Origin: a virus
Direction: 5' to 3' (one strand)
Length of the DNA stretch: 64,000 bases
Virus record (IMG/VR): IMGVR_UViG_3300005573_001166
Coordinates: 95,387 to 159,386 of that record
Part shown: positions 1 to 64,000 of the stretch, piece by piece
How positions within the stretch are numbered: the first letter of the stretch is position 1
Layout: the number at the start of each line of letters is the position of its first letter
Notes under the pieces: model-generated
The model's input: the letters and a program-made list of their open reading frames with translations, nothing else
Databases searched by the model: none
What the model was told of the DNA's origin: nothing
Made by a program: the position numbers and the translations under genes

Positions 1-123
1 TTTCTACCAGCGTTATATGCACTGGTAGAGCTGCGTAAAGTGGAAATATTAAAGGTAAAAAGGCTTCATTTTGGAAGCATGATGATGGAAGGTTTTACTA
101 ATATAATCTGGAGGCCGCTATGA
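1..123 (+). CDS. 3' end of an upstream gene (partial), possibly a methyltransferase of the sugar cluster
   Basis: Frame 1 is open from the window start (FLPALYALVELRKVEILKVKRLHFGSMMMEGFTNIIWRPL*). The stop overlaps the next start (ATGA at 120-123). Function is a weak guess from context. Confidence 0.5.
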   Translation, partial: FLPALYALVELRKVEILKVKRLHFGSMMMEGFTNIIWRPL

Positions 124-893
124 ATCTAGGTTTAAAAGATAAGGTTGCTATAGTAACTGGGGGCAGTCATGGTATAGGTCTAGCTATTGCCCAAGCACTT
201 GCAACAGAAGGCTGTAAAGTGGTAGTATGTTCTAGAGATCCTATCAAACTTAAGGCTGCTTACGAAGCTGCAAGTAAGGCAATTCTTACTATACAAGCAG
301 ACATGACGAAGGATGAGGATATACACAAGTTAGTAGATACTACTATAACTAGTTTTGGAACAGTACATATACTTGTAAACAATGTAGGAGGAGGGGGAAG
401 ATGGGGCAAGGAGGATGTATTAGAGACTCCTTTGCAGGTTTGGCAAGAAGTATACGATAAGAATGTAGGTGCTGCGGTTAAATGTACTTTAGCTGTATTA
501 CCTTATATGGTAAAACAGAAATGGGGTAGGGTAGTAACTGTAACATCTACATTAGGTAAGGAAGGTGGGGGGAGGCCTTGGTTTAATGTAGCTAAGACGG
601 CAGAAACCGCCTTGATGAAAAACTTTGCTTTGAATAAACAATTTGCACGGTGTAATATAACTTTCAACAGTGTTGCCCCTGGCTGTATTATGATTCCTGA
701 TACAGGTTGGGATTTGGAGCAGAAAAGGGATCCGGAGGCATTCAGCAAAATGGTAGATGAGAAATTCCCTTTAGGCAGATTAGGTACTCCGGAAGAGGTT
801 GCATCTGTAGTAGCATTTATATGCTCAGAGCAAGCCAGCTTAGTAAACGGGGCATCTATTTTAGTAGACGGGGGAGAGAGCAGGTGTTTCTAA
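120..893 (+). CDS. Classical short-chain dehydrogenase/reductase (FabG-like fold)
   Basis: TGGSHGIG Rossmann motif, LVNNVG, PLGRLGTPEEVA, VNGASILVDGG. The catalytic YxxxK position reads FNVAK. Confidence 0.9.
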   Translation: MNLGLKDKVAIVTGGSHGIGLAIAQALATEGCKVVVCSRDPIKLKAAYEAASKAILTIQADMTKDEDIHKLVDTTITSFGTVHILVNNVGGGGRWGKEDVLETPLQVWQEVYDKNVGAAVKCTLAVLPYMVKQKWGRVVTVTSTLGKEGGGRPWFNVAKTAETALMKNFALNKQFARCNITFNSVAPGCIMIPDTGWDLEQKRDPEAFSKMVDEKFPLGRLGTPEEVASVVAFICSEQASLVNGASILVDGGESRCF

Positions 894-2181
894 CAGACTG
901 TACTTTGATTATCACAACCTACAACAGACCTAACTATTTAGATTACTACAGTTTATATACTCCTTTGACGTTAATATGCCTATATTAGTTGCAGATGCTA
1001 GTATGTTGGAGATACACAAGCGGAATATTGACTTGCTAAAGAAATACAACGTCAAATATATATATTTGCCTGATGAATTCTTTATGGAGGCTATATCACG
1101 ATCGTTAATGCTAGTTAATAGTAATTTTGTAGCATTTTGCCAGGACGACGATTTTATATTCCCCGATTTTATAGCAAGTGCGGTAGACTTTTTAACAGAC
1201 AATCCTGATTATATAATATGTAATGGAAGGTATGCGATAGGTGGTGAAGGCAGCTAACTTTTACAATCTAACAAAGAAGCTGAGCATGAGGATCCTCTTG
1301 AAAGGTTAACAGATTATATGGGAAGTATGTCCCCTACTTTATTTACTGTGTGACAGACAAAAGGGATTTTAGAGCTACTCCCTTATTTTAATTTGTATCC
1401 TTATTACCACCCACTACAGGAAATAACATGGACTTGTTTTCCTATGTTACTAGGAAAAATGAAGGTAATAGATAGCTTAAGTAGCATACATGTTATACAC
1501 GGCACCAACCTTGCACAGAGGAACCCAAATATGCCGTATTTAGGTAGTTGGGTAGCTAGTGATAAGCTTACAACGGAAATATTATTAACAACAAATGCAA
1601 TAAACAACTTACTACGTACAAACATTCCTCTATATGAGATAAAAAGCGCTTTTATACTGGGACTTTTACGATATTTCTCTAGTTTCGCTTTTATATTCAA
1701 ACCAGTTCTCCCGCCCCCTTTAATCAGGTACGGCGAATCTATACCAAGGTATGCTCCTTTTGTAAAAGAGTTTATTAAAAGTTTATGTCCTATAGAAAGG
1801 ACAGATAGTTTTGACTCAGGAATTTATTTCAGTACAGCTTTCATTACGTCAACAGGGGTAGAGCCTAACCAAGAGTATGTCTCTCAGAGGGCTAAACAGA
1901 TAGAATCGAGTAAGGAAAGGTTAAAGTGTCGGCAAGAGGTATTTGATGGCAACCTTTCAGAAAAGCTATATACTTTCAAGTATATAGAAGCTGAAAGTAA
2001 GGGATTTACGGATACAACTCTTTTAGAATTATTGTTTGCACAAGAGTTCTTTCACAGTATAGAGGGGTGCTATATACCGGATTTCGAACCTGCTGCACTG
2101 TTGTATAAAAGAGCAAATTTACCCCACCCTCAACTTTCACATGCTTTATCGTTAATATCCAGGTATTCAAAAGCTATTTAA
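884..2181 (+). pseudogene. Disrupted GT2 glycosyltransferase, paralog of 2199..3512
   Basis: GTG at 884 gives MFLTDCTLIITTYNRPNYL, then a frameshift near 940. In-frame TAA (1255-1257) and TGA (1351-1353, opposite Trp in the paralog) follow. ORFs 976..1257 and 1393..2181 share a frame and align colinearly with 2199..3512. Confidence 0.85.
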
Positions 2182-2198
2182 ACTTTGGAGGCGAAGAG

Positions 2199-3512
2199 AT
2201 GTCTTTAAAAGACTGTACCTTAGTAATACTAACATACAATAGGCCTAACTTTCTAAACAGGCTACTGCAGTTTTTACACTCATACGGTATAGATATTCCC
2301 ATACTTGTTGCAGATGCTAGTAATCAGAAGATACACCGTCGAAATATAGAGTTACTGCAAAAATACCCCAACACTGACTGTATCTATATACCAGATAGGC
2401 AACCTATAGATTCTACCGTTTTAGCTGCATCTGTATGTAGCAGTTCTTATATAGCGTTTTGCCATGACGACGATTTTACATTTCCAGATTTTCTAACAGA
2501 GGCAATAGATTTTCTAAAAAGAAACCCTGATTATGTTTTATGTACTGGGCGGTACGGTATATACGATGGAGAGATGACGATACAATCTAACACAAGCTGC
2601 GAGTTAGACGATCCTTTAGAGAGATTGTCTTTTTACCTTTCTAATATGTCTCTTACCCTATTCTCTGTATGGCGCAAGGAAGCAGTTTTAAAACTATCAG
2701 CATACAGTGCATTATATCCTTATTTTCACTATATGCAAGAGATAGTATATACTAGTTTTTGTGTGCTGTTAGGAAAAATAAAGGTATTAGATAAACTTTC
2801 TGTAGTTAGGGTACACCATAGTACCAACCTAGGAAAGAAGGTTCCGGGTTCTTATTGTATAGGAAATGAGATAGTCAACGGCTTCGATGCAGATACAGCA
2901 CTAGCGGTAAAAGCAATAAAGGAGATTCTACCTAATAAGTCTGAGCAGGAGATACGTACTGCATTTATCAGCGGGCTTCTGAAACATTTCTCCAGTTTTG
3001 CTTTTCTACATCTACCTCACTTCCGAAGTAAATTATCAGATTACAATGTTGTTGATATAGATAGCTACTCCCCTCTTATACAAGAGTTTGTATCTGAGAT
3101 ATGCCCCGTATCTAAAACTACCCCCTTTAGCATGGGGGAGTATTTTGAGAAAGTATTTAAAGCTAAATCAGAAGTACAGATTAACTATCAGCCTTATTTG
3201 CTTGAAAGAGAAAGGCAGATGGAATTAAACAAACCTCGACTTGAATATTGGAAGCAAGCCTTCCTTAGTGACCTGCATAAAAGGTTACACAACTTCAAAT
3301 TTATAGAAGTAGAGGAGAAGGGGTTTACAGACACTGAGTTAATAGACCTTTTATTTTTGAGAGAATTTTTTTGTAGTATAGAAGGTTGTTATATACCAGA
3401 GTTTGAACCTGCCTGCATAATATGTAAGAAGATAGGACTTGAGAGTTCAGAAGTAAGGGAGACTTTAGAGTGTTTGAAGTCTTTAGTTGACCGATATCCT
3501 ATAGGAGTTTAA
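2199..3512 (+). CDS. GT2-family glycosyltransferase (TIGR00180-like)
   Basis: VILTYNRP, ILVADAS, FCHDDDF (DxD) and DPLERL motifs. Confidence 0.8.
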   Translation: MSLKDCTLVILTYNRPNFLNRLLQFLHSYGIDIPILVADASNQKIHRRNIELLQKYPNTDCIYIPDRQPIDSTVLAASVCSSSYIAFCHDDDFTFPDFLTEAIDFLKRNPDYVLCTGRYGIYDGEMTIQSNTSCELDDPLERLSFYLSNMSLTLFSVWRKEAVLKLSAYSALYPYFHYMQEIVYTSFCVLLGKIKVLDKLSVVRVHHSTNLGKKVPGSYCIGNEIVNGFDADTALAVKAIKEILPNKSEQEIRTAFISGLLKHFSSFAFLHLPHFRSKLSDYNVVDIDSYSPLIQEFVSEICPVSKTTPFSMGEYFEKVFKAKSEVQINYQPYLLERERQMELNKPRLEYWKQAFLSDLHKRLHNFKFIEVEEKGFTDTELIDLLFLREFFCSIEGCYIPEFEPACIICKKIGLESSEVRETLECLKSLVDRYPIGV

Positions 3513-3516
3513 AAAC

Positions 3517-4245
3517 ATGATATCTATCGTTTCTTCCACAGCTAGACCGTTACTATGGTTAGATTTTTACAAGCATCTAGGTACGAATAAAGTAGATTTT
3601 GAGGTGATTTTTGTAGGCCCCAATGAGCCGGATTTCCAACTACCTTCAAATATGCGTTTTATAAAATCACCTGTAAAACCGGCTCAGTGTGTCGAAATAG
3701 GTACTAGAGCTGCAAATGGAGACTATTTACTGGTAACAGCAGACGATCTATTTTTCCAAGATCCTCATCCCTTAGATACCTTATTAGAGGACTTCCTAAG
3801 CTATGAAAATGATAAATTGATGCTTTCTTCTGGATATGCTTGGTACTCACCGACAGCACCGGAAGGTTATGTTAAACTGGGACCAGACTTTCACAAAAGT
3901 CCTGAAATAGATGGTAAGCATTATATACTCCCTGTAGGGTTTACGATAAGAAGGGATTACTATAGATATCTGGGAGGTGTAGATAGAAGGTTTATTGCTT
4001 TATATTGGGATTTAGATTTATGCTATAGAGTAATAAGGGACGGAGGTATTACAGCCTTAAGTAGAGTTACGGCAGTAGAAGTTGTAGTTGCGGGTGTTCT
4101 ATGCTTGGAGTATCAGGGTATAGATATGAATCAAACACTTCACGGTTTATGGGGGGATGACTTTATAAGAAAATCTCCGGTAGAGCCTTTTGATGATTAT
4201 AACATATTAACAGAGTCTCAAGGGCCGAAAGGAAGATGGGTATGA
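3517..4245 (+). CDS. GT-A fold (GT2-like) glycosyltransferase, copy 1
   Basis: ISIVSST.RP, FEVIFVGP, ANGDYLLVTADD, GGVDRRF...WDLDLCYR. Confidence 0.75.
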   Translation: MISIVSSTARPLLWLDFYKHLGTNKVDFEVIFVGPNEPDFQLPSNMRFIKSPVKPAQCVEIGTRAANGDYLLVTADDLFFQDPHPLDTLLEDFLSYENDKLMLSSGYAWYSPTAPEGYVKLGPDFHKSPEIDGKHYILPVGFTIRRDYYRYLGGVDRRFIALYWDLDLCYRVIRDGGITALSRVTAVEVVVAGVLCLEYQGIDMNQTLHGLWGDDFIRKSPVEPFDDYNILTESQGPKGRWV

Positions 4246-5225
4246 AGAAGATAGCCGAATTCTTTAAAGGTAAAAACATTCTTATAACAGGGGGTACAGG
4301 TATGATAGGTAGGGCGATTATAAGACAACTATATCAAATCCCCTGTACCCTTGTAAGTGTTTCACTGGACGATATAACCCTTCCTGGAGTAACTTGTATA
4401 AAAGGGGATTTGGCAGACTTTAACTTCTGTAAGGAGATAACAAAAGGAATAGATTATTGCTTTCACGTTGCCGGTATAAAAGGATCGGCTAGTGTAACAA
4501 CTACCAAACCTGCCAGTTTTTTTGTCCCTCTGCTCCAGATGAATACTAATATTCTAGAAGCTTGTAGACTTAACAACGTAGAAAAAATAGTATATACTAG
4601 TTCCATAGGAGCTTATAGTAGCAAAGATGTATTTAAAGAGACAACCGACATCGAGACGGATCTACCCATGGACGTGTATCCTGGATTTGCTAAGAGAATG
4701 GCAGAGTTACAGATAAGAGCGTATAACATACAATACAAGCTGTCCAACTTTGCAATAGTTCGTTTATGTAGTGTATATGGGCCGGGAGATAGTTTTGACC
4801 CTAACTCGGCAATGGTGATACCTGCCCTCATATATAGAGTATACCACAAGGTAGAAGATCCTGTTGTTATATGGGGAGACGGATCTGCTATAAGGGATTT
4901 CGCTTACTGCGATGATATAGCGGTTGGTATAATAAAAGCATTGCATTTTGGAACTAAGTCGAGATATTACAACTTGGGTTCGGGCAAAGGGGTTAGTATT
5001 AAACAATTAGTAGAAACTTTGAGGAAGATAGTTGATTTTAATTATGTTTTTGACACTTCCGTACAGGTGGGTTATTCTAAAAGGGTTATGGACATCACAT
5101 TAGCTAGAAAGTATTTAGACTACAAACCTACTACATCTCTGGAAGCGGGTTTAAAGAAAACATATGATTGGTTTTCTCTCAATGCTAAAGCTTATAAACT
5201 AAAAAAGAACTATTTCCAAGAGTAG
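4236..5225 (+). CDS. NAD-dependent epimerase/reductase, GDP-L-fucose synthase (Fcl)-like extended SDR
   Basis: TGGTGMIG, VYGPGDSF, VIPALI, WGDGSAIRDFAY, YNLGSG. Likely start is ATG 4242. Confidence 0.85.
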   Translation: MGMKKIAEFFKGKNILITGGTGMIGRAIIRQLYQIPCTLVSVSLDDITLPGVTCIKGDLADFNFCKEITKGIDYCFHVAGIKGSASVTTTKPASFFVPLLQMNTNILEACRLNNVEKIVYTSSIGAYSSKDVFKETTDIETDLPMDVYPGFAKRMAELQIRAYNIQYKLSNFAIVRLCSVYGPGDSFDPNSAMVIPALIYRVYHKVEDPVVIWGDGSAIRDFAYCDDIAVGIIKALHFGTKSRYYNLGSGKGVSIKQLVETLRKIVDFNYVFDTSVQVGYSKRVMDITLARKYLDYKPTTSLEAGLKKTYDWFSLNAKAYKLKKNYFQE

Positions 5226-5238
5226 CAAAGAAACTTAC

Positions 5239-5262
5239 TAATACATCTATTTAGATGTATTA
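5239..5262. promoter_or_regulatory. 24-bp palindrome (operator or terminator hairpin)
   Basis: TAATACATCTA-TT-TAGATGTATTA, 14 bp after the stop of 4236..5225. Confidence 0.45.
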
Positions 5263-5446
5263 CGAACCTGTTTTTTAAAGTCTTTTGACTACCGACTTTG
5301 TAACCGAGTACGTTTTACTCTCAAACTGATTCAAAACCACGGTTGTTCTAAAAAGCAGGTTGAAAAATAATTTTTAGCACTGACAAGCTCTATACGAATT
5401 ATAAAAACCGAACTGCTCCGATATCCTACAGGAGTTTAAAAAAAAC

Positions 5447-6175
5447 ATGATATCTATCGTTTCTTCCACAGTTAGACCGTCACTATGGTTAGATTTTTAC
5501 AAACATTTAGGCACGAATAAAGTAGATTTTGAGGTGATTTTTGTAGGCCCCAATGAGCCGGATTTCCAATTACCTTCAAATATGTATTTTATAAAATCAC
5601 CTGTAAAACCGGTTCAGTGTGTCGAGATAGGTACTAGAGCTGCAAATGGAGACTATCTACTGGTAACAGCAGACGATCTATTTTTCCAAGATCCTCATCC
5701 TCTAGATACCTTATTAGAGGACTTCCTAAGCTATGAAAATGATAAATTGATGCTTTCTTGTAGGTACGCTAGGTACTCACCAACAGGGACGGGAGCTATT
5801 GAGAAACTGGGACCAGACTTTCACAAAAGTCCTGAAATAGATGGTAAGTATTATATACTCCCTATAGGGTTTATGATAAGAAGGGATTACTATAGATATC
5901 TGGGAGGTGTAGATAGAAGGTTTATTGCTTTATATTGGGAGTTAGATTTATGTTATAGAGTAATAAAGGATGGAGGTATTACAGCCTTAAGTAGAGTTAC
6001 TGCATTAGAAGTTGTAACGGTGAGCGTTCTATGCAGAGAGTATCAGGGTATAGATAGGGATCAAACACTTCACGGTTTATGGGGGGATGACTTTATAAGA
6101 AAATCTCCGGTAGAGCCTTTTGATGATTATAACATATTAACAGAGTCTCAAGGGCCGAAAGGAAGATGGGTTTAG
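5447..6175 (+). CDS. GT-A fold (GT2-like) glycosyltransferase, copy 2
   Basis: Same length (242 aa) and near-identical sequence to 3517..4245. Confidence 0.75.
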   Translation: MISIVSSTVRPSLWLDFYKHLGTNKVDFEVIFVGPNEPDFQLPSNMYFIKSPVKPVQCVEIGTRAANGDYLLVTADDLFFQDPHPLDTLLEDFLSYENDKLMLSCRYARYSPTGTGAIEKLGPDFHKSPEIDGKYYILPIGFMIRRDYYRYLGGVDRRFIALYWELDLCYRVIKDGGITALSRVTALEVVTVSVLCREYQGIDRDQTLHGLWGDDFIRKSPVEPFDDYNILTESQGPKGRWV

Positions 6176-6199
6176 ATTTAATAGTTAGGAGGTAATATA

Positions 6200-7312
6200 A
6201 TGCTAGTAAACATAGACAGAGACGGAGTTATAAATCATAATAATAGGTCTATCTCAGGAGGACCTTATTATGTACTCAGTCTCAAACAGTTTGAGTGGAT
6301 ACCTGGAAGTAAAGAAGCTATAGTAAGGCTGCAAAAAGCAGGTTTTACTATACACATAGTAACTAGTCAAAAATGTATAACTAAAAACTTAACTACTATT
6401 GAGGATATTGATAAAATACACGATTACATGATGCAAAGTATTATAGAAGAGGGGGGTAAAGACATAGATGTATCTGTGGTAGTCTCCGAGGATGTTGCTA
6501 CTTCAAAAGCAGAAGCTATTATGGATCACCCGGAATACAAGGCAGGGGATATTTGTTGGATGATAGGAGATTCCAAGGAAGATATAATAGCAGGTAAGTT
6601 GGCAGGATGCCGGACTATATTTATAGTCCCAGAGAACGTACCTGATTCTGAGAGGCATTTAAACCTTGCAGATTACTATGCAGACAGTTTGTTAGCTGCT
6701 ACTTCTATAGTGTTAAAAGAAAGTACTCCTACTGAAAACATCGATATTCAAGACCTCATATGCAAGGCTTGTCTGGAACATATAGGGGTAATTAACCTTA
6801 TACTAGATGGAGGTACATCCGATATAGTGAAACTGTGCTGTTTAGCTGCATCTGTAATAAAAGCAGGAGGTAAGATAATACTGTTCGGTAATGGGGGGTC
6901 TGCAGCAGATGCACAACATATAGCAGCAGAGTTTGTAAACGTATTAGAAAAACACAATAAAAGACCTGCGCTTAATGCAATTGCCCTTACTACCAACACC
7001 TCTATTATTACTTCTATAGCTAACGACTTTAGTTACAATGATATCTTTAGTAGGCAAATAGAGGCTATAGGCGTAAAAGGAGATTTAGCTATAGGTATAA
7101 GTACTAGCGGAACATCTGAAAACGTGATTAGGGGGTTATTAAAAGCCAAGGAGATGGGTTTGTATACTACCATTTTAACAGGCGATAGTAAAACAGTAAG
7201 CACGGACTTAGCAGTATGTGTTTCTTCTAAAAATACTCCTAGAATACAAGAAGCGCATGTTTTAATAGGCCATATTCTTTGTTCTGTTATAGAAAAGATG
7301 GGGGTGTGTTGA
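6200..7312 (+). CDS. gmhA: Fusion of GmhB-like heptose-bisphosphate phosphatase (HAD) and GmhA sedoheptulose-7-phosphate isomerase (SIS)
   Basis: N-terminal DRDGVIN and MIGDSKEDIIAG. C-terminal GNGGSAADAQHIAAEF, ANDFSY..IFSRQI, GISTSGTSENV, TPRIQEAH. Confidence 0.92.
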   Translation: MLVNIDRDGVINHNNRSISGGPYYVLSLKQFEWIPGSKEAIVRLQKAGFTIHIVTSQKCITKNLTTIEDIDKIHDYMMQSIIEEGGKDIDVSVVVSEDVATSKAEAIMDHPEYKAGDICWMIGDSKEDIIAGKLAGCRTIFIVPENVPDSERHLNLADYYADSLLAATSIVLKESTPTENIDIQDLICKACLEHIGVINLILDGGTSDIVKLCCLAASVIKAGGKIILFGNGGSAADAQHIAAEFVNVLEKHNKRPALNAIALTTNTSIITSIANDFSYNDIFSRQIEAIGVKGDLAIGISTSGTSENVIRGLLKAKEMGLYTTILTGDSKTVSTDLAVCVSSKNTPRIQEAHVLIGHILCSVIEKMGVC

Positions 7313-8253
7313 TGTTTAAAGATAAACGTATTTTGGTAACCGGTGGAAGGACTGGTTTTCTGGGTGTTAATTTTACAAGGGAATTGCTTAAGAGGGGGGC
7401 CTTTGTATACGCTACTTCGCTTTCGTCAAAGAAAAATAGTTTACTAGAACCTTGTCCAAACTTAGTAGAGTATATATCTGACTTGAGATACGATAAAATA
7501 CCTGAAGGTATAGATTACATTATTCATTGTGCTGCTCATACTGCAGGTGCCAAAGAGATTGTAGGCAATCCTGCTATTCAAGTGACTCCCAACATTCAAA
7601 TGAATGCCAACTTACTTCATAATGCTGCAGAAAGCGGAGTAGAGAAATTTGTATTTATAAGCAGCACTGCCATCTACCCCGAGACAGATAAGCCTGTAGT
7701 AGAGAGCATGGGATTTGAAAGAGATCCTGCTAACGTATATTTTGGAGTAGGTTGGATGAAGAGATGCACAGAAAAGTTAGCGGAGTTCTTTTACAGGCAT
7801 TACGGCATGCAAGTTCTTATTATTAGACCTTCTAACGTCTACGGTCCTTACTGTAGTTTCGATTTAGATAGGTCGCATGTTATACCTGCATTAATTAAAA
7901 AGTTTATGGAGCAGAATTCTGTAACTGTTTGGGGATTACCTACTGTAGGAAGGGATTTCATATATGTAGATGACTTAGTTACAGGTACTTTACTTGCCTT
8001 AGAGGAGCTTTCAGGATTTGAGGTATACAACCTAGCTTCAGGCAAGATATGTACTATACAGGAACTGGTAGATTTACTTGTAAAACTAACAGGTTTTAAG
8101 GGACAGATAACATACGATGACTCTAAACCTATGACTATTTTCAAGAGAGAAATAAATACAGATAAAGTATACCTTAGATTGGGCTTTAAAGCTGATACTC
8201 CCTTAGAAGAGGGACTAAAACGTACTATAGCTTGGTACAAGGAGCAACTATGA
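7312..8253 (+). CDS. NAD-dependent epimerase/reductase, Fcl-like extended SDR
   Basis: VTGGRTGFLG, RPSNVYGP, SHVIPALI, RDFIYVDD. ATG 7312 overlaps the gmh stop (the ORF track starts at 7279). Confidence 0.85.
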   Translation: MFKDKRILVTGGRTGFLGVNFTRELLKRGAFVYATSLSSKKNSLLEPCPNLVEYISDLRYDKIPEGIDYIIHCAAHTAGAKEIVGNPAIQVTPNIQMNANLLHNAAESGVEKFVFISSTAIYPETDKPVVESMGFERDPANVYFGVGWMKRCTEKLAEFFYRHYGMQVLIIRPSNVYGPYCSFDLDRSHVIPALIKKFMEQNSVTVWGLPTVGRDFIYVDDLVTGTLLALEELSGFEVYNLASGKICTIQELVDLLVKLTGFKGQITYDDSKPMTIFKREINTDKVYLRLGFKADTPLEEGLKRTIAWYKEQL

Positions 8254-8762
8254 AGATACATAAAACGCCTTTAGCCAAGGTCCTTTTAATAGAGCCTCCT
8301 ACCATTTTCGAAGATTTCAGGGGTACTTATGTAGAATTATACAACGAGTTTCTTTATCAAGAATTGGGTGTAAAGTTTATACAAGATGATATCTCTACTT
8401 CATACAAAAACGTACTTAGGGGGATACATGGAGATGCTACTACCTACAAATTAGTGTCCTGTTTATTGGGGAGCTTTTATTTGGTGGTCGTAAACAACGA
8501 TCCAGAATCTCCTGAGTATAGAAAATGGACCTCTTTTACCCTTAGCGACCACAATCATTTACAGGTATTTATACCTCCTAAGTTCGGGAACGGTCATTTA
8601 GTTCTGACGGAAAAAGCTATCTTTCATTATAAGCAATCTACTTACTATGACAGAAGTTCCCAATTTACAATAGCTTGGAATGATCCTAGTTTAAATATTT
8701 ATTGGCCTACAACTGCACCTATACTCTCTGTTAGAGATAGTTGCGTAAAGATGGAGACATAA
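8250..8762 (+). CDS. rmlC: RmlC-type NDP-4-keto-sugar 3,5-epimerase (cupin)
   Basis: FEDFRG, FIQDDIS.S.KNVLRGIH, IPPKFGNGH, IAWNDPSLNI.WP...LS.RD. Confidence 0.9.
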   Translation: MKIHKTPLAKVLLIEPPTIFEDFRGTYVELYNEFLYQELGVKFIQDDISTSYKNVLRGIHGDATTYKLVSCLLGSFYLVVVNNDPESPEYRKWTSFTLSDHNHLQVFIPPKFGNGHLVLTEKAIFHYKQSTYYDRSSQFTIAWNDPSLNIYWPTTAPILSVRDSCVKMET

Positions 8763-8765
8763 AAA

Positions 8766-8990
8766 ATGCCGGAGCTTAATACAAACGGTTGGGGGGAGTG
8801 GGGGAAGCATGTACTACTGGAACTTGATCGTTTGGATGGACAAACACAAGAGATTCTGAAAATGTATAGGGAGATACTAATAGAAGTAACTACTCTAAAG
8901 GTAAAAGTTACACTGTTTAGTGTGGTTGCTTCTATAGTAGTTACTTCTATTATATCTGCTTTAATAGGGTACTTCTTAAAAAGGGGATGA
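8766..8990 (+). CDS. Small coiled-coil protein with a C-terminal transmembrane helix (holin/XhlA-like architecture)
   Basis: 74 aa; hydrophobic VTLFSVVASIVVTSIISALIGYFL followed by KRG. Confidence 0.55.
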   Translation: MPELNTNGWGEWGKHVLLELDRLDGQTQEILKMYREILIEVTTLKVKVTLFSVVASIVVTSIISALIGYFLKRG

Positions 8991-8995
8991 GTTAG

Positions 8996-10330
8996 GTGTT
9001 AAGAGAGTTGATAGAAAAGTTTATTGTGGGTAGCCTATACAGTACCTACCTATATAAACCTGGAAAGCTTGAAGATCTGAAAAAACTAACAGATAACTTA
9101 GTTAAAATAGAAAAGGAGAGAGAGGTACTATATACCAAACTAGTATTAGAGAGGGAGCAGCTACTCGCTTTATTTAACAGTATAAATGAGCCTTTGCATG
9201 TCTCTAATTTAGAAACAAATGAAATACTTTTTGCCAATGATAGTTTTAAAAGTTTGATAGGTATTGATCCTATAGGTAAGAAATGTTATGAATTGATTTG
9301 CAACAACCCTTGTAACAAGCAAGTAAGGAACGTGTTTTATAGCGAAAAATTTAACAAATGGTTTAAATGTGTAAATAAGGTTATAGACTGGCCACAAGAG
9401 TCGGATAGTATTAAAGCAATGTTTGAACTGCTTATAGATATAACAGATGCTCATACATTACAGTTACAACTGGCGGAAAGGGAAGCAAAATTCAAGTCGT
9501 TAGTATCATTATTAGGTGATTACGTGTGGCAGATAGATGAAAAGGGTTATTTTAACTATGTAAGTGGTAATTCAAACGACATTTGGGGATACTGTCCTGC
9601 AGAGATAACAGGTAGGCATATAGAAGACTTTTTGCAGGATACTCATAGAGATAGAAGCTTTTCAGAACTTTTAAAAACGTATGAGCCTATAAAAGAGTAT
9701 AAAGGTATTGGAGCGCGTAAGGACGGCTCTGTTACAATAGTAGAAACTAGTGCCGTTCCTATTTACGATACTTCAGGTGTATTTAAAGGGTATTTGGGAG
9801 TAGATAAGGATATAACAGAAAAAGAGCAACTGAAGAAGGCTATTGAGACACTGCACGATCTAGCATGGCGTATAAATAGAACGAACTCGCTTCATGAAGC
9901 TTTAACATATGCAGTAGATAGCGCTCAAGAGTTATTGAAAGCAGATATAGGAGAGTATTACCTTATAGACAAGGATACGGATACTTTAAACTTAATATAT
10001 TGTAGGGGAGCTACAGATGATGAAGTAACTAATACTCGTAGTTATAGTACAGGTAATATTAAACATTCTATTGTAAAACAAGGGAAGCTTGTATATATTG
10101 CAGATACAGACCACGTTTTAGATACATACATGCGTACTTTAGTAATTGTTCCAATTAACAATGGGGATATAGTTGGTTGTTTCTGTTTGGGCTACAGAGA
10201 ACCCCGAAACGTGCCTTCCTATCTACTACAGACTTTAGAGAGTTTAGGCAAGCTACTTAGTATAGTAATAAACCGACTCCATAAGGAGACCGATAGCGAT
10301 TATAAATGTTTAGGAGGCAGTGAATGTTAG
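8996..10330 (+). CDS. PAS-PAS(PAC)-GAF sensory protein with no output domain
   Basis: EILFAN..F..LIG.DPIGKKCYE; EAKFKSLV...DYVWQID..G.F.YVS.....WGY.P.EITGR; RKDGS...VETSAVPIYD..G.FKGYLGVDKDITE. A GAF-like C-terminus follows and the protein ends with no kinase or GGDEF domain. Confidence 0.85.
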   Translation: MLRELIEKFIVGSLYSTYLYKPGKLEDLKKLTDNLVKIEKEREVLYTKLVLEREQLLALFNSINEPLHVSNLETNEILFANDSFKSLIGIDPIGKKCYELICNNPCNKQVRNVFYSEKFNKWFKCVNKVIDWPQESDSIKAMFELLIDITDAHTLQLQLAEREAKFKSLVSLLGDYVWQIDEKGYFNYVSGNSNDIWGYCPAEITGRHIEDFLQDTHRDRSFSELLKTYEPIKEYKGIGARKDGSVTIVETSAVPIYDTSGVFKGYLGVDKDITEKEQLKKAIETLHDLAWRINRTNSLHEALTYAVDSAQELLKADIGEYYLIDKDTDTLNLIYCRGATDDEVTNTRSYSTGNIKHSIVKQGKLVYIADTDHVLDTYMRTLVIVPINNGDIVGCFCLGYREPRNVPSYLLQTLESLGKLLSIVINRLHKETDSDYKCLGGSEC

Positions 10331-10728
10331 AGATTAAAAAAAGTGATTCAATACAATCGTCAGTATATATAACAGGTCTTAACGTTAAGATTCCCACTGA
10401 CGGCTCTTGGGCTCCCCTTACAGGATATACCAAAGAGCAAATAGCTTCTTTAGACTGTCTACGACAGGCTTATGAGAAGGAGCTGATAGAGATAAGGGCA
10501 GATGACTATTCAGGCATGCCCTCTTGGTTTTATGAAGCGTATAGAAGTCAAGTAAAGGTTCCTACTTACGTATTGGAATATGAAGAAGAAAAAGTTGTAG
10601 ATTATCTTTCTAACTTAAAGGAAAAAGCGAACATTATTGTTTGGTATCTTGTAAGAACAGAGTTATTAAAACTCGAACGTAAGGGATTAGCCAGAGAGAA
10701 GGTACTTTCTATTCTTATGGAGGAATAA
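10324..10728 (+). CDS. Hypothetical protein
   Basis: RBS AGGAGG; overlaps the upstream stop; 134 aa. Confidence 0.6.
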   Translation: MLEIKKSDSIQSSVYITGLNVKIPTDGSWAPLTGYTKEQIASLDCLRQAYEKELIEIRADDYSGMPSWFYEAYRSQVKVPTYVLEYEEEKVVDYLSNLKEKANIIVWYLVRTELLKLERKGLAREKVLSILMEE

Positions 10729-10731
10729 GTT

Positions 10732-11757
10732 GTGAGTGTTGCTTTTATGGGGCCTTGGATAGGTGAATTCGGATGGGAATTGTTAACATGGCAAGGTTTT
10801 TGTAGAGCTAAATCGGCATCATATGACAAAACATATGTATGCAGTTTTCCGGAAACAGAATACTTATATAAAGACTTTGCTACCTTTATTGCACATAACC
10901 ATCCTAGAAGAGTGTTAGATTGGCAGGATATTAGTAAGGTAGAGTATACTATCCCTGAAGATGTAACAGATCATATTACGCCGTTTAAACGTTATAGAGT
11001 ACCAGAACAGAAGTTTATAAAGTTTGGAAGCTCTCCTATACATGAATTTGATTATCTAATACATGCAAGAGGTACAAACAAGAACCCAAGTAAAAACTAC
11101 CCTAAAGACTACTGGCAGGTTATAGTAAATGGACTGGAAGGCAAAGGAGCTTGTATAGGGACTACTTCTGATATGTTTATAGAAGGTACTACAGACTTAA
11201 GAGGTATTCCTTTAGAGCAGTTGACTAATTATATTGCAGGTAGTAAGGTTGTAATAGGTCCCAGTTCCGGTGTGATGCATTTAGCAACTCTGTGTGGTAC
11301 TCCTATTATAGTTTGGGGGGATAAAGCTACGTACTTTGGGGAGACGTTGGAACAGAGATATAAAGTTACCTGGAATCCTTTTAATACTACTGTAGAGTTT
11401 CTATTTGACGATTTTTGGAAGCCAGAGCCTTTTCTTGTAGTTAAGAAAGTATACAACTTGCTAGGTACTCCTTCTATCTCAAAACCTAAAGCTGCTGTAG
11501 TTCCTTTAAAAGCTCCAGATGTAGAGGTAACTATTAAAGTAGGGGAAGGTACTGCTAAACTTTTACAAGATGCAATGTCATCTGGTAGGTGGTTTTTATC
11601 TGTAACATACGTCTCTCAAGATAAGACTTTACAGCAAGGATGGGAAACTCGTAACTTTCCCATCGGCGACTTAATTCCTAGTATTGAACATCTTAAGTTA
11701 GATATGGCAGAAAAACAAATAAACCCAACTAAACTAAACCCTAAAGAGTGGAGGTAG
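10732..11757 (+). CDS. GT9 (heptosyltransferase family) glycosyltransferase with a small extra C-terminal domain
   Basis: KNYPKDYW, DLRGIPLEQLTNYIAGSKVVIGPSSGVMHLATLCGTPIIVWG. Confidence 0.75.
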   Translation: MSVAFMGPWIGEFGWELLTWQGFCRAKSASYDKTYVCSFPETEYLYKDFATFIAHNHPRRVLDWQDISKVEYTIPEDVTDHITPFKRYRVPEQKFIKFGSSPIHEFDYLIHARGTNKNPSKNYPKDYWQVIVNGLEGKGACIGTTSDMFIEGTTDLRGIPLEQLTNYIAGSKVVIGPSSGVMHLATLCGTPIIVWGDKATYFGETLEQRYKVTWNPFNTTVEFLFDDFWKPEPFLVVKKVYNLLGTPSISKPKAAVVPLKAPDVEVTIKVGEGTAKLLQDAMSSGRWFLSVTYVSQDKTLQQGWETRNFPIGDLIPSIEHLKLDMAEKQINPTKLNPKEWR

Positions 11758-11759
11758 GC

Positions 11760-13988
11760 ATGGCGAATTTGAAACTTGAAATTCATAACCACCAAGCTGC
11801 CGGTGATACTTTATGTATGACTTGTGCTATAAGAGATTTGAAGAACTCCTTTCCTGACAGATACGATATTAAGCCTGTAACAAATTATATGCATATATGG
11901 GACAACAATCCTTATATATCTGATTTTGACAGTGCCGATATCGTAATAAAAGTAGGTACAGGAATAGGCGTAAACAGATCACAGTCAACTCATTTACATA
12001 TGTGTGAGGCTTACAGACTTTCTATAGAGGACAAGCTAAACATATCTATAAAACAAGGCCCAATAAGGCCGGATGTACATCTTAGTTCAGAAGAAATAGA
12101 GGAACCTCCTTTAGTAGAGGGACACTACTGGTTAATAGCTCCAGGTACTAGAAACCAGTTTACTAGTAAGATATGGCCTTATGATAGATGGCAACAAGTT
12201 GTAGAAGCCTTTCCTAACATCACCTTTGTTCAGATAGGGTTAAGGGAGCACCCTACTCCTCTACTTCAAGGAAAAAACGTTATAAACTTTACAGGTAAGA
12301 CAGAAGATCCTAATACCGGTATCAGAGATTTGTTTAAGCTTTGCTATCACGCACAGGGAGGATTATCATTAGTTTCCTTTTTAATGCACTTGATGGCTGC
12401 CTTTCAAAAACCTTGTGTAGTTGTAGCAGGAGCTAGAGAGCCTGCCTCTTTTGAAGCATACAACTTCCACAGATACTTACATAACCAAGGATCTTTATAC
12501 TGTCCCAAGTTTACGGATATAACTAAATCATGTTGGAGAACTAGTGTCGAAGGATGTTCCAACAGAACATCTGATGGGTATCCTAAATGCTTAGATATGA
12601 TTACTGTAGATGATGTTGTAAAAGCTGTAGAAAGTTATTATATAGGAGGTAGGCTTGTATTAGGAGATACATATGTATATAGAGAGGAAGAGGAAAAACA
12701 AGAAGCGCCTATTTTTGTACAGGAACCTCTAGAGCCAACAGAAGAAGAGTTACGAAACGTTATGATGGGGGTAGTAGAACCTACAAAACCTGCTTTGGAA
12801 GTACCAGAACCGACAGAGAATGAAATAAAGAGACTTATAAAAGAGGTAATACAAAAGACAAAAACACAAGGGCCTATAGAAGGCACAACAGAACTTGTAA
12901 AAGAGGTAATACAAACACAAGAACCTGTAGAAGGCACAGCAGAGCCTACAAAAGAAGCGATACAAGGAACTGGAGAGAATGAGACATCTGTTACTAACGC
13001 TTCTACGCCAAAGTTACATAAAGAAGGCAAAATATTCAAGATGGTCTGTAACGCAAGTTCTTTGGGAGGAGGAGAGAAATCTGCTATTTGGATTATGAAT
13101 AGGATGGTACAAGAGGGCTATAAAGTATTTCTAGTACCTACTTCAAATGTAAGCAGTACATTTACAACCCACATCCCTAATGTAGAAGTAACTAACCAAC
13201 TTACAGCACCTTGCGATATTCTTATGTTTTATACAAACGACTCTGTATTCTCTTTCCATGAAGAAAAGTACCAGATTTTCGCTAAAGTACAAGCAGTTAA
13301 AAAGGTGATGGTGCTTAATTACAAAATAGGTAAAACGGTTGAAGTAAGTTGGTCTAAAAACTGGGATAGATATGTATTTTTAAATACTACTATGGAAAAG
13401 TCGTTCTTAGAAAAACTGCCTACCGCAAAAACTACTGTGTTGCCTCCCCCTGTAGACCTATCACCTTTTCTAAGTATAGACCTGGGGTCTCTAAACAAAA
13501 CGTTGCATATCGTAAGACATTCTAGCCAAGGGGATCGTAAATATCCTAAGTTTATAAACGAACTTATCCGTAAAATAAGAGAAAAGGATTCTAAATGCAA
13601 ATTCAGTTTTATGCCTCCTCCTACTTTCCTAGATACTAGTATACCCAATATAAGCTGTTTTAGATACGATGAAGTGCCGGTACCCGATTTCTTAAAAAGA
13701 GGAAACCTGTTCTGGTACCCACTACCCGAAAACTATACAGACCAAGGCCCTAGAGTAATTATAGAAGCTATGGCTATAGGCTTGCCCGTTATAGCCGATA
13801 ATAGAGATGGAGCTAAGGATAGAGTAACTCCGGAAACAGGGTGGCTTTGTAATAATAAAGATGAGTACGTAGATATTATAACAAACATAAAGGGAAAGGA
13901 GTTGTCTAAAAAAGGAGAGGCAGCTAAAGAAAGAGCGGCAAAAGAATTTAACCCTGAGAAGTGGATCAATATGCTTTTGGAGTTATAA
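11760..13988 (+). CDS. Bifunctional GT9 + GT4 glycosyltransferase with an acidic repeat linker
   Basis: GT9: AGDTL, KIWPYDRWQQVV, VQIG, INFTGKT, FLMHLMAAFQKPCVVV, four-Cys motif ending CLDMIT. EPT/KEVIQ repeat linker. GT4: GGGEKS, PRVIIEAMAIGLPVIA. The ORF track starts at 11748. Confidence 0.85.
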   Translation: MANLKLEIHNHQAAGDTLCMTCAIRDLKNSFPDRYDIKPVTNYMHIWDNNPYISDFDSADIVIKVGTGIGVNRSQSTHLHMCEAYRLSIEDKLNISIKQGPIRPDVHLSSEEIEEPPLVEGHYWLIAPGTRNQFTSKIWPYDRWQQVVEAFPNITFVQIGLREHPTPLLQGKNVINFTGKTEDPNTGIRDLFKLCYHAQGGLSLVSFLMHLMAAFQKPCVVVAGAREPASFEAYNFHRYLHNQGSLYCPKFTDITKSCWRTSVEGCSNRTSDGYPKCLDMITVDDVVKAVESYYIGGRLVLGDTYVYREEEEKQEAPIFVQEPLEPTEEELRNVMMGVVEPTKPALEVPEPTENEIKRLIKEVIQKTKTQGPIEGTTELVKEVIQTQEPVEGTAEPTKEAIQGTGENETSVTNASTPKLHKEGKIFKMVCNASSLGGGEKSAIWIMNRMVQEGYKVFLVPTSNVSSTFTTHIPNVEVTNQLTAPCDILMFYTNDSVFSFHEEKYQIFAKVQAVKKVMVLNYKIGKTVEVSWSKNWDRYVFLNTTMEKSFLEKLPTAKTTVLPPPVDLSPFLSIDLGSLNKTLHIVRHSSQGDRKYPKFINELIRKIREKDSKCKFSFMPPPTFLDTSIPNISCFRYDEVPVPDFLKRGNLFWYPLPENYTDQGPRVIIEAMAIGLPVIADNRDGAKDRVTPETGWLCNNKDEYVDIITNIKGKELSKKGEAAKERAAKEFNPEKWINMLLEL

Positions 13989-14000
13989 TTTAACATACCC

Positions 14001-14110
14001 AAAATCGCCTCTAAAACCCCCTATAAGCCTCTTTTATAAATTTTATATGTAATTACTACTAAAAAATTAAAAAGGCCTTTATAGGGGGGAATAGGCCTTT
14101 TTAAGGGAGG
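14001..14110. repeat. Dispersed palindromic intergenic element, copy A
   Basis: GGCCTTTATAGGGGGGAATAGGCC at 14074-14097. 14031-14056 is the exact reverse complement of 62139-62164. Confidence 0.8.
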
Positions 14111-14116
14111 TTTAGA

Positions 14117-15124
14117 ATGATATTTAGATTAATTGGGAAGGCAGATAGATATAAAACAGATTTTGGGGGTCAAAAAGCATTAATAGACATACTTAACGGT
14201 ATGCATAATGCGGGGTATCAGACAGAGTGGGTTTCTTATTTCGGCAACTTTATAACTAACGAATTGTTTAGGGCAAGTATTCCTAATACAAAGGTACTTA
14301 CAACAGTGCAAGAGATGTTACAGCCTTGTGATATTTTTATGTTGTTTGTAGGTTCTCAGGCTAAATCTTTTGGTAAGGAGGCTTGCAAGGTATTTAATGA
14401 TATACCTAAAGGGGCTAAAAAAGTTATCAGCTTGAATACTGTTTTGGGGCAGGTTGCTGATTACACAACTGAGGAGGGTAGAGCTGCTGCATGGGCTAGA
14501 GAGTTTGATCTTTATATATTTGAGAATACGGCTTACATGAAAAAGTTTCTTTCTGTAGTTCCTAATAGGAAAGCTATAGTACTACATCCTTGTGTAGATA
14601 TATCTCCTTTTTTGAAAATCTCTCCTACCTTCCAAGAGCCAATACATGTAGTAAGGTTAGTGTCTAGACCTAAAACAAAAATCCCTAGAAACACTAACGA
14701 TTTAATACTAAAGATTAGAGAATACCAACCTAACTGTATTTTTAGCTTTATGGAGTACACTGACTATATAATGGATGCCCCTTATATATATAAATACCAT
14801 AGAGACCAAATACCTCCTCCAGAATTTTTGGCCAGAGGTAATTGTTTCTGGCATCCGTTACCTCCAGGGGTGGGGGAACCAGGTCCCAGAGTTATTGTAG
14901 AGGCTATGGCAGCAGGGCTACCTGTAATTGCTAACGGAGGAGATGGTCCTAAAGACAGGGTAACGCCTGAAACAGGTTGGCATGTAAACTCCTTAGACGA
15001 GATACCTGAAATCTTTAAAGGGTTAACTGTTGCAGAGTTAGAGAGAAAAGGGAAAGCGGCTAGGGAACGGGCTATTAGCGAATTCGGAGTTACTCCTTGG
15101 GTAAATGCAATTATTAATGAGTAG
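14117..15124 (+). CDS. GT4 glycosyltransferase, paralog of the C-terminal half of 11760..13988
   Basis: EPGPRVIVEAMAAGLPVIA..DGPKDRVTPETGW matches PRVIIEAMAIGLPVIA..DGAKDRVTPETGW. Confidence 0.85.
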   Translation: MIFRLIGKADRYKTDFGGQKALIDILNGMHNAGYQTEWVSYFGNFITNELFRASIPNTKVLTTVQEMLQPCDIFMLFVGSQAKSFGKEACKVFNDIPKGAKKVISLNTVLGQVADYTTEEGRAAAWAREFDLYIFENTAYMKKFLSVVPNRKAIVLHPCVDISPFLKISPTFQEPIHVVRLVSRPKTKIPRNTNDLILKIREYQPNCIFSFMEYTDYIMDAPYIYKYHRDQIPPPEFLARGNCFWHPLPPGVGEPGPRVIVEAMAAGLPVIANGGDGPKDRVTPETGWHVNSLDEIPEIFKGLTVAELERKGKAARERAISEFGVTPWVNAIINE

Positions 15125-15135
15125 GAGAAAGGAAT

Positions 15136-16320
15136 ATGAAGCTTTGTTTCTTTACTATGGCTAATAATAAACGATATGATTGGGCGTATAGGTTAATTTT
15201 GTCCGGAGAAGCAGTGAAGAGGCCTATTTGGTTTTTCAGAATACCAGACGGACACCCAGATCCCAAGAGGTATAAAATAGAGCTGCTAATGGGCGATCTA
15301 TTGCCAGAAGCAGATAAATATATCTACCTAGATAGCGATGTTCTTATGTTACAACATGGAGATTGGGAGTCAGAAGAAGCATATGGAGCTGTTAGCGAGG
15401 AAAAATTCCATATAAGTTCTAAAAATGCATTCTCAGATGAAAAAGGCTACAAAGCTTACTGCGATTTATTTGCTAAATACAATTATCCTACTAGAGTTAA
15501 CACAGGAGTTGTAGTATTGCCTGGTAGTATTAGAAAGCAAGTAGGTGAAAGGTGGAAGTATTGGTGCGAGTATATAGAGTCCTTATGTGAACTACCGATG
15601 AAACTAAGAGACCAGCCTCAATTTCCTTTTGTTATGTGTGAATTTAAAATACCTGTACTTCCCGACAGGTTTTGTGCTATAATAAAGAGAGAAAGTGTAC
15701 GTTCTGACCATATCGCTTTACATGCTTCCGGCCATCCTAGAGGAGATGATTTAAACCAATATATTAGTGCCGCTAATAAGCTACTAGGGGAACAGGTAGT
15801 AGGTGGTGGCGGTAAAAGGTGGCATGTACTTACCAAACTTATTATTCAATATGCTCCAAATCCTACATATCCTGTGGGTGCAGAGGTAGGGGTTTACAGA
15901 GGAGAAAATGCTTTCCATTTACTTGATATATTTCCCGGCTTAAAACTTCACTGTATTGACAATAGAAAGCTTACAAATCCTGAAAAGCACCTAGCTAGGG
16001 CCTTTGAGGATTGGGAAAGAAATAAACGGCCTTACATGGACCGTATTATAGAACATACAGTAGATTCAGATAAGGCTGATTTACCTGCAGAATCTTTAGA
16101 CTACGTCTTTATAGATGCAGATCACAGAACCGATGCTGTTGTTAAGGACATAAAGCACTATCTCCCCCTTGTAAAAAAAGGAGGGTTTATAGCAGGACAC
16201 GATATAGATTACAGAGGAACTTATTACGGTAGAGATAGTGTTAGAAATGCTGTAACGGCAGTATTTGGGAACGACTTTCAAACCGGTGCCGATCATACAT
16301 GGTGGCATATAAAGAAATAG
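15136..16320 (+). CDS. GT-A (GT8-like) glycosyltransferase fused to a class I SAM methyltransferase
   Basis: YIYLDSDVL, NTGVVV, DQPQF. Then GAEVGVYRG, LHCID, LDYVFIDADH, VKKGGFIAGHD. Confidence 0.8.
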   Translation: MKLCFFTMANNKRYDWAYRLILSGEAVKRPIWFFRIPDGHPDPKRYKIELLMGDLLPEADKYIYLDSDVLMLQHGDWESEEAYGAVSEEKFHISSKNAFSDEKGYKAYCDLFAKYNYPTRVNTGVVVLPGSIRKQVGERWKYWCEYIESLCELPMKLRDQPQFPFVMCEFKIPVLPDRFCAIIKRESVRSDHIALHASGHPRGDDLNQYISAANKLLGEQVVGGGGKRWHVLTKLIIQYAPNPTYPVGAEVGVYRGENAFHLLDIFPGLKLHCIDNRKLTNPEKHLARAFEDWERNKRPYMDRIIEHTVDSDKADLPAESLDYVFIDADHRTDAVVKDIKHYLPLVKKGGFIAGHDIDYRGTYYGRDSVRNAVTAVFGNDFQTGADHTWWHIKK

Positions 16321-16330
16321 GTTAATAGAA

Positions 16331-17674
16331 ATGCCTACCCCCTTTGTTTGTACTATAGGAAGAAAAAATAGAGACTATACCCATCTCTCTACTTGGGAGA
16401 ATGCTATTAAGTGTAATTTAACTGCTTCTACTACTAAAGTATACAGCTGTACTAAATCTACAGGTAATACTTATCCACTTAGAGATAGCAGTACAGTATA
16501 CCTTTATAGCGGTAATGTTAAACTAGATTGCACTGCTAAACTACACCATGCTACCGAGTCCCAAGCACTTTTATCTAATATAAAAGGTTCCGTCGCTCCT
16601 CAAATAGGGCACAGTTTCAGGGAAAGCTTGAAACACGATTATATTACTTTAACAGATAACGGAGATTCTGTTATTGCTGTAGCAGAGTGTTACAACGACA
16701 CTCTAGAGGATTTGTGGGATAATGTGACTTTTAAAGGTTGGAAGACAAGTAGCGATAACTACATAAAAATATATACCCCCACGGAAGAAAGGCATACAGG
16801 AGTAGAAGGTACCGGCTTTAGTATATACAATCCAGGAATCAACGATATAATAACTTTATACGACGTTGATGTAGTAATAGAAGGCATTGAATTTAAAGGA
16901 GGAGCTAAACAGATTGCATGTATATATACTTCTCCAAAAACTATTACTATAAACTCCTGTATTTTACATGATAACTACTACGGACCTCTTATAGCCCCTC
17001 CAAAGATTGCAGGGGCGGTTATAAAGATATACAATTGTATAATGTATGACAGTAGGCAGTCTGTTATCTCCTCTTGTTCTCCTAGTACGTTATATGTCGA
17101 AAACTGTACTATATACAATCCCGGTTTTGGATATGGAGTAGTAGATGGGCAATGTTATAACGTAGTAGTATTTAGAAGCAACAACAGTATAGCATGTTTT
17201 GGTAGTAATACTACAGGAGATTACAACTGCGACGGTACTAGTTCTGGTTTAGACGGCACTGCTCCTGGCGGACATTCACTTCATAATACATCACTTAGAG
17301 ACATTAACTGGTACAATGTTGTAGATTATAGAACTGCTATGAACTTTTTTACATGCGAGGGAAGCGTACTTATAAACAGAGGCATTACTAGAAAAGAAGG
17401 AGATATAGGTTTTAACACCGATATTTTAGGGGTAACTAGGGAGGGATATTACTGGGATATCGGTGCTTTTCAGGCAGGGGGCTCTTCTGCATATAGCTCA
17501 TCAAGTTCTTCATTTTCAAGTGAAAGCAGTAGTTCTTCTAGTTTTAGTAGTTTCAGTTCCAGTTACTCTTCCTCGTCTTCATCAAGTGAGTCTGTAGCAG
17601 AATACCTTCTACTAAGAACACAGGCCGATCTTTTGCGTTTAAGGGATTGGCAACAGCGAGGAAGGATACGTTAG
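16331..17674 (+). CDS. Putative virion beta-helix protein with a C-terminal poly-Ser tract
   Basis: I.NCI/ENCTI beta-helix-like repeats and WDIGAFQ, followed by a Ser-rich tract of about 35 residues. Confidence 0.6.
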   Translation: MPTPFVCTIGRKNRDYTHLSTWENAIKCNLTASTTKVYSCTKSTGNTYPLRDSSTVYLYSGNVKLDCTAKLHHATESQALLSNIKGSVAPQIGHSFRESLKHDYITLTDNGDSVIAVAECYNDTLEDLWDNVTFKGWKTSSDNYIKIYTPTEERHTGVEGTGFSIYNPGINDIITLYDVDVVIEGIEFKGGAKQIACIYTSPKTITINSCILHDNYYGPLIAPPKIAGAVIKIYNCIMYDSRQSVISSCSPSTLYVENCTIYNPGFGYGVVDGQCYNVVVFRSNNSIACFGSNTTGDYNCDGTSSGLDGTAPGGHSLHNTSLRDINWYNVVDYRTAMNFFTCEGSVLINRGITRKEGDIGFNTDILGVTREGYYWDIGAFQAGGSSAYSSSSSSFSSESSSSSSFSSFSSSYSSSSSSSESVAEYLLLRTQADLLRLRDWQQRGRIR

Positions 17675-17684
17675 GAGGTATAAG

Positions 17685-18635
17685 GTGACTTGGACACAGA
17701 GAGTGTTGTCTATACTAGAGTCGGATAAGAAGGCTACATTTAACACATTATATAAACTGTGCCCCGGTATAAAGAGAAAATATTTAAGTAACTTATTGTA
17801 TAGGTTGCAAAACAGACAGATAATAAAGAAAGAAGGGGATTTCTTTCTACTAGTAGCTCCCTATGATTCTCATTTTCCTGGAGTTCAACTGCCCATAATT
17901 AGGCATAGAGTTACAGATTATAGTTTTACGGGGGAAGTAATAAAATTTGGGGTAGTGTCAGACAGTCATTTAGGATCGGTGTATGATAATGTCCCTTTAT
18001 TGAAAGCTGCATATGATGTATTTGATAGAGAAGGTATTACTAAAGTATTTCATGCAGGAGATATATGCGATGGAGAGCATATGAGACAAGGACATGAGTA
18101 TGAGCTTAGAGTAGTAGGTTTTGACAAGCAGTGTGAATATGTAGTCAACGAATACCCCCATAGAGAAGGTATAGAGACTATTTTCTTATGCGGCAACCAT
18201 GACATGTCTTTTTGGAAATACAGTGGGGTAGATATTGGAGTACATATTGCAAGACAGAGGCCTGATCTAAAATACATAGGTACCCTAGAAGCAGATATTA
18301 CCCTTACTACTACTACCGGTAGTACTACAGTAAGGTTATGGCATCCTTTGTTGGGGTCTGCATATGCTATTTCCTATCACCCACAAAGATATATAGAGTC
18401 ATTATCTGGAGGGAGCAAACCAGGTATATTAATAATAGGGAATTTCCATAAAGCAGAGTGGCTTTTTTATAGAAACATACATACCCTTCAACCAGGGTGT
18501 TTACAATTTCAAACCAGGTGGATGAAAGGCAAACGTATATCAGCACATTTGGGTTTCTCTATTGTAGAAGCTCATCTATGCGATAAAGGCGTTGCCAGAC
18601 TAAAGTTTGAATTCTTTCCTGACTATGATTCATAA
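17685..18635 (+). CDS. Winged-helix + calcineurin-like metallophosphoesterase
   Basis: VSDSHLGS, HAGDICDG, GNHD, GNFH; basic HTH-like N-terminus. Confidence 0.85.
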   Translation: MTWTQRVLSILESDKKATFNTLYKLCPGIKRKYLSNLLYRLQNRQIIKKEGDFFLLVAPYDSHFPGVQLPIIRHRVTDYSFTGEVIKFGVVSDSHLGSVYDNVPLLKAAYDVFDREGITKVFHAGDICDGEHMRQGHEYELRVVGFDKQCEYVVNEYPHREGIETIFLCGNHDMSFWKYSGVDIGVHIARQRPDLKYIGTLEADITLTTTTGSTTVRLWHPLLGSAYAISYHPQRYIESLSGGSKPGILIIGNFHKAEWLFYRNIHTLQPGCLQFQTRWMKGKRISAHLGFSIVEAHLCDKGVARLKFEFFPDYDS

Positions 18636-19314
18636 TCCTAAATTAGTAGGTTCTAACGTAATAGATTGTATACCTGTTGCAGGTAGGTGTCCCAACAACT
18701 GCAACCCTTGCTTCTATAATGAAGGGGAATTTTTTCATGATATAAACGAGCCTTTGATTCCTACATTAGAGGAGGTAGGAGATAAGATAGTAAGGGTTAA
18801 TTCAGGTAGAGACTCTACTATAGATTTTGAGGAAGTCATACAAAAAACCAAACAGTATCCAAAAAAATTTTACAATACTAGCTTAAGTGATAAGATTACA
18901 GAATTTCCTGCTCCTGTAGTATTTACATGTAACAGGAAGAACCACTTAGTTACTCTTTTGCTTAAAAATACGAACCTTATGTTTGTAAGAGTTAGAACTG
19001 CTTATTGGAATACAGACATTGTAAATATTGCAGTAGAGCATTATACTAGCATGGGGATACCGGTAGTATTAACTTTTTTATACTTTAGCGATAGGCATAT
19101 AGGCAACTCATTTCCAATAGAGCACTTAGATAAATATGAGAAAGTAAAACACGTAGTAAACGATAGGTATTTTATCAAACCGGAGTATTGGAAGCAGATA
19201 GTAAGTAGATACAAAAACAAGTCAGATGTTTATACTTGCGGTACGTTAAAAGACCACACATGTAAAAGTTGCAGAAACTGCGAACGACTATACTACAGAT
19301 ATACAGGGGGGTGA
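18625..19314 (+). CDS. Radical-SAM-like Fe-S protein
   Basis: CxxxCxxC (CPNNCNPCFY) near the N-terminus and a second Cys cluster (TCGTLKDHTCKSCRNC) at the C-terminus. The ORF track starts at 18607. Confidence 0.6.
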   Translation: MIHNPKLVGSNVIDCIPVAGRCPNNCNPCFYNEGEFFHDINEPLIPTLEEVGDKIVRVNSGRDSTIDFEEVIQKTKQYPKKFYNTSLSDKITEFPAPVVFTCNRKNHLVTLLLKNTNLMFVRVRTAYWNTDIVNIAVEHYTSMGIPVVLTFLYFSDRHIGNSFPIEHLDKYEKVKHVVNDRYFIKPEYWKQIVSRYKNKSDVYTCGTLKDHTCKSCRNCERLYYRYTGG

Positions 19315-19320
19315 TCACTT

Positions 19321-20115
19321 TTGGAGTTTATATACGTAAACGATAATTGGCCTTTTAGAGTTCAAACATATGAACCTGATGGCACTGCTATTACGGTAGA
19401 CTCTGCTACTGTAACTATCACTAAACTAGAGACTATGGAAAAGGTAGTAGACGGAGCTGCTGCAACAATACATTCGGGGTATGTAGAGTATATAGTAACG
19501 AATACGATTACTTCGGAAACGGGCAACTATATAATAGACTGGAATATAACTTTAGGAGACGTAACAAAAAGCTATAGAGAAGTCTTTCAAGTTATAGAGG
19601 TGCCTCAATATTCCTTAAAAGAGATGTCCCTTATAAATGCTTTAGCAATACGATTGAAAGATAACAGGCCTGTTTTATACAGAGTAGACGAACAAGAGAG
19701 AAAATGGCATGATGAGGAGTTATATAGTTTCTTGTATTATGCAATAGCAGATTTCAATGGTACACCTCCAGCATGGACCAATTATGGGTTTGAGGATCTG
19801 CCCCCCCAAGTATACGGAATTATATTACTAGGAGCACAAATAGCAGCAATTATAGCAGAAGCAACCTTACAAGCTGCAAACGATTTTAGCTATAATGATA
19901 ATGGATTAACCGTCACACTTTCTAGATCAGGACATTATATGCAAGTAGCAAATGCTTTATGGAACATGTGGCTACAACAAGTACCCAAGATAAAGAGATA
20001 TTTAGGATTCGAGCTGACGCATTTTGTAGGAGTAAAAACACAAAGAATGCCGGTAAGTGTAAGAAGACCTCTAAGTATGCTACCCCATTTAGAGTCCGTT
20101 TTCTCTATGAGTTAA
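19321..20115 (+). CDS. Probable head-tail connector/adaptor with an N-terminal Ig-like domain
   Basis: Beta-rich N-terminus, then a helical domain (DEELYSFL..AIADFN, FSYNDNGLTVTL); lies upstream of the neck/tail genes. Confidence 0.55.
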   Translation: MEFIYVNDNWPFRVQTYEPDGTAITVDSATVTITKLETMEKVVDGAAATIHSGYVEYIVTNTITSETGNYIIDWNITLGDVTKSYREVFQVIEVPQYSLKEMSLINALAIRLKDNRPVLYRVDEQERKWHDEELYSFLYYAIADFNGTPPAWTNYGFEDLPPQVYGIILLGAQIAAIIAEATLQAANDFSYNDNGLTVTLSRSGHYMQVANALWNMWLQQVPKIKRYLGFELTHFVGVKTQRMPVSVRRPLSMLPHLESVFSMS

Positions 20116-20117
20116 AG

Positions 20118-20260
20118 AAAAACGGCCTATTCCCCCCTATAAAGGCCTTATTACGAATTTGTAGGTAAATATATACCCACCTACAAGAAAGTAAGTTATA
20201 GGGGGGAATAGGTGGGTTATAGGGGGGATTAAAAGACAACCCCTCCCCGTTTTAAGGTTA
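20118..20260. repeat. Dispersed palindromic intergenic element, copy B
   Basis: GGCCTATTCCCCCCTATAAAGGCC at 20124-20147 is the reverse complement of the copy A/C motif and pairs with TTATAGGGGGGAATAGG at 20196-20212. Confidence 0.8.
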
Positions 20261-20419
20261 AAAGGTAAAAATTTGAGATTTACTGTTATTTTAGAAAACA
20301 CTTTTTAACACGGAAAGCATGTAAAGCAACCGGAACTGACCTATGCAAACAGGAAGCTTAGGTTGAGCAGACAGTTGAAAGCACCTACAGTCAATCTTAA
20401 GGTTCAAACGTAGCAGCAA

Positions 20420-21190
20420 AGGGGGGTAGACAATTTTTTGTTGAAATTTTGGCAGACGCTGCCCCGTTAAGCCCTTATAAATAAAGGGCTGCCCCCCCGA
20501 TTTTCGGTACCTATAAGCCTATAAGCCTATAAGAAAATTCCTTTTTTCTTTTTTTTCTTTTTTTGTTTATTTTTTTTATTTTTTTAATAATATATAAAAA
20601 ATATATATAAATATATATAAAAAATTTAAAAAATAACTTATATACCTATGTAAACAGTAGAAAAAAAAGATCTAATTTTTTCACAAAAATTTTTTAAAAA
20701 AAATTTTTATAAAAAAACTATCTCTTTTTTTTCTCCTATTTACATCTGTTGCTTCGCAACAGGACACGCAGGGAGAAGCTCTTTATTTATAAGGGTTTTG
20801 TCAATCAATTTTAGTCGTATTTTTCGATTTGGTATAAACCCTCAAACCTTTTATTTATGTAGTATTTAACAGGCAGACAGTAAGTGGTAAGATTTATAGG
20901 TGGTAGACATTTCTCGATTTGGCATAAAACTTCTGTGAGTCCTTTATTTACGTAGTATTTAGCAGGCAGACATTTTTCTGGTAGACATTTGTGGGCATTC
21001 TTGGTTTTCGGTATAAAAACTCTTGTAAGCCTTTTATTTACATAGTATTTGTCAAATGTTGGAATAGGACACGCAACTGGATAGACATTTTCCGGTAGAC
21101 ATTTCTCGATTTCGGTATAAACTTTTGTAAGCTTTTTATTTACGTAGTATTTAGCAGGCAGACATTTTGGTAAGACATTCTTTGGTCTGC
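20420..21190. other. Candidate replication origin: AT-rich core, inverted repeat and iteron-like direct repeats
   Basis: (CCTATAAG)x3 at 20510-20533; A/T tracts at 20534-20740; 15-bp inverted repeat at 20472-20486/20781-20795. Four degenerate repeats with core TTATTTAyrTAGTATTT at 20851, 20944, 21034 and 21136; many GTAGACA/GCAGACA units. Confidence 0.55.
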
Positions 21191-21204
21191 GGAGGTAGAG
21201 GTAT

Positions 21205-21729
21205 ATGAGTGTACCTGTAGCAGCAAATGCTGTTGTATCTCCTAGTTCATTTCAGATAGGAGACACTGTTACAGCTTCTTATACATACTCAGGAGATCCA
21301 GAATCAGGTACTTTAATTAGGTGGTATAAGAACAATATACATCAGAGGTCTCTAGACAATAAACGTTCTTTTGTTGTTTCTGGTGTTAGAGGGGATGTTT
21401 TCTACTTTACTGTTACTCCTTGCGATGGAACCCAGTATGGGAGTACTGTTGTCTCTGCAGTAGGTATAATGAAAAACAATCCTCCTCCGGATGTGTCTTG
21501 GGTAGAAATAATACCTCATACTCCAGTAGCAGGTGTTGACGATTTGAAGGTATTTCATGAAGAGGTAGAAGATCCTGATGGAGATAAGGTGATATACCAT
21601 TATAAGTGGTATAAAAACGGTATAGAGTTGACTGATTATGAAGATAAAACGACTATTCCCTATACCGAGGTCTCCGAGGGAGATGTGTTTACAGTAGAGG
21701 TAGCTACTACAGATAACTACGAGGGGTGA
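21205..21729 (+). CDS. Tandem Ig-like domain virion protein
   Basis: Two repeats with WYKN..; IGDTVTASYTY, FTVTPCDG / FTVEVATTD. Confidence 0.65.
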   Translation: MSVPVAANAVVSPSSFQIGDTVTASYTYSGDPESGTLIRWYKNNIHQRSLDNKRSFVVSGVRGDVFYFTVTPCDGTQYGSTVVSAVGIMKNNPPPDVSWVEIIPHTPVAGVDDLKVFHEEVEDPDGDKVIYHYKWYKNGIELTDYEDKTTIPYTEVSEGDVFTVEVATTDNYEG

Positions 21730-22667
21730 TTTTAATGCCTATCTGGTTGCAGGACAATATGCTATCTACTATTAGATACTTTAATAGGTTTATAAGCATG
21801 CAATCAGCAGAATGCTGCTACCTACTTTTTAGACGTTGGTCTGGAGACATGGTCTCAAATACGGTTACCTCTTATAGGTATAATACCTACTATAAATGCT
21901 ATGAATTCGATTTGTATACTCCTACAAACCCACCTTCCGGTGGAAAGCCTAGACTTCCTTCTATTCGCATTTTTTTAGATGGAGAAGAAATGGTACCTGT
22001 TCCATCTTTTAATGATGTTACCTCCGAAAATCAGTTTTGGTGCGAGGTAGGAAAAGGCACTCCTAAAAGCAAAGAAGGGGAGGGGAATATTATCATAGGC
22101 TTTAAACCTGGTTTCGATCCTAGAAGTCATATTGTTACTTATATTTACGAAGAGGTGTGTCATTGTATAGAAGCAGAAGAACAGAACTTTCACCCTCTTT
22201 CTACCTGTACTACTTGTTATGGTACAGGTTATGTAGGTGGTTATACGCAATATACATGCCCCCCTTTAATAGAAGGAGGTAGGGTTATACGCCCTGCAAA
22301 CACTATACTAGTAAGGTTTCCACTTGCAAGTGAGACTGCTAGAGTGGGTAAGTATGGAATAGAGGTAAGAACTCAAAGAAAGAGTTGGGCAGTAGTATCT
22401 CCTTTGTTACATGATTGGGATGTTATAGTTAGGCCTAGAGCATTCGGAGCTCCTTATAACATTGATCCTACTACTCTAGCTATTCCAGATGAGAGGTATG
22501 CTGTAGTAGAGTGGGAGCATTCAAGTACAAGAGCATCTTATAGCCTACCTCTAAAAGAGCAACCTGGAGCATATGCTGTAGATAAAGGGGTTACATTACA
22601 TCAAAAGTTTATACTTAATGAATATCAACCTGCACATATTATCTATCAGGTACCAATAACTACATAG
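21726..22667 (+). CDS. Neck/head-closure protein with a Cys zinc-finger
   Basis: CHC...CTTCYGTGYVGGY; SPLLHDWDVIV; position before the tail genes. Confidence 0.6.
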   Translation: MILMPIWLQDNMLSTIRYFNRFISMQSAECCYLLFRRWSGDMVSNTVTSYRYNTYYKCYEFDLYTPTNPPSGGKPRLPSIRIFLDGEEMVPVPSFNDVTSENQFWCEVGKGTPKSKEGEGNIIIGFKPGFDPRSHIVTYIYEEVCHCIEAEEQNFHPLSTCTTCYGTGYVGGYTQYTCPPLIEGGRVIRPANTILVRFPLASETARVGKYGIEVRTQRKSWAVVSPLLHDWDVIVRPRAFGAPYNIDPTTLAIPDERYAVVEWEHSSTRASYSLPLKEQPGAYAVDKGVTLHQKFILNEYQPAHIIYQVPITT

Positions 22668-22678
22668 GGGATGTTAAG

Positions 22679-23170
22679 ATGGGTGCTGCTGGTTTTTTAG
22701 GTTCGATTGCTAGAGCTGTTGTAGGAGAAGCTGCTGCAGAGGAAGCAACTCTCGGTGGGCTACTTGGAAGAGTGTTGGGTAGTGACGGTAGTATAAAGGA
22801 TGCAGGTAATATAGTAAATCAGTTTATTGGGGAAGGAAAGGTTCCGCCCATTTCCTTTAGTGTCGAAGAGTACCCCAAAGAGCTTGAGAATCTAGGTGAT
22901 CCTGTTAAGATAGATGAAGGACTTAACCTTTGGAAGGAGCAGCTGATTCAAGAAATATATTCACAATTTTCGGAAGGTACGAATAAGAGATCTATACCTT
23001 TTTCAGTTAACGCCGATGTGTCTGGAAATAAAATAAATATATATATATCCAAGTCTCCTGCTGTCAGACAAAGTTTGGATATAAGCAGCATATTACTTGC
23101 AGTCTTAAAGGCTCGTAAAATTACTATAGGTGATATTTTTGTCGCTATTGCTACTTCGGGTCTTTTTTAA
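22679..23170 (+). CDS. Hypothetical protein (neck region)
   Basis: RBS and position only. Confidence 0.5.
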   Translation: MGAAGFLGSIARAVVGEAAAEEATLGGLLGRVLGSDGSIKDAGNIVNQFIGEGKVPPISFSVEEYPKELENLGDPVKIDEGLNLWKEQLIQEIYSQFSEGTNKRSIPFSVNADVSGNKINIYISKSPAVRQSLDISSILLAVLKARKITIGDIFVAIATSGLF

Positions 23171-23193
23171 GTAGTTATAAGAGGAATGATAAG

Positions 23194-23913
23194 ATGGCTT
23201 TTTATAGATTTACAAGAGCTTGTAGAAATATTATAGTAGAGTATCTTCGTTCTCAGTTGCAGGAAGGCGGAGAGCATTTTGATGGCAGTGAATATGTAAC
23301 ATTGCCGGAAGTAACTGTATCAGATGTATATAGGTACGATCCTAGAAAGTTACCTGCAGTTGTTACAGATATTGCAACAGGAGGTACCAGAACATTAGCG
23401 TTTAATCAACAGGTCGGACAATACGTAGATACCTATGGAATTTACGGAGAAAGAGGGCAGTCTTATATAGCATATGGAGGTAGGGGAGATTTTGATATAA
23501 ATTTGCATTGCATAGCTAACGATAGAGAGACTATGGAAAAGCTAACAGATCTCGTAGCTTTTACATTAGTTATAGGGATGGGTTGGATTTATTATAATAA
23601 GCATATACTTTTAAGGGAGGTGAGATTTGGAGGGGACGGGGTAGATGATAAGGTGGGGCAAGAGCCTGTATACTTTGGTAATCTAGTTGTCCCTGCAACA
23701 GCAGATTGGCGGTTAATAATGCCTAGAGATACAATATCTAAAGTAGATATAGATGTTGATCTAGTTACACCTGATGATCCCTTTACAGATCCAAATAATG
23801 TAGTTCCTGGATCCATAACCCCTATAGACCTTACGTCTAATATAGGGAAGATAACAGAGGATCAGAGTTTAAATAGTAAAAATCCGCCGTTAAGACCTAT
23901 GCGGCGTAGATAA
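23194..23913 (+). CDS. Probable tail completion/terminator protein
   Basis: Immediately upstream of the sheath; KLPAVV..., DINLHCIANDRETMEKLTDLV pattern. Confidence 0.55.
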   Translation: MAFYRFTRACRNIIVEYLRSQLQEGGEHFDGSEYVTLPEVTVSDVYRYDPRKLPAVVTDIATGGTRTLAFNQQVGQYVDTYGIYGERGQSYIAYGGRGDFDINLHCIANDRETMEKLTDLVAFTLVIGMGWIYYNKHILLREVRFGGDGVDDKVGQEPVYFGNLVVPATADWRLIMPRDTISKVDIDVDLVTPDDPFTDPNNVVPGSITPIDLTSNIGKITEDQSLNSKNPPLRPMRRR

Positions 23914-23931
23914 TGTTAGGAGGTTATAAGA

Positions 23932-25365
23932 ATGGCTTCGTTTTATCGTCCACCAGGTGTGTATCCGGAATTAGTTCCTTCTCCTCAAGCAGTACAACTA
24001 GGATTATTTGCTAGAGTACCTGTCTTTATAGGAAGGGGACAGAATTCTATTACTACAACAGAAAGAATAACTAAAGCAGCAGCAGGATATGGACCAGATG
24101 TCCTTTCATATGAAGTTGCTTCTGTTGATGGCGAGTATCAAATAACAAGTGTAGGAGATTACCCAAATCAAATAAGATATGTACAAGGAACTGATTTCGA
24201 GGTAGTAGATGTAGATGGTTCCCCTAAAGGCATATCTTGGCTTGGTGCTAAGGCTCCAGATGACGGTGACTACTACTATATTACATACAAAAGGCCTGTA
24301 GATAGCTCTCAGTATGAATATAAATTGTATACGGATGCAAATGAGCTTGTAGCAGTACATGGAGAAGAGACTACAGACAATGAAGTTTCTGTAGCAGGTG
24401 TGTTAGCTCTAAGGAATGGAGCTCCTGCAGTAGGTATCATACAGTTAAATACTACCAGTACAGATCCTGATGATTTATATGCTGCATATGAAGATACTAT
24501 TCCTATACTAGAGCAGCTAGATACTTCTTATTGTAGATTTATAGTTCCCACTACCTGCATAGGAGATGGTACAACTCCCAGTGATCCTGATATCTTCAGT
24601 TTATTTTATGATCATATTAGTGATATGAGTAATACTTATAATAGAAGATGGAGGGCACTTATTAGAGGTATAAGAGCTCAGACAGATGCTACTAATTCTA
24701 CAGTAAGGCAGGATCTCGTAACTTTAGGTACCAGCTATTCGGGAACGCAGCATGCTAGAAGAGTAATAGTAGTAGCTCCAGGTGAAATATATAGAGTACT
24801 TAGGGATCCTACTACGGGTGTATATTCTAGCACTCTCTTAGGTGGTTGGGCTTTAGCTGCTGCTGCTGCGGGTAGAATATGCAGTGATTACAATCCTTCC
24901 ACTCCATTGACACGGAAGCAGGTAGTAGGTATATCTACTGACAGGGTATTTTCTGAGAGCGATATGAATATACTAGCAGGTACAGGAAGTGTGACCGTGT
25001 TTTCTTATAAGGGAGCTAATCTTATATGCAGGCATGGCATAACTACCGATAAGACTAATGCAAACACTCAAGAAATATCCGTAGTAGAGGTGGAGGACTT
25101 TATAAAAATACAGACAATATATGTATTGGAAGACTCTTTTATTGGTACTCCTATAATAGAAGGGTTAACTGATACAGTTAGAGTAGTTATAGCAAGTCTT
25201 TTAGAGCAGCTTATTTTACAAGCTATTATAGCGGATTATGACTCGGGATCCATAACAGTAACGCAAGATGACAATGATCCAAGAATAATAAATGTGTTTT
25301 TCAGGGTTAAACCCGCTTATCCACTTAACTGGATAGATATAAGGTTCCAGTTCTATACAAAGTGA
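23932..25365 (+). CDS. Contractile tail sheath protein
   Basis: YRPPGVY start, PLTRKQVVG, CRHGITT, EISVVEVEDF, INVFFRVKPAYPLNWIDIRF. Confidence 0.92.
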   Translation: MASFYRPPGVYPELVPSPQAVQLGLFARVPVFIGRGQNSITTTERITKAAAGYGPDVLSYEVASVDGEYQITSVGDYPNQIRYVQGTDFEVVDVDGSPKGISWLGAKAPDDGDYYYITYKRPVDSSQYEYKLYTDANELVAVHGEETTDNEVSVAGVLALRNGAPAVGIIQLNTTSTDPDDLYAAYEDTIPILEQLDTSYCRFIVPTTCIGDGTTPSDPDIFSLFYDHISDMSNTYNRRWRALIRGIRAQTDATNSTVRQDLVTLGTSYSGTQHARRVIVVAPGEIYRVLRDPTTGVYSSTLLGGWALAAAAAGRICSDYNPSTPLTRKQVVGISTDRVFSESDMNILAGTGSVTVFSYKGANLICRHGITTDKTNANTQEISVVEVEDFIKIQTIYVLEDSFIGTPIIEGLTDTVRVVIASLLEQLILQAIIADYDSGSITVTQDDNDPRIINVFFRVKPAYPLNWIDIRFQFYTK

Positions 25366-25424
25366 GTTGTATGCTCCTTGTATAGTTTAGAGTTATTTGT
25401 GTATTTTTTTTATAAAGGTGAGCC

Positions 25425-25460
25425 GTACTTTAGGTTGTCCTGACCTAAAGTACTTATATT
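25425..25460 (+). terminator. Stem-loop between sheath and tube genes (terminator or mRNA stabiliser)
   Basis: GTACTTTAGGT-tgtcctg-ACCTAAAGTAC, followed by TTATATTTTT. Confidence 0.55.
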
Positions 25461-25479
25461 TTTAAGGAGGTTATATAAA

Positions 25480-26094
25480 ATGCCTTTTCCAAGTACTTTT
25501 ACAGGTTGGAGACCGATGCCTCCTCCTCCAACAGCTTCTAGAGTATATTATGCCTACAGTATTTTAGCTAGAGGGGTTACAGGTAACTATAAAACTGTAG
25601 GTACTTTCCAGCAGTTCAGTCCTTCAAGTACTAGGCAAGTTGTTAGGGTTAGGGGTATAGCTACTTATGGAGGTTATCCTTTTGAACTTGCTCCAGGTCC
25701 TGCAGATACTAGTATTACAGTTAATTATTTAATGTTGTATCTGTTGCCTTTAAACGAGGCATTGGGTTACCAAGTAGGGTCTGTAACGGATCTTAACAGA
25801 CAGCGCGTTCCTTTTGCAATTATGGAAAGGTGTAGGCTTCCTGTAGAAAGTGAGATGACGACCCCTATTTCTGGAGGCTTGCCTTCAAAAATGACTGGAA
25901 ATCAAACATGGGAGGTAAATCTGTACCTAGATTGTTACTTGTCTAATGTAGGTAGAACTATTACTCAGGGAACCGTTACTGTTGCAGAAACAGCTACTAT
26001 TCAAGTAGGTTATGCAGTTGATTCTAAGCATTTTCAGTATGGTCTTACAGGAGAACAGTTTGAAGAGCTAGCCCCCCCTCAAACGGTCAGTTAG
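25480..26094 (+). CDS. Tail tube protein
   Basis: Follows the sheath with a strong RBS (AAGGAGG). VG..QQFSPS..R...RVRGI...ELAPG and Y.DCYLS...RTI...V.E.ATI are typical tube-fold patterns. Confidence 0.8.
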   Translation: MPFPSTFTGWRPMPPPPTASRVYYAYSILARGVTGNYKTVGTFQQFSPSSTRQVVRVRGIATYGGYPFELAPGPADTSITVNYLMLYLLPLNEALGYQVGSVTDLNRQRVPFAIMERCRLPVESEMTTPISGGLPSKMTGNQTWEVNLYLDCYLSNVGRTITQGTVTVAETATIQVGYAVDSKHFQYGLTGEQFEELAPPQTVS

Positions 26095-26109
26095 TAACCT
26101 GGAGGTTTT

Positions 26110-26607
26110 ATGTTAAGTGAGTTATTTTACTCAGAAGAAGAGCAAAATTCTGTAGGTGCTAGGCTCATAGATCTGTACGTACTTCCTTCTAGGGTGTTCA
26201 AGATAACAGTTCCTTCTGCAGTGGGAGGTACTACAGAGATATCTGTTAAGATGCGGCTTTTATGTGATAAAGAGAATCAAGAAGTAGCAAGTATTACAGA
26301 TAACTTTGGTCCTCTATCTAGGATACTTGCTCACAGGAAGCATATCTTAGCAAGAGCAGTAGAGTCTATAGAGGGAGTTCCTATAGAGATGCCTTCTAAA
26401 TTAAAGCAGAGGTACAGGGAAACTATGGGTAGAGATCCTACTCCTGTAGAGGAAAAGTTGTGGGTATTTGATGCCTGCCAAAGTCCCATATTGGAGCAGT
26501 TAATTGAGTGTTATGATGAGTTAAGGAAAGAGCAGCAGAGGTATATAGAGGATCTTAAAAAAAAATCACAAGAGCCCTCGGTAGATCAGTTTCAAGAGAT
26601 GAAGTAA
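26110..26607 (+). CDS. Tail assembly chaperone (gpG-like)
   Basis: Lies between tube and tape measure; ends ...DLKKK over an A9 slippery run. Confidence 0.75.
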   Translation: MLSELFYSEEEQNSVGARLIDLYVLPSRVFKITVPSAVGGTTEISVKMRLLCDKENQEVASITDNFGPLSRILAHRKHILARAVESIEGVPIEMPSKLKQRYRETMGRDPTPVEEKLWVFDACQSPILEQLIECYDELRKEQQRYIEDLKKKSQEPSVDQFQEMK

Positions 26608-26996
26608 TTTTTACTGTTTTAGGTAGGTTTCCTTTTTTGTTAAATGATGTAGGTAGGATGCATGAAAGTCTTTGGTGGTTTTTGTATATTACACTTCTAA
26701 ACGAGGAATCACGTCGCAAGAAAGAAATACTTGATATTATTAATTCTTTACTTCCTTGGTTTAATTTCGATCTATGGAAAGCTGCCAAGGATGCAGAAGC
26801 AAGTAATCAGAATGCAGCTTTTTCGCAGCAGTTTAAAGCTGCTATGCAGGGTAAATATGACATGCCTCTAGATGAATTATTTGTAGGAGAGTCTGATATA
26901 CCCGATGATTATTTTAAACAACTTTTTGAACAGCCTGGAAGTTCAGGACAACCTACTAGTACTATAAAAGATTATCTAGGTAAAAATAAGGAGTAG
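26557..26996 (+). CDS. Frameshift extension of the tail chaperone (gpGT-like), -1 programmed ribosomal frameshift
   Basis: A9 at 26557-26565. The -1 frame is open from there (KKITRALGRSVSRDEVIFTVLGRFPFLLNDVGR...) into ORF 26637..26996, which has no convincing start or RBS of its own. Confidence 0.8.
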
Positions 26997-26998
26997 TT

Positions 26999-29335
26999 AT
27001 GGGTGGAGGTCGCTCCCCTTTCGATGTGCCAGGAGCAGATGAGGTATTATCTCGGTTGCGTATTACATTTGATGTTGATACCCGTGATCTGCAACAGGGA
27101 TTAGCACAAGCAAAAGGTATAATAGATCAGTTTGCTGGCGGTAGAACTGCCCAAGCCTCTGCTGGTCTTATTGCTCTTAAGACCTTAGTGAATGATACTA
27201 CTACAATGATGTCAATGTTGGGTATTCCTGTAAGTGTTACTGCAGCTTTTGGGGAGTTCTTAAAACAGCAGCAAAGCTTCTTAGATCTACAAAGAGCTAT
27301 GTATGATGTAGCTAGAGAGGCTACTAGAGGAGGAATTGCGATTGAGTGGTCTCAGGGACAAGGAGAGGCTATCAGAGGCGTTCTAACTCAAACTGCTACT
27401 TGGGCTAGAGATGAGTTAAGAAGAACTGACCAAGAGATAGCTCAAACGTTTCAGGCAATAGCTAAAGCAGGTATGTTTACAGTCCAGGAGCAGGGTAGAA
27501 GTGCTTTAGCAAGTTTAGAAGAAGTTAGAAGGGCAGCTACAACAGCGTTTACTATGGAAGGTGTTTTAGGTTTCAGTCCTCAACAAGTACAAACAGTTTT
27601 ACAAGCTATGCATGTTAACTTAAGACAAAGCGTAGACGAGATTTATGAGGCTATAGCTAGGTATGGACAAAGAGCCCGACAAATTAGTACTGAGGTTAAT
27701 TTGCCTTTGCAGGAACAAGCTATTATAGTGTCCAATATTATGCAACAATATAGTAAGTTTGGAGTAACCCTAGATGAAGTTTCTGAAACGATGAGGTCCT
27801 TAACTGCAGATACTAAAGAGCAGGCAGGAGCTTTACAAAACCTAGGACTCACATATGATATTATGCAGACAAGGATGAGGGCAAGAGTAGAGACTACTCC
27901 AGAGCAAGTAGTTGCTATGATGCATCAACTTAGCTCTGAAGAAATACGGCGTGTCTTTACTTCTGGTTTGCAAGCACAAGAGATTACAAACAGGCAGAAG
28001 GAGATATCTAGACGTTTACAGGAGACTGGAGTAGGAAGGATATTAGGGTTTACAGAAGAAGAGATGGGAAGTGGAAGAGCAGGTGCATTATTAATGGAAG
28101 GGCGGAGAGGTACAGGGGAGCGAATAAGAGATATAGAATGGCCTATGTTGCAAAGGACCTTCTCTGATCTTATGAACTTGGGGGTAGCAGTAAGTCTTGC
28201 AATGCAGAAATTGGTAGGTACAGGAGGAATGCCTGAAGAGGTTATGGCTCCCTGGCTTATACCTATAGCAAGGAATGTATTTGGACCTGCTGCTGCAGAA
28301 GCTTATTCGCATTTACTGGACGTCGCTTCTAGAGATGTTGCCCGTCCTATTACAGCTACATTAGAGAGTACAAGTGCAGAACGCAGGGGAGATGCAGCAA
28401 AGCAACTAACTGCTCTAGAGGAAGGTTCAAGAGTGCAGAAAGATCATTTTGTTAGCACTCAAGAATATTACCGAAATTCTCTAGAATATTTAAAACAAAT
28501 AGTTGAGAACACTATGGGATGGCAGCAACGGATAGGATGGGGAATACGGACTGCATATCGAGAGTTTGCAAGTGAGGATGTTAGAGCAGCAGCTGCTCAA
28601 CGGCAAGCCGAAGCTGTAGGTCAGGAAATTGCCTCTGCTGCTGCAAAGATTCCAGAGGGACAGGAAAGAGCGGGTCTTTGGGAAAGGGCTGCGGACCTTC
28701 TTGGAAGGGTGTTTCGCATGCAGGTGTTAGGTAGGACGGCGACTGGTGTGCCGACACCTGATTCTGAGAGGTTATGGAATGAAGCGCTTGCTGAAGATGT
28801 ATTAAGTACTTTAGGTTACTATACTGAAAGCCGGACTGAAGTTGCAAAACGCTTGAGAGAGGCATATCGAGCGTTACAGAATCAGATAGGGGATATAGAT
28901 AAAGGGGATATAGATATTCTGAGGGGTAGGATTATGTACAGAAACGAACCTATTCCTGTTCCCGCTCTTTTAGGTTTAGTTCAGCAATTTTCTAAGTTAC
29001 AGGGGTACAGCGGGCAGTTTCCTAATCTGGAGCAACTACTACAGTTTGCTCAGCAGCAAGGAATTACTATTCCTGAAGTAAAGCCTCCTCCTTCGCCAAC
29101 TATTTCTCCACCTGCTGGAGCTCCACCTCAAACGACTCCATCTCCACCGACTCCTACCACCGGTCCTTCAAGGGAAGGACAACCAACAAGTATGCTTCCC
29201 AAGGAGTTAAATTTGAAGATAGATCATTTAACTATCAGAACAAACGATTCTATTTCTACTGTTAGGGCAGATGATGTAGAAGATGTAATGGGCGTATGGT
29301 TTTTTGAAAATAGTCAGTACAAAAGTTATGATTAA
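26999..29335 (+). CDS. Tape measure protein
   Basis: 778 aa, Ala/Gln/Glu-rich and helical, directly after the G/GT chaperone; Pro-rich linker near the C-terminus. Confidence 0.75.
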   Translation: MGGGRSPFDVPGADEVLSRLRITFDVDTRDLQQGLAQAKGIIDQFAGGRTAQASAGLIALKTLVNDTTTMMSMLGIPVSVTAAFGEFLKQQQSFLDLQRAMYDVAREATRGGIAIEWSQGQGEAIRGVLTQTATWARDELRRTDQEIAQTFQAIAKAGMFTVQEQGRSALASLEEVRRAATTAFTMEGVLGFSPQQVQTVLQAMHVNLRQSVDEIYEAIARYGQRARQISTEVNLPLQEQAIIVSNIMQQYSKFGVTLDEVSETMRSLTADTKEQAGALQNLGLTYDIMQTRMRARVETTPEQVVAMMHQLSSEEIRRVFTSGLQAQEITNRQKEISRRLQETGVGRILGFTEEEMGSGRAGALLMEGRRGTGERIRDIEWPMLQRTFSDLMNLGVAVSLAMQKLVGTGGMPEEVMAPWLIPIARNVFGPAAAEAYSHLLDVASRDVARPITATLESTSAERRGDAAKQLTALEEGSRVQKDHFVSTQEYYRNSLEYLKQIVENTMGWQQRIGWGIRTAYREFASEDVRAAAAQRQAEAVGQEIASAAAKIPEGQERAGLWERAADLLGRVFRMQVLGRTATGVPTPDSERLWNEALAEDVLSTLGYYTESRTEVAKRLREAYRALQNQIGDIDKGDIDILRGRIMYRNEPIPVPALLGLVQQFSKLQGYSGQFPNLEQLLQFAQQQGITIPEVKPPPSPTISPPAGAPPQTTPSPPTPTTGPSREGQPTSMLPKELNLKIDHLTIRTNDSISTVRADDVEDVMGVWFFENSQYKSYD

Positions 29336-29349
29336 GGTAGGGGTGTTTA

Positions 29350-29949
29350 ATGGGGACGATTAGGCAGACGATAGAACGCATTAAAATAGAGCGTATTTCT
29401 GATTCAAACGATTTTGTGGAAATGTACGTAAATCCTCAGAGGATATCAATTAGACAGAGTAAAGTAATGCAGCAAGTGCAGACGAATACAGGTTGGATTT
29501 TTCAGCACTGGGGATACGAGCCTATTGTTATAAGCTATTCAGGTGTAACAGGTTATATAGATCATCATAGTAAGGATCCTTATACCACTAATGCCTACCA
29601 GGCATTACTTAAGTTGAAGCATTTTTATGAAGCTCCCCAGAAGCAGCTACAAGGTATGGCAGCAGACCTTAATAAGATATCTGCAGAAGTAAATACTGAG
29701 CTTAGTAAGCTTGCTTTAAGGCTTCATTACAGAGCCGACACTTATGATGGGTATTTGACTAGATTTGAGTTTACAGAAGAAGAAAGCTCTCCTTGGTTAT
29801 GGTCATACAGTATGGAGTTCAAGGCTTATTCATCTACCTATTCAACTTCAGCTTTGTCAGAAAGCAGTTCTTTAAGTGCATTTGAAAGTGAAGCTAAAAG
29901 CAGAGGGTTGTCACAGGATTCTGATCTTACAGGAGCAGTAAATCTATAG
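29350..29949 (+). CDS. Baseplate tube-initiator protein
   Basis: MYVNPQRISI..SK....QT..GW..QHWG.....ISYSGVTG; Y.GYL..FEF.E....PW...YSMEF. Confidence 0.65.
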   Translation: MGTIRQTIERIKIERISDSNDFVEMYVNPQRISIRQSKVMQQVQTNTGWIFQHWGYEPIVISYSGVTGYIDHHSKDPYTTNAYQALLKLKHFYEAPQKQLQGMAADLNKISAEVNTELSKLALRLHYRADTYDGYLTRFEFTEEESSPWLWSYSMEFKAYSSTYSTSALSESSSLSAFESEAKSRGLSQDSDLTGAVNL

Positions 29950-29963
29950 TAAGGGGTTAAACT

Positions 29964-32315
29964 ATGTCTAAGCCGGTAGAAGAGCAGTTAAAAGAAAGCA
30001 TAGAGAAGCAGACTGAGCTAGATTTAAAGAAGTATCTTGAAGATAAACTAGCTCAGTATGTTAGAGCAGAAGAACTGCGTATGTGGATTACAAATAGAAA
30101 GAGGACAGGTTATACTGCTAAAGTACCCCTACCCAGCGAATATTCTGTTTCTTTACCTAAAGAGCAGTGGGTTATTGCCTGGATAGATGTGTATACAGGT
30201 AGGAGTTTAGATAAGAGTTTTCGCGAGCTTTTAGGAGCAGATGTAGATCTTTCTAAGTTACCTACTGCGGGTTCCTCTTTTAAAGGGGGTATTGCACAGT
30301 CTTATGGTGCAGTCGCTGAGGACTCTAATGTTTTTAAAACAGAAGATTTTATAAGATTGAGTAACATACAAAGCATTCGCACTAGGATGTCTACTGACAG
30401 TACTGCCCCCGGCTCATGCACTATAACTTTGCAGAATCCGTTAGTTTTGAAAACTGCGGGCGGAACACAGTATTGGGAAAGGTTTTACTATAAGACAGGT
30501 AGGTATATAGACGGTACAAGGGTTTGGTATCTGTCTAAAAAGCCTTCTAAGTGGTATTGCGGTAAATTGAAGAAGGTTAACTCACCTGAAGAAGCTACTA
30601 TAGTTTTAGACGAGATACCTTTTAAAGTAATGTGGGAGGGAGGTACTCCTGAAGAGCAAATTCTTCCATCAGATACAGAGAGGTTTTTTGCCGAAGAAAT
30701 GGGGGAGCCTATTTTAGAGCCTATGCAGAAATTTAAAGTATATGCTGTGAATAGGTTTCCTTACGATCTTTTAAGTAAATATGACTACAAGAGTGTTTTT
30801 GAAAAGTCTATGTCTTCCACTGCCGCTATGTTACTTTTTGGAGCTTCTCCTACTAGAAGCCAAACACCTGAAACTTCTGAAAGTGAAGGTTCTGGTTTAT
30901 ATGCTAGTCCTATATTTACTGGTTATATATGTGATGTATCCCATAGACAAGAAGGAGCTAATTGGTATATAAATATTGTAGGCAAGGATGTTACCTGTTG
31001 GTTGGACTATAGTAGACTTAATGTTAATCCTAGTTTAAACGTCTGGGGGCAAGACGTAGCTGCAGAGGCTTTTCGCAGTGAAATGCCTATTTATACTATA
31101 AAATATGCAGGTATGTCTGCAAGAGATATAATAACATCCCTGTTTTTAGGAGGCTCTGCTGCTGATGTAAGTACTTCCGCTAAATTATATACATCCTCAG
31201 CGGGAACGGAGGAAGTTACTGGCATAGCAGGTATTTCTGTACCGGTTTCCGGTCGAGTTACTTTGCACAATACGACTCCTGTAAATAACAGGTATAGAGT
31301 TACGACTTCTGATGGTTACACGGGTTGGATAGATAAATCTGCCATATCTAGGACGTATTCCGTTTATACGGGTGTAGGTAACTTTGTTTTGGATAGTAGT
31401 GTTGTATTACCTGTATATGAGGTAGGTGCTCCTATTGAACAGCTTTATAAGAAAATGCTTCCTGATAAACTTGCAGTAGATCCTATCTTTGAGAGGGAGA
31501 AAGACGATGCCGTTTATCAGTCTTACAGGTATTACTTTCGTCAAAATTGGCCTACGTATCAATCAGATTATATTACTAGGAGAGATGTAGTAAATACTGT
31601 ATGTAAAACGACTAATACGGAATGTTATGCCGATGGCGATGGTAAGGTATGGTTTCATCCTATTTGGGCATACCACTCAGTTACATCTCCAGTTTATGTG
31701 CTGCATAAAGAAGATGTAATATCTTGGTCTTTTACTTTTTCTGACAGGGAGGTCGTTACTTGGGTTCAAGCAACAGGTGAGTTTGATTTTAACGCGTTAC
31801 CTACAGGTATGTTGTTTTCTCAGGTTTTCGAGACTCCTGAAATGGTAGGTAGGTTTGGTATAAGAGGTGCTGTATTTAGGAATCCTAACTTGAGAAATAT
31901 AGCAGCATGTAGGGCTTTTGCCGAAGCCATGATGAGAAGGTTAAATACTAATATAGTTACGGGTACTGTTACTATGGTGTTGAGGCCAGAACTTCATTTG
32001 GCAAGAAATGTATATATTCCTTGGTTGAATGCAATAGGTTACATTGCTGCTATAGAGCATCAGATACAATACGGAAGCAGAGCTACTACTACTTTAGATT
32101 TGAGGTATGTGAGAAGGCCCTGGGAACCTTGGACGGTAATAAATTATGAAGGAGACTCGGATGTTGATTATGTAGGACCTACCTCCAAAGAAACTACTTT
32201 TCCTAATTACGGTACAACTCTACAAGGAGCCAATCTATCTATGCAAAAGCCTGTCACATCTACTGAGAGAAGTGACGTATCTGCCACTTCTCCTACAAAA
32301 AAGGAAACAAAGTAA
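29964..32315 (+). CDS. Baseplate hub protein (gp27/gpD-like) with an inserted SH3b-like segment
   Basis: GSCTITLQNP, IFTGYI.DV, I.GKD...LD, ECYAD.DG.V.F, G.VTM.LRPEL, GYI..IEH. Insert RYRVTTSDGYTGWIDKSAI. Confidence 0.7.
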   Translation: MSKPVEEQLKESIEKQTELDLKKYLEDKLAQYVRAEELRMWITNRKRTGYTAKVPLPSEYSVSLPKEQWVIAWIDVYTGRSLDKSFRELLGADVDLSKLPTAGSSFKGGIAQSYGAVAEDSNVFKTEDFIRLSNIQSIRTRMSTDSTAPGSCTITLQNPLVLKTAGGTQYWERFYYKTGRYIDGTRVWYLSKKPSKWYCGKLKKVNSPEEATIVLDEIPFKVMWEGGTPEEQILPSDTERFFAEEMGEPILEPMQKFKVYAVNRFPYDLLSKYDYKSVFEKSMSSTAAMLLFGASPTRSQTPETSESEGSGLYASPIFTGYICDVSHRQEGANWYINIVGKDVTCWLDYSRLNVNPSLNVWGQDVAAEAFRSEMPIYTIKYAGMSARDIITSLFLGGSAADVSTSAKLYTSSAGTEEVTGIAGISVPVSGRVTLHNTTPVNNRYRVTTSDGYTGWIDKSAISRTYSVYTGVGNFVLDSSVVLPVYEVGAPIEQLYKKMLPDKLAVDPIFEREKDDAVYQSYRYYFRQNWPTYQSDYITRRDVVNTVCKTTNTECYADGDGKVWFHPIWAYHSVTSPVYVLHKEDVISWSFTFSDREVVTWVQATGEFDFNALPTGMLFSQVFETPEMVGRFGIRGAVFRNPNLRNIAACRAFAEAMMRRLNTNIVTGTVTMVLRPELHLARNVYIPWLNAIGYIAAIEHQIQYGSRATTTLDLRYVRRPWEPWTVINYEGDSDVDYVGPTSKETTFPNYGTTLQGANLSMQKPVTSTERSDVSATSPTKKETK

Positions 32316-34288
32316 TGTTTTCTAAAACTTTTATGGATGATCTTCCGGCCAAACCTTCTCCTTACTTGAGGTGGGGTATAATAGAGGATGTTAGTTTAGT
32401 AGATATCTCTTATAAAGGGTATTCTCCTTTTGGGTATAGGAGTAAAGATATTGTTTTTACTTATGCCAGAACTGCAAGTATAAGGTGGTTAGATGGTCCG
32501 GGGGGTAGAGATTCTGTAAAGTTCATAGAGCCTATAGGTGTAACTTCTGTTCCTATGAAAGGATCGGTAGTAGCTGTCCTTTTTACAGGCCCTACTGGAG
32601 ATCCTGTAATTATAGGTTCATGGACTCAAGCATATAAATCTAGGACACGCTCGGAGTTGGGTAACCTGAATCCAGGCCAGGAAATTTGGCGTAAGTCCGG
32701 TTTGGCATTTAGGATAATTCCTTATTATGACGATTTACGTTCCTACTCGGAACAGTATGCTGCCTCTCCTTGGTCTTTAGATTTGATAATGGGAGAGCAG
32801 CACGATAAAGCATGTTTTTGTCCTACTTGTCAAACTAGATATCCTGCGCACGTATCTTATTCTAATGGCAAGCCTGTATACTCTTGCCCTTTGTATTGCG
32901 AGGTTTGTGCTGCAGAGAATACCCACAGTAAATTAATATTAGTTCACGGATCTGTCTCTCCTGGTGAGGGAGATGCTTGGGCAGAGACGCAAGCAGATTT
33001 ACTTGTTAGTTCTATATTGAGGGGTTTATATACGTTAGCCGATGAACGCATATTGGGAGAGTATATTACTGATAAAAGTGCTCAGCAGTCTATTAGGCAG
33101 TATTTTCGTACATATATATACGATCAACTGGGGCCTACTTATACTCCCACGGTAAGAGATTATTATGTTAATTACGGAATGCAGTTGTGGAGGCAGTTGC
33201 TGGTTACTTATATAAGTGAGGGAGATATACATGCTAATATAAGTTCTGATATACCAGGAGGTATAGGAGATCTTTTAATAGTTCCGTTATCCCAGTTACT
33301 TATAAATTGGATACAATCTGATCTAAAATATTTTGTAGTTAATACTCTTTCTGGAGCTGTGTCAGAAGAAGAAGCAAATAAGTTAATTACTGCTTTAAGA
33401 GACAATTTAGAGACCTATATAAAAAATTATATACCTGCAGTTATTTCTCAATCTTTTCAACGATTTATATACAACAAATCTCGTACTTATATAAGTGAGA
33501 ACATAGCTCTTTTGAGGAGGAAGGCAAGCAGTTGGGTATATAATTTAGCTCTTAGAGATATAGAAAGCAGTTTTAGACGTTCAATGAGGGGTTGGTTAGA
33601 TAAGAATCTCTCAGGTTTTAGAAAAGTTTATTTTGACATTCAAAAAGTTACCTTAGAGGCTGCTGCTGAAGCAGCTCAAAGTGACTTTATAAAACAGTTA
33701 GATAAATCTTTAGAAAAGTTGCAAGATCCCGAAGAACTTCCTATTATGGAGTTACGCGTAAACCAAGATCTTGCCTCTGTGGTAGATACTAGGTTAGGTA
33801 GAGAAGAAGGTAAAGGAGATAAAGCAGCTAGATTAAGAGTTAAGATATATAGAGATGGGGCTATTAAGATGCAGGTGCAGGAGTCTGTTTTTATAGATAT
33901 AGATCCCTCAGGTACAGTAGATATACAGTGCTCAGAGTTAAATATAGATACCTCTCTTTTGCATGCTAACTTAGCTAATACTTCTAGAATATTACCGCAA
34001 GAGAAATTGCAAATAGGTTTACCCGATAAAGAGTATAAACCTGTAACTTTAGATAAAGATGATGTAATGGAAAGTAAAGACTTTCGGGGTTTTATAGAGA
34101 AGATAGCTTGGGCACATATATCAAACCAATTAAATGATATATTCTCTGGAAGCTCTTTAGAAGGCTATGCACCAGATGTTGTTAATAAAATTAGAACTGA
34201 AGCTACCACTTCTCCTTTCAGTGTGCCTGTCCAGAATCAAGTTATAGGTAATACAAAAGCCTCCTCCGAGCATTTAGACGGAAATTAA
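32315..34288 (+). CDS. Probable baseplate spike (gpV/gp5-like OB fold) with Zn-finger and helical insertions
   Basis: Lies between hub and gp25. P.KGSVVAVLF.....PVIIG OB-fold motif, CFCPTC...CPLYCEVC, and beta-repeat FIDIDPSGTVDI. Confidence 0.55.
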   Translation: MFSKTFMDDLPAKPSPYLRWGIIEDVSLVDISYKGYSPFGYRSKDIVFTYARTASIRWLDGPGGRDSVKFIEPIGVTSVPMKGSVVAVLFTGPTGDPVIIGSWTQAYKSRTRSELGNLNPGQEIWRKSGLAFRIIPYYDDLRSYSEQYAASPWSLDLIMGEQHDKACFCPTCQTRYPAHVSYSNGKPVYSCPLYCEVCAAENTHSKLILVHGSVSPGEGDAWAETQADLLVSSILRGLYTLADERILGEYITDKSAQQSIRQYFRTYIYDQLGPTYTPTVRDYYVNYGMQLWRQLLVTYISEGDIHANISSDIPGGIGDLLIVPLSQLLINWIQSDLKYFVVNTLSGAVSEEEANKLITALRDNLETYIKNYIPAVISQSFQRFIYNKSRTYISENIALLRRKASSWVYNLALRDIESSFRRSMRGWLDKNLSGFRKVYFDIQKVTLEAAAEAAQSDFIKQLDKSLEKLQDPEELPIMELRVNQDLASVVDTRLGREEGKGDKAARLRVKIYRDGAIKMQVQESVFIDIDPSGTVDIQCSELNIDTSLLHANLANTSRILPQEKLQIGLPDKEYKPVTLDKDDVMESKDFRGFIEKIAWAHISNQLNDIFSGSSLEGYAPDVVNKIRTEATTSPFSVPVQNQVIGNTKASSEHLDGN

Positions 34289-34296
34289 AATACGGC

Positions 34297-34340
34297 TAAA
34301 ACGGCCTAAAGTTGGGGATAAAGGCCGTTTTAAGAGGGAG
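34297..34340. repeat. Short hairpin related to the dispersed palindromic element (copy D)
   Basis: TAAAACGGCCT...AGGCCGTTTTA followed by AGAGGGAG, like the outer arms of copies A-C. Confidence 0.55.
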
Positions 34341-34383
34341 TACAGTAGATATATTGGTTCTCTAAAAAAGGAGAAAATATAAT

Positions 34384-34890
34384 ATGTCTTACGATTTAGG
34401 GCAAAGAGTCTTATGTAATCATTTAGATAGATACGGGAATGATTATAAATCTAATCCGGGAGCTTGTCCTAAGTGTTTAGGTTTAGGTTATTATTATGAT
34501 ATGCTGTGGGATAATGTTACAGGCAATATTTCGAAGGTGGAAGATTTACATTTATTGCAAGAACTCTGTCTTAAATCTATTTTGACAGAGGTAGGTGATA
34601 ATCCTTTTCATCCTGAGTTTGGTACTCATATTGCAAGCGCTGTTGCATCCCCCACTTTGGAGTCTACTAAAAGGGTCGTTGAGAAGGAAGTAGGAGTTGC
34701 TATGGCAGGTTTAAAAGGGAGACAGGATCTGCAAGCTGCTATAGGGCAGTCTCTATCTAAAGATGAGCGTATATATCAGCTAAAAAAAATAGATGTAAGT
34801 TTATCTGCTTCAGATTCGAGGAACTTAAAAGTAAATATATATATAGTAACTGAATCAGGTAAAGATTTAGTATATTATATTGAGAGGTAG
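34384..34890 (+). CDS. gp25/gpW-like baseplate wedge / sheath initiator
   Basis: LLQEL.LK.ILTE.G.NPFHPEFGT; N-terminal CNH...CPKCLG. Confidence 0.8.
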   Translation: MSYDLGQRVLCNHLDRYGNDYKSNPGACPKCLGLGYYYDMLWDNVTGNISKVEDLHLLQELCLKSILTEVGDNPFHPEFGTHIASAVASPTLESTKRVVEKEVGVAMAGLKGRQDLQAAIGQSLSKDERIYQLKKIDVSLSASDSRNLKVNIYIVTESGKDLVYYIER

Positions 34891-34896
34891 TAGTAA

Positions 34897-36357
34897 ATGG
34901 GTAGTACAGGTATTAAGAGTTTTAGCGACATTGTTCGTAGTTTGATATCGTCCGTCTTAAGTAAGCAACCCAATGCAAACGTTTCTATTGGTACTTTTAT
35001 TCGTGATTTGCTTATAGATGTGCCTGCAGGCGAGATTGCAGATTTATATGGACAGGTTTATGAAGCTCAGAAGGCTCAGTCTATTGCAGAAGCTACAGGA
35101 GATCATTTAGATAGATTGTTGGCCAATTATGCCCTTTATAGAAGATTAGGAACTAAAGCATCTGGTACTGTTTGGTTTCGTACTCCCGTAGCACCTACTT
35201 CCGATATTCTTATACCCGCAGGTACGTTAGTAAGAACTGGTGCTTCCTTAACTCAAGACAGCGTAGAGTTTGTTACTACAGAGTCTGTTACCATGTTTTC
35301 TGCTTTAGCAAGTAGTTATTATAACAGCTTAGAAGATGTATATGAGGTACCTGTACCCGTTACTGCAGTTATGGCAGGTACAGCGGGTAATGTAGGAGCT
35401 TACACTATTTTAGATGTTGTATCCTCTATGCTAAATATGGGTATAGTTAATAAAACTCCTATGGTAGGTGGTACTGACGAGGAGTCAGATGACGAGTTTA
35501 GAGAGAGAGGTTTAGCTGTATTAAGAGGACTAAATGTTGGTACTAAAGGTGGTTACGAGGTCTTAATTGGGGCTATGGAGGGAGTAGGTTCTGTTTGTGT
35601 AGTGACTCCTAATGACGAGGAAATGGAAAGGATAAAAGATGGCGGAGGGGCAGACGTTTGGATATATACTACATCTAATGAGGAGGTAATAGATTCTTAT
35701 ACATACAAATCTGGAGAAGTTTTCCATGTTATGTCTCGTCAACCTGTAAAATATGTTGCTTCTGTTTCGGAAAACGGTCATCTACTTGTCCCAGACTTAG
35801 ATTACAAGTTTCTATATGATACCAGTGTCTATAGTAGGTCTGTATATGGTAATGATAAGATAGTTTGGATTACAAATAGAAGTGTGGGTTCTACTATAGA
35901 AATTACTTACGGCTATTCTAATACGATACGTCAGGCGCAGAATATAATAGATTCTCCTGAAAATCATATAGTGGGAGTAGATGTTTTAGCTAAATTATGC
36001 TATGAAGCTACTGTCGATATAGTAATGACTATAGAGGTATTACCTAACTACGATCCTTCTATAGTGTCTAATTCTGTAGTAAATGACTTAACTGCCTTTA
36101 TTGACGCTTTACCTTTAGGCAGTGAAGTACAACAATCAGATATTATAGCTGCAGCAGAAGCCGTAACCGGGGTAGACTCTGTAGTGTTGCCTCTTACGAC
36201 TTTTACGGTTACCAGAGAAGTATCTGGAGTTACTGATGGTACAGATGAGGTAGAAGGTAAGAGTACTGCACCTCCTGTTACAGGTAACTTAAAGATTAGA
36301 AAGTTTGAATTTGCTAAACCTGGTAGTATTATAGTTAACTATTATTCTAGTGTTTAG
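34897..36357 (+). CDS. Baseplate J (gp6-like) protein
   Basis: ATGDHLD.L...Y.L.R..GTKASGTV.F, IPAGT.V, G..GNV, GGTDEESDDEFRER, AVTGVDSV. Confidence 0.93.
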   Translation: MGSTGIKSFSDIVRSLISSVLSKQPNANVSIGTFIRDLLIDVPAGEIADLYGQVYEAQKAQSIAEATGDHLDRLLANYALYRRLGTKASGTVWFRTPVAPTSDILIPAGTLVRTGASLTQDSVEFVTTESVTMFSALASSYYNSLEDVYEVPVPVTAVMAGTAGNVGAYTILDVVSSMLNMGIVNKTPMVGGTDEESDDEFRERGLAVLRGLNVGTKGGYEVLIGAMEGVGSVCVVTPNDEEMERIKDGGGADVWIYTTSNEEVIDSYTYKSGEVFHVMSRQPVKYVASVSENGHLLVPDLDYKFLYDTSVYSRSVYGNDKIVWITNRSVGSTIEITYGYSNTIRQAQNIIDSPENHIVGVDVLAKLCYEATVDIVMTIEVLPNYDPSIVSNSVVNDLTAFIDALPLGSEVQQSDIIAAAEAVTGVDSVVLPLTTFTVTREVSGVTDGTDEVEGKSTAPPVTGNLKIRKFEFAKPGSIIVNYYSSV

Positions 36358-36367
36358 AGGTGCTTTG

Positions 36368-38212
36368 ATGACATCTTTTACTACAAACCCCGCAGTTGCC
36401 TCTTCTGAGATTCGAGAGCAAATGTTACAACGGCTTTCGTCTTATTATCCAAAAGGGGCTCTCGATACAAACGCTTACTACTTAATCTCTATGTTTGCAG
36501 ACATTTTAACAGATGTCTATAACGAAACAGAGGCTACTATAGAAGATACAGGATTAGATGAAGCTAGAGAAGGAGCTTTGTATCGGAATTTCGGTGCGTA
36601 TTTTTCTTTGAAAAAAAATACTACTTGGGAAGTGTATAGGTTTTTACTTAAGGTCCTTTTTGAAGCTTTTACTCTTTACGGATCTACAATATACGGTATA
36701 TGTAAAGCGGTTCAGGCTGTTACAGGTGTTTCCCCTTATATCTTAGAGCATTATAAATATGGGGGTTGGGTTTTAGGAGTACATGTTTTAGGTGCCTCTG
36801 CGATAGTATTAGACAGTGATTATATATGGAATTCTATAACTGCTAATATTTTAAGTGGCGTTCATTTAAGAGGAATAGCGGTCCCTCAAGCATCTGATGT
36901 TTGGGTTTGCGGTGGGTCAACTACTGCTAAAGTTTTTAGAAGTGCCTCTTATAAGCAGTGGGAGGATTATACTCCCGAGTTTTCGGCTACATCTTTAAAT
37001 GGAATACATGTGGGTAGTAATCAAAGTATTTGGGTTTGCGGTGAGAACGCTAGTTCTCTAGATGGGGTCGTATTTAAATATCAAAATGGGTGGGGAGAGG
37101 TTTATAGAAGCGGAGGAACAGGTAGTACTTATAGAGATATTTGGGTATACAATGATAATTTTGTTTTTGTAGTAGGAGATTCTGGTGAAATATTGCATTG
37201 GAACGGTAGTATTTGGATGCCCCACGCATCTCCGGTTTTGGCAGATTTACATGCAGTACATGGATATGATACCGAGCATGTTTATGTTGTAGGTGATAGT
37301 AATACAGTACTTTACTATAATGGAACTAGTTGGACAGATATTAGCACCCCAGGTGCCTACAACTGGGAAAGTTTACACGTAGTATCTGAAGAAGAGTTAT
37401 GGATTTGCGGAGAGGGAGGATATGTAGGTTATAGTAATAATGCAGGAAGTTCTTGGGATATACAACAAGTTGCTACTTCAGATTTATACGATATTACAGT
37501 TAGTAATAACGGTATAAGGGTATGCGGAGATGGTACAGCTTTAGTATCTACAGATGGAAGTACATGGAAGTCAGAAACAATACAAGGATCAGGAATATCT
37601 TTACTGAGTTTGGGGGTAAGCAATTCAGGTCATTTGTATACTTGTGGTACTTCAGGAACTGTATTGCATAATTCTGGTGGGGGTTATCTTACTCATATAA
37701 AAGCTTTTACATTACCTACTAACCTTCAGGCAGATTTGAATGAATCAGGTATTTATGTAAGCGAGTCTATAAGAGATTGGTTTTCGAGTGCGGGCTACCC
37801 TTTAACCCAAAATGCAACCCGTATAGTAGTTGATGCTACTACCTGGTATATTATAGATACTGTTATATTTAGAATATTGTTAGAGGCAGAGAGCTTAAAT
37901 GTATACACAACGGACGATATATTCTATAAGGCTGGTAGTATTATTTGGGGGGCTATATTAGAGTCTAGGGTAGGCAGATGCAATTCTGTTGATTTTGTAG
38001 TATGGAATGTACAAGACTCCGAGTTACTACAAAGGATACTCTCTTATATAAAACCTGCTCATGTAAAGGCGTTTATTATGCATGAGCTGCCGTTTGTAGA
38101 TACTACAGATGAAGATGCTTTTATATCTGCTGTAAAGGTTAATCAAAGATCTTTTGGTGTTATAGATAGGGCAGTTTACTCTGAAACTGAATCACACATC
38201 CCCTCTTTATAG
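36368..38212 (+). CDS. Baseplate wedge (gpI-like) protein with an inserted beta-propeller
   Basis: LYRNFG...YRFLL..L......GST..GI..AV N-terminus and IKPAHVK C-terminus, surrounding repeated VWVCG/VVGDSG.ILHWNG blades. The ORF track starts at 36350. Confidence 0.75.
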   Translation: MTSFTTNPAVASSEIREQMLQRLSSYYPKGALDTNAYYLISMFADILTDVYNETEATIEDTGLDEAREGALYRNFGAYFSLKKNTTWEVYRFLLKVLFEAFTLYGSTIYGICKAVQAVTGVSPYILEHYKYGGWVLGVHVLGASAIVLDSDYIWNSITANILSGVHLRGIAVPQASDVWVCGGSTTAKVFRSASYKQWEDYTPEFSATSLNGIHVGSNQSIWVCGENASSLDGVVFKYQNGWGEVYRSGGTGSTYRDIWVYNDNFVFVVGDSGEILHWNGSIWMPHASPVLADLHAVHGYDTEHVYVVGDSNTVLYYNGTSWTDISTPGAYNWESLHVVSEEELWICGEGGYVGYSNNAGSSWDIQQVATSDLYDITVSNNGIRVCGDGTALVSTDGSTWKSETIQGSGISLLSLGVSNSGHLYTCGTSGTVLHNSGGGYLTHIKAFTLPTNLQADLNESGIYVSESIRDWFSSAGYPLTQNATRIVVDATTWYIIDTVIFRILLEAESLNVYTTDDIFYKAGSIIWGAILESRVGRCNSVDFVVWNVQDSELLQRILSYIKPAHVKAFIMHELPFVDTTDEDAFISAVKVNQRSFGVIDRAVYSETESHIPSL

Positions 38213-38224
38213 GAGTTTAAGGTT

Positions 38225-38566
38225 ATGCCATCTGAGGATGAAAGACAACCTGCTGTAGCTACATCCTTAAACAATGTAGTTTTAATATATGTTATCGATG
38301 GTACTCTTTATAAGAGGATTTTTACGTATGGTAGTAACTCTTGGAGCGAAGTATCTGCAGTTTCTTTAGGAAGCCATCCTGATTTGGTAGACCGATCCGG
38401 TACGTTATGGGTAGTATGGGAATCAGGTGGAGATATAAAGGTTGCATATTCCTACGATGGGGGAGAAACTTTAACAGATGCCGCTACTTTAATTTCTAAT
38501 GCTACTTTACCTAGTATAGTGATTTTGTCTACAGGTTTGGTAGGAGTAGCTTGCGCTGTTAGTTAG
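38225..38566 (+). CDS. N-terminal part of a BNR/Asp-box propeller protein (probably split from 38577..40376)
   Basis: Asp-box YSYDGGET. Removing one copy of GTTA from GTTAGTTA (38558-38565) fuses it in frame with the next ORF. Confidence 0.6.
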   Translation: MPSEDERQPAVATSLNNVVLIYVIDGTLYKRIFTYGSNSWSEVSAVSLGSHPDLVDRSGTLWVVWESGGDIKVAYSYDGGETLTDAATLISNATLPSIVILSTGLVGVACAVS

Positions 38567-38576
38567 GAGAAGTACG

Positions 38577-40376
38577 TTGAATATTGTTTTTACTACAGAG
38601 GCATCCGGCTTTACTTCTCAAGTTTTAGTTGCAACTACCGAGAACACTCCTACTCATATAGTTACTTGCAATCATTTGGGTAGGATTCTTGTAGGATGGG
38701 TAGAGGGGGATGCAGCTAAATATGCTTACTCTGATGATAACGGTGCTACCTGGTCTAGTCCTATAGAATTAGGTAACTATACCGGTTTATCTTTTTTAGC
38801 CTTGCCTACAGAGCATTTATTAGCTGTTGGGGAGTATGGTCAGCAACTTTGGGGTATGGTATCTAGGGATAAGGGCATAACTTTTGACGACTCTTATAAT
38901 ATATATATACCTACTGCTGCTGTAGACCCTGATCTTCTATTGGATGCATATAATGATGTTTTAGTGTTTACAGCTAATAGAGATACTAGTGTTTTTAATG
39001 CACATAGGTACGTTGTTTCGTTTACAGATTTACCTTTTTATGCACAGGCTGAAGAGATAGATACTATAGGTGTTGCCTTTATATCGAGTATTAGTTCTAG
39101 TAGTTCAAGTGAGTCTTTTAGTTCCAGTTCCTCTTCCAGTAGTAGTAGTTTCAGTAGTTCTAGTAGCAGTTTCAGTTCTTCTTCCAGCAGTAGTTTCAGC
39201 AGCTCTTCTAGTAGTTCAAGTAGTTCCTCAACAAGCTTTAGTTCTATATCTAGTTCAAGTTCTAGTTTCAGCTCCAGTTCCAGCAGCAGTTCCTCAACAA
39301 GCTTTAGTTCCTCTTCTAGCAGCAGTTCTTCTACAAGCTTTAGCTCTATATCTAGCAGCAGTTCCTCAACAAGCTTTAGTTCCTCTTCTAGCAGCAGTTC
39401 CTCAACAAGCTTTAGCTCCAGTTCTAGCTCCAGCGCTTCTAGCAGTTCTTCCTTTTCTATGTCTCCTGGTTATATTTATATAGCTGATTCTTTTAATCAT
39501 AGAGTACAGATGTTTGACGAAAACGGTACTTATTTAGGGCATTTTGGTTCAGAAGGTACAGGTAACGGTCTTTTTAATTTTCCAGGTGATGTTGCTGTAG
39601 ATAGTTATGGTTATGTATATGTATGTGATACAGGTAACCATAGAATACAAAAGTTTGATAGTATGGGTCATTATATCTCTAAATGGGGTTCTGCAGGTTC
39701 AGGTAATGGAGAGTTTTTACATCCAGAGCGTATCTATATAGATAGTGAAGATTATGTCTATGTTGTAGATAGTGCTAATAACAGAGTTCAGGTGTTTACT
39801 ACTACAGGCACTTTTGTAAGGAAGTGGGGTACATTAGGAAGTGGAGAAGGAGAAATGAATGTTCCTGTAGGTATTGCAGTAAGAGTTTCATCTAGCTCCT
39901 CCAGTTCTAGCTTCTCTAGTTTTTCTTTTGCACCGCTTCTGTATGTTGCAGATAGTTATAATCATAGAATACAGATATATACATATGAGGGTGTATATAT
40001 AGATAGCTTTGGTACATTTGGTACAGGAGATGGTCAGTTCCAATATCCGGGTGGTATATATGTACTTGAAGACGAGGTTTTTGTAGCAGATACTGGTAAT
40101 CATAGGATTCAGGTCTTTGATCTGGAAGGTAATTATAAGCGGAAGTGGGGTTCTTATGGAGATGGAAATGGCCAGTTTCAGCATCCAGAAAGAATTAGTG
40201 CAGATGCTAGTGGCTTGATATATGTTACAGATCAGGATGGAGATAGAGTTCAAGTATTTACTAAGGCAGGTACCTTTGTAAGGAAGTGGGGTACTACAGG
40301 TAGAGGAACTGCAGGTGAGTTTGATACTGTTAAAGGTATTGCAGTAAGGTATTCTAAGAAGAAACCGGGTGGCTGA
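38577..40376 (+). CDS. BNR propeller - poly-Ser stalk - NHL-repeat beta-propeller protein
   Basis: Asp-boxes YSDDNGATW and SRDKGITF; Ser tract of about 125 aa; NHL repeats (F..P.DVAVD..G.VYVCDTGNHRIQKFD). Confidence 0.85.
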   Translation: MNIVFTTEASGFTSQVLVATTENTPTHIVTCNHLGRILVGWVEGDAAKYAYSDDNGATWSSPIELGNYTGLSFLALPTEHLLAVGEYGQQLWGMVSRDKGITFDDSYNIYIPTAAVDPDLLLDAYNDVLVFTANRDTSVFNAHRYVVSFTDLPFYAQAEEIDTIGVAFISSISSSSSSESFSSSSSSSSSSFSSSSSSFSSSSSSSFSSSSSSSSSSSTSFSSISSSSSSFSSSSSSSSSTSFSSSSSSSSSTSFSSISSSSSSTSFSSSSSSSSSTSFSSSSSSSASSSSSFSMSPGYIYIADSFNHRVQMFDENGTYLGHFGSEGTGNGLFNFPGDVAVDSYGYVYVCDTGNHRIQKFDSMGHYISKWGSAGSGNGEFLHPERIYIDSEDYVYVVDSANNRVQVFTTTGTFVRKWGTLGSGEGEMNVPVGIAVRVSSSSSSSSFSSFSFAPLLYVADSYNHRIQIYTYEGVYIDSFGTFGTGDGQFQYPGGIYVLEDEVFVADTGNHRIQVFDLEGNYKRKWGSYGDGNGQFQHPERISADASGLIYVTDQDGDRVQVFTKAGTFVRKWGTTGRGTAGEFDTVKGIAVRYSKKKPGG

Positions 40377-40394
40377 TTTTAAGGAGGGTATTGT

Positions 40395-40739
40395 ATGAAC
40401 TATGAACAGTTGAAAGAGGCAATGGTTAATAGAAGTGTTGTTTATGGTATTAGAGGAGATGATAATATAATCTCAGGTACTATTGTATCTGTTAGAAATT
40501 ATCAACAGACGTCCATAAAGAAGTTGCCTACTGGTAATATTAATGTAGTAGAGTCTACTAACTTGTATGCAGTACTTGAACAGGAAAATGGTATTACTTG
40601 TAATGTTAAAGAGGTTTTTTTAACTTTGGATGATTTGAAAGCTCATTTAAGTAGTAAAATCGAGAAGGAAGTTAATAAGTTGCTTGAGAAATCTTCCCGA
40701 TTGAAACTCTCTGTTAATATTCCTAAACTGAAGGAGTAA
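40395..40739 (+). CDS. Hypothetical protein, paralog of 53497..53949
   Basis: VYGIRGDDNII vs VYIILGDTDIV; VFLTLDDLKAHL vs IYLSYDDAKAEL. Confidence 0.65.
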   Translation: MNYEQLKEAMVNRSVVYGIRGDDNIISGTIVSVRNYQQTSIKKLPTGNINVVESTNLYAVLEQENGITCNVKEVFLTLDDLKAHLSSKIEKEVNKLLEKSSRLKLSVNIPKLKE

Positions 40740-40809
40740 CACATGAGTAGACTAGGCTGTATAGTTTTAATATTAATAGAAACTATGAGAATGTACAGTA
40801 TAGCCAACT

Positions 40810-41148
40810 TTGTATAAATATCGAAGTATGCAGCTTTTGCATGACGAGTTGTCGAATTGTTACAATAAGAAGCTTTTTAGAGATTTTGTCATATTAGACA
40901 AGGAAACGTTTGATAGCATGCATGGGTTGATATTTGACTACCTGACGAAAAAGTTTTATGAGAGCGGTGAAGAAGTGTTTCATGACTATAATAAGGCTGA
41001 AAAAGTCATGGAATTTGTTGAAGAGGAAGGCCAGTTAAAAAGTATTGTAGTTGATGGTGGTAAGTGTAAAATAGATTTTATTTTAGATAAGATTACCAGC
41101 GTCGACGATAGAATTAAAAATTTGTTTAATTCATTGGAGAGAGATTAA
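40810..41148 (+). CDS. Hypothetical protein, 5' end uncertain (possibly degenerate)
   Basis: TTG start just after an in-frame TAG. The good RBS+ATG at 40743 is in another frame and stops after 24 codons. Confidence 0.45.
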   Translation: MYKYRSMQLLHDELSNCYNKKLFRDFVILDKETFDSMHGLIFDYLTKKFYESGEEVFHDYNKAEKVMEFVEEEGQLKSIVVDGGKCKIDFILDKITSVDDRIKNLFNSLERD

Positions 41149-42909
41149 TTGAGTTCTTCAAGCAGTAGTTCTTCTACAAGTTTTAGCTCTAGCAGTAGTA
41201 GTAGTTCTTCTACAAGTTTTAGCTCTAGCAGTAGTAGTAGTAGTTCTTCTACAAGTTTTAGCTCTAGCAGTAGTAGTAGTAGTTCTTCTACAAGTTTTAG
41301 CTCTAGCAGTAGTAGTAGTTCCTCAACAAGCTTTAGCTCTATGTCTAGCAGCAGTTCCTCAACAAGCTTTAGCTCTATATCTAGCAGCAGTTCCTCAACA
41401 AGTTTTAGCTCTATATCTAGCAGCAGTTCCTCAACAAGCTTTAGCTCTATATCTAGCAGCAGTTCTTCTACAAGTTTTAGCTCTATATCTAGCAGCAGTT
41501 CCTCAACAAGCTTTAGCTCTATGTCTAGCAGCAGTTCTGCATTTATTGATAACTTTATATACATAGCAGACACATATAATTATAGGGTGCAAAAGTTTGA
41601 TGAGGATGGTGATTTTTTATTAGAATGGGGGAAATACGGGTCTGGTAATGGCCAATTTAATAGGCCTTTAGGGATTGCAGTCGATTATGATGGTTATGTT
41701 TATGTTGCAGATACTTATAATAATAGGGTACAGAAGTTTGATAGTGATGGTAACTTTATCCTAAAATGGGGTACAAGCGGTACAGGTAATGGACAGTTTA
41801 ATTTACCTAGAGGAGTGGCTGTTGATAGAGATAACAATGTCTATGTATGCGATGTAAATAACTATAGAGTGCAGAAATTCTCTAATACAGGTGCCTTTCT
41901 GATGAAATTCGGTAGCTATGGTACAGGTAATGGTCAATTTCAGCTGCCTGTAGGTATCGTGGTAGAGTATTTCTCAGGTAATATATTCGTTGCAGATGGT
42001 GTAAATTGTAATATACAAGTATTCGATAATCAAGGTAATTATTTATATAAATGGGGATCTATAGGAGATGGAGTAGGTCAGTTTAGAAGTATAAACGGTA
42101 TACACATGAATATACATGGGGAAGTTTATGTATGTGATTACGGTACCCATGACATGATCCAAGTATTCGATTTGCAAGGTAATTTTATACGAAGATGGGG
42201 TTCAGGCGGTACAGGCAATGGACAATTTACCTCCGTCTTTGATGTTACTGTAGATAATGACGGTAGAGTTTATACCGTTGAAGTAGGTAATAATAGGGTT
42301 CAAAAATTTGATCTTGTAGGTAACTTTATACATAAGTGGGGAGCTTTCGGTAGTAATCCAGGGTATTTTAAATACCCCTTTGCAATTAATGTATATCCTA
42401 CAAGACCTGGTTCTTCTGCATCTAGTTCCAGTTCTTCTAGTTCATCCTCTAGTAGCTCTAGTGGCGTATATCAAGGGTACGTATATGTAGTAGATATGAT
42501 AAATCATAGAGTACAAGTTTTCGATATAGAAGGTAATTTTGTATTTGAGTGGGGTACGTACGGATCTGAAGATGGACAGTTTAAGTTTCCTACAGATCTT
42601 GCTGTCGATTCTCAGGGATATGTATATGTATGTGATACAGGTAATGATAGAATACAGAAATTCGATGGTGACGGTAATTTTATTTTGAAGTTTGGTAGTT
42701 TTGGTACAGGTGATGGTCAGTTTAATGGGGCTACAGGTATCAGAGTTGACGCTTACGGGTATTTATATATATCCGATACATATAACCATAGAGTTCAGAA
42801 GTTTGACAGTGAAGGGCATTTTATAAGTAAGTGGGGTCGGCCGGGAGAGGAAACAGGTAAATACTTTAACTCTCCTGATGGTATAGGAGTTGTGCTTAGA
42901 AAGGATTGA
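41149..42909 (+). CDS. Poly-Ser stalk + NHL-repeat beta-propeller protein
   Basis: Ser tract of about 130 aa at the N-terminus, six NHL repeats, a short Ser tract, then three NHL repeats. Confidence 0.85.
   Translation: MSSSSSSSSTSFSSSSSSSSSTSFSSSSSSSSSSTSFSSSSSSSSSSTSFSSSSSSSSSTSFSSMSSSSSSTSFSSISSSSSSTSFSSISSSSSSTSFSSISSSSSSTSFSSISSSSSSTSFSSMSSSSSAFIDNFIYIADTYNYRVQKFDEDGDFLLEWGKYGSGNGQFNRPLGIAVDYDGYVYVADTYNNRVQKFDSDGNFILKWGTSGTGNGQFNLPRGVAVDRDNNVYVCDVNNYRVQKFSNTGAFLMKFGSYGTGNGQFQLPVGIVVEYFSGNIFVADGVNCNIQVFDNQGNYLYKWGSIGDGVGQFRSINGIHMNIHGEVYVCDYGTHDMIQVFDLQGNFIRRWGSGGTGNGQFTSVFDVTVDNDGRVYTVEVGNNRVQKFDLVGNFIHKWGAFGSNPGYFKYPFAINVYPTRPGSSASSSSSSSSSSSSSSGVYQGYVYVVDMINHRVQVFDIEGNFVFEWGTYGSEDGQFKFPTDLAVDSQGYVYVCDTGNDRIQKFDGDGNFILKFGSFGTGDGQFNGATGIRVDAYGYLYISDTYNHRVQKFDSEGHFISKWGRPGEETGKYFNSPDGIGVVLRKD
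41152..41537 (+). repeat. Tandem 36-42 bp repeats encoding SSSSSTSFSS(I/M/S)S
   Basis: Unit AGCAGCAGTTCCTCAACAAGCTTTAGCTCTATATCT and variants; the same core unit occurs at 39280-39420 and 55760-55930. Confidence 0.9.
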
Positions 42910-42915
42910 GAAAAA

Positions 42916-43926
42916 ATGCCTAATATTGATATACAAGATGTATTAGTACTTTTACAGCAATTAACATCTCCTAAAAATGCTTTAGTTAACTCTGTTTCTT
43001 TATACATGGATGACGTTAATGATGTATATCTTAAAGTCCATACTCAAGGAGACCCTGGAACTGACGAACTTTTTAAGTTATTAGTATATTCAGGCTATAG
43101 ACAGATACCTTCCGGAAACCAGTCAATCGATTTAACTGCAGCAAATTTCTTTAAAGCTACTCCCGATCAAAATGCTACATGGACAACTACCTCCTCTCGA
43201 CAAGGATGGTTAGTTTGGATACAGATAGAGAATACAGGTGGCTATACTATAACTTTTGGGGACGGATTTGACGTTTCTCCTGTATCTGAAGCAGGTACTC
43301 ATTCAAAGCTTTTGTATTGCGATGGTACTGTTTGGAAAGAGTTCCAGTTAGGCACATTATATGCTAAGACAGTTCCTGACGGCATACAGAATATAGATAT
43401 AAGCGGCTGTAGCCTTGTGTACTGTAAGCTAGGACAAGACACAACCTTCAGTACTACAACTGGTGGGCGCAATGGCCAGATAGTTATGTTCATACTAGAG
43501 CAAGACAGCATAGGTTACCACTATATAAGATTTGGCAATGGCTTTCAGCCGTCAATGCCTGAACGCACATCAGGTCCAGGTAGGGTATTTAACCTGTTGT
43601 TTGTATGTCTGAATGACTGCTGGTACGAGATAACAATGTATAGGACTGGTATACCATATGGTGTTGCATATACCTGGCAGTTTAAGATGGTTGATTCAGT
43701 AAACTTTGCCACGCCAAAGACTGGCAGGTTAGTAGCAGTAGAAATATCTAAAGAAGGATCATCATTTACCACTGTTACAGGCACGCCACCAGTAACTGAA
43801 ATAGGCTACGGTTGGTATGCGGTTACTATACCGGCAGTTGATATGGCACATAAGTATATAATACTTAAGGCTACAGCCAGCGACTGCGCGCAAACAGATG
43901 CAGCTATATATACTACGGTTTGGTAG
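42916..43926 (+). CDS. Putative tail-fibre-associated protein with an internal duplication
   Basis: IPSGNQSIDL / VPDGIQNIDI repeats. The C-terminal WQFKMVD...EIGYGWY domain is shared with 46995..48365. Confidence 0.55.
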   Translation: MPNIDIQDVLVLLQQLTSPKNALVNSVSLYMDDVNDVYLKVHTQGDPGTDELFKLLVYSGYRQIPSGNQSIDLTAANFFKATPDQNATWTTTSSRQGWLVWIQIENTGGYTITFGDGFDVSPVSEAGTHSKLLYCDGTVWKEFQLGTLYAKTVPDGIQNIDISGCSLVYCKLGQDTTFSTTTGGRNGQIVMFILEQDSIGYHYIRFGNGFQPSMPERTSGPGRVFNLLFVCLNDCWYEITMYRTGIPYGVAYTWQFKMVDSVNFATPKTGRLVAVEISKEGSSFTTVTGTPPVTEIGYGWYAVTIPAVDMAHKYIILKATASDCAQTDAAIYTTVW

Positions 43927-43940
43927 ACAAGGAGGTAATT

Positions 43941-44696
43941 ATGTCGATTAACAACATAACCCAAATAGACTATAACCTGCTTAAAAGTGAGCTGTTTGAC
44001 CGTAAGAATCTTGACCCTGATGATGAGGAACGCTACTATAAAAGGCTGCAAGAACTAGCATCCGACATCAAATGCCCAGTGCCTTGTATGAAGCTAGCGA
44101 CGCAAGTAGTAGACGGCAAGAGCAGAATTGTCAGCAGCAGGGAGCAGAGGTCACATACGTGGGTCAGAAACTTCTACAACTTCATAACATCGCAATTTAG
44201 CAGTACACTCTGTGCTGATAGCACGTTTGGAGATGGTAAGTTATCATTTAAGACCACCAGTGGATCAATTGAGTATAATACATCGAGGGGATATTACAAT
44301 GGTACGGGACCTGACGCATCTGCCGGTGGTACAAGTTATGGTATACTTGTAGGTCGCGGCAGTGGCGCATTTAGCTTTGATAACTACGCAATGTCAACAC
44401 TAATAACTCACGGTACTGGTACTAACCAGCTGTCTTATTCTGCTAACCTGGATATAACAGGGTCATTTATAACTAATACACTATTCAGGCGTGTGTTCAG
44501 AAGGTTTTTCAACAACAACTCTGGCGCTAGCATAAATGTAACAGAAATAGGGTTGGTATATTGTTTAGATTACCTCTATACTGGCGGCGATGTATATGTT
44601 CTAATTTGCAGAGATGTACTACCAAGTGCGGACGCTGTACCTGATGGCGGTCAGTATAAGGTAGAGTATACACTTGAAGTAACGTTGCCAGAGTAG
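43941..44696 (+). CDS. RxFNNNSG-family virion protein, paralog A1
   Basis: RSHTWVRN, FGDGKLS, YGILVG, RRFFNNNSG..I.V.EIGL. ATG 43941 follows AAGGAGG. Confidence 0.65.
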   Translation: MSINNITQIDYNLLKSELFDRKNLDPDDEERYYKRLQELASDIKCPVPCMKLATQVVDGKSRIVSSREQRSHTWVRNFYNFITSQFSSTLCADSTFGDGKLSFKTTSGSIEYNTSRGYYNGTGPDASAGGTSYGILVGRGSGAFSFDNYAMSTLITHGTGTNQLSYSANLDITGSFITNTLFRRVFRRFFNNNSGASINVTEIGLVYCLDYLYTGGDVYVLICRDVLPSADAVPDGGQYKVEYTLEVTLPE

Positions 44697-44714
44697 CTAG
44701 AGGAGGTGTGTAGA

Positions 44715-45563
44715 GTGAGTGTTAACGATATTACGGATGGCATGCATTGTACGATGTGCGATGATGTAACCAGAGATGATGTTGTAAATAAAGATCTTTA
44801 TATCAAATACAACAACCGCAACACAGGTGACGGCATTACAGGTAATGAAATTACAGATGAAGAATACGCAGCTAAAGTACAGGAGCTAGCATTGCTTGGT
44901 ATGAAGCTAGGTGTGCCAGTACCATACGCAACTTACAGCGTTGATGTAATAAAGGACGGTAATGTTATTGATCATAGGGAAGGGTATAGCAGAAGCTGGA
45001 ACAGGAACTTCTATAACTGGCTTATAGCAGGGGTGTGTCACAAAACTCCGGATTCAACAGTGTTTGGTGCAGGCTACTTGTCAATGAAGGGTATAGATGG
45101 TAATATGTTTAGTACTGGATACATAGTTAGATTTTACGTATCAGCGAGTGTTTATAACCCTGAAACAAATACAGGGTACTACGGCCCTATAAACACTAGT
45201 GCAAGAGGAATAGTTGTAGGTACTGGTACAGGTCCTGAGATATTCAATGACTATGCTCTCGGCACACTTATCGCCAGCGGCACGGGTAGCGGTCAGCTAT
45301 CCTATCAGGAATCACGCAACCCAACTAAGACATGGAACTCAGGTAGCAGTCAGTTTGTTGTCTCATGGAAGCGGTATTTCAACAACAACAGCGGCGCATC
45401 AATAACTGTAAATGAAATGGGGATATATGGTTACTTTGATAGATCTCCATACTCCTATATGGTTTGCAGAGACAAGCTAAGCAGTGGTATAGAGCTGCCT
45501 GATGCAGCGCAGCTACTTGCCACGTATAATATAATTACTCAATTTCCAACAGATAGGTCATAG
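44715..45563 (+). CDS. RxFNNNSG-family virion protein, paralog B1
   Basis: SRSWNRN, RGIVVG, KRYFNNNSG. GTG 44715 follows AGGAGG (the track start is 44706). Confidence 0.65.
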   Translation: MSVNDITDGMHCTMCDDVTRDDVVNKDLYIKYNNRNTGDGITGNEITDEEYAAKVQELALLGMKLGVPVPYATYSVDVIKDGNVIDHREGYSRSWNRNFYNWLIAGVCHKTPDSTVFGAGYLSMKGIDGNMFSTGYIVRFYVSASVYNPETNTGYYGPINTSARGIVVGTGTGPEIFNDYALGTLIASGTGSGQLSYQESRNPTKTWNSGSSQFVVSWKRYFNNNSGASITVNEMGIYGYFDRSPYSYMVCRDKLSSGIELPDAAQLLATYNIITQFPTDRS

Positions 45564-45585
45564 CAACAATATAGAGGTATATGCA

Positions 45586-46251
45586 ATGGCGCAGGAACTA
45601 TATGAAGATTACTTTAAGGCGTGTATAGAGCTCGGCTATCCTACAGTAGAGACGTATCTTACCAGGAAGATCATAGCACCTGACGGTAGCATATTAAAGT
45701 CAGTAACGGATAGGGCACATAGTTGGTGTAGATGTGCATTTAACATATTATTAAGCAATCTCGGCTCAGTCAACATAGATGATACTAGCTTCGGTGCGGG
45801 ATACCTCTCAATAAGAGAGCCAGATGGCGACATATTCTACCACAACAATACTGTCACTACATACTCATACTCAGCGCCAGCTGGCGATACATCGTATGGT
45901 ATAGTTGTTGGCACAAGTAACACCGGTTACAGTTTTGATGATTACAAGCTCTGGAACCAGATTTCACATGGCATCAGTAGTGGATCGTTGTGCTATTGGG
46001 ACACGGTAAGGACAAGCAGTTTTATAGATAGCAATAGTAAGTACAGGAGTATTATCGGCAGGTACTTCAATAACAACTCTGGAGGCGATGTTACAGTTAA
46101 TGAGGTAGGACTAGTAGCTGCTATATACTACTATGATGACAGTTCAGTACGTGCACTTATGTCCCGTGATGTACTAGAGACTAGTGACGTATTACAGAAC
46201 GCATTCAAGTACTATGTAGAGTATACAATGATAACATCATACCCAAGCTAG
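45586..46251 (+). CDS. RxFNNNSG-family virion protein, paralog A2
   Basis: RAHSW.R, FGAGYLS, YGIVVG, RYFNNNSG. Confidence 0.65.
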   Translation: MAQELYEDYFKACIELGYPTVETYLTRKIIAPDGSILKSVTDRAHSWCRCAFNILLSNLGSVNIDDTSFGAGYLSIREPDGDIFYHNNTVTTYSYSAPAGDTSYGIVVGTSNTGYSFDDYKLWNQISHGISSGSLCYWDTVRTSSFIDSNSKYRSIIGRYFNNNSGGDVTVNEVGLVAAIYYYDDSSVRALMSRDVLETSDVLQNAFKYYVEYTMITSYPS

Positions 46252-46261
46252 GAGACAACAT

Positions 46262-46969
46262 ATGATCAGCAAATACGATATGTCAGATGAAGAGTATACG
46301 CTGAGAGTTAATAAACTCAAGGACATGGCGCGTGACCTGCATCAGATATTGCCTGTACTTGATTATAAGCTGTGTGTTATAAAGGGCAACAACGTCATAA
46401 ACACAATAGAGCGCATCAGTAGGTCATGGAATAGGAACGCGTATAACATGGCTGTATGTATAATACACTCATCCGGTCTAACTACAGGTACATTTGGGCC
46501 TGGTGTGTTAAACCTCAAGAATACGGCAGGTACTACTGTTACTAGTGGGTATGGCAGCATGCGTCTTTATGGCAGTCTTGAGAGTGTATATGGGTACTAC
46601 GGCGCTATCAGTACACTAAGGGGCATAGTTGTAGGATCAAGTGATGCTAGTGAAAACTTTGAAGGTTGGAGTTTAGGGTCAATAATAAGCAGCGGCACGG
46701 GTAGCGGTCAGCTATCCTATCAAGAATCACGCAACCCAACTATAGCATACAATTCAGGTACTAGGGAATACACTGTTACATGGAGCAGATATTTTAATAA
46801 CAACTCTAGTGGTAACGTGACAGTAAAAGAGATAGGTTTGTACGCATATGTGCATGCAACAACAACAGCTGTTATGGTAGCAAGAGACACGATTGTCCCT
46901 AGTATAGTCCTTGAGCCATCAGGGCAGCTATATACTGAGTACAATATAAGACTAGTGTTTCCTGGCTAG
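46262..46969 (+). CDS. RxFNNNSG-family virion protein, paralog B2
   Basis: SRSWNRN, RGIVVG, SGTGSGQLSYQESRNPT, RYFNNNSSG. Confidence 0.65.
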   Translation: MISKYDMSDEEYTLRVNKLKDMARDLHQILPVLDYKLCVIKGNNVINTIERISRSWNRNAYNMAVCIIHSSGLTTGTFGPGVLNLKNTAGTTVTSGYGSMRLYGSLESVYGYYGAISTLRGIVVGSSDASENFEGWSLGSIISSGTGSGQLSYQESRNPTIAYNSGTREYTVTWSRYFNNNSSGNVTVKEIGLYAYVHATTTAVMVARDTIVPSIVLEPSGQLYTEYNIRLVFPG

Positions 46970-46994
46970 GCGTTGATAGGTGGTGGGTTGACAG

Positions 46995-48365
46995 GTGGCA
47001 GATAAGATATTAGAGCTATCTATACCAGAGCCTACAATTGAACTTGGCGTACCTGTATCAGAGCATGTAACACCGTCGGCTAAAGCACTAGCACTTAACA
47101 TACCAACAACAGATATTGATGCGCCAAGTACGGTAGTTACTTCTGGGACGTCATTTACACCAACGCAAACTTTGTATGTATATGTACCAAATAGTCCAAC
47201 GTATACCATAAGTATAGAATCTGGTGCTAGTGGCGCAACACATGATTACTACGTAGATGCTCCGCCTATCACGTATGATGTTCAGTCAGTTTACAGTGGT
47301 CAGTTATATGGGGATACAGACGAAGATGTACCTATACCTAACATTGAATACTTTATTACTAACACGTTTACAGGTAAGAGCGCATCATCGTATGACTATA
47401 GGGTGCCAATAGCTACTGTCTCTTATGTTAATGAGCAAGAAACAATATTTGATTTTGATTGTGTATTGTCATATGTAGGTACAAACTATGCAGATCAGAC
47501 AGAAGCAGCTAAGAACCCTACTACTAACGATGTAGACCTTATAAGGAGCGGTGCTGGTATTGGTGACGGCATAATGTTTGGCACCTACGACCCTGACTGG
47601 TATGGTGTTACTGTAGTAGTATCAACAGCTGGTGTTGGTAACTACACAATGGTTTGGGAATACTGGAATGGAAGCAGCTGGAGTGCGGTTACTACAGTTA
47701 ATGAATATGAGTATAATAGAGTAGAAAACTTTAAGGCTACTGGCTACTACAGAGTGAAGTTTAACCCGCCCCCCTATTGGGACTTGCTGTCAATAGACCT
47801 CGGTAGCGGCAACGTTACTGATGAGTTGTATTGGATAAGGTGTAGGGTAGCTACTACCGGTGTTACCACACGTCCACTAGGCAAGCGTGTATGGGGCCGA
47901 AGGTTCAGAAGAAGGTTACTGAATACAAGGCAGACAATGAATGACGAGCCTGGCGTGCTTTGTATGACAGAAAAGCTACCAAATGGCATTATTTATGAAG
48001 TACACAAACGCGTGTATTGGCAGTTTAAGGTAGTAGATTATGTAGACTATGCGTCGCAGCGTGCATATATAAACCCAAGAGTATACCTTGGATACAAGGG
48101 CACTAAGTTCAGGAGGGTGAACAACCCTGTTGTTGAGGTAGGTAATGGATGGTACGTAGTTGAGATACCAAGACCGTATATTAAAGAGACGATAATATTA
48201 AGAGCTGTAGGCCCTGGCATAGCGCAGTGTGACCTGCGCGTTGATATGAGGAACATCATCTCATTCCACAGGTTAGTTGATGACTGGGAAGAACTCAAGC
48301 TGCTGACCTGGGGTGAGGTAAAAGAATATAAATGGGGTGAGATACTAAATGGGTATTACTTATAG
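46995..48365 (+). CDS. Putative tail/baseplate-associated protein
   Basis: WEYWNGSSW and YWIRCRV; domain shared with 42916; C-terminal W-repeat (DWEELKLLTWGEVKEYKWGEI) directly before a fibre gene. Confidence 0.55.
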   Translation: MADKILELSIPEPTIELGVPVSEHVTPSAKALALNIPTTDIDAPSTVVTSGTSFTPTQTLYVYVPNSPTYTISIESGASGATHDYYVDAPPITYDVQSVYSGQLYGDTDEDVPIPNIEYFITNTFTGKSASSYDYRVPIATVSYVNEQETIFDFDCVLSYVGTNYADQTEAAKNPTTNDVDLIRSGAGIGDGIMFGTYDPDWYGVTVVVSTAGVGNYTMVWEYWNGSSWSAVTTVNEYEYNRVENFKATGYYRVKFNPPPYWDLLSIDLGSGNVTDELYWIRCRVATTGVTTRPLGKRVWGRRFRRRLLNTRQTMNDEPGVLCMTEKLPNGIIYEVHKRVYWQFKVVDYVDYASQRAYINPRVYLGYKGTKFRRVNNPVVEVGNGWYVVEIPRPYIKETIILRAVGPGIAQCDLRVDMRNIISFHRLVDDWEELKLLTWGEVKEYKWGEILNGYYL

Positions 48366-48392
48366 TGTTATAGTAAATGGAGGTGCCACTTA

Positions 48393-51300
48393 ATGCTATA
48401 TACTGACACACTATCACTTAAACTACCGCAGTATACTGATCCAGCAGATATTGCGGATATAAACTACAACATGCTGATACTTGACAAGGCTGCAATAATA
48501 GATAACAATATAAACATTACTGGTAGGTGGGCATTCTCATCCATAACTAACACAGGCCTGAACATACTGGACACTGACGGTAGCAACACGCTAGGCATAG
48601 TACCTGGTGAGAACCTTACTACGAATAGAACACTGTCTATTATTGTCGGTGATAGTAATAGGACGCTGACGCTAAACGGCAACCTTACAGTAGGTGGTAA
48701 CGTATCATTTACCAACGGCGTACTACAGATGTCTAATGGAGGCACATCCGCTAACCTAACTGCAAGTAATGGTGGTATAGTGTATTCTACTGATACGTCT
48801 CTGTCAGTTCTAGCAGGTACTAACACAGCTAACAAAGTGCTGATGTCAGGAGCAAGTGCAGCACCTAGCTGGTCAACACCTACATACCCTAACACAGCTA
48901 CGGCAGGAAAGATACTAATAGGTAATGGAACAGATATCGTTTTGACTACAGCAGGCTACCCAAGTCAGGCAGGTACTTCAGGTAACGTTTTAATGTCTGA
49001 TGGCACTAATATAGTAAGCCAGCCACAGAGCAACATAAGTCATAGTTCACTTAGTAACCTTAGTAACAATGATCACACTCAATATGTAAATGCTGTAGGT
49101 GGAGCCCCACTTACACTTACAAGTCAATCTATAACATTTAACTATGATACAGCAGATTTCCAGTTATCAGGTAATAACCTCCAGGTTAAAGACTCTGGTA
49201 TTGACCATAACAGCCTTTATAACTATAGCTCTAACAGACATATAGACCATACTGCAGTTAGCATAAGTGCAGGTACCGGATTGTCGGGTGGAGGCACTAT
49301 TGACGTTGATAGAACGATAAGTTTAAGTCATCTAGGTATAGAAAGCCTATCAGATCCAAATGCTGACAGAATTATGTTTTGGGATGATAGTGAGTCTGCA
49401 GTCAAGTGGTTGACGGTAGGTACCGGTCTCACCATAATCGATACTACTATTACTGCTACTGGTGCAACAGACCACTCTGCATTGAGCAATTTAGATTATG
49501 CTCATGCAGGTCATACAGGATTTGAGCCTACAATATCAGTCTTAGAGTTAAGCAGAGGTGGAACAGGTAAAGGCTTAACAGCAGCTAATGGAGGTATCGT
49601 GTATACTGATGCAGATAGTATGGAGATATTATCTCCTACTACAACTGCAAATAAGGTATTGATGTCAGGAGCAAGTGCAGCACCCAGCTGGTCAACTGCT
49701 ACATATCCTAATACTGCTGGATCAAGTGGGAACGTGATAGTATCTAATGGCACGAATTTTGAAAGCGTAGCACAAAGTAACATAGATCACGGTTCTGTTG
49801 GTGGATTAAGCGATGATGATCATACACAATATTTATTAGCGAATGGGACAAGATCATTAACAGGGAATTGGGATGTTGGTGATGGTCGGACAATATCCAC
49901 AGAGAAAATATCGGCGAGAGATAGTGACGGTTTGACTTTAACTGAAGATGGTGGTAAAGGGATATTAATTCAAGACAATACTGGATACGTTGGGATCAAT
50001 AAGAGTAATCCATCATACCAATTAGATGTTAACGGTGATATTTATACAACAGGTAAGGTTTATTTAGGTGCAGATTGGAAAAAGGCATTAACTGCTTCAG
50101 AAGGAACAAAAGAGATATATGTAGCTACTACTGGTAGTGATGAGACAGGTGATGGGTCGGCAAGCAAGCCATACAAGACAATATCAAAAGCAGTATCAGT
50201 ATTGCCAAGATGTATAACAGAGCATACTTATATTAATATATCCCCAGGGACTTACAATTTAGGTACTGATGGATATGTAGACACAATAGGTATAGATGTT
50301 TGGGCGTCATTGACATTCAGAGCTAAAAATACTGATGGATATGAATTATATCCAAGTAGTCCACTGCAAGCTAACATATATAGCTCTAATACAATAGGAA
50401 ATTCAAGCTTAAGTTTGCAACCGAATTCTCTTGTTGATGGTAAAGTTTGGATTATGAATGGGACGGGTGCAGGGCAATACAGGACAATAGTAAGTAATAC
50501 TGCTACAACAATAACGGTTGGCACAGCTTGGGATACTACTCCTGATAGCACATCTTATTTTCTATATTGTGGTGGAGTGAACATACAAGGAAGCTCAGAC
50601 TTAATGCGATTAATAAGTGGTGAAATTTCTTTATTTGGTGTTATCCTCAAATCAACGGGAGGTTATGCAGTTTGTGCTTATAGCGCACCAGCTTGCCACA
50701 TTTGGTTTTGCTTCTTCAATGAGTGTAGACGATCCATCATTACCGCACGCTATAATATACTTGATTTTAGATACAATTATTTATTACAGCCAAATGATAG
50801 TTTGAGTGGCTTGATAGTGCAATCATTCGCTAACGTCTACATCTATGGCAGTATTTTCAATGGGCAATCAACGAGTTATAATACAGCTGGTATTTACTGC
50901 TCGTTACCAGGTATGCTGGTCTTTCCACCCTCTGGGACATCAATCAAGGCAACGTTTACAAACCTAAGGTATGGAGTATATGCTCCTGACTTTGATGTAA
51001 TAATCAACAAGGATGTAAATGTCACCTTTACAAATGTAACAACTCCATATTATATGGGCAAAGGTGATTTCAGAACAGCCCTTATAAGTGATGATAGCAG
51101 TAATGCTATACTTGAAATAAAGAACAACTCATCTACTTCTGATTATGACCAGCAGATTAAGTTTACTAAGGCAAGCACTACCTCTTTTTCTATTGGAGTA
51201 GATGACAGTGATTCTGATAAGTTTAAGATTTCAGCTGGCAGTGCGTTAGGGACAAATGATAGGTTAGTGATAGACACTGCAGGTAATGTTGGTATAGGGA

Positions 51301-51779
51301 CAACAACACCTGGGTATACCATTGATGTTAGTGGTAGTGCAAGAATTACTGGAACGTTGGTACTGGGTTCAGGCACAGGAGTACTCAAGGTGTCGTCTGG
51401 TACTGTATCAGTATCAAGTAGTATTGATATAGATAACATAGGTATTACAATAGATGGAGCAGGTAGCGTTATAACAACTGGGTCTAAAGGGTACAGAACT
51501 GTTGATTATAACTGTACTATATTAGGGTGGACAATATTAGCAGACCAAGTAGGGTCATGTGTAATTGATGTTAGGAAATGCACATATGATGCGTTTCCTT
51601 CAACCACATCAATATCAGGATCAGAGAAACCAACATTATCATCGGCGCAGAAGAATAGAGATATGGAGCTGAACACATGGACAACGTCTATAAGCGCCGG
51701 TGATATACTTGAGTTTGTAGTCAATAGTGCTTCAACAGTTACGAGAGTAACAGTATTATTGAAAGTGAGGGTAAGTTAG
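48393..51779 (+). CDS. Long tail fibre protein
   Basis: N-terminal TDTLSLKLP...DPADIADINYNM..LD; repeated DH..L..L..DDHTQY and NGGIVY..KVLMSGASAAPSWST; GYVGINKSNPSYQLDVNG / GNVGIGTTTPGYTIDVSG; IYVATTGSD..GDGS..KPYKTI.KA. Confidence 0.85.
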   Translation: MLYTDTLSLKLPQYTDPADIADINYNMLILDKAAIIDNNINITGRWAFSSITNTGLNILDTDGSNTLGIVPGENLTTNRTLSIIVGDSNRTLTLNGNLTVGGNVSFTNGVLQMSNGGTSANLTASNGGIVYSTDTSLSVLAGTNTANKVLMSGASAAPSWSTPTYPNTATAGKILIGNGTDIVLTTAGYPSQAGTSGNVLMSDGTNIVSQPQSNISHSSLSNLSNNDHTQYVNAVGGAPLTLTSQSITFNYDTADFQLSGNNLQVKDSGIDHNSLYNYSSNRHIDHTAVSISAGTGLSGGGTIDVDRTISLSHLGIESLSDPNADRIMFWDDSESAVKWLTVGTGLTIIDTTITATGATDHSALSNLDYAHAGHTGFEPTISVLELSRGGTGKGLTAANGGIVYTDADSMEILSPTTTANKVLMSGASAAPSWSTATYPNTAGSSGNVIVSNGTNFESVAQSNIDHGSVGGLSDDDHTQYLLANGTRSLTGNWDVGDGRTISTEKISARDSDGLTLTEDGGKGILIQDNTGYVGINKSNPSYQLDVNGDIYTTGKVYLGADWKKALTASEGTKEIYVATTGSDETGDGSASKPYKTISKAVSVLPRCITEHTYINISPGTYNLGTDGYVDTIGIDVWASLTFRAKNTDGYELYPSSPLQANIYSSNTIGNSSLSLQPNSLVDGKVWIMNGTGAGQYRTIVSNTATTITVGTAWDTTPDSTSYFLYCGGVNIQGSSDLMRLISGEISLFGVILKSTGGYAVCAYSAPACHIWFCFFNECRRSIITARYNILDFRYNYLLQPNDSLSGLIVQSFANVYIYGSIFNGQSTSYNTAGIYCSLPGMLVFPPSGTSIKATFTNLRYGVYAPDFDVIINKDVNVTFTNVTTPYYMGKGDFRTALISDDSSNAILEIKNNSSTSDYDQQIKFTKASTTSFSIGVDDSDSDKFKISAGSALGTNDRLVIDTAGNVGIGTTTPGYTIDVSGSARITGTLVLGSGTGVLKVSSGTVSVSSSIDIDNIGITIDGAGSVITTGSKGYRTVDYNCTILGWTILADQVGSCVIDVRKCTYDAFPSTTSISGSEKPTLSSAQKNRDMELNTWTTSISAGDILEFVVNSASTVTRVTVLLKVRVS

Positions 51780-51781
51780 TT

Positions 51782-52297
51782 ATGGCACAAACATGGACAG
51801 CATATTACCAAGGTATTGCGTTTGCTGCTGGTAAGAATATGGCAGCTATACTTAATTCACATGCAACTGAAGTCCTTAAGATAAGGAGAATAGGGTTACT
51901 AAACAACCAGACTGCATCAGTCACTGGTGTTACATGCTTACTTGAGTTAAGACTATATACAAGTGCGGGACTTAGCGGTCATACAGCAATTACTCCAGTC
52001 CCGCATGATAGTACAAATACAGCGCCATCATCAGCAGTATATGGTTATGCAGGCACGCCAAGTGGTACGTCATATGTACTTAGACGTGTATACTGGAGCT
52101 CAGATGAGCCTGCTATATCAACAATGACATCAGATGAACTAGAAACATACGTGCCTCTAAACATTATATGGGATGCCGGTTATGGCGATAGTAACATTCA
52201 GCCGCTTACACTTAGGCAGAATGAGATGGTATGTGTATACAACACAACTGGCGCTGCAGGTTTAGTTGATATATGGATAGAATTTACTAAGGAGTAG
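51782..52297 (+). CDS. Hypothetical virion protein
   Basis: Domain with PHDSTN...PS and LTLRQNE, related to both halves of the next ORF. Confidence 0.55.
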   Translation: MAQTWTAYYQGIAFAAGKNMAAILNSHATEVLKIRRIGLLNNQTASVTGVTCLLELRLYTSAGLSGHTAITPVPHDSTNTAPSSAVYGYAGTPSGTSYVLRRVYWSSDEPAISTMTSDELETYVPLNIIWDAGYGDSNIQPLTLRQNEMVCVYNTTGAAGLVDIWIEFTKE

Positions 52298-52301
52298 TTA
52301 A

Positions 52302-53459
52302 ATGGGTGATACATATTTCGTGTCAGTAGATACTGATGTCACTTCATTTAGAAATGAGACTAATGCGACAGGCACTAGCACCGCGGCCATGCAAAGCAAT
52401 GCAATGTTTTGTATATACAATCGTGTTGATAGTGAGTATATAGTTAAGCTGGTAAATTTGTTTATAGATGATCACTCCAGTACCGATACTACAGTTCCTA
52501 CAGCGTTATCGTTCATCAAAATATCTGGGTGTTTTGGCGGTGTTGATGTGGGTATAACTAAACACGACAGCAACAGCAATAACCTACCAAGTCAGGTAGT
52601 AATAAGGAAATATGCGGGTGTAAACAGTAGTAGTACTATTAGAAGGGTTAACATACCAAATGGCATTATAGTATCTGACACCCGTGGTATTAATGCTCTA
52701 GTAGGAGCAACACATAATATTGGTGGTAGGGTCTCACTTAACTACCACTACAACGCTTTATCATCTGAATGTCAGAGGGTAGTGATAAGAGAGGGTGAGG
52801 GAATAGCGCTTACATGCGACTCAGCTCCCGCTAACTTCCCATTAGATATAAATATAACTATGTCCATTAGCGGCAGCACGTATACAGTAAGTGATGTAGT
52901 AACATTTAACAGCTCAGCGCCACTTATTGCTATATATAATGGGTCCGGTAGTGGTGTAACAATAAATATTGACAGCATTTGTGTTCACCAGGTTATGAGG
53001 GCATTATCCATCAGGAACATGTACTTACAGTATGTATCGCATGTCTATAGTGGTAACAGTGTAGCTCCAATTAAAATGGACAGCACTCTCAGTGATATTA
53101 GTAATGGCGTTCAGATACTCACTAATTGTACTACAATACAAAGTGGGTCAGACTCTGTGTATGGACGTTTACCATTGTTTACACCTGACGCTACACCAGT
53201 AATAGGCGCAGTCCTACCAACTGTCGGTGTTGGCCCAAACTTAGCAACTACTAGAATGTTGATGCCATCATGTCATTACATATTTAGATCTAGATGTACA
53301 GAAGATGCGTTGGTTATAAGGCAAGGTGAGGGTATTGCTCTGTACCAGCAGGGTAGCAGCGCAGGATGGGGCAGATACACAGTAGCTGCTGTACTTGATA
53401 TAACGTTTGTAGGTGGTGGCGGTGGCAGCGGTGGCGGTGAAACTAGCCATGTACTGTAA
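52302..53459 (+). CDS. Hypothetical virion protein, two tandem copies of the 51782 domain
   Basis: KHDSNSNNLPS...VIREGEGIAL and KMDSTLSDIS...VIRQGEGIAL; Gly-rich tail. Confidence 0.55.
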   Translation: MGDTYFVSVDTDVTSFRNETNATGTSTAAMQSNAMFCIYNRVDSEYIVKLVNLFIDDHSSTDTTVPTALSFIKISGCFGGVDVGITKHDSNSNNLPSQVVIRKYAGVNSSSTIRRVNIPNGIIVSDTRGINALVGATHNIGGRVSLNYHYNALSSECQRVVIREGEGIALTCDSAPANFPLDINITMSISGSTYTVSDVVTFNSSAPLIAIYNGSGSGVTINIDSICVHQVMRALSIRNMYLQYVSHVYSGNSVAPIKMDSTLSDISNGVQILTNCTTIQSGSDSVYGRLPLFTPDATPVIGAVLPTVGVGPNLATTRMLMPSCHYIFRSRCTEDALVIRQGEGIALYQQGSSAGWGRYTVAAVLDITFVGGGGGSGGGETSHVL

Positions 53460-53514
53460 CTTTATGTAGGTCATATAGGGTTGAGCTATTATTAGCATGG
53501 TGGAGAGGTGTGTT

Positions 53515-53949
53515 ATGAGTATTGATATGTACAACAATCTTAAGGGTATGGTTGATGGTAAGACAACCGTTTACATAATACTTGGTGATACAGATATTGT
53601 CGGCCGTAGGATAAGGCGCGTGGCTTTACTACAGGAGAAGGTAGCATATGGTATAGACATTGAAGGTAGTATAGGCGCAGGTGTTGAGGGTATAGGTAGT
53701 GACATTATAGTATCTGAGAGTGAGCGTATTACTATAGAGCTGGATGGTGATACTATAAGGACCTACTCACCAAGTGATATTTATTTATCATACGATGACG
53801 CTAAGGCTGAGCTAGCTAGGCGTATATCAGCTACGATTGACAGCTTACTGGCGTCTGGGGCTAATGCTGGTGTTAGTATAACATTGAGTGAGAGGGCACT
53901 ATCCCTATTTACAGCCCAGGCCAGTGGGAAGCAGCTTATTTATAAGTAG
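53515..53949 (+). CDS. Hypothetical protein, paralog of 40395..40739
   Basis: See 40395. ATG 53515 follows GGAGAGG (the track start is 53497). Confidence 0.6.
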   Translation: MSIDMYNNLKGMVDGKTTVYIILGDTDIVGRRIRRVALLQEKVAYGIDIEGSIGAGVEGIGSDIIVSESERITIELDGDTIRTYSPSDIYLSYDDAKAELARRISATIDSLLASGANAGVSITLSERALSLFTAQASGKQLIYK

Positions 53950-54003
53950 TTCTGTGTAATTATATGTAGAGGATATTTCAACAAAAGTAGAGGAGGATAT
54001 TCG

Positions 54004-54222
54004 ATGAGTATAAACGTCAATTTTACTCAGAATGAATTAGTAGCTATTTTTCAATTATGTCGTAATTATAAGGTAGGATTGTATACGGATGAGTATTACC
54101 TTATTAAGGGTATAATGGATAAAATTATAGCATCGGGTGTATTAAATAGTGCAGGTGCAAGTGGAACAGCCAATCCTCAAACCGTTACACCTGATACGCC
54201 AGCTGATATTACTGGAGTATAA
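54004..54222 (+). CDS. Small hypothetical protein
   Basis: Strong RBS GAGGAGG; 72 aa. Confidence 0.55.
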   Translation: MSINVNFTQNELVAIFQLCRNYKVGLYTDEYYLIKGIMDKIIASGVLNSAGASGTANPQTVTPDTPADITGV

Positions 54223-54298
54223 AGGAAGCTATGTAGAGGTGCAAGGGGTTTTGCAAATTTTCTGTAAGTTTGCAGACTCCTTTTAGGAGAAAAGAACG

Positions 54299-54523
54299 AT
54301 GCAAATAAAGAATTCTTTTGATAAAGAAACAAAGCAGAAAATATTGAAGTCTTTAGGTCTTACGGTTTTATCGGGTGTTGCTGCCTTCCTTACTTCTCTG
54401 TCTACAGGTAGTGATCCTAAATCGGCAGCTTTAATAGGTGCTTCCACAATGGTAACTTTTATAGTTAATACTGTTAAAGAATATACTGCTGGAGAACCTG
54501 CCTCAAAGCAAACAGATGATTAA
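54299..54523 (+). CDS. Probable holin (two transmembrane helices)
   Basis: 74 aa; KILKSLGLTVLSGVAAFLTSL and AALIGASTMVTFIVNTVKEY. Confidence 0.6.
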   Translation: MQIKNSFDKETKQKILKSLGLTVLSGVAAFLTSLSTGSDPKSAALIGASTMVTFIVNTVKEYTAGEPASKQTDD

Positions 54524-54557
54524 ACTTTCAATTTCCTTTTCTAACTAGGAACCAATC

Positions 54558-57380
54558 ATGCTCGCTTTAAGTGTTGTAGGTACTATCAGGGGTTCTAGTA
54601 ACTATCTTTCTGGCGCTTATGGACTTACTGTGCAAGAAATAGGTGGTAGAGAGTATGTTTTAGTTACTGGCTTTTCTTGTAATAGTCTTGCTATTATAGA
54701 TGTTTCCAATCCCTCTGCTCCCACCTTGTCTGGCTATATATTGGGTTCATCTGGTTATATACCAGGTAGCGGTTCTCCTATGTATTTAGAGAACCCTGTT
54801 AGTGTAAAATGTTTTACATCTGGTTCTAATGTTTATGCAGTTGTTACATCTTATACAAACGGTAGGCTTACTATAGTAGATGTCTCTGATCCTACAGATC
54901 CAAGTATTGTAAGTAGTATTACTAGCCCCGATCCTCCGAATTATTTAGACGGGGCGTATGGATTAGCTATACAGGAAATAGGTGGTACAAGGTATTGTTT
55001 TGTAACTTCTGTTTTAAACGACTCTTTTGCTATTTTTAACATACAAGATCCAGAATCGCCTACTGTTGTTTCTTACGTAGAAGGAGAGGGCAGCCCTAAT
55101 TATTTAGGGGGAGCGCATGATATAGCTGTAACTCAAATCTCTGGTACTTGGTATGTATTTGTAATTTCTCAGAGAGACAACAGTTTATCTGTATTTAACA
55201 TAAACAATATTAATTCCCCTTCTTTAGTTACTGTCGTTAGAGGCAGCGGAAGTCCTAATTATTTAGGAGGAGCGCACACCCTTTCTATTTCAGGTAACTT
55301 TTTATACATTACAGCAAGTGCAGACAATAGTTTATCTATATTTAACATAAGCAATCCTAGCTCCCCTAGTAGGGTAGGCGGGGCACGTGGAATTGGGTAT
55401 CCTAACTATTTATATGGCGTTTTTGGTAATACTGTGGCGACTTGGGATAAAAAGTATGTTATAACTGCAGGTTTTATAGAAGATACTTTAACGGTTTTTG
55501 ATGCATCTACTCCGAGTAACATTCAAGCATCTACTTATATAGCAGGAGGTGGATATCCTTTTTATTTAGGGGGAGTTCACTCAGTTACTACCAGCGGAGG
55601 ATATGTATACTGCACCTCTTATGAGGATGATGCTTTAGTTATTCTCGGGACTACTATATTTAGCTCTTCTTCTAGCAGTAGTTCCTCAACAAGTTCTTCA
55701 AGCAGTAGTTCTAGTAGTAGTAGTTCTTCTACAAGCTTTAGTTCTAGCTCCAGTTCTTCCAGCAGTTCCTCAACAAGCTTTAGTTCTAGTTCCAGCAGCA
55801 GTTCCTCAACAAGCTTTAGTTCCAGTTCCAGCAGCAGTTCCTCAACAAGCTTTAGTTCTAGTTCCAGCAGCAGTTCCTCAACAAGCTTTAGTTCTAGTTC
55901 CAGCAGCAGTTCTTCTACAAGCTTTAGTTCTAGTAGCAGCAGTAGTTCTTCTTCTAGTAGTTCTTATAGTTTCACACCGTCAGAGAATACCGTGTATATA
56001 GCAGACACATATAATTATAGGGTACAAAAGTTTGATGAGTTTGGGAATTTCTTATTAGAGTGGGGAGAATACGGAATAGGTAACGGGCAGTTTAATAGGC
56101 CTTTAGGGATTGCAGTCGATTATGATGGTTATGTTTATGTTGCAGATACTTATAATAATAGGATGCAAAAGTTTGATAGTGACGGTAACTTTATCCTAAA
56201 ATGGGGTACAGGTGGTACAGATGATGGACAGTTTAATTTACCTAGAGGAGTTGCTGTTGATAGGGATAATAATGTCTATGTATGTGATGTAGGCAATTAT
56301 AGGGTACAAAAGTTTTCTAATACGGGTACCTTCCTGATGAAATTCGGTAGTTTTGGTACAGATAATGGTCAATTTCAATTGCCTGTAGGTATCGTAGTAG
56401 AGTATTATTCAGGTAATATATTCGTTGCAGATGGTGTAAATTGTAATATACAAGTATTCGATGATCAAGGTAATTATTTATATAAGTGGGGATCTATAGG
56501 AGATGGAGTAGGTCAGTTTAGAAGTATAAACGGTATACACATGAATATACATGGTGAAGTTTATGTATGTGATTACGGCATGCATGACATGATCCAAGTA
56601 TTCGATTTGCAAGGTAATTTTATACGAAGATGGGGTTCAGGTGGTACAGGTAATGGACAGTTTGCTTCCGTCTTTGATGTTACTGTAGATAATGACGGTA
56701 GAGTTTATACCGTTGAAGTAGGTAATAATAGGGTTCAAAAATTTGATCTTGTAGGTAATTTCTTGCGTAAGTGGGGAGCTTTCGGTAGTGATCCAGGATA
56801 TTTTAAATACCCCTTTGCGATTGATGTATATCCTACAAGACCTGGTTCTTCTGCATCTAGCTCTAGTTCCTCTAGTTCATCCTCTAGTAGCTCTAGTTCC
56901 TCTAGTTCCAGTTCCTCTAGTTCATCCTCTAGTAGATATCCAGGATATGTATATGTAGTAGATATGGAAAACCATAGAGTACAAGTTTTCGGTTTGGGGG
57001 GCGATTTTATCTTTCAGTGGGGCACTTTCGGAATTGGGAATGGACAGTTTAAGTTTCCTACAGATCTTGCTATTGATTCTCAGGGATATGTGTATGTATG
57101 TGATACAGGTAATGATAGAATACAGAAATTTGACGGAGACGGAAACTTTATCCTAAAATGGGGGTCAGAAGGGTTGAATACAGGTCAATTTAATGGGCCT
57201 ACAGGTATTAGCATAGATGCTGAAGATTATGTATATGTAGTAGATACTTTTGGCCATAGAGTACAGGTTTTTGACTCTAATGGTAACTTTATCAGGCAAT
57301 GGGGAGATCCAGGTACTGCAGGTAAAGGCAAGTATCTATTTAACGCTCCCGATGGAGTTTTTGCTAGACGTAAGAAGTAG
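54558..57380 (+). CDS. LVIVD propeller - poly-Ser stalk - NHL propeller protein
   Basis: Repeats LAIIDVSNPSAPT / LTIVDVSDPTDP / YLGGAH; Ser tract of about 105 aa; nine NHL repeats split by a second Ser tract. Confidence 0.88.
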   Translation: MLALSVVGTIRGSSNYLSGAYGLTVQEIGGREYVLVTGFSCNSLAIIDVSNPSAPTLSGYILGSSGYIPGSGSPMYLENPVSVKCFTSGSNVYAVVTSYTNGRLTIVDVSDPTDPSIVSSITSPDPPNYLDGAYGLAIQEIGGTRYCFVTSVLNDSFAIFNIQDPESPTVVSYVEGEGSPNYLGGAHDIAVTQISGTWYVFVISQRDNSLSVFNINNINSPSLVTVVRGSGSPNYLGGAHTLSISGNFLYITASADNSLSIFNISNPSSPSRVGGARGIGYPNYLYGVFGNTVATWDKKYVITAGFIEDTLTVFDASTPSNIQASTYIAGGGYPFYLGGVHSVTTSGGYVYCTSYEDDALVILGTTIFSSSSSSSSSTSSSSSSSSSSSSSTSFSSSSSSSSSSSTSFSSSSSSSSSTSFSSSSSSSSSTSFSSSSSSSSSTSFSSSSSSSSSTSFSSSSSSSSSSSSSYSFTPSENTVYIADTYNYRVQKFDEFGNFLLEWGEYGIGNGQFNRPLGIAVDYDGYVYVADTYNNRMQKFDSDGNFILKWGTGGTDDGQFNLPRGVAVDRDNNVYVCDVGNYRVQKFSNTGTFLMKFGSFGTDNGQFQLPVGIVVEYYSGNIFVADGVNCNIQVFDDQGNYLYKWGSIGDGVGQFRSINGIHMNIHGEVYVCDYGMHDMIQVFDLQGNFIRRWGSGGTGNGQFASVFDVTVDNDGRVYTVEVGNNRVQKFDLVGNFLRKWGAFGSDPGYFKYPFAIDVYPTRPGSSASSSSSSSSSSSSSSSSSSSSSSSSSSRYPGYVYVVDMENHRVQVFGLGGDFIFQWGTFGIGNGQFKFPTDLAIDSQGYVYVCDTGNDRIQKFDGDGNFILKWGSEGLNTGQFNGPTGISIDAEDYVYVVDTFGHRVQVFDSNGNFIRQWGDPGTAGKGKYLFNAPDGVFARRKK

Positions 57381-57392
57381 GGGTGACTAAAT

Positions 57393-57824
57393 ATGGAGAA
57401 GCGTGTATATATAGTAGATCAATATAATCATAGAGTGCAGGTTTTTGATGCAGAAGGTAACTTTCTCTTTCAATGGGGATCGTTTGGTACGGGTAATGGG
57501 CAGTTTGAGTTTCCTACTGATATAGCTGTAAACCCTCATGGCGATGTGTTTGTATGTGACACAGAAAACGACAGAATACAGAAGTTTGATGGTGATGGTA
57601 ATTTCCTTCTTAAATGGGGGTCGTATTCAGAAACAGAACCGGGCAAATTTAATTCTCCTAGAGGCATCTCTTGTGACGATTCTTATGTTTATGTTAGCGA
57701 TACTATGAACCACCGTATTCAGAAATTCGATTTTAACGGTAATTATGTAAGTTGTTGGGGAGCAATGGGAACTGAACAAGGTAAATTTAACAGTCCTCAA
57801 GGTAGTACAACAAAGGAGGATTAA
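57393..57824 (+). CDS. Stand-alone three-blade NHL repeat protein
   Basis: Three NHL repeats similar to the C-terminal blocks of 41149 and 54558. Confidence 0.85.
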   Translation: MEKRVYIVDQYNHRVQVFDAEGNFLFQWGSFGTGNGQFEFPTDIAVNPHGDVFVCDTENDRIQKFDGDGNFLLKWGSYSETEPGKFNSPRGISCDDSYVYVSDTMNHRIQKFDFNGNYVSCWGAMGTEQGKFNSPQGSTTKED

Positions 57825-57827
57825 AAA

Positions 57828-58292
57828 ATGCCTGATTTACCGCCTATTACACGTAGACAATATAGTTACACCTTCTACCCTATACCCGATTGGTTCTATT
57901 GGGGCCCTAGAGTTATAGCAAAATATGATCTTAGGTCTGGGGATGTTTCTACTCCGGATAACTCTTGGACCGATTGGGAGGAAGCGACTCATAACAACGT
58001 ATTTGAAGGTACTTTGCATAGATATGTACAACACAGATTTTATGTTTGGATACCTCAAGATGTTAGAGTTAGTAGGCAAGAAGCTGTCCAGTTTATGTAT
58101 AAACATTTTGTTCTTAAGTGGTGGGGTAATAGGTTTAGATACCAGTATACGTTACATTCTACCTATTATATAGTGGGATCTGAAATGTATCAAGGGTATA
58201 CGTACGCCGGGGAAGGATTGTATCAATTTGCAAACTGGAATGCAACTACTCCTACTTTAGGAGACGAGTTGCCTGTTTTTGAAGTAGTATGA
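57828..58292 (+). CDS. Hypothetical baseplate/tail protein
   Basis: RBS AAGGAGG; aromatic-rich, with Y.LRSG...PD.SW..W...RYVQ.R. Confidence 0.5.
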   Translation: MPDLPPITRRQYSYTFYPIPDWFYWGPRVIAKYDLRSGDVSTPDNSWTDWEEATHNNVFEGTLHRYVQHRFYVWIPQDVRVSRQEAVQFMYKHFVLKWWGNRFRYQYTLHSTYYIVGSEMYQGYTYAGEGLYQFANWNATTPTLGDELPVFEVV

Positions 58293-58305
58293 GGAGATTG
58301 CTTTT

Positions 58306-59457
58306 TTGAGGTTAGGTATTGTTTGCAGTATGGTTGGTTTGACCGGTTATGCCGAATTGGGCAGGGAATGTGTTCTAGGTTTGCATAAGTTAGGTGTAGA
58401 TATAGAGCTTAAGGTGTTAGATAAAGATCTTTTAAAATACTCTCTTTTGCCTGAGAACATATTAAAGTTTGTTAAAAAGCATACCGTTAAGAATTTTACT
58501 AAAGGTATACCTGTATTTACTATAGGCCCTCCCACTCAATACGATAGGTCTTCAGGGGGAAAGCAGATAGGTATAGCTTTATGGGAAGCATATGTTTTGC
58601 CTACTTCTTGGTTACTTGTTATGAATTCTGCAGATTTATTGATAACGTTTTCTGATTTTAATAAAGAGTTATTTGTAAGACAAGGGCTGGCTAGGGATAA
58701 AATAGAGGTAGTCCCTCCAGCTGTAGACTGCGTCAAATTTAATCCTAGTATACCCCCTCTTTATATACAAGCAGTAAGACCGTTTACTGTTTTATTTATA
58801 GGCCAGATGATTTTGCGTAAGGGGTATAATAAACTGATAATAGCTGCCTTGAGAACGTTTAAGAAACACGAGGATGTTTGTGTTATTCTTAAGCTTCCTC
58901 CTTCAAGTGCAAGGGACACTGCGCTTATTATGGAAAAACTTCAATTTATAAAAAGGGAAGCTGGTCCTAGCAAAGCTGCTTTGTACTTTAATAACTCTGC
59001 AGTACCGATAGAGAAAATTCCTATGTTATATCAAATTGTTAACAAAAAAGTAATAGATAAGTTGTATCCCTACCTTCCAGGAAGCTTGAGTCCTGCAGGA
59101 GTTTTCTGTTTACCTAGTTTAGGAGAAGGAATAGGTTTACCTTATCTAGAAGCAATGGCCTCTGGTGTATTAACTATAGGAACAAATGTTACAGGAAGTT
59201 ATTTTCTAAATAATAATAACTCTATTTTAATACAAACAGAAGGTGTTAAAAGAAGTGAAGCAGATCAATCTTTGTATGGTAATTCCTTTTTCCCCGGAAT
59301 TAGCAGCTCTGCAGTGTCAGAAGCACTTCTGAAAGCGTATAATATATCTTCTGTAGATAAACAAGCTATTATTAAGCAAGCTAGGTTGGATGCAGAGGGT
59401 TTTACATATGAGAAAACTTGCAAGGCTATTCTTGCTGCAATACAACAACGGATATAA
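58306..59457 (+). CDS. GT4 glycosyltransferase within the tail module
   Basis: TGYA...R, IALWE...P..W, RKGY..LI.A, FCLPSLGEGIGLPYLEAMASG. Confidence 0.9.
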   Translation: MRLGIVCSMVGLTGYAELGRECVLGLHKLGVDIELKVLDKDLLKYSLLPENILKFVKKHTVKNFTKGIPVFTIGPPTQYDRSSGGKQIGIALWEAYVLPTSWLLVMNSADLLITFSDFNKELFVRQGLARDKIEVVPPAVDCVKFNPSIPPLYIQAVRPFTVLFIGQMILRKGYNKLIIAALRTFKKHEDVCVILKLPPSSARDTALIMEKLQFIKREAGPSKAALYFNNSAVPIEKIPMLYQIVNKKVIDKLYPYLPGSLSPAGVFCLPSLGEGIGLPYLEAMASGVLTIGTNVTGSYFLNNNNSILIQTEGVKRSEADQSLYGNSFFPGISSSAVSEALLKAYNISSVDKQAIIKQARLDAEGFTYEKTCKAILAAIQQRI

Positions 59458-59472
59458 GGAGATGAGAATAAG

Positions 59473-61493
59473 TGAAAGGTGCTAGGTATTCACATGGAAT
59501 GATTGTTACTTCCGATGATCTTAATTTTACAGAGTCTAGTAAATCGGCTGCTATCTCCCAGTTAGGAGATAACTTACTGGAAGATCAAACTGTTACTCAG
59601 GGAGGGGCCAGCATAACAACTAAAGGAATTATTAGAGGTTCTGGAGAAACTCCCTCCTTTGAAGATCAGCCCCTTAAAGTATACATTACAGGAGGTACTA
59701 CGGTAAATATTTATAGCGGCACTGCATATAGCTGTTCAGAGGGGAAGGTTTATAGAATTTGGGTTCCTAATTCCCCCACAGATGTTCCTAAGACAGATTC
59801 TGCTGCTATTACAAATCACGACAATATTGATGCTATAACAGAAGTACAGTCTAGAGATTTCTTTACTAGTGCTCGGCCGTCTCGTACTGATATAAAGACT
59901 TTTACTACTTCTGATGCATCAGGTACTTGGTATGTCTGTATTAGGTATGCAGAAGGAACGTATGATCCTATAGTGATACCTAATGACGGGAGTATAGTAG
60001 ATTCTAAGACATATGAAAGTTATGTAATTAGTGTTTCAAGGAGCCATGCAGCAGCATTATCTGCGGAAGATGGATACAACTGGATACCTTTAGCTACTTT
60101 GAATTGGGATGGCAGTACTTTATCTATTGAAAGCGATGATAGAGTATATGCGTCTTGTACTACTACAACACAAGATAAATTGATTGTAGATCATCAGAAT
60201 ATAATGCATGAAAACTGTATTATTTCTACCGATCATACCGTTTTAAGTCTTACTGTAGATAATACATTGCATCGGATCTATTTTAGTCCTCCCTCTTTTT
60301 CCGGGGATTCAGGCTTGCTAATTAACGGCTATTTTGTACAAAATATAGCAAACAACTCCGTTTCCTTTGATCCTACTATGTCTTCTGGTTTATACTACCT
60401 GTATATAGATGTAAATGGTGTCTTTAGAGCGACTACTAACTATACTGTAGCTAACAATGGATGCCTTTTAGGTTCCTGTTATTATAGTAGTACTTCCAAC
60501 CTTATAACTATGTATTCCGGTACTACTGCAGAAATGGTTAGGGATAGGAGACAGTTTGGTTCTATTGGAAAGTATCAGTTAGCATCCGACATATTGGGTG
60601 AGGATTACTCTGCTTTTGATGACTTAAAAATAAAGGATCTGAGTGATGAGCTTATATCTCATAGAGATAACAGTCATGGCAATGGTTTATATTTGGGAGG
60701 AGGCTCTGCTCCTTATCCTGCAGGGTCAGGTTCTTTGGCAGCTAATATTTCAGGTACCCGTGTACTTGTTACAGGTATAGCTTCTACAGATAAACTCTAT
60801 TTAGATGGTTGGGAGTGTACTCAAACATGGGGGAATAGTTATGTAGATTTTACGGGCTATGGGACAGATACGTATATTGTGTATGCTGTTAGAAGTTCTT
60901 TAGCTCCAAATCCCCGATATATAGAACTAAAGATATGTTCTAGATCTACAAGTATATCAGATAACTGGTATCCTATATGTAAAGTTACTTGGAACGGAGT
61001 TTCTTTGTCTAATTTGATAGATTTGCGTGTGTATAATACTATAGGGTATAATCATATTCAGAAAAACAGAAACGCATATGGCAGGAATTCTTTACCCCAA
61101 CTTTTAACTTGCATGTGGGGAGTAACTCCAAAAATCAATGCAGAGTCAAGTTCCGATTATATATATCTTTCATCCGATTGGTCGGGCACTCATTCGGCTA
61201 CTAACTATGCAGGAGGGGGAACGAGTTCCGGAAGTAGAGTATTTGCTACAACACCTATGATTATGGTATATCGTGTAGGTACTTTAGTAGTAACCGATAA
61301 TAGAGGTTGGGGAGGTGCCGGCAGTGGAGAGACGTTAGGGTATTATGTGAATTTTGTCTCCGAGACGTCTTTTAAGATATACAATCTAGATGATGATGCT
61401 TATGCTTTTTATTGGATTGCTATAGGGCCCAGTTATGAGGACACAATTACTAATATACTTATGGGCGGAGACAATCCGCATTATTATTGGTAA
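59473..61493 (+). CDS. Baseplate-attached tail/fibre protein
   Basis: N-terminal YSHGMIVTSDDLN..E; repeated ...DRR/DLR/DDR modules; C-terminal F.TTP.I....SFKIY...FYWIAIG fibre-tip-like domain. The track gives 59472. Confidence 0.6.
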
Positions 61494-61509
61494 ATAAGGA
61501 GGTAATTTA

Positions 61510-62040
61510 ATGAAGTCAATTTTGATCGATGCAGGTCATGGGGGAAAAGATCCAGGTGCCGTTTATAAGAAGAGGGTAGAAAAGGTTTTTAATTTAGATA
61601 ATGCTCTTACTTTAGGGGGTATGTTATCTAAAATAGATCCTAACGTTTCTGTTAAATATATAAGGACAGATGATACTTTTGTGCCTTTAAGTACTAGAGT
61701 TTCTATTGCTAATAAATCTGATGCTATTTTTGTTTCTTTGCATTGTAATTCCTGTTATACAGCTGGTTCGGCAAGCGGCTTTGAAGTGTGTTTTTCTGAT
61801 AAAAGGAAGTTAGGCTTCCCTATAGCACAGAAATTAGTAGAGCAAGTAGCCCCTATTTTTCCTCTGCATGGAACCGGGATACTACCGCGCCCTGACTTAT
61901 ACGTGTTAAAGTTGATAAGTAAACCAGCAGTTTTACTCGAGATGTTCTTCCTGAATAATGAGAAGGATGTAGAACTTTTCCAACAAGTTAAGGGCGAGCT
62001 TTTCCGAGTTATAGCAGAAACTATATACTCCTTCTGCTAA
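61510..62040 (+). CDS. N-acetylmuramoyl-L-alanine amidase (Amidase_3) endolysin
   Basis: ILIDAGHGGKDPGA, EK, R..D.FV.L..R..IAN, FVSLHCN, GFEV, LYVL....PAVLLE. Confidence 0.93.
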   Translation: MKSILIDAGHGGKDPGAVYKKRVEKVFNLDNALTLGGMLSKIDPNVSVKYIRTDDTFVPLSTRVSIANKSDAIFVSLHCNSCYTAGSASGFEVCFSDKRKLGFPIAQKLVEQVAPIFPLHGTGILPRPDLYVLKLISKPAVLLEMFFLNNEKDVELFQQVKGELFRVIAETIYSFC

Positions 62041-62094
62041 AAACTTTCAGGCTTTTAAGTTATCTGCTTTTGCTCTAATACTTTCCTATAATTG

Positions 62095-62230
62095 ACGGCC
62101 TATTCCCCCAAATTCCCGACTTTCTATAACCAGGATATGTAATTACATATAAAATTTATAAAAGGCCTTTATAGGGGGGAATAGGCCGGTTTAAAGGGAG
62201 ATTAAAAAGAGATCCTCACTCCCTTTTAAA
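62095..62230. repeat. Dispersed palindromic intergenic element, copy C
   Basis: GGCCTATTCCCCC (62097) ... ATATGTAATTACATAT centre ... GGCCTTTATAGGGGGGAATAGGCC (62164-62187). Confidence 0.8.
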
Positions 62231-62248
62231 TATAAAATTTTTAGCACT

Positions 62249-62509
62249 GTGGAAGTTGCAGGGCAAGTTCTTTTTGTAGGAGGTAGAGAAAAGTTGGACA
62301 GGTTGAATATATTATATGATAGGTTTATAGATGTATATGGAGATGATGTGGCAGGTGTTAAAGATCTTTTAGGAGAGATATTGTTCTTCTATGAAGATGC
62401 TTCAGATGATGAGATCTTGGAATATATTGTAAATTGTGTAGAAGAGAATGGGGAAGAAATAGAAGATATAGATCAACTTGTTTCCTTGTTCTCGGATATA
62501 AAAAGTTAA
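62249..62509 (+). CDS. Small acidic hypothetical protein
   Basis: D/E-rich, 86 aa; start uncertain. Confidence 0.45.
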   Translation: MEVAGQVLFVGGREKLDRLNILYDRFIDVYGDDVAGVKDLLGEILFFYEDASDDEILEYIVNCVEENGEEIEDIDQLVSLFSDIKS

Positions 62510-62536
62510 ACTTTTTTATATAGGAGTGAGCTGATA

Positions 62537-62929
62537 ATGTCGGTAAGGGTAACTAGTTTAAGTAGTGAGGTGAGTCTTTATACTGAGCGGTATTCTGATT
62601 GTAAGAAACTTGCATGGAGTTGGACGTCAGATGCAAGCGGCTCTTATGCAGAGAAAACTACCCTCGAAGGTCAAGATTATACAATAGTAGGAGTAATAGA
62701 GTTAATTAGTATTATTCCAGATCAAACCTCTCCTCCTACTAATGGGTATAATGTAGAAATTTCTACAGATAGTGGCATAGATGTACTTAGAGGCTATGGC
62801 TCTAATATGCCTAATAACGATACAATGGTTTTTTATAATATTAATATGCCTGTGTTGTCTCCGTTGACTTTAACTGTATCAGGTGCTGGTAATACTACAA
62901 AAGGTTCAGTAGAAGTATATTATAGGTGA
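62537..62929 (+). CDS. Hypothetical beta-rich virion protein
   Basis: RBS AGGAG; W.SDASG, P.NGY.V, LTLTVSGAG....G.V.VY. Confidence 0.55.
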   Translation: MSVRVTSLSSEVSLYTERYSDCKKLAWSWTSDASGSYAEKTTLEGQDYTIVGVIELISIIPDQTSPPTNGYNVEISTDSGIDVLRGYGSNMPNNDTMVFYNINMPVLSPLTLTVSGAGNTTKGSVEVYYR

Positions 62930-62940
62930 GGTGGGTAAGT

Positions 62941-63366
62941 ATGCCAATTTATGTGGATGCAGGATTGTTGTTTCCAAGTAATGTAGCTAGTAATTCAGCA
63001 AGAGGTATTGCATTTAGTGCTACTGCTTATGAGAATCTGTTCTTCGGGGATGTATGTATAATAACGAGTAACGGTGTAGCTAAAGCAGATGCAGATAGTA
63101 CTGATACTGCTGATGTATTAGGGATAGCTCTACATGATGCTGCTGCAGATGAGAATGTAAATCTGTTAGTATGGGGAATGATAGATTTGAGCTCCTTGTC
63201 CCCTAGCTTTACTGTTGGCGGTAAGGTTTATTTATCAACTACTGCAGGGGCCATAACGCAGACTGCTCCATCTGGAGCTCTTGATGCTATTGTAGTTTTA
63301 GGTATTGCGTTATCTGCTAATTTGTTACTGTTTAACCCTTCATTGGTAGTTATAGAACATGTGTAG
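62941..63366 (+). CDS. Capsid decoration/cement-like protein
   Basis: A.ENL.FGDV, KADAD, LGIA, G.VYLSTTAGAITQTAP, LG.A. The track start is 62926. Confidence 0.55.
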   Translation: MPIYVDAGLLFPSNVASNSARGIAFSATAYENLFFGDVCIITSNGVAKADADSTDTADVLGIALHDAAADENVNLLVWGMIDLSSLSPSFTVGGKVYLSTTAGAITQTAPSGALDAIVVLGIALSANLLLFNPSLVVIEHV

Positions 63367-63420
63367 AATTCAGTAGTTTTAACTGTAAAGCTGTTGGGGA
63401 AGCTGGTTAAGGAGACTAAA

Positions 63421-64000
63421 ATGTATATATACAACATAAGTCAAATTCCAACTAAGTTGGTAATTCCTAGTTTAAATATAGTATTAAATCCAGGAGATTG
63501 CTTTGACTTGACTACGGAGCAGTTGCAGTTGCCTGATGTACAGTCTTTAATAAGCCAAGGTTTGCTTTTAGTTAGTAGTAAGGTTCCAGACTCTGCAAGG
63601 GCCGAGTCTGACGGCGGCTATCTGTTAGTAGGGGAGCCCGGATCAGCGGAGAATATCGCATTCGATATAACATCGTACGGAGCTGTTGGTGATGGTTCTA
63701 CTGATGACACAGCTGCTATAAATTCAGCTATTAGTGCAGCAAGTAATAAAAGTTTATTAATACCACCAGGGACTTATAGGATAGCGAGTTCTATAACTGT
63801 TCCAAGTAATGTCAAAATATGGTTTTCTAATGGTGCTAAGATAAGTGTTGATAGTGGGAAGACATTAACTATCAATGGGCAGTTAGTTGCTGAGAGATAC
63901 CAGATATTTACTGGTGATGGAACGGTTAATATCAGTCAGGGTGCTTGTGATGAGGTTTATCCTGAGTGGTGGGGTGCTGTTGGTGATGGCTCTACTGATG
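63421..64000 (+). CDS. Tailspike/depolymerase with pectate-lyase-like beta-helix (partial, runs off the window)
   Basis: Not in the ORF track. AAGGAG + ATG 63421, open to the end: FDITSYGAVGDGSTDDTAAINSAI...LIPPGTY and VYPEWWGAVGDGSTD. Confidence 0.85.
   Translation, partial: MYIYNISQIPTKLVIPSLNIVLNPGDCFDLTTEQLQLPDVQSLISQGLLLVSSKVPDSARAESDGGYLLVGEPGSAENIAFDITSYGAVGDGSTDDTAAINSAISAASNKSLLIPPGTYRIASSITVPSNVKIWFSNGAKISVDSGKTLTINGQLVAERYQIFTGDGTVNISQGACDEVYPEWWGAVGDGSTD

Follow-up and report, generated by a model that had tools for sequence, protein, structure and literature searches.

Sugar-making and sugar-transferring genes of an uncultured phage lie beside poly-serine virion proteins and may glycosylate them

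The 159,386 bp genome of an uncultured phage (38% GC) holds, between its head and tail genes, approximately 30 kb of genes for making and transferring sugars. The window analysed here is a 64,000 nt stretch of that genome (positions 95,387 to 159,386 of IMG/VR record IMGVR_UViG_3300005573_001166), and coordinates refer to it unless stated otherwise. Cassette enzymes from this block adjoin proteins with long Ser runs in unrelated phages, and this phage therefore probably sugar-coats its own fibres. The best reading, to which we assign a probability of roughly 0.6, is that the Ser tracts of virion proteins are O-glycosylated by the phage's own cytoplasmic system. We prefer it because the glycosyltransferase (GT) cassette and poly-Ser proteins co-occur across viral contigs and because the closest relative has kept both. 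Its direct basis is genomic throughout and consists of the genes present and their order, the fold class, and the co-occurrence with poly-Ser virion proteins.

When the whole genome was scanned for 30-residue windows with more than 60% Ser, only four ORFs were found, with the same starts as in an earlier note on this DNA:

16331-17674, + strand: right-handed beta-helix protein with a C-terminal Ser tract at approximately aa 393-431 (translation; Atlas look-alikes are viral beta-helix proteins)
38577-40376, + strand: fibre protein with a BNR-like N-terminal domain, a poly-Ser of approximately 130 residues and an NHL propeller (Ser tracts approximately aa 170-300 and 447-460)
41149-42909, + strand: ORF with poly-Ser and an NHL propeller (tracts aa 1-125 and 421-438)
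54558-57380, + strand: fibre protein with an LVIVD propeller, a poly-Ser of approximately 100 residues, an NHL six-blade propeller, a 31-residue poly-Ser and an NHL three-blade unit (Ser tracts approximately aa 367-465 and 762-792)

The long tracts extend over approximately 40-130 residues. Because they are 80-90% Ser with a periodic SSSSSSSSTSFS unit, coded by 36 bp tandem repeats, they are not the pure Ser that had been described. The beta-propeller heads that had been placed on Ser stalks are present in three of the ORFs (NHL or LVIVD propellers), whereas 16331 encodes a beta-helix with a Ser tail, ending in a 25-residue helix-like segment. Across the set, the heads comprise NHL six-blade propellers, one LVIVD propeller and one BNR-like domain. 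The 38577 protein has a homologue in contig L008 with a far longer Ser tract. The 41149 ORF begins with TTG right behind the in-frame TAA of ORF 40810-41148.

The block begins 0.85 kb downstream of the major head protein gene and ends at the Ser-tailed gene 16331, the first gene downstream of the GT cassette, and all genes of this head-to-tail locus are co-oriented. At least 12 GT domains were found in the block, none with a predicted membrane anchor, and more than 15 were counted for the phage. The following lie between the start of the window and 16331:

880-2181, + strand: broken GT2 paralogue, a pseudogene (three-frame reading; Pfam Glycos_transf_2 match on fragment 976-1257)
2199-3512, + strand: GT2 glycosyltransferase (Pfam PF00535, E 3e-10)
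3517-4245, + strand: putative GT-A-like protein of 242 residues, paralogue of 5447-6175
5447-6175, + strand: putative GT-A-like protein of 242 residues, second copy
10732-11757, + strand: GT9-like glycosyltransferase (weak Pfam match; fold comparison of a model)
11748-13988, + strand: GT9 and GT4 fusion (Pfam Glyco_transf_9, Glycos_transf_1)
14117-15124, + strand: GT4, paralogue of the C-terminal half of 11748 (Pfam; tblastn)
15136-16320, + strand: GT8-like GT-A domain fused to a Methyltransf_24 O-methyltransferase (Pfam PF13578, E 6e-13)

While the Ser tracts and sugar genes of the earlier note are real, two of its claims besides pure Ser needed correction. The limits it set for the system (120-59457) were too narrow: the sugar locus reaches approximately 14 kb further upstream, to just past the major head protein, and a second group, GT9-GT4-GT9, lies outside the block at 7.2-10.1 kb of the genome. 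Nor are there nine intact GT domains, as the GT2-like gene 880-2181 is broken and the 3517 and 5447 paralogues, which are 90% identical, had no family match in Pfam. The broken gene contains one frameshift near 930-975, an in-frame TAA at 1255 and a TGA at 1351; read through, it shares 44% identity over approximately 400 residues with GT2 2199-3512. As it is a pseudogene, part of the sugar locus is dispensable.

The core cassette (10732-16320) consists of the GT9-like, GT9 and GT4, GT4, and GT8-like plus O-methyltransferase genes. The GT9-like gene has a conserved partner in the GT4 half of 11748, and homologues that are 38-52% identical to that partner adjoin GT9-like genes in viral loci. The N-terminal domain of 15136, which is conserved in the family alignment, includes a DxD motif (YIYLDSD), and its low-confidence model (pLDDT 59.6) matches LARGE1, UGGT, GlyE and glycogenin (GT8/GT24-type enzymes, among them ones that act on proteins). 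DNA-glycosylating GTs are common in phages according to the passage of PMC12619734 that cites Pyle 2024, and a phage GT (9IQZ) appeared at rank 30 of a fold search. Nonetheless, it is highly improbable that the GTs hypermodify phage DNA with sugars against host restriction. The more than 15 GT domains and the multi-sugar pathway are far above known DNA glycosylation systems, the locus is in the structural block and not among replication genes, and the tie to poly-Ser proteins would have no explanation.

The GT9-like protein 10732 is a candidate Ser-directed enzyme. Its model (pLDDT 85) gave VIA-align Z scores of 17.8-15.5 against GT9 structures (3TOV, WaaF, WaaC, TibC) and 11.5 or less against other GT-B enzymes, and at the level of the model this fold comparison confirms the GT9 fold common to WaaC, WaaF and the Ser-heptosylating TibC. 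A tblastn search of 50,697 deposited phage records with the protein returned no match. TibC and AAH, which are bacterial autotransporter heptosyltransferases (BAHT), are soluble cytoplasmic enzymes that hyper-glycosylate Ser of an exported protein (PMC4358343; PDB 4RAP/4RB4). The 10732 model shares the GT9-type catalytic fold of TibC (Z 15.5, rmsd 3.2 A over 215 residues) but does not have the N-terminal beta-barrel (model residue 1 aligns to TibC residue 96), and WaaF and WaaC score slightly above TibC against it. The four-Cys iron finger is also missing from the 10732 family, which has only one invariant Cys.

In the serine-rich-repeat adhesins of Gram-positive cocci, a GT4 initiator (GtfA/GtfB) acts on long Ser-rich tracts in the cytoplasm and is followed by GT8-type extension. 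Here too, GT4 domains and a GT8-like domain are found beside Ser tracts, and the pneumococcal GlyE (PDB 5GVW) was rank 4 in the fold search with the 15136 model of pLDDT 59.6. However, an accessory Sec system is not present, and no specific similarity to GtfA/GtfB was found in profile searches, which match generic GT4 nucleotide-binding regions only.

Sugar enzymes were assigned to families by Pfam/NCBIfam matches, which backed the GmhB-GmhA fusion, the RmlC-like epimerase and all three short-chain dehydrogenases (SDRs) that had been reported:

120-893, + strand: classical SDR (Pfam adh_short_C2, E 2e-47)
4236-5225, + strand: extended SDR, GDP-fucose-synthase-like, a sugar 4-reductase/epimerase (Pfam Epimerase, E 4e-43; top NCBIfam match GDP-L-fucose synthase, under that model's cutoff)
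6200-7312, + strand: fusion of GmhB (HAD phosphatase) and GmhA (sedoheptulose-7-P isomerase) (Pfam SIS_2, HAD_2; NCBIfam gmhA E 7e-48, GmhB E 1e-18)
7279-8253, + strand: second extended SDR, GDP-fucose-synthase-like (Pfam/NCBIfam)
8232-8762, + strand: RmlC-type sugar 3,5-epimerase (Pfam dTDP_sugar_isom, E 3e-44; NCBIfam rmlC, E 2e-41)
8996-10330, + strand: PAS-PAS-GAF sensor-type protein without an output domain, within the sugar locus (Pfam PAS_9, PAS, GAF_2)

GDP-heptose and its 6-deoxy or epimerised derivatives belong to capsule, O-antigen and S-layer glycan pathways. All enzyme types of the GDP-D-glycero-alpha-D-manno-heptose pathway are represented in the block (GmhA, HddA-like kinase, GmhB and HddC-like nucleotidyltransferase), together with those of the derivative pathways (a Gmd-like 4,6-dehydratase, the RmlC-like 3,5-epimerase and two Fcl-like reductases), with all matches under the NCBIfam curated cutoffs. 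The phage differs in that the genes are phage-borne, GmhB is fused to GmhA, and they are combined with three thiamine-diphosphate enzyme sets and a split transketolase. Heptose had been put forward as the sugar on Ser. This is doubtful, because the GmhB-GmhA gene was found in none of the 10 cassette-bearing records searched; the donor pathway is also of the GDP type (HddA/HddC-like), whereas TibC and AAH use an ADP-type heptose donor.

GT9 enzymes and GDP-heptose pathways classically serve LPS, capsule and S-layer glycans, and lipid-linked intermediates of the host can be substrates of soluble GTs too. The enzymes for GDP-heptose plus a 4,6-dehydratase, 3,5-epimerase and 4-reductase, all encoded here, form the set known from capsule and O-antigen heptose modification, and the fold of 10732 is nearest those of the LPS heptosyltransferases WaaF and WaaC (Z 16-18). 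The sugar locus might instead remodel the host surface (LPS core/O-antigen, capsule or S-layer glycan) during infection, for a superinfection block or an altered lysing cell, with poly-Ser serving as mere flexible spacers; Ser tracts would be near GTs because the structural region has a variable part that holds both. Phage GTs that alter host serotype are well known (PMC12619734). We consider this unlikely, as the locus is within the head-to-tail structural block, like those of virion-glycosylating phages, and no initiating phosphoglycosyl transferase or transporter is encoded. A hydropathy scan of all 156 ORFs revealed no polytopic membrane protein, that is, none with more than two hydrophobic segments, and hence no flippase, polymerase, ligase, oligosaccharyltransferase or ABC permease.

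The association of the cassette with poly-Ser proteins argues in the same direction. Viral contigs yielded 132 relatives of the GT9-like family, from which 80 loci were kept and dereplicated to 61 clusters. In 12 of these, the GT9-like gene adjoins a GT4 resembling 14117 or the C-terminal half of 11748, frequently accompanied by 15136-like and SDR genes. Of these pair clusters, 9/12 have a poly-Ser ORF at a distance of 0.8-3.6 kb on the same strand, while a Ser tract, and a weak one, was found in only 1/49 clusters without the partner GT4 (Fisher p = 1e-7, kinship ignored). Among the 44 loci from bacteria or archaea that carry a GT9-like homologue, none had the partner GT4 or a Ser tract. The co-occurrence that the earlier note had proposed to look for was therefore observed. 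As every pair-bearing GT9-like gene falls in one clade of the tree, we conclude that the pair reflects one retained origin, not many independent gains, and that the p value overstates the association. The cassette contigs, with GC contents of 46 to 65%, have just 3-7 proteins in common with this phage. Their poly-Ser partners are LamG-type fibre proteins, Ser-tailed gpJ-like host-specificity proteins, a BNR-propeller protein and small proteins, from two orthologous families, that end in Ser tails. A long Ser tract is absent despite the cassette from the complete 43 kb phage G007 and two fragments, all of one subclade; the case of G007 would suit a role at the host surface. No paper describing the pairing of this GT cassette with poly-Ser proteins was found in the literature.

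The closest relative, G002, shares 40 proteins with this phage, including a major head protein that is 89% identical, and has the same order of head, GT locus, 16331 orthologue and tail. Relatives with Ser tracts but no GTs would have spoken against the proposal; in G002 neither the GT locus nor the Ser tail has been lost, and the tail is at the same position in a 16331 orthologue that is only 44% identical. G002 has six poly-Ser ORFs, and Ser tracts have been gained or lost on different proteins in the two phages. This difference, the single 36 bp repeat unit common to three fibre genes, and the poly-Ser and NHL region of 41149-42909, a duplicate of the 3' part of 54558-57380 with 83% DNA identity, would be consistent with unglycosylated or host-glycosylated linkers whose 36 bp repeats promote head shuffling, the GTs being aimed elsewhere. 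Bacterial carbohydrate-active enzymes are known to contain poly-Ser linkers (PMC2699552). This explanation appears quite improbable, as it accounts neither for the cassette clade beside Ser-tract proteins in unrelated phages nor for the conserved position of the 16331 Ser tail, and shuffling and glycosylation can both hold.

A further GT4, separate from the cassette, was confirmed inside the tail module:

57828-58292, + strand: protein of 154 residues (tblastn synteny in L003, L004, L008 and L011)
58306-59457, + strand: GT4 between fibre genes (Pfam)
59472-61493, + strand: fibre-like protein of 673 residues, conserved downstream partner of the GT4

The order fibre, 57828-like, GT4, 59472-like is kept, with the GT4 between fibre genes in approximately 10 related metagenome contigs and the 57828-like gene always directly upstream of it in relatives. 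The 59472-61493 protein has no family match in domain searches and shares 49-53% identity with its counterparts in L005-L008. The 58306 family comprises approximately 30 orthologues at 37-55% identity, beyond which scores drop sharply. Poly-Ser proteins adjoin the 58306-type GT4 in two of the approximately 10 contigs, and no Ser tract is visible near its orthologues in L011 or L002/L012. This GT4 probably serves the fibres.

Virion glycosylation has been reported for mycobacteriophages Che8, Corndog and Myrna (PMC12363180 and PMC12619734, both citing Freeman et al. 2023), with the glycans reportedly on the C-terminal ends of capsid and tail-tube subunits. Cluster O mycobacteriophages (Corndog) have an O-methyltransferase and GTs inserted inside the head module (PMC4351075). 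The phage described here resembles them in having GTs and an O-methyltransferase within the head/structural operon, as known from its genes, and in the proposed timing and place of modification, which would be cytoplasmic and before or during assembly. It differs in its proposed acceptors, the long poly-Ser stretches that form linkers and tails in fibre and beta-helix proteins, in a GT core formed by the GT9-like/GT4 pair, and in adding its own sugar-nucleotide pathways, approximately 30 kb in all.

In the O-glycosylation that we propose, the block would supply activated sugars, and Ser hydroxyls in the poly-Ser tracts would receive their first sugar from one enzyme of the GT9-like/GT4 pair. 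The remaining transferases would lengthen the glycan chain and the O-methyltransferase would modify it. The methyl-capped glycan and mucin-like arms of the earlier note are likewise hypothetical. The modification would be aimed at the beta-helix protein 16331, in its Ser tail, and at all three fibre proteins with NHL propellers, in their Ser linkers. From the genes we infer each of these chemical steps, which sugar comes first and what the phage gains. Once glycosylated, the Ser linkers would become stiff, hydrated, protease-resistant stalks.

The window spans the final 64 kb of one virus record of 159,386 bp, from a hot-spring sample; every gene in it lies on the + strand, its GC content is approximately 38% and it contains no tRNAs. 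The phage is a myovirus, with a tail sheath and a baseplate wedge, and its landmark features are listed here (ORFs are named throughout by their start coordinate in the window):

23932–25365, + strand: tail sheath
34897–36357, + strand: baseplate wedge
61510–62040, + strand: Amidase_3 endolysin
63394–63999, + strand: pectate-lyase-like spike, truncated at the contig end
within the window: tape-measure-like protein
within the window: cement protein
genome 79749–80738, 15.6 kb upstream of the window: major head protein (phrog_2522)

When 24 kb of the window was used to query deposited phages by megablast, no match was returned. The tail sheath, as a single-protein scan query, found no relatives, and an alignment search with the baseplate found only two. 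When the contig ends (window 63394–63999 and genome 1–60) were joined, the spike frame was not continued and reached a stop after eight residues, and the record is therefore incomplete or linear at this point, not simply circular. A 1.1-kb AT-rich non-coding gap (20116–21204), which includes short tandem repeats and a run of 44 T residues, stands between the block of sugar and Ser-tail genes and the tail genes, and could serve as a promoter region or an origin.

Every ORF of the whole genome was scanned for 30-residue windows with more than 60% Ser, and the four ORFs found are exactly the four poly-Ser ORFs named in the earlier note. Their domain order is:

16331, + strand: right-handed beta-helix domain, Ser tract, 25-residue terminal helix
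38577, + strand: BNR-like domain, Ser (approximately 130 residues), NHL
41149, + strand: Ser (125), NHL, Ser (18), NHL
54558, + strand: LVIVD propeller, Ser (approximately 100), six-blade NHL, Ser (31), three-blade NHL

The tracts are 80–90% Ser with a periodic SSSSSSSSTSFS unit, and the DNA that encodes them consists of 36-bp tandem repeats. Searching for the SSSSTSFS repeat with an exact DNA pattern returned only three single, chance-like matches, all without Ser tracts. The closest look-alikes of the beta-helix domain of 16331 are viral. Immediately before 41149, a 112-aa ORF (40810–41148) stops at TAA, and 41149 begins at the next codon, a TTG in the same frame that is preceded by a Shine-Dalgarno-like stretch, GGAGAGAG. 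As 40395 is a homologue of 53497, the 53497/54558 arrangement offers an analogy by which 40810 and 41149 could derive from a single gene; the present layout may reflect a split gene, a nonsense mutation or an error of assembly.

The Ser-tailed gene 16331 directly follows a core cassette of glycosyltransferase (GT) genes:

10732, + strand: GT9-like
11748–13988, + strand: GT9+GT4 fusion
14117, + strand: GT4
15136, + strand: GT8-like/methyltransferase

The GT9-like protein 10732 has 294 metagenomic homologues, and tblastn against 50,697 deposited phage records returned no match. Scanning viral contigs with it identified 132 relatives, of which 80 loci were kept and dereplicated to 61 clusters. 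In 12 of the 61, a GT4 resembling 14117 or the C-terminal half of 11748 comes after the GT9-like gene, and these pair clusters often add a second GT9, a 15136-like GT8/methyltransferase and an Fcl-like SDR. A poly-Ser ORF was found 0.8–3.6 kb away on the same strand in nine of the 12 pair clusters, versus a single, weak tract in the 49 clusters whose GT9-like gene has no such GT4 (Fisher p = 1.2e-7, uncorrected for kinship). The partner GT4 and Ser tracts were both missing from all 44 bacterial and archaeal loci with GT9-like homologues. The proposed co-occurrence of poly-Ser virion ORFs with GT9/gmhA clusters holds for the GT9-like/GT4 pair but not for gmhA, as the ten cassette-bearing records searched have no GmhB-GmhA gene. 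In a maximum-likelihood tree, all pair-bearing GT9-like sequences, together with 10732 and the sequence from locus L083, fell into one well-supported clade (100/95). The association therefore reflects a single origin, kept through deep divergence rather than gained repeatedly and independently, and the p-value overstates it.

The cassette-bearing contigs have only 3–7 proteins in common with this phage and GC contents of 46–65%, and their poly-Ser proteins include LamG-type fibre proteins, gpJ-like host-specificity proteins with terminal Ser tails and a BNR-propeller protein. Three siphovirus-sized, cassette-bearing records (G004, G005 and G006, the last a complete phage of 47 kb) encode two orthologous families of small Ser-tailed proteins (125–150 residues) with C-terminal Ser tails of 20–40 residues (e.g. 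L165 136–552 and L169 9103–9519). As phmmer searches of solved structures with the GTs and with these two families yielded no informative match, the labels tail-tube-like and head-decoration-like rest on by-eye reading of the sequences only. This comparison of cassettes placed before Ser tails provides the strongest evidence for a functional link between the GTs and the poly-Ser tracts. One subclade (L085, L086 and L088), which includes the complete 43-kb record G007, has the cassette without long Ser tracts. In 38577, 41149 and 54558 the tracts are linkers joining folded domains; the alternative that they are plain linkers and that the GTs have some other target is improbable.

The closest relative, G002 (82.7 kb), has 40 proteins in common with this phage, with major head proteins that are 89% identical. 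Its layout is the same: head, GT locus, an orthologue of 16331 (44% identity) whose C-terminal Ser tract is placed as in 16331, and tail. G002 contains six poly-Ser ORFs, some of them for proteins that have no tract in this phage. The pattern said earlier to count against a link, relatives that keep Ser tracts and lack the GT cluster, was not seen in G002, which retains both.

A further GT4, 58306, lies in the tail module and has approximately 30 orthologues at 37–55% identity, beyond which scores fall steeply. The gene order (fibre protein, 57828-like, GT4, 59472-like) is kept in approximately 10 metagenome contigs. Five contigs include at least 1.7 kb of upstream sequence, and beside the GT4 these encode poly-Ser proteins in two cases (L008, with Ser tracts of more than 300 residues, and L010), truncated NHL proteins in two and a fibre protein that has no Ser tract in one (L011). 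In L011 and L002, a GT9 gene adjoins the GT4. As the order is conserved but Ser tracts are found in some contigs only, we conclude that 58306 is a stable part of the fibre module whose link to Ser tracts is not strict. The tail-module GT4 of two related metagenome contigs is flanked by LAGLIDADG-type homing-endonuclease-like ORFs:

L003, 376–1692 and 4004–4357: homing-endonuclease-like ORFs
L004, 91–1224 and 3527–4075: homing-endonuclease-like ORFs

The sugar locus of this phage lies between the major head protein and the tail sheath. Pfam and NCBIfam bore out much of the gene content read from the sequence earlier (three SDRs, GmhB-GmhA, an RmlC-like epimerase, one GT2, GT9, the GT9+GT4 fusion, two further GT4s and Methyltransf_24), but the locus is larger and less intact than had been described. 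It runs on for 14 kb upstream of the window, and a third GT group lies elsewhere in the genome:

14 kb upstream: two GT4s, a GT4+GT2 fusion, an HddC-like nucleotidyltransferase, an E1 alpha/beta pair and a Gmd-like 4,6-dehydratase
same 14 kb, further: an HddA-like GHMP kinase, a NUDIX protein, an acetolactate-synthase-like enzyme and a split transketolase
genome 7.2–10.1 kb: GT9-GT4-GT9

The stretch 880–2181 is a paralogue (44% identity) of the GT2 at 2199–3512 and is a pseudogene in this assembly, because a frameshift and TAA and TGA stops break its reading frame. Stop-codon recoding was rejected as the cause of the in-frame stops, which are mixed (TAA, TGA) in a genome that is otherwise clean in table 11. 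The 242-residue GT-A-like proteins 3517 and 5447 have no family match and are 90% identical, and each gene is accompanied by an Fcl-like SDR in a tandem duplication (3517–5225 and 5447–8253). The locus appears to evolve through duplication and decay. Scanning the locus for promoters and terminators gave results no better than chance, which do not inform its operon structure. In the middle of the locus, 8996–10330 encodes a PAS-PAS-GAF sensor-type protein without an output domain, an uncommon feature in phages. Three kinds of thiamine-diphosphate enzyme, the E1 alpha/beta pair, the acetolactate-synthase-like enzyme and the split transketolase, are found within L001 10526–18595 (genome 86.5–94.6 kb). 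The transketolase could supply sedoheptulose-7-phosphate, and the other two might make branched sugars.

A full set for GDP-D-glycero-alpha-D-manno-heptose was present, namely GmhA isomerase (best NCBIfam match 7e-48), GHMP-type HddA kinase (4e-38), GmhB phosphatase (1e-18) and HddC nucleotidyltransferase (3e-36), with each enzyme named "-like" because all matches fall under the curated cutoffs. GmhB-GmhA and the upstream genes are thus predicted to make up a complete heptose pathway of the GDP and not the ADP type. The GmhB-GmhA gene was absent from G002 and nine other cassette-bearing records searched. Hence the heptose pathway is an add-on of this phage, and the Ser-linked sugar need not be heptose. 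A hydropathy scan of all 156 ORFs of the 159-kb genome found none with more than two hydrophobic 19-residue segments. With no polytopic membrane protein found, a phage-encoded flippase, polymerase, ligase or transporter for a lipid-linked glycan is absent. This differs from Wzx/Wzy or ABC surface polysaccharide clusters, which include an initiating transferase and a polytopic flippase or transporter and polymerase or ligase. Any of these proteins could instead come from the host. We consider remodelling of the host surface by the sugar locus unlikely, though less so than plain linkers.

The model of 10732 (pLDDT 85) gave VIA-align Z scores of 17.8 with 3TOV, 16.2–16.8 with WaaF and WaaC and 15.5 with TibC (4RAP/4RB4), whereas GT-B enzymes outside GT9 scored at most 11.5. 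The GT9-type GT-B catalytic domain of the bacterial autotransporter heptosyltransferases (BAHT; TibC, AAH) is therefore predicted in 10732 too. However, model residues 1–248 align to TibC 96–391, such that the protein begins within the catalytic domain and lacks the N-terminal beta-barrel (residues 1–97) that TibC needs for activity (PMC4358343). TibC also has an iron finger with four conserved Cys, whereas only one Cys (C188) is invariant among 19 members of the 10732 family. BAHT form a dodecameric ring with ADP-heptose as donor and Ser as acceptor, whereas this phage's own pathway is of the HddA/HddC (GDP) type. As modelled, 10732 thus has the GT9 fold without being a BAHT.

The GT8-like domain of 15136 conserves a DxD motif, and its low-confidence model (pLDDT 59.6) matched LARGE1, UGGT, GlyE and glycogenin in Foldseek (E 2e-6 to 1e-4). 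Serine-rich-repeat glycosylation (GtfA/GtfB, GlyE) employs a GtfA/GtfB-type GT4 pair, and GT4 domains are also present here; profile searches of this phage's GT4 families against solved structures returned generic GT4 enzymes only. Mycobacteriophages that glycosylate their virions carry GTs, with or without a methyltransferase, inside the structural block, as in Corndog gp35–38 (PMC4351075), and the placement is the same in this uncultured phage, which also encodes Methyltransf_24 there. In Che8, Corndog and Myrna, such genes are reported to glycosylate capsid and tail-tube C-termini, as cited in PMC12363180 and PMC12619734. The small Ser-tailed families, which by eye resemble tail-tube and head-decoration proteins, would be a parallel. 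As far as our literature search found, experimental evidence for phage virion glycosylation comes from a few mycobacteriophages, and no paper tying poly-Ser phage proteins to GTs was found. Glycosylation of DNA by these GTs, which share their structural-block placement with those that modify virion proteins, is very improbable.

The best reading, to which we assign a probability of roughly 0.6, is that the phage encodes a cytoplasmic O-glycosylation system for the poly-Ser tracts of its virion proteins. The system is coupled here to an unusually large sugar-nucleotide factory, and because it carries its own, this phage is an extreme case. More tentatively, a GT9-like/GT4 core may polymerise unusual activated sugars (modified heptoses and possibly branched sugars made via thiamine-diphosphate enzymes) on the poly-Ser scaffolds of fibres, yielding proteoglycan-like fibres built wholly from phage genes by an undescribed, phage-specific protein O-glycosylation family. 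If so, no other virus-encoded glycoprotein pathway known from a bacteriophage would be as complete, and it would stand comparison with those of giant viruses.

If the GT9-like/GT4 cassette glycosylates poly-Ser, sugar-coated fibres, tail tubes and decoration proteins would be widespread in uncultured phages of very different hosts, and poly-Ser runs would be a simple sequence mark predicting sugar-coated virion proteins. The cassette would also offer a compact, soluble, cytoplasmic Ser-directed glycosylation kit for glyco-engineering. Such coats would bear on the resistance of phages to proteases and heat, on how they adhere to surfaces or keep clear of them, and on how the immune system views therapeutic phages.
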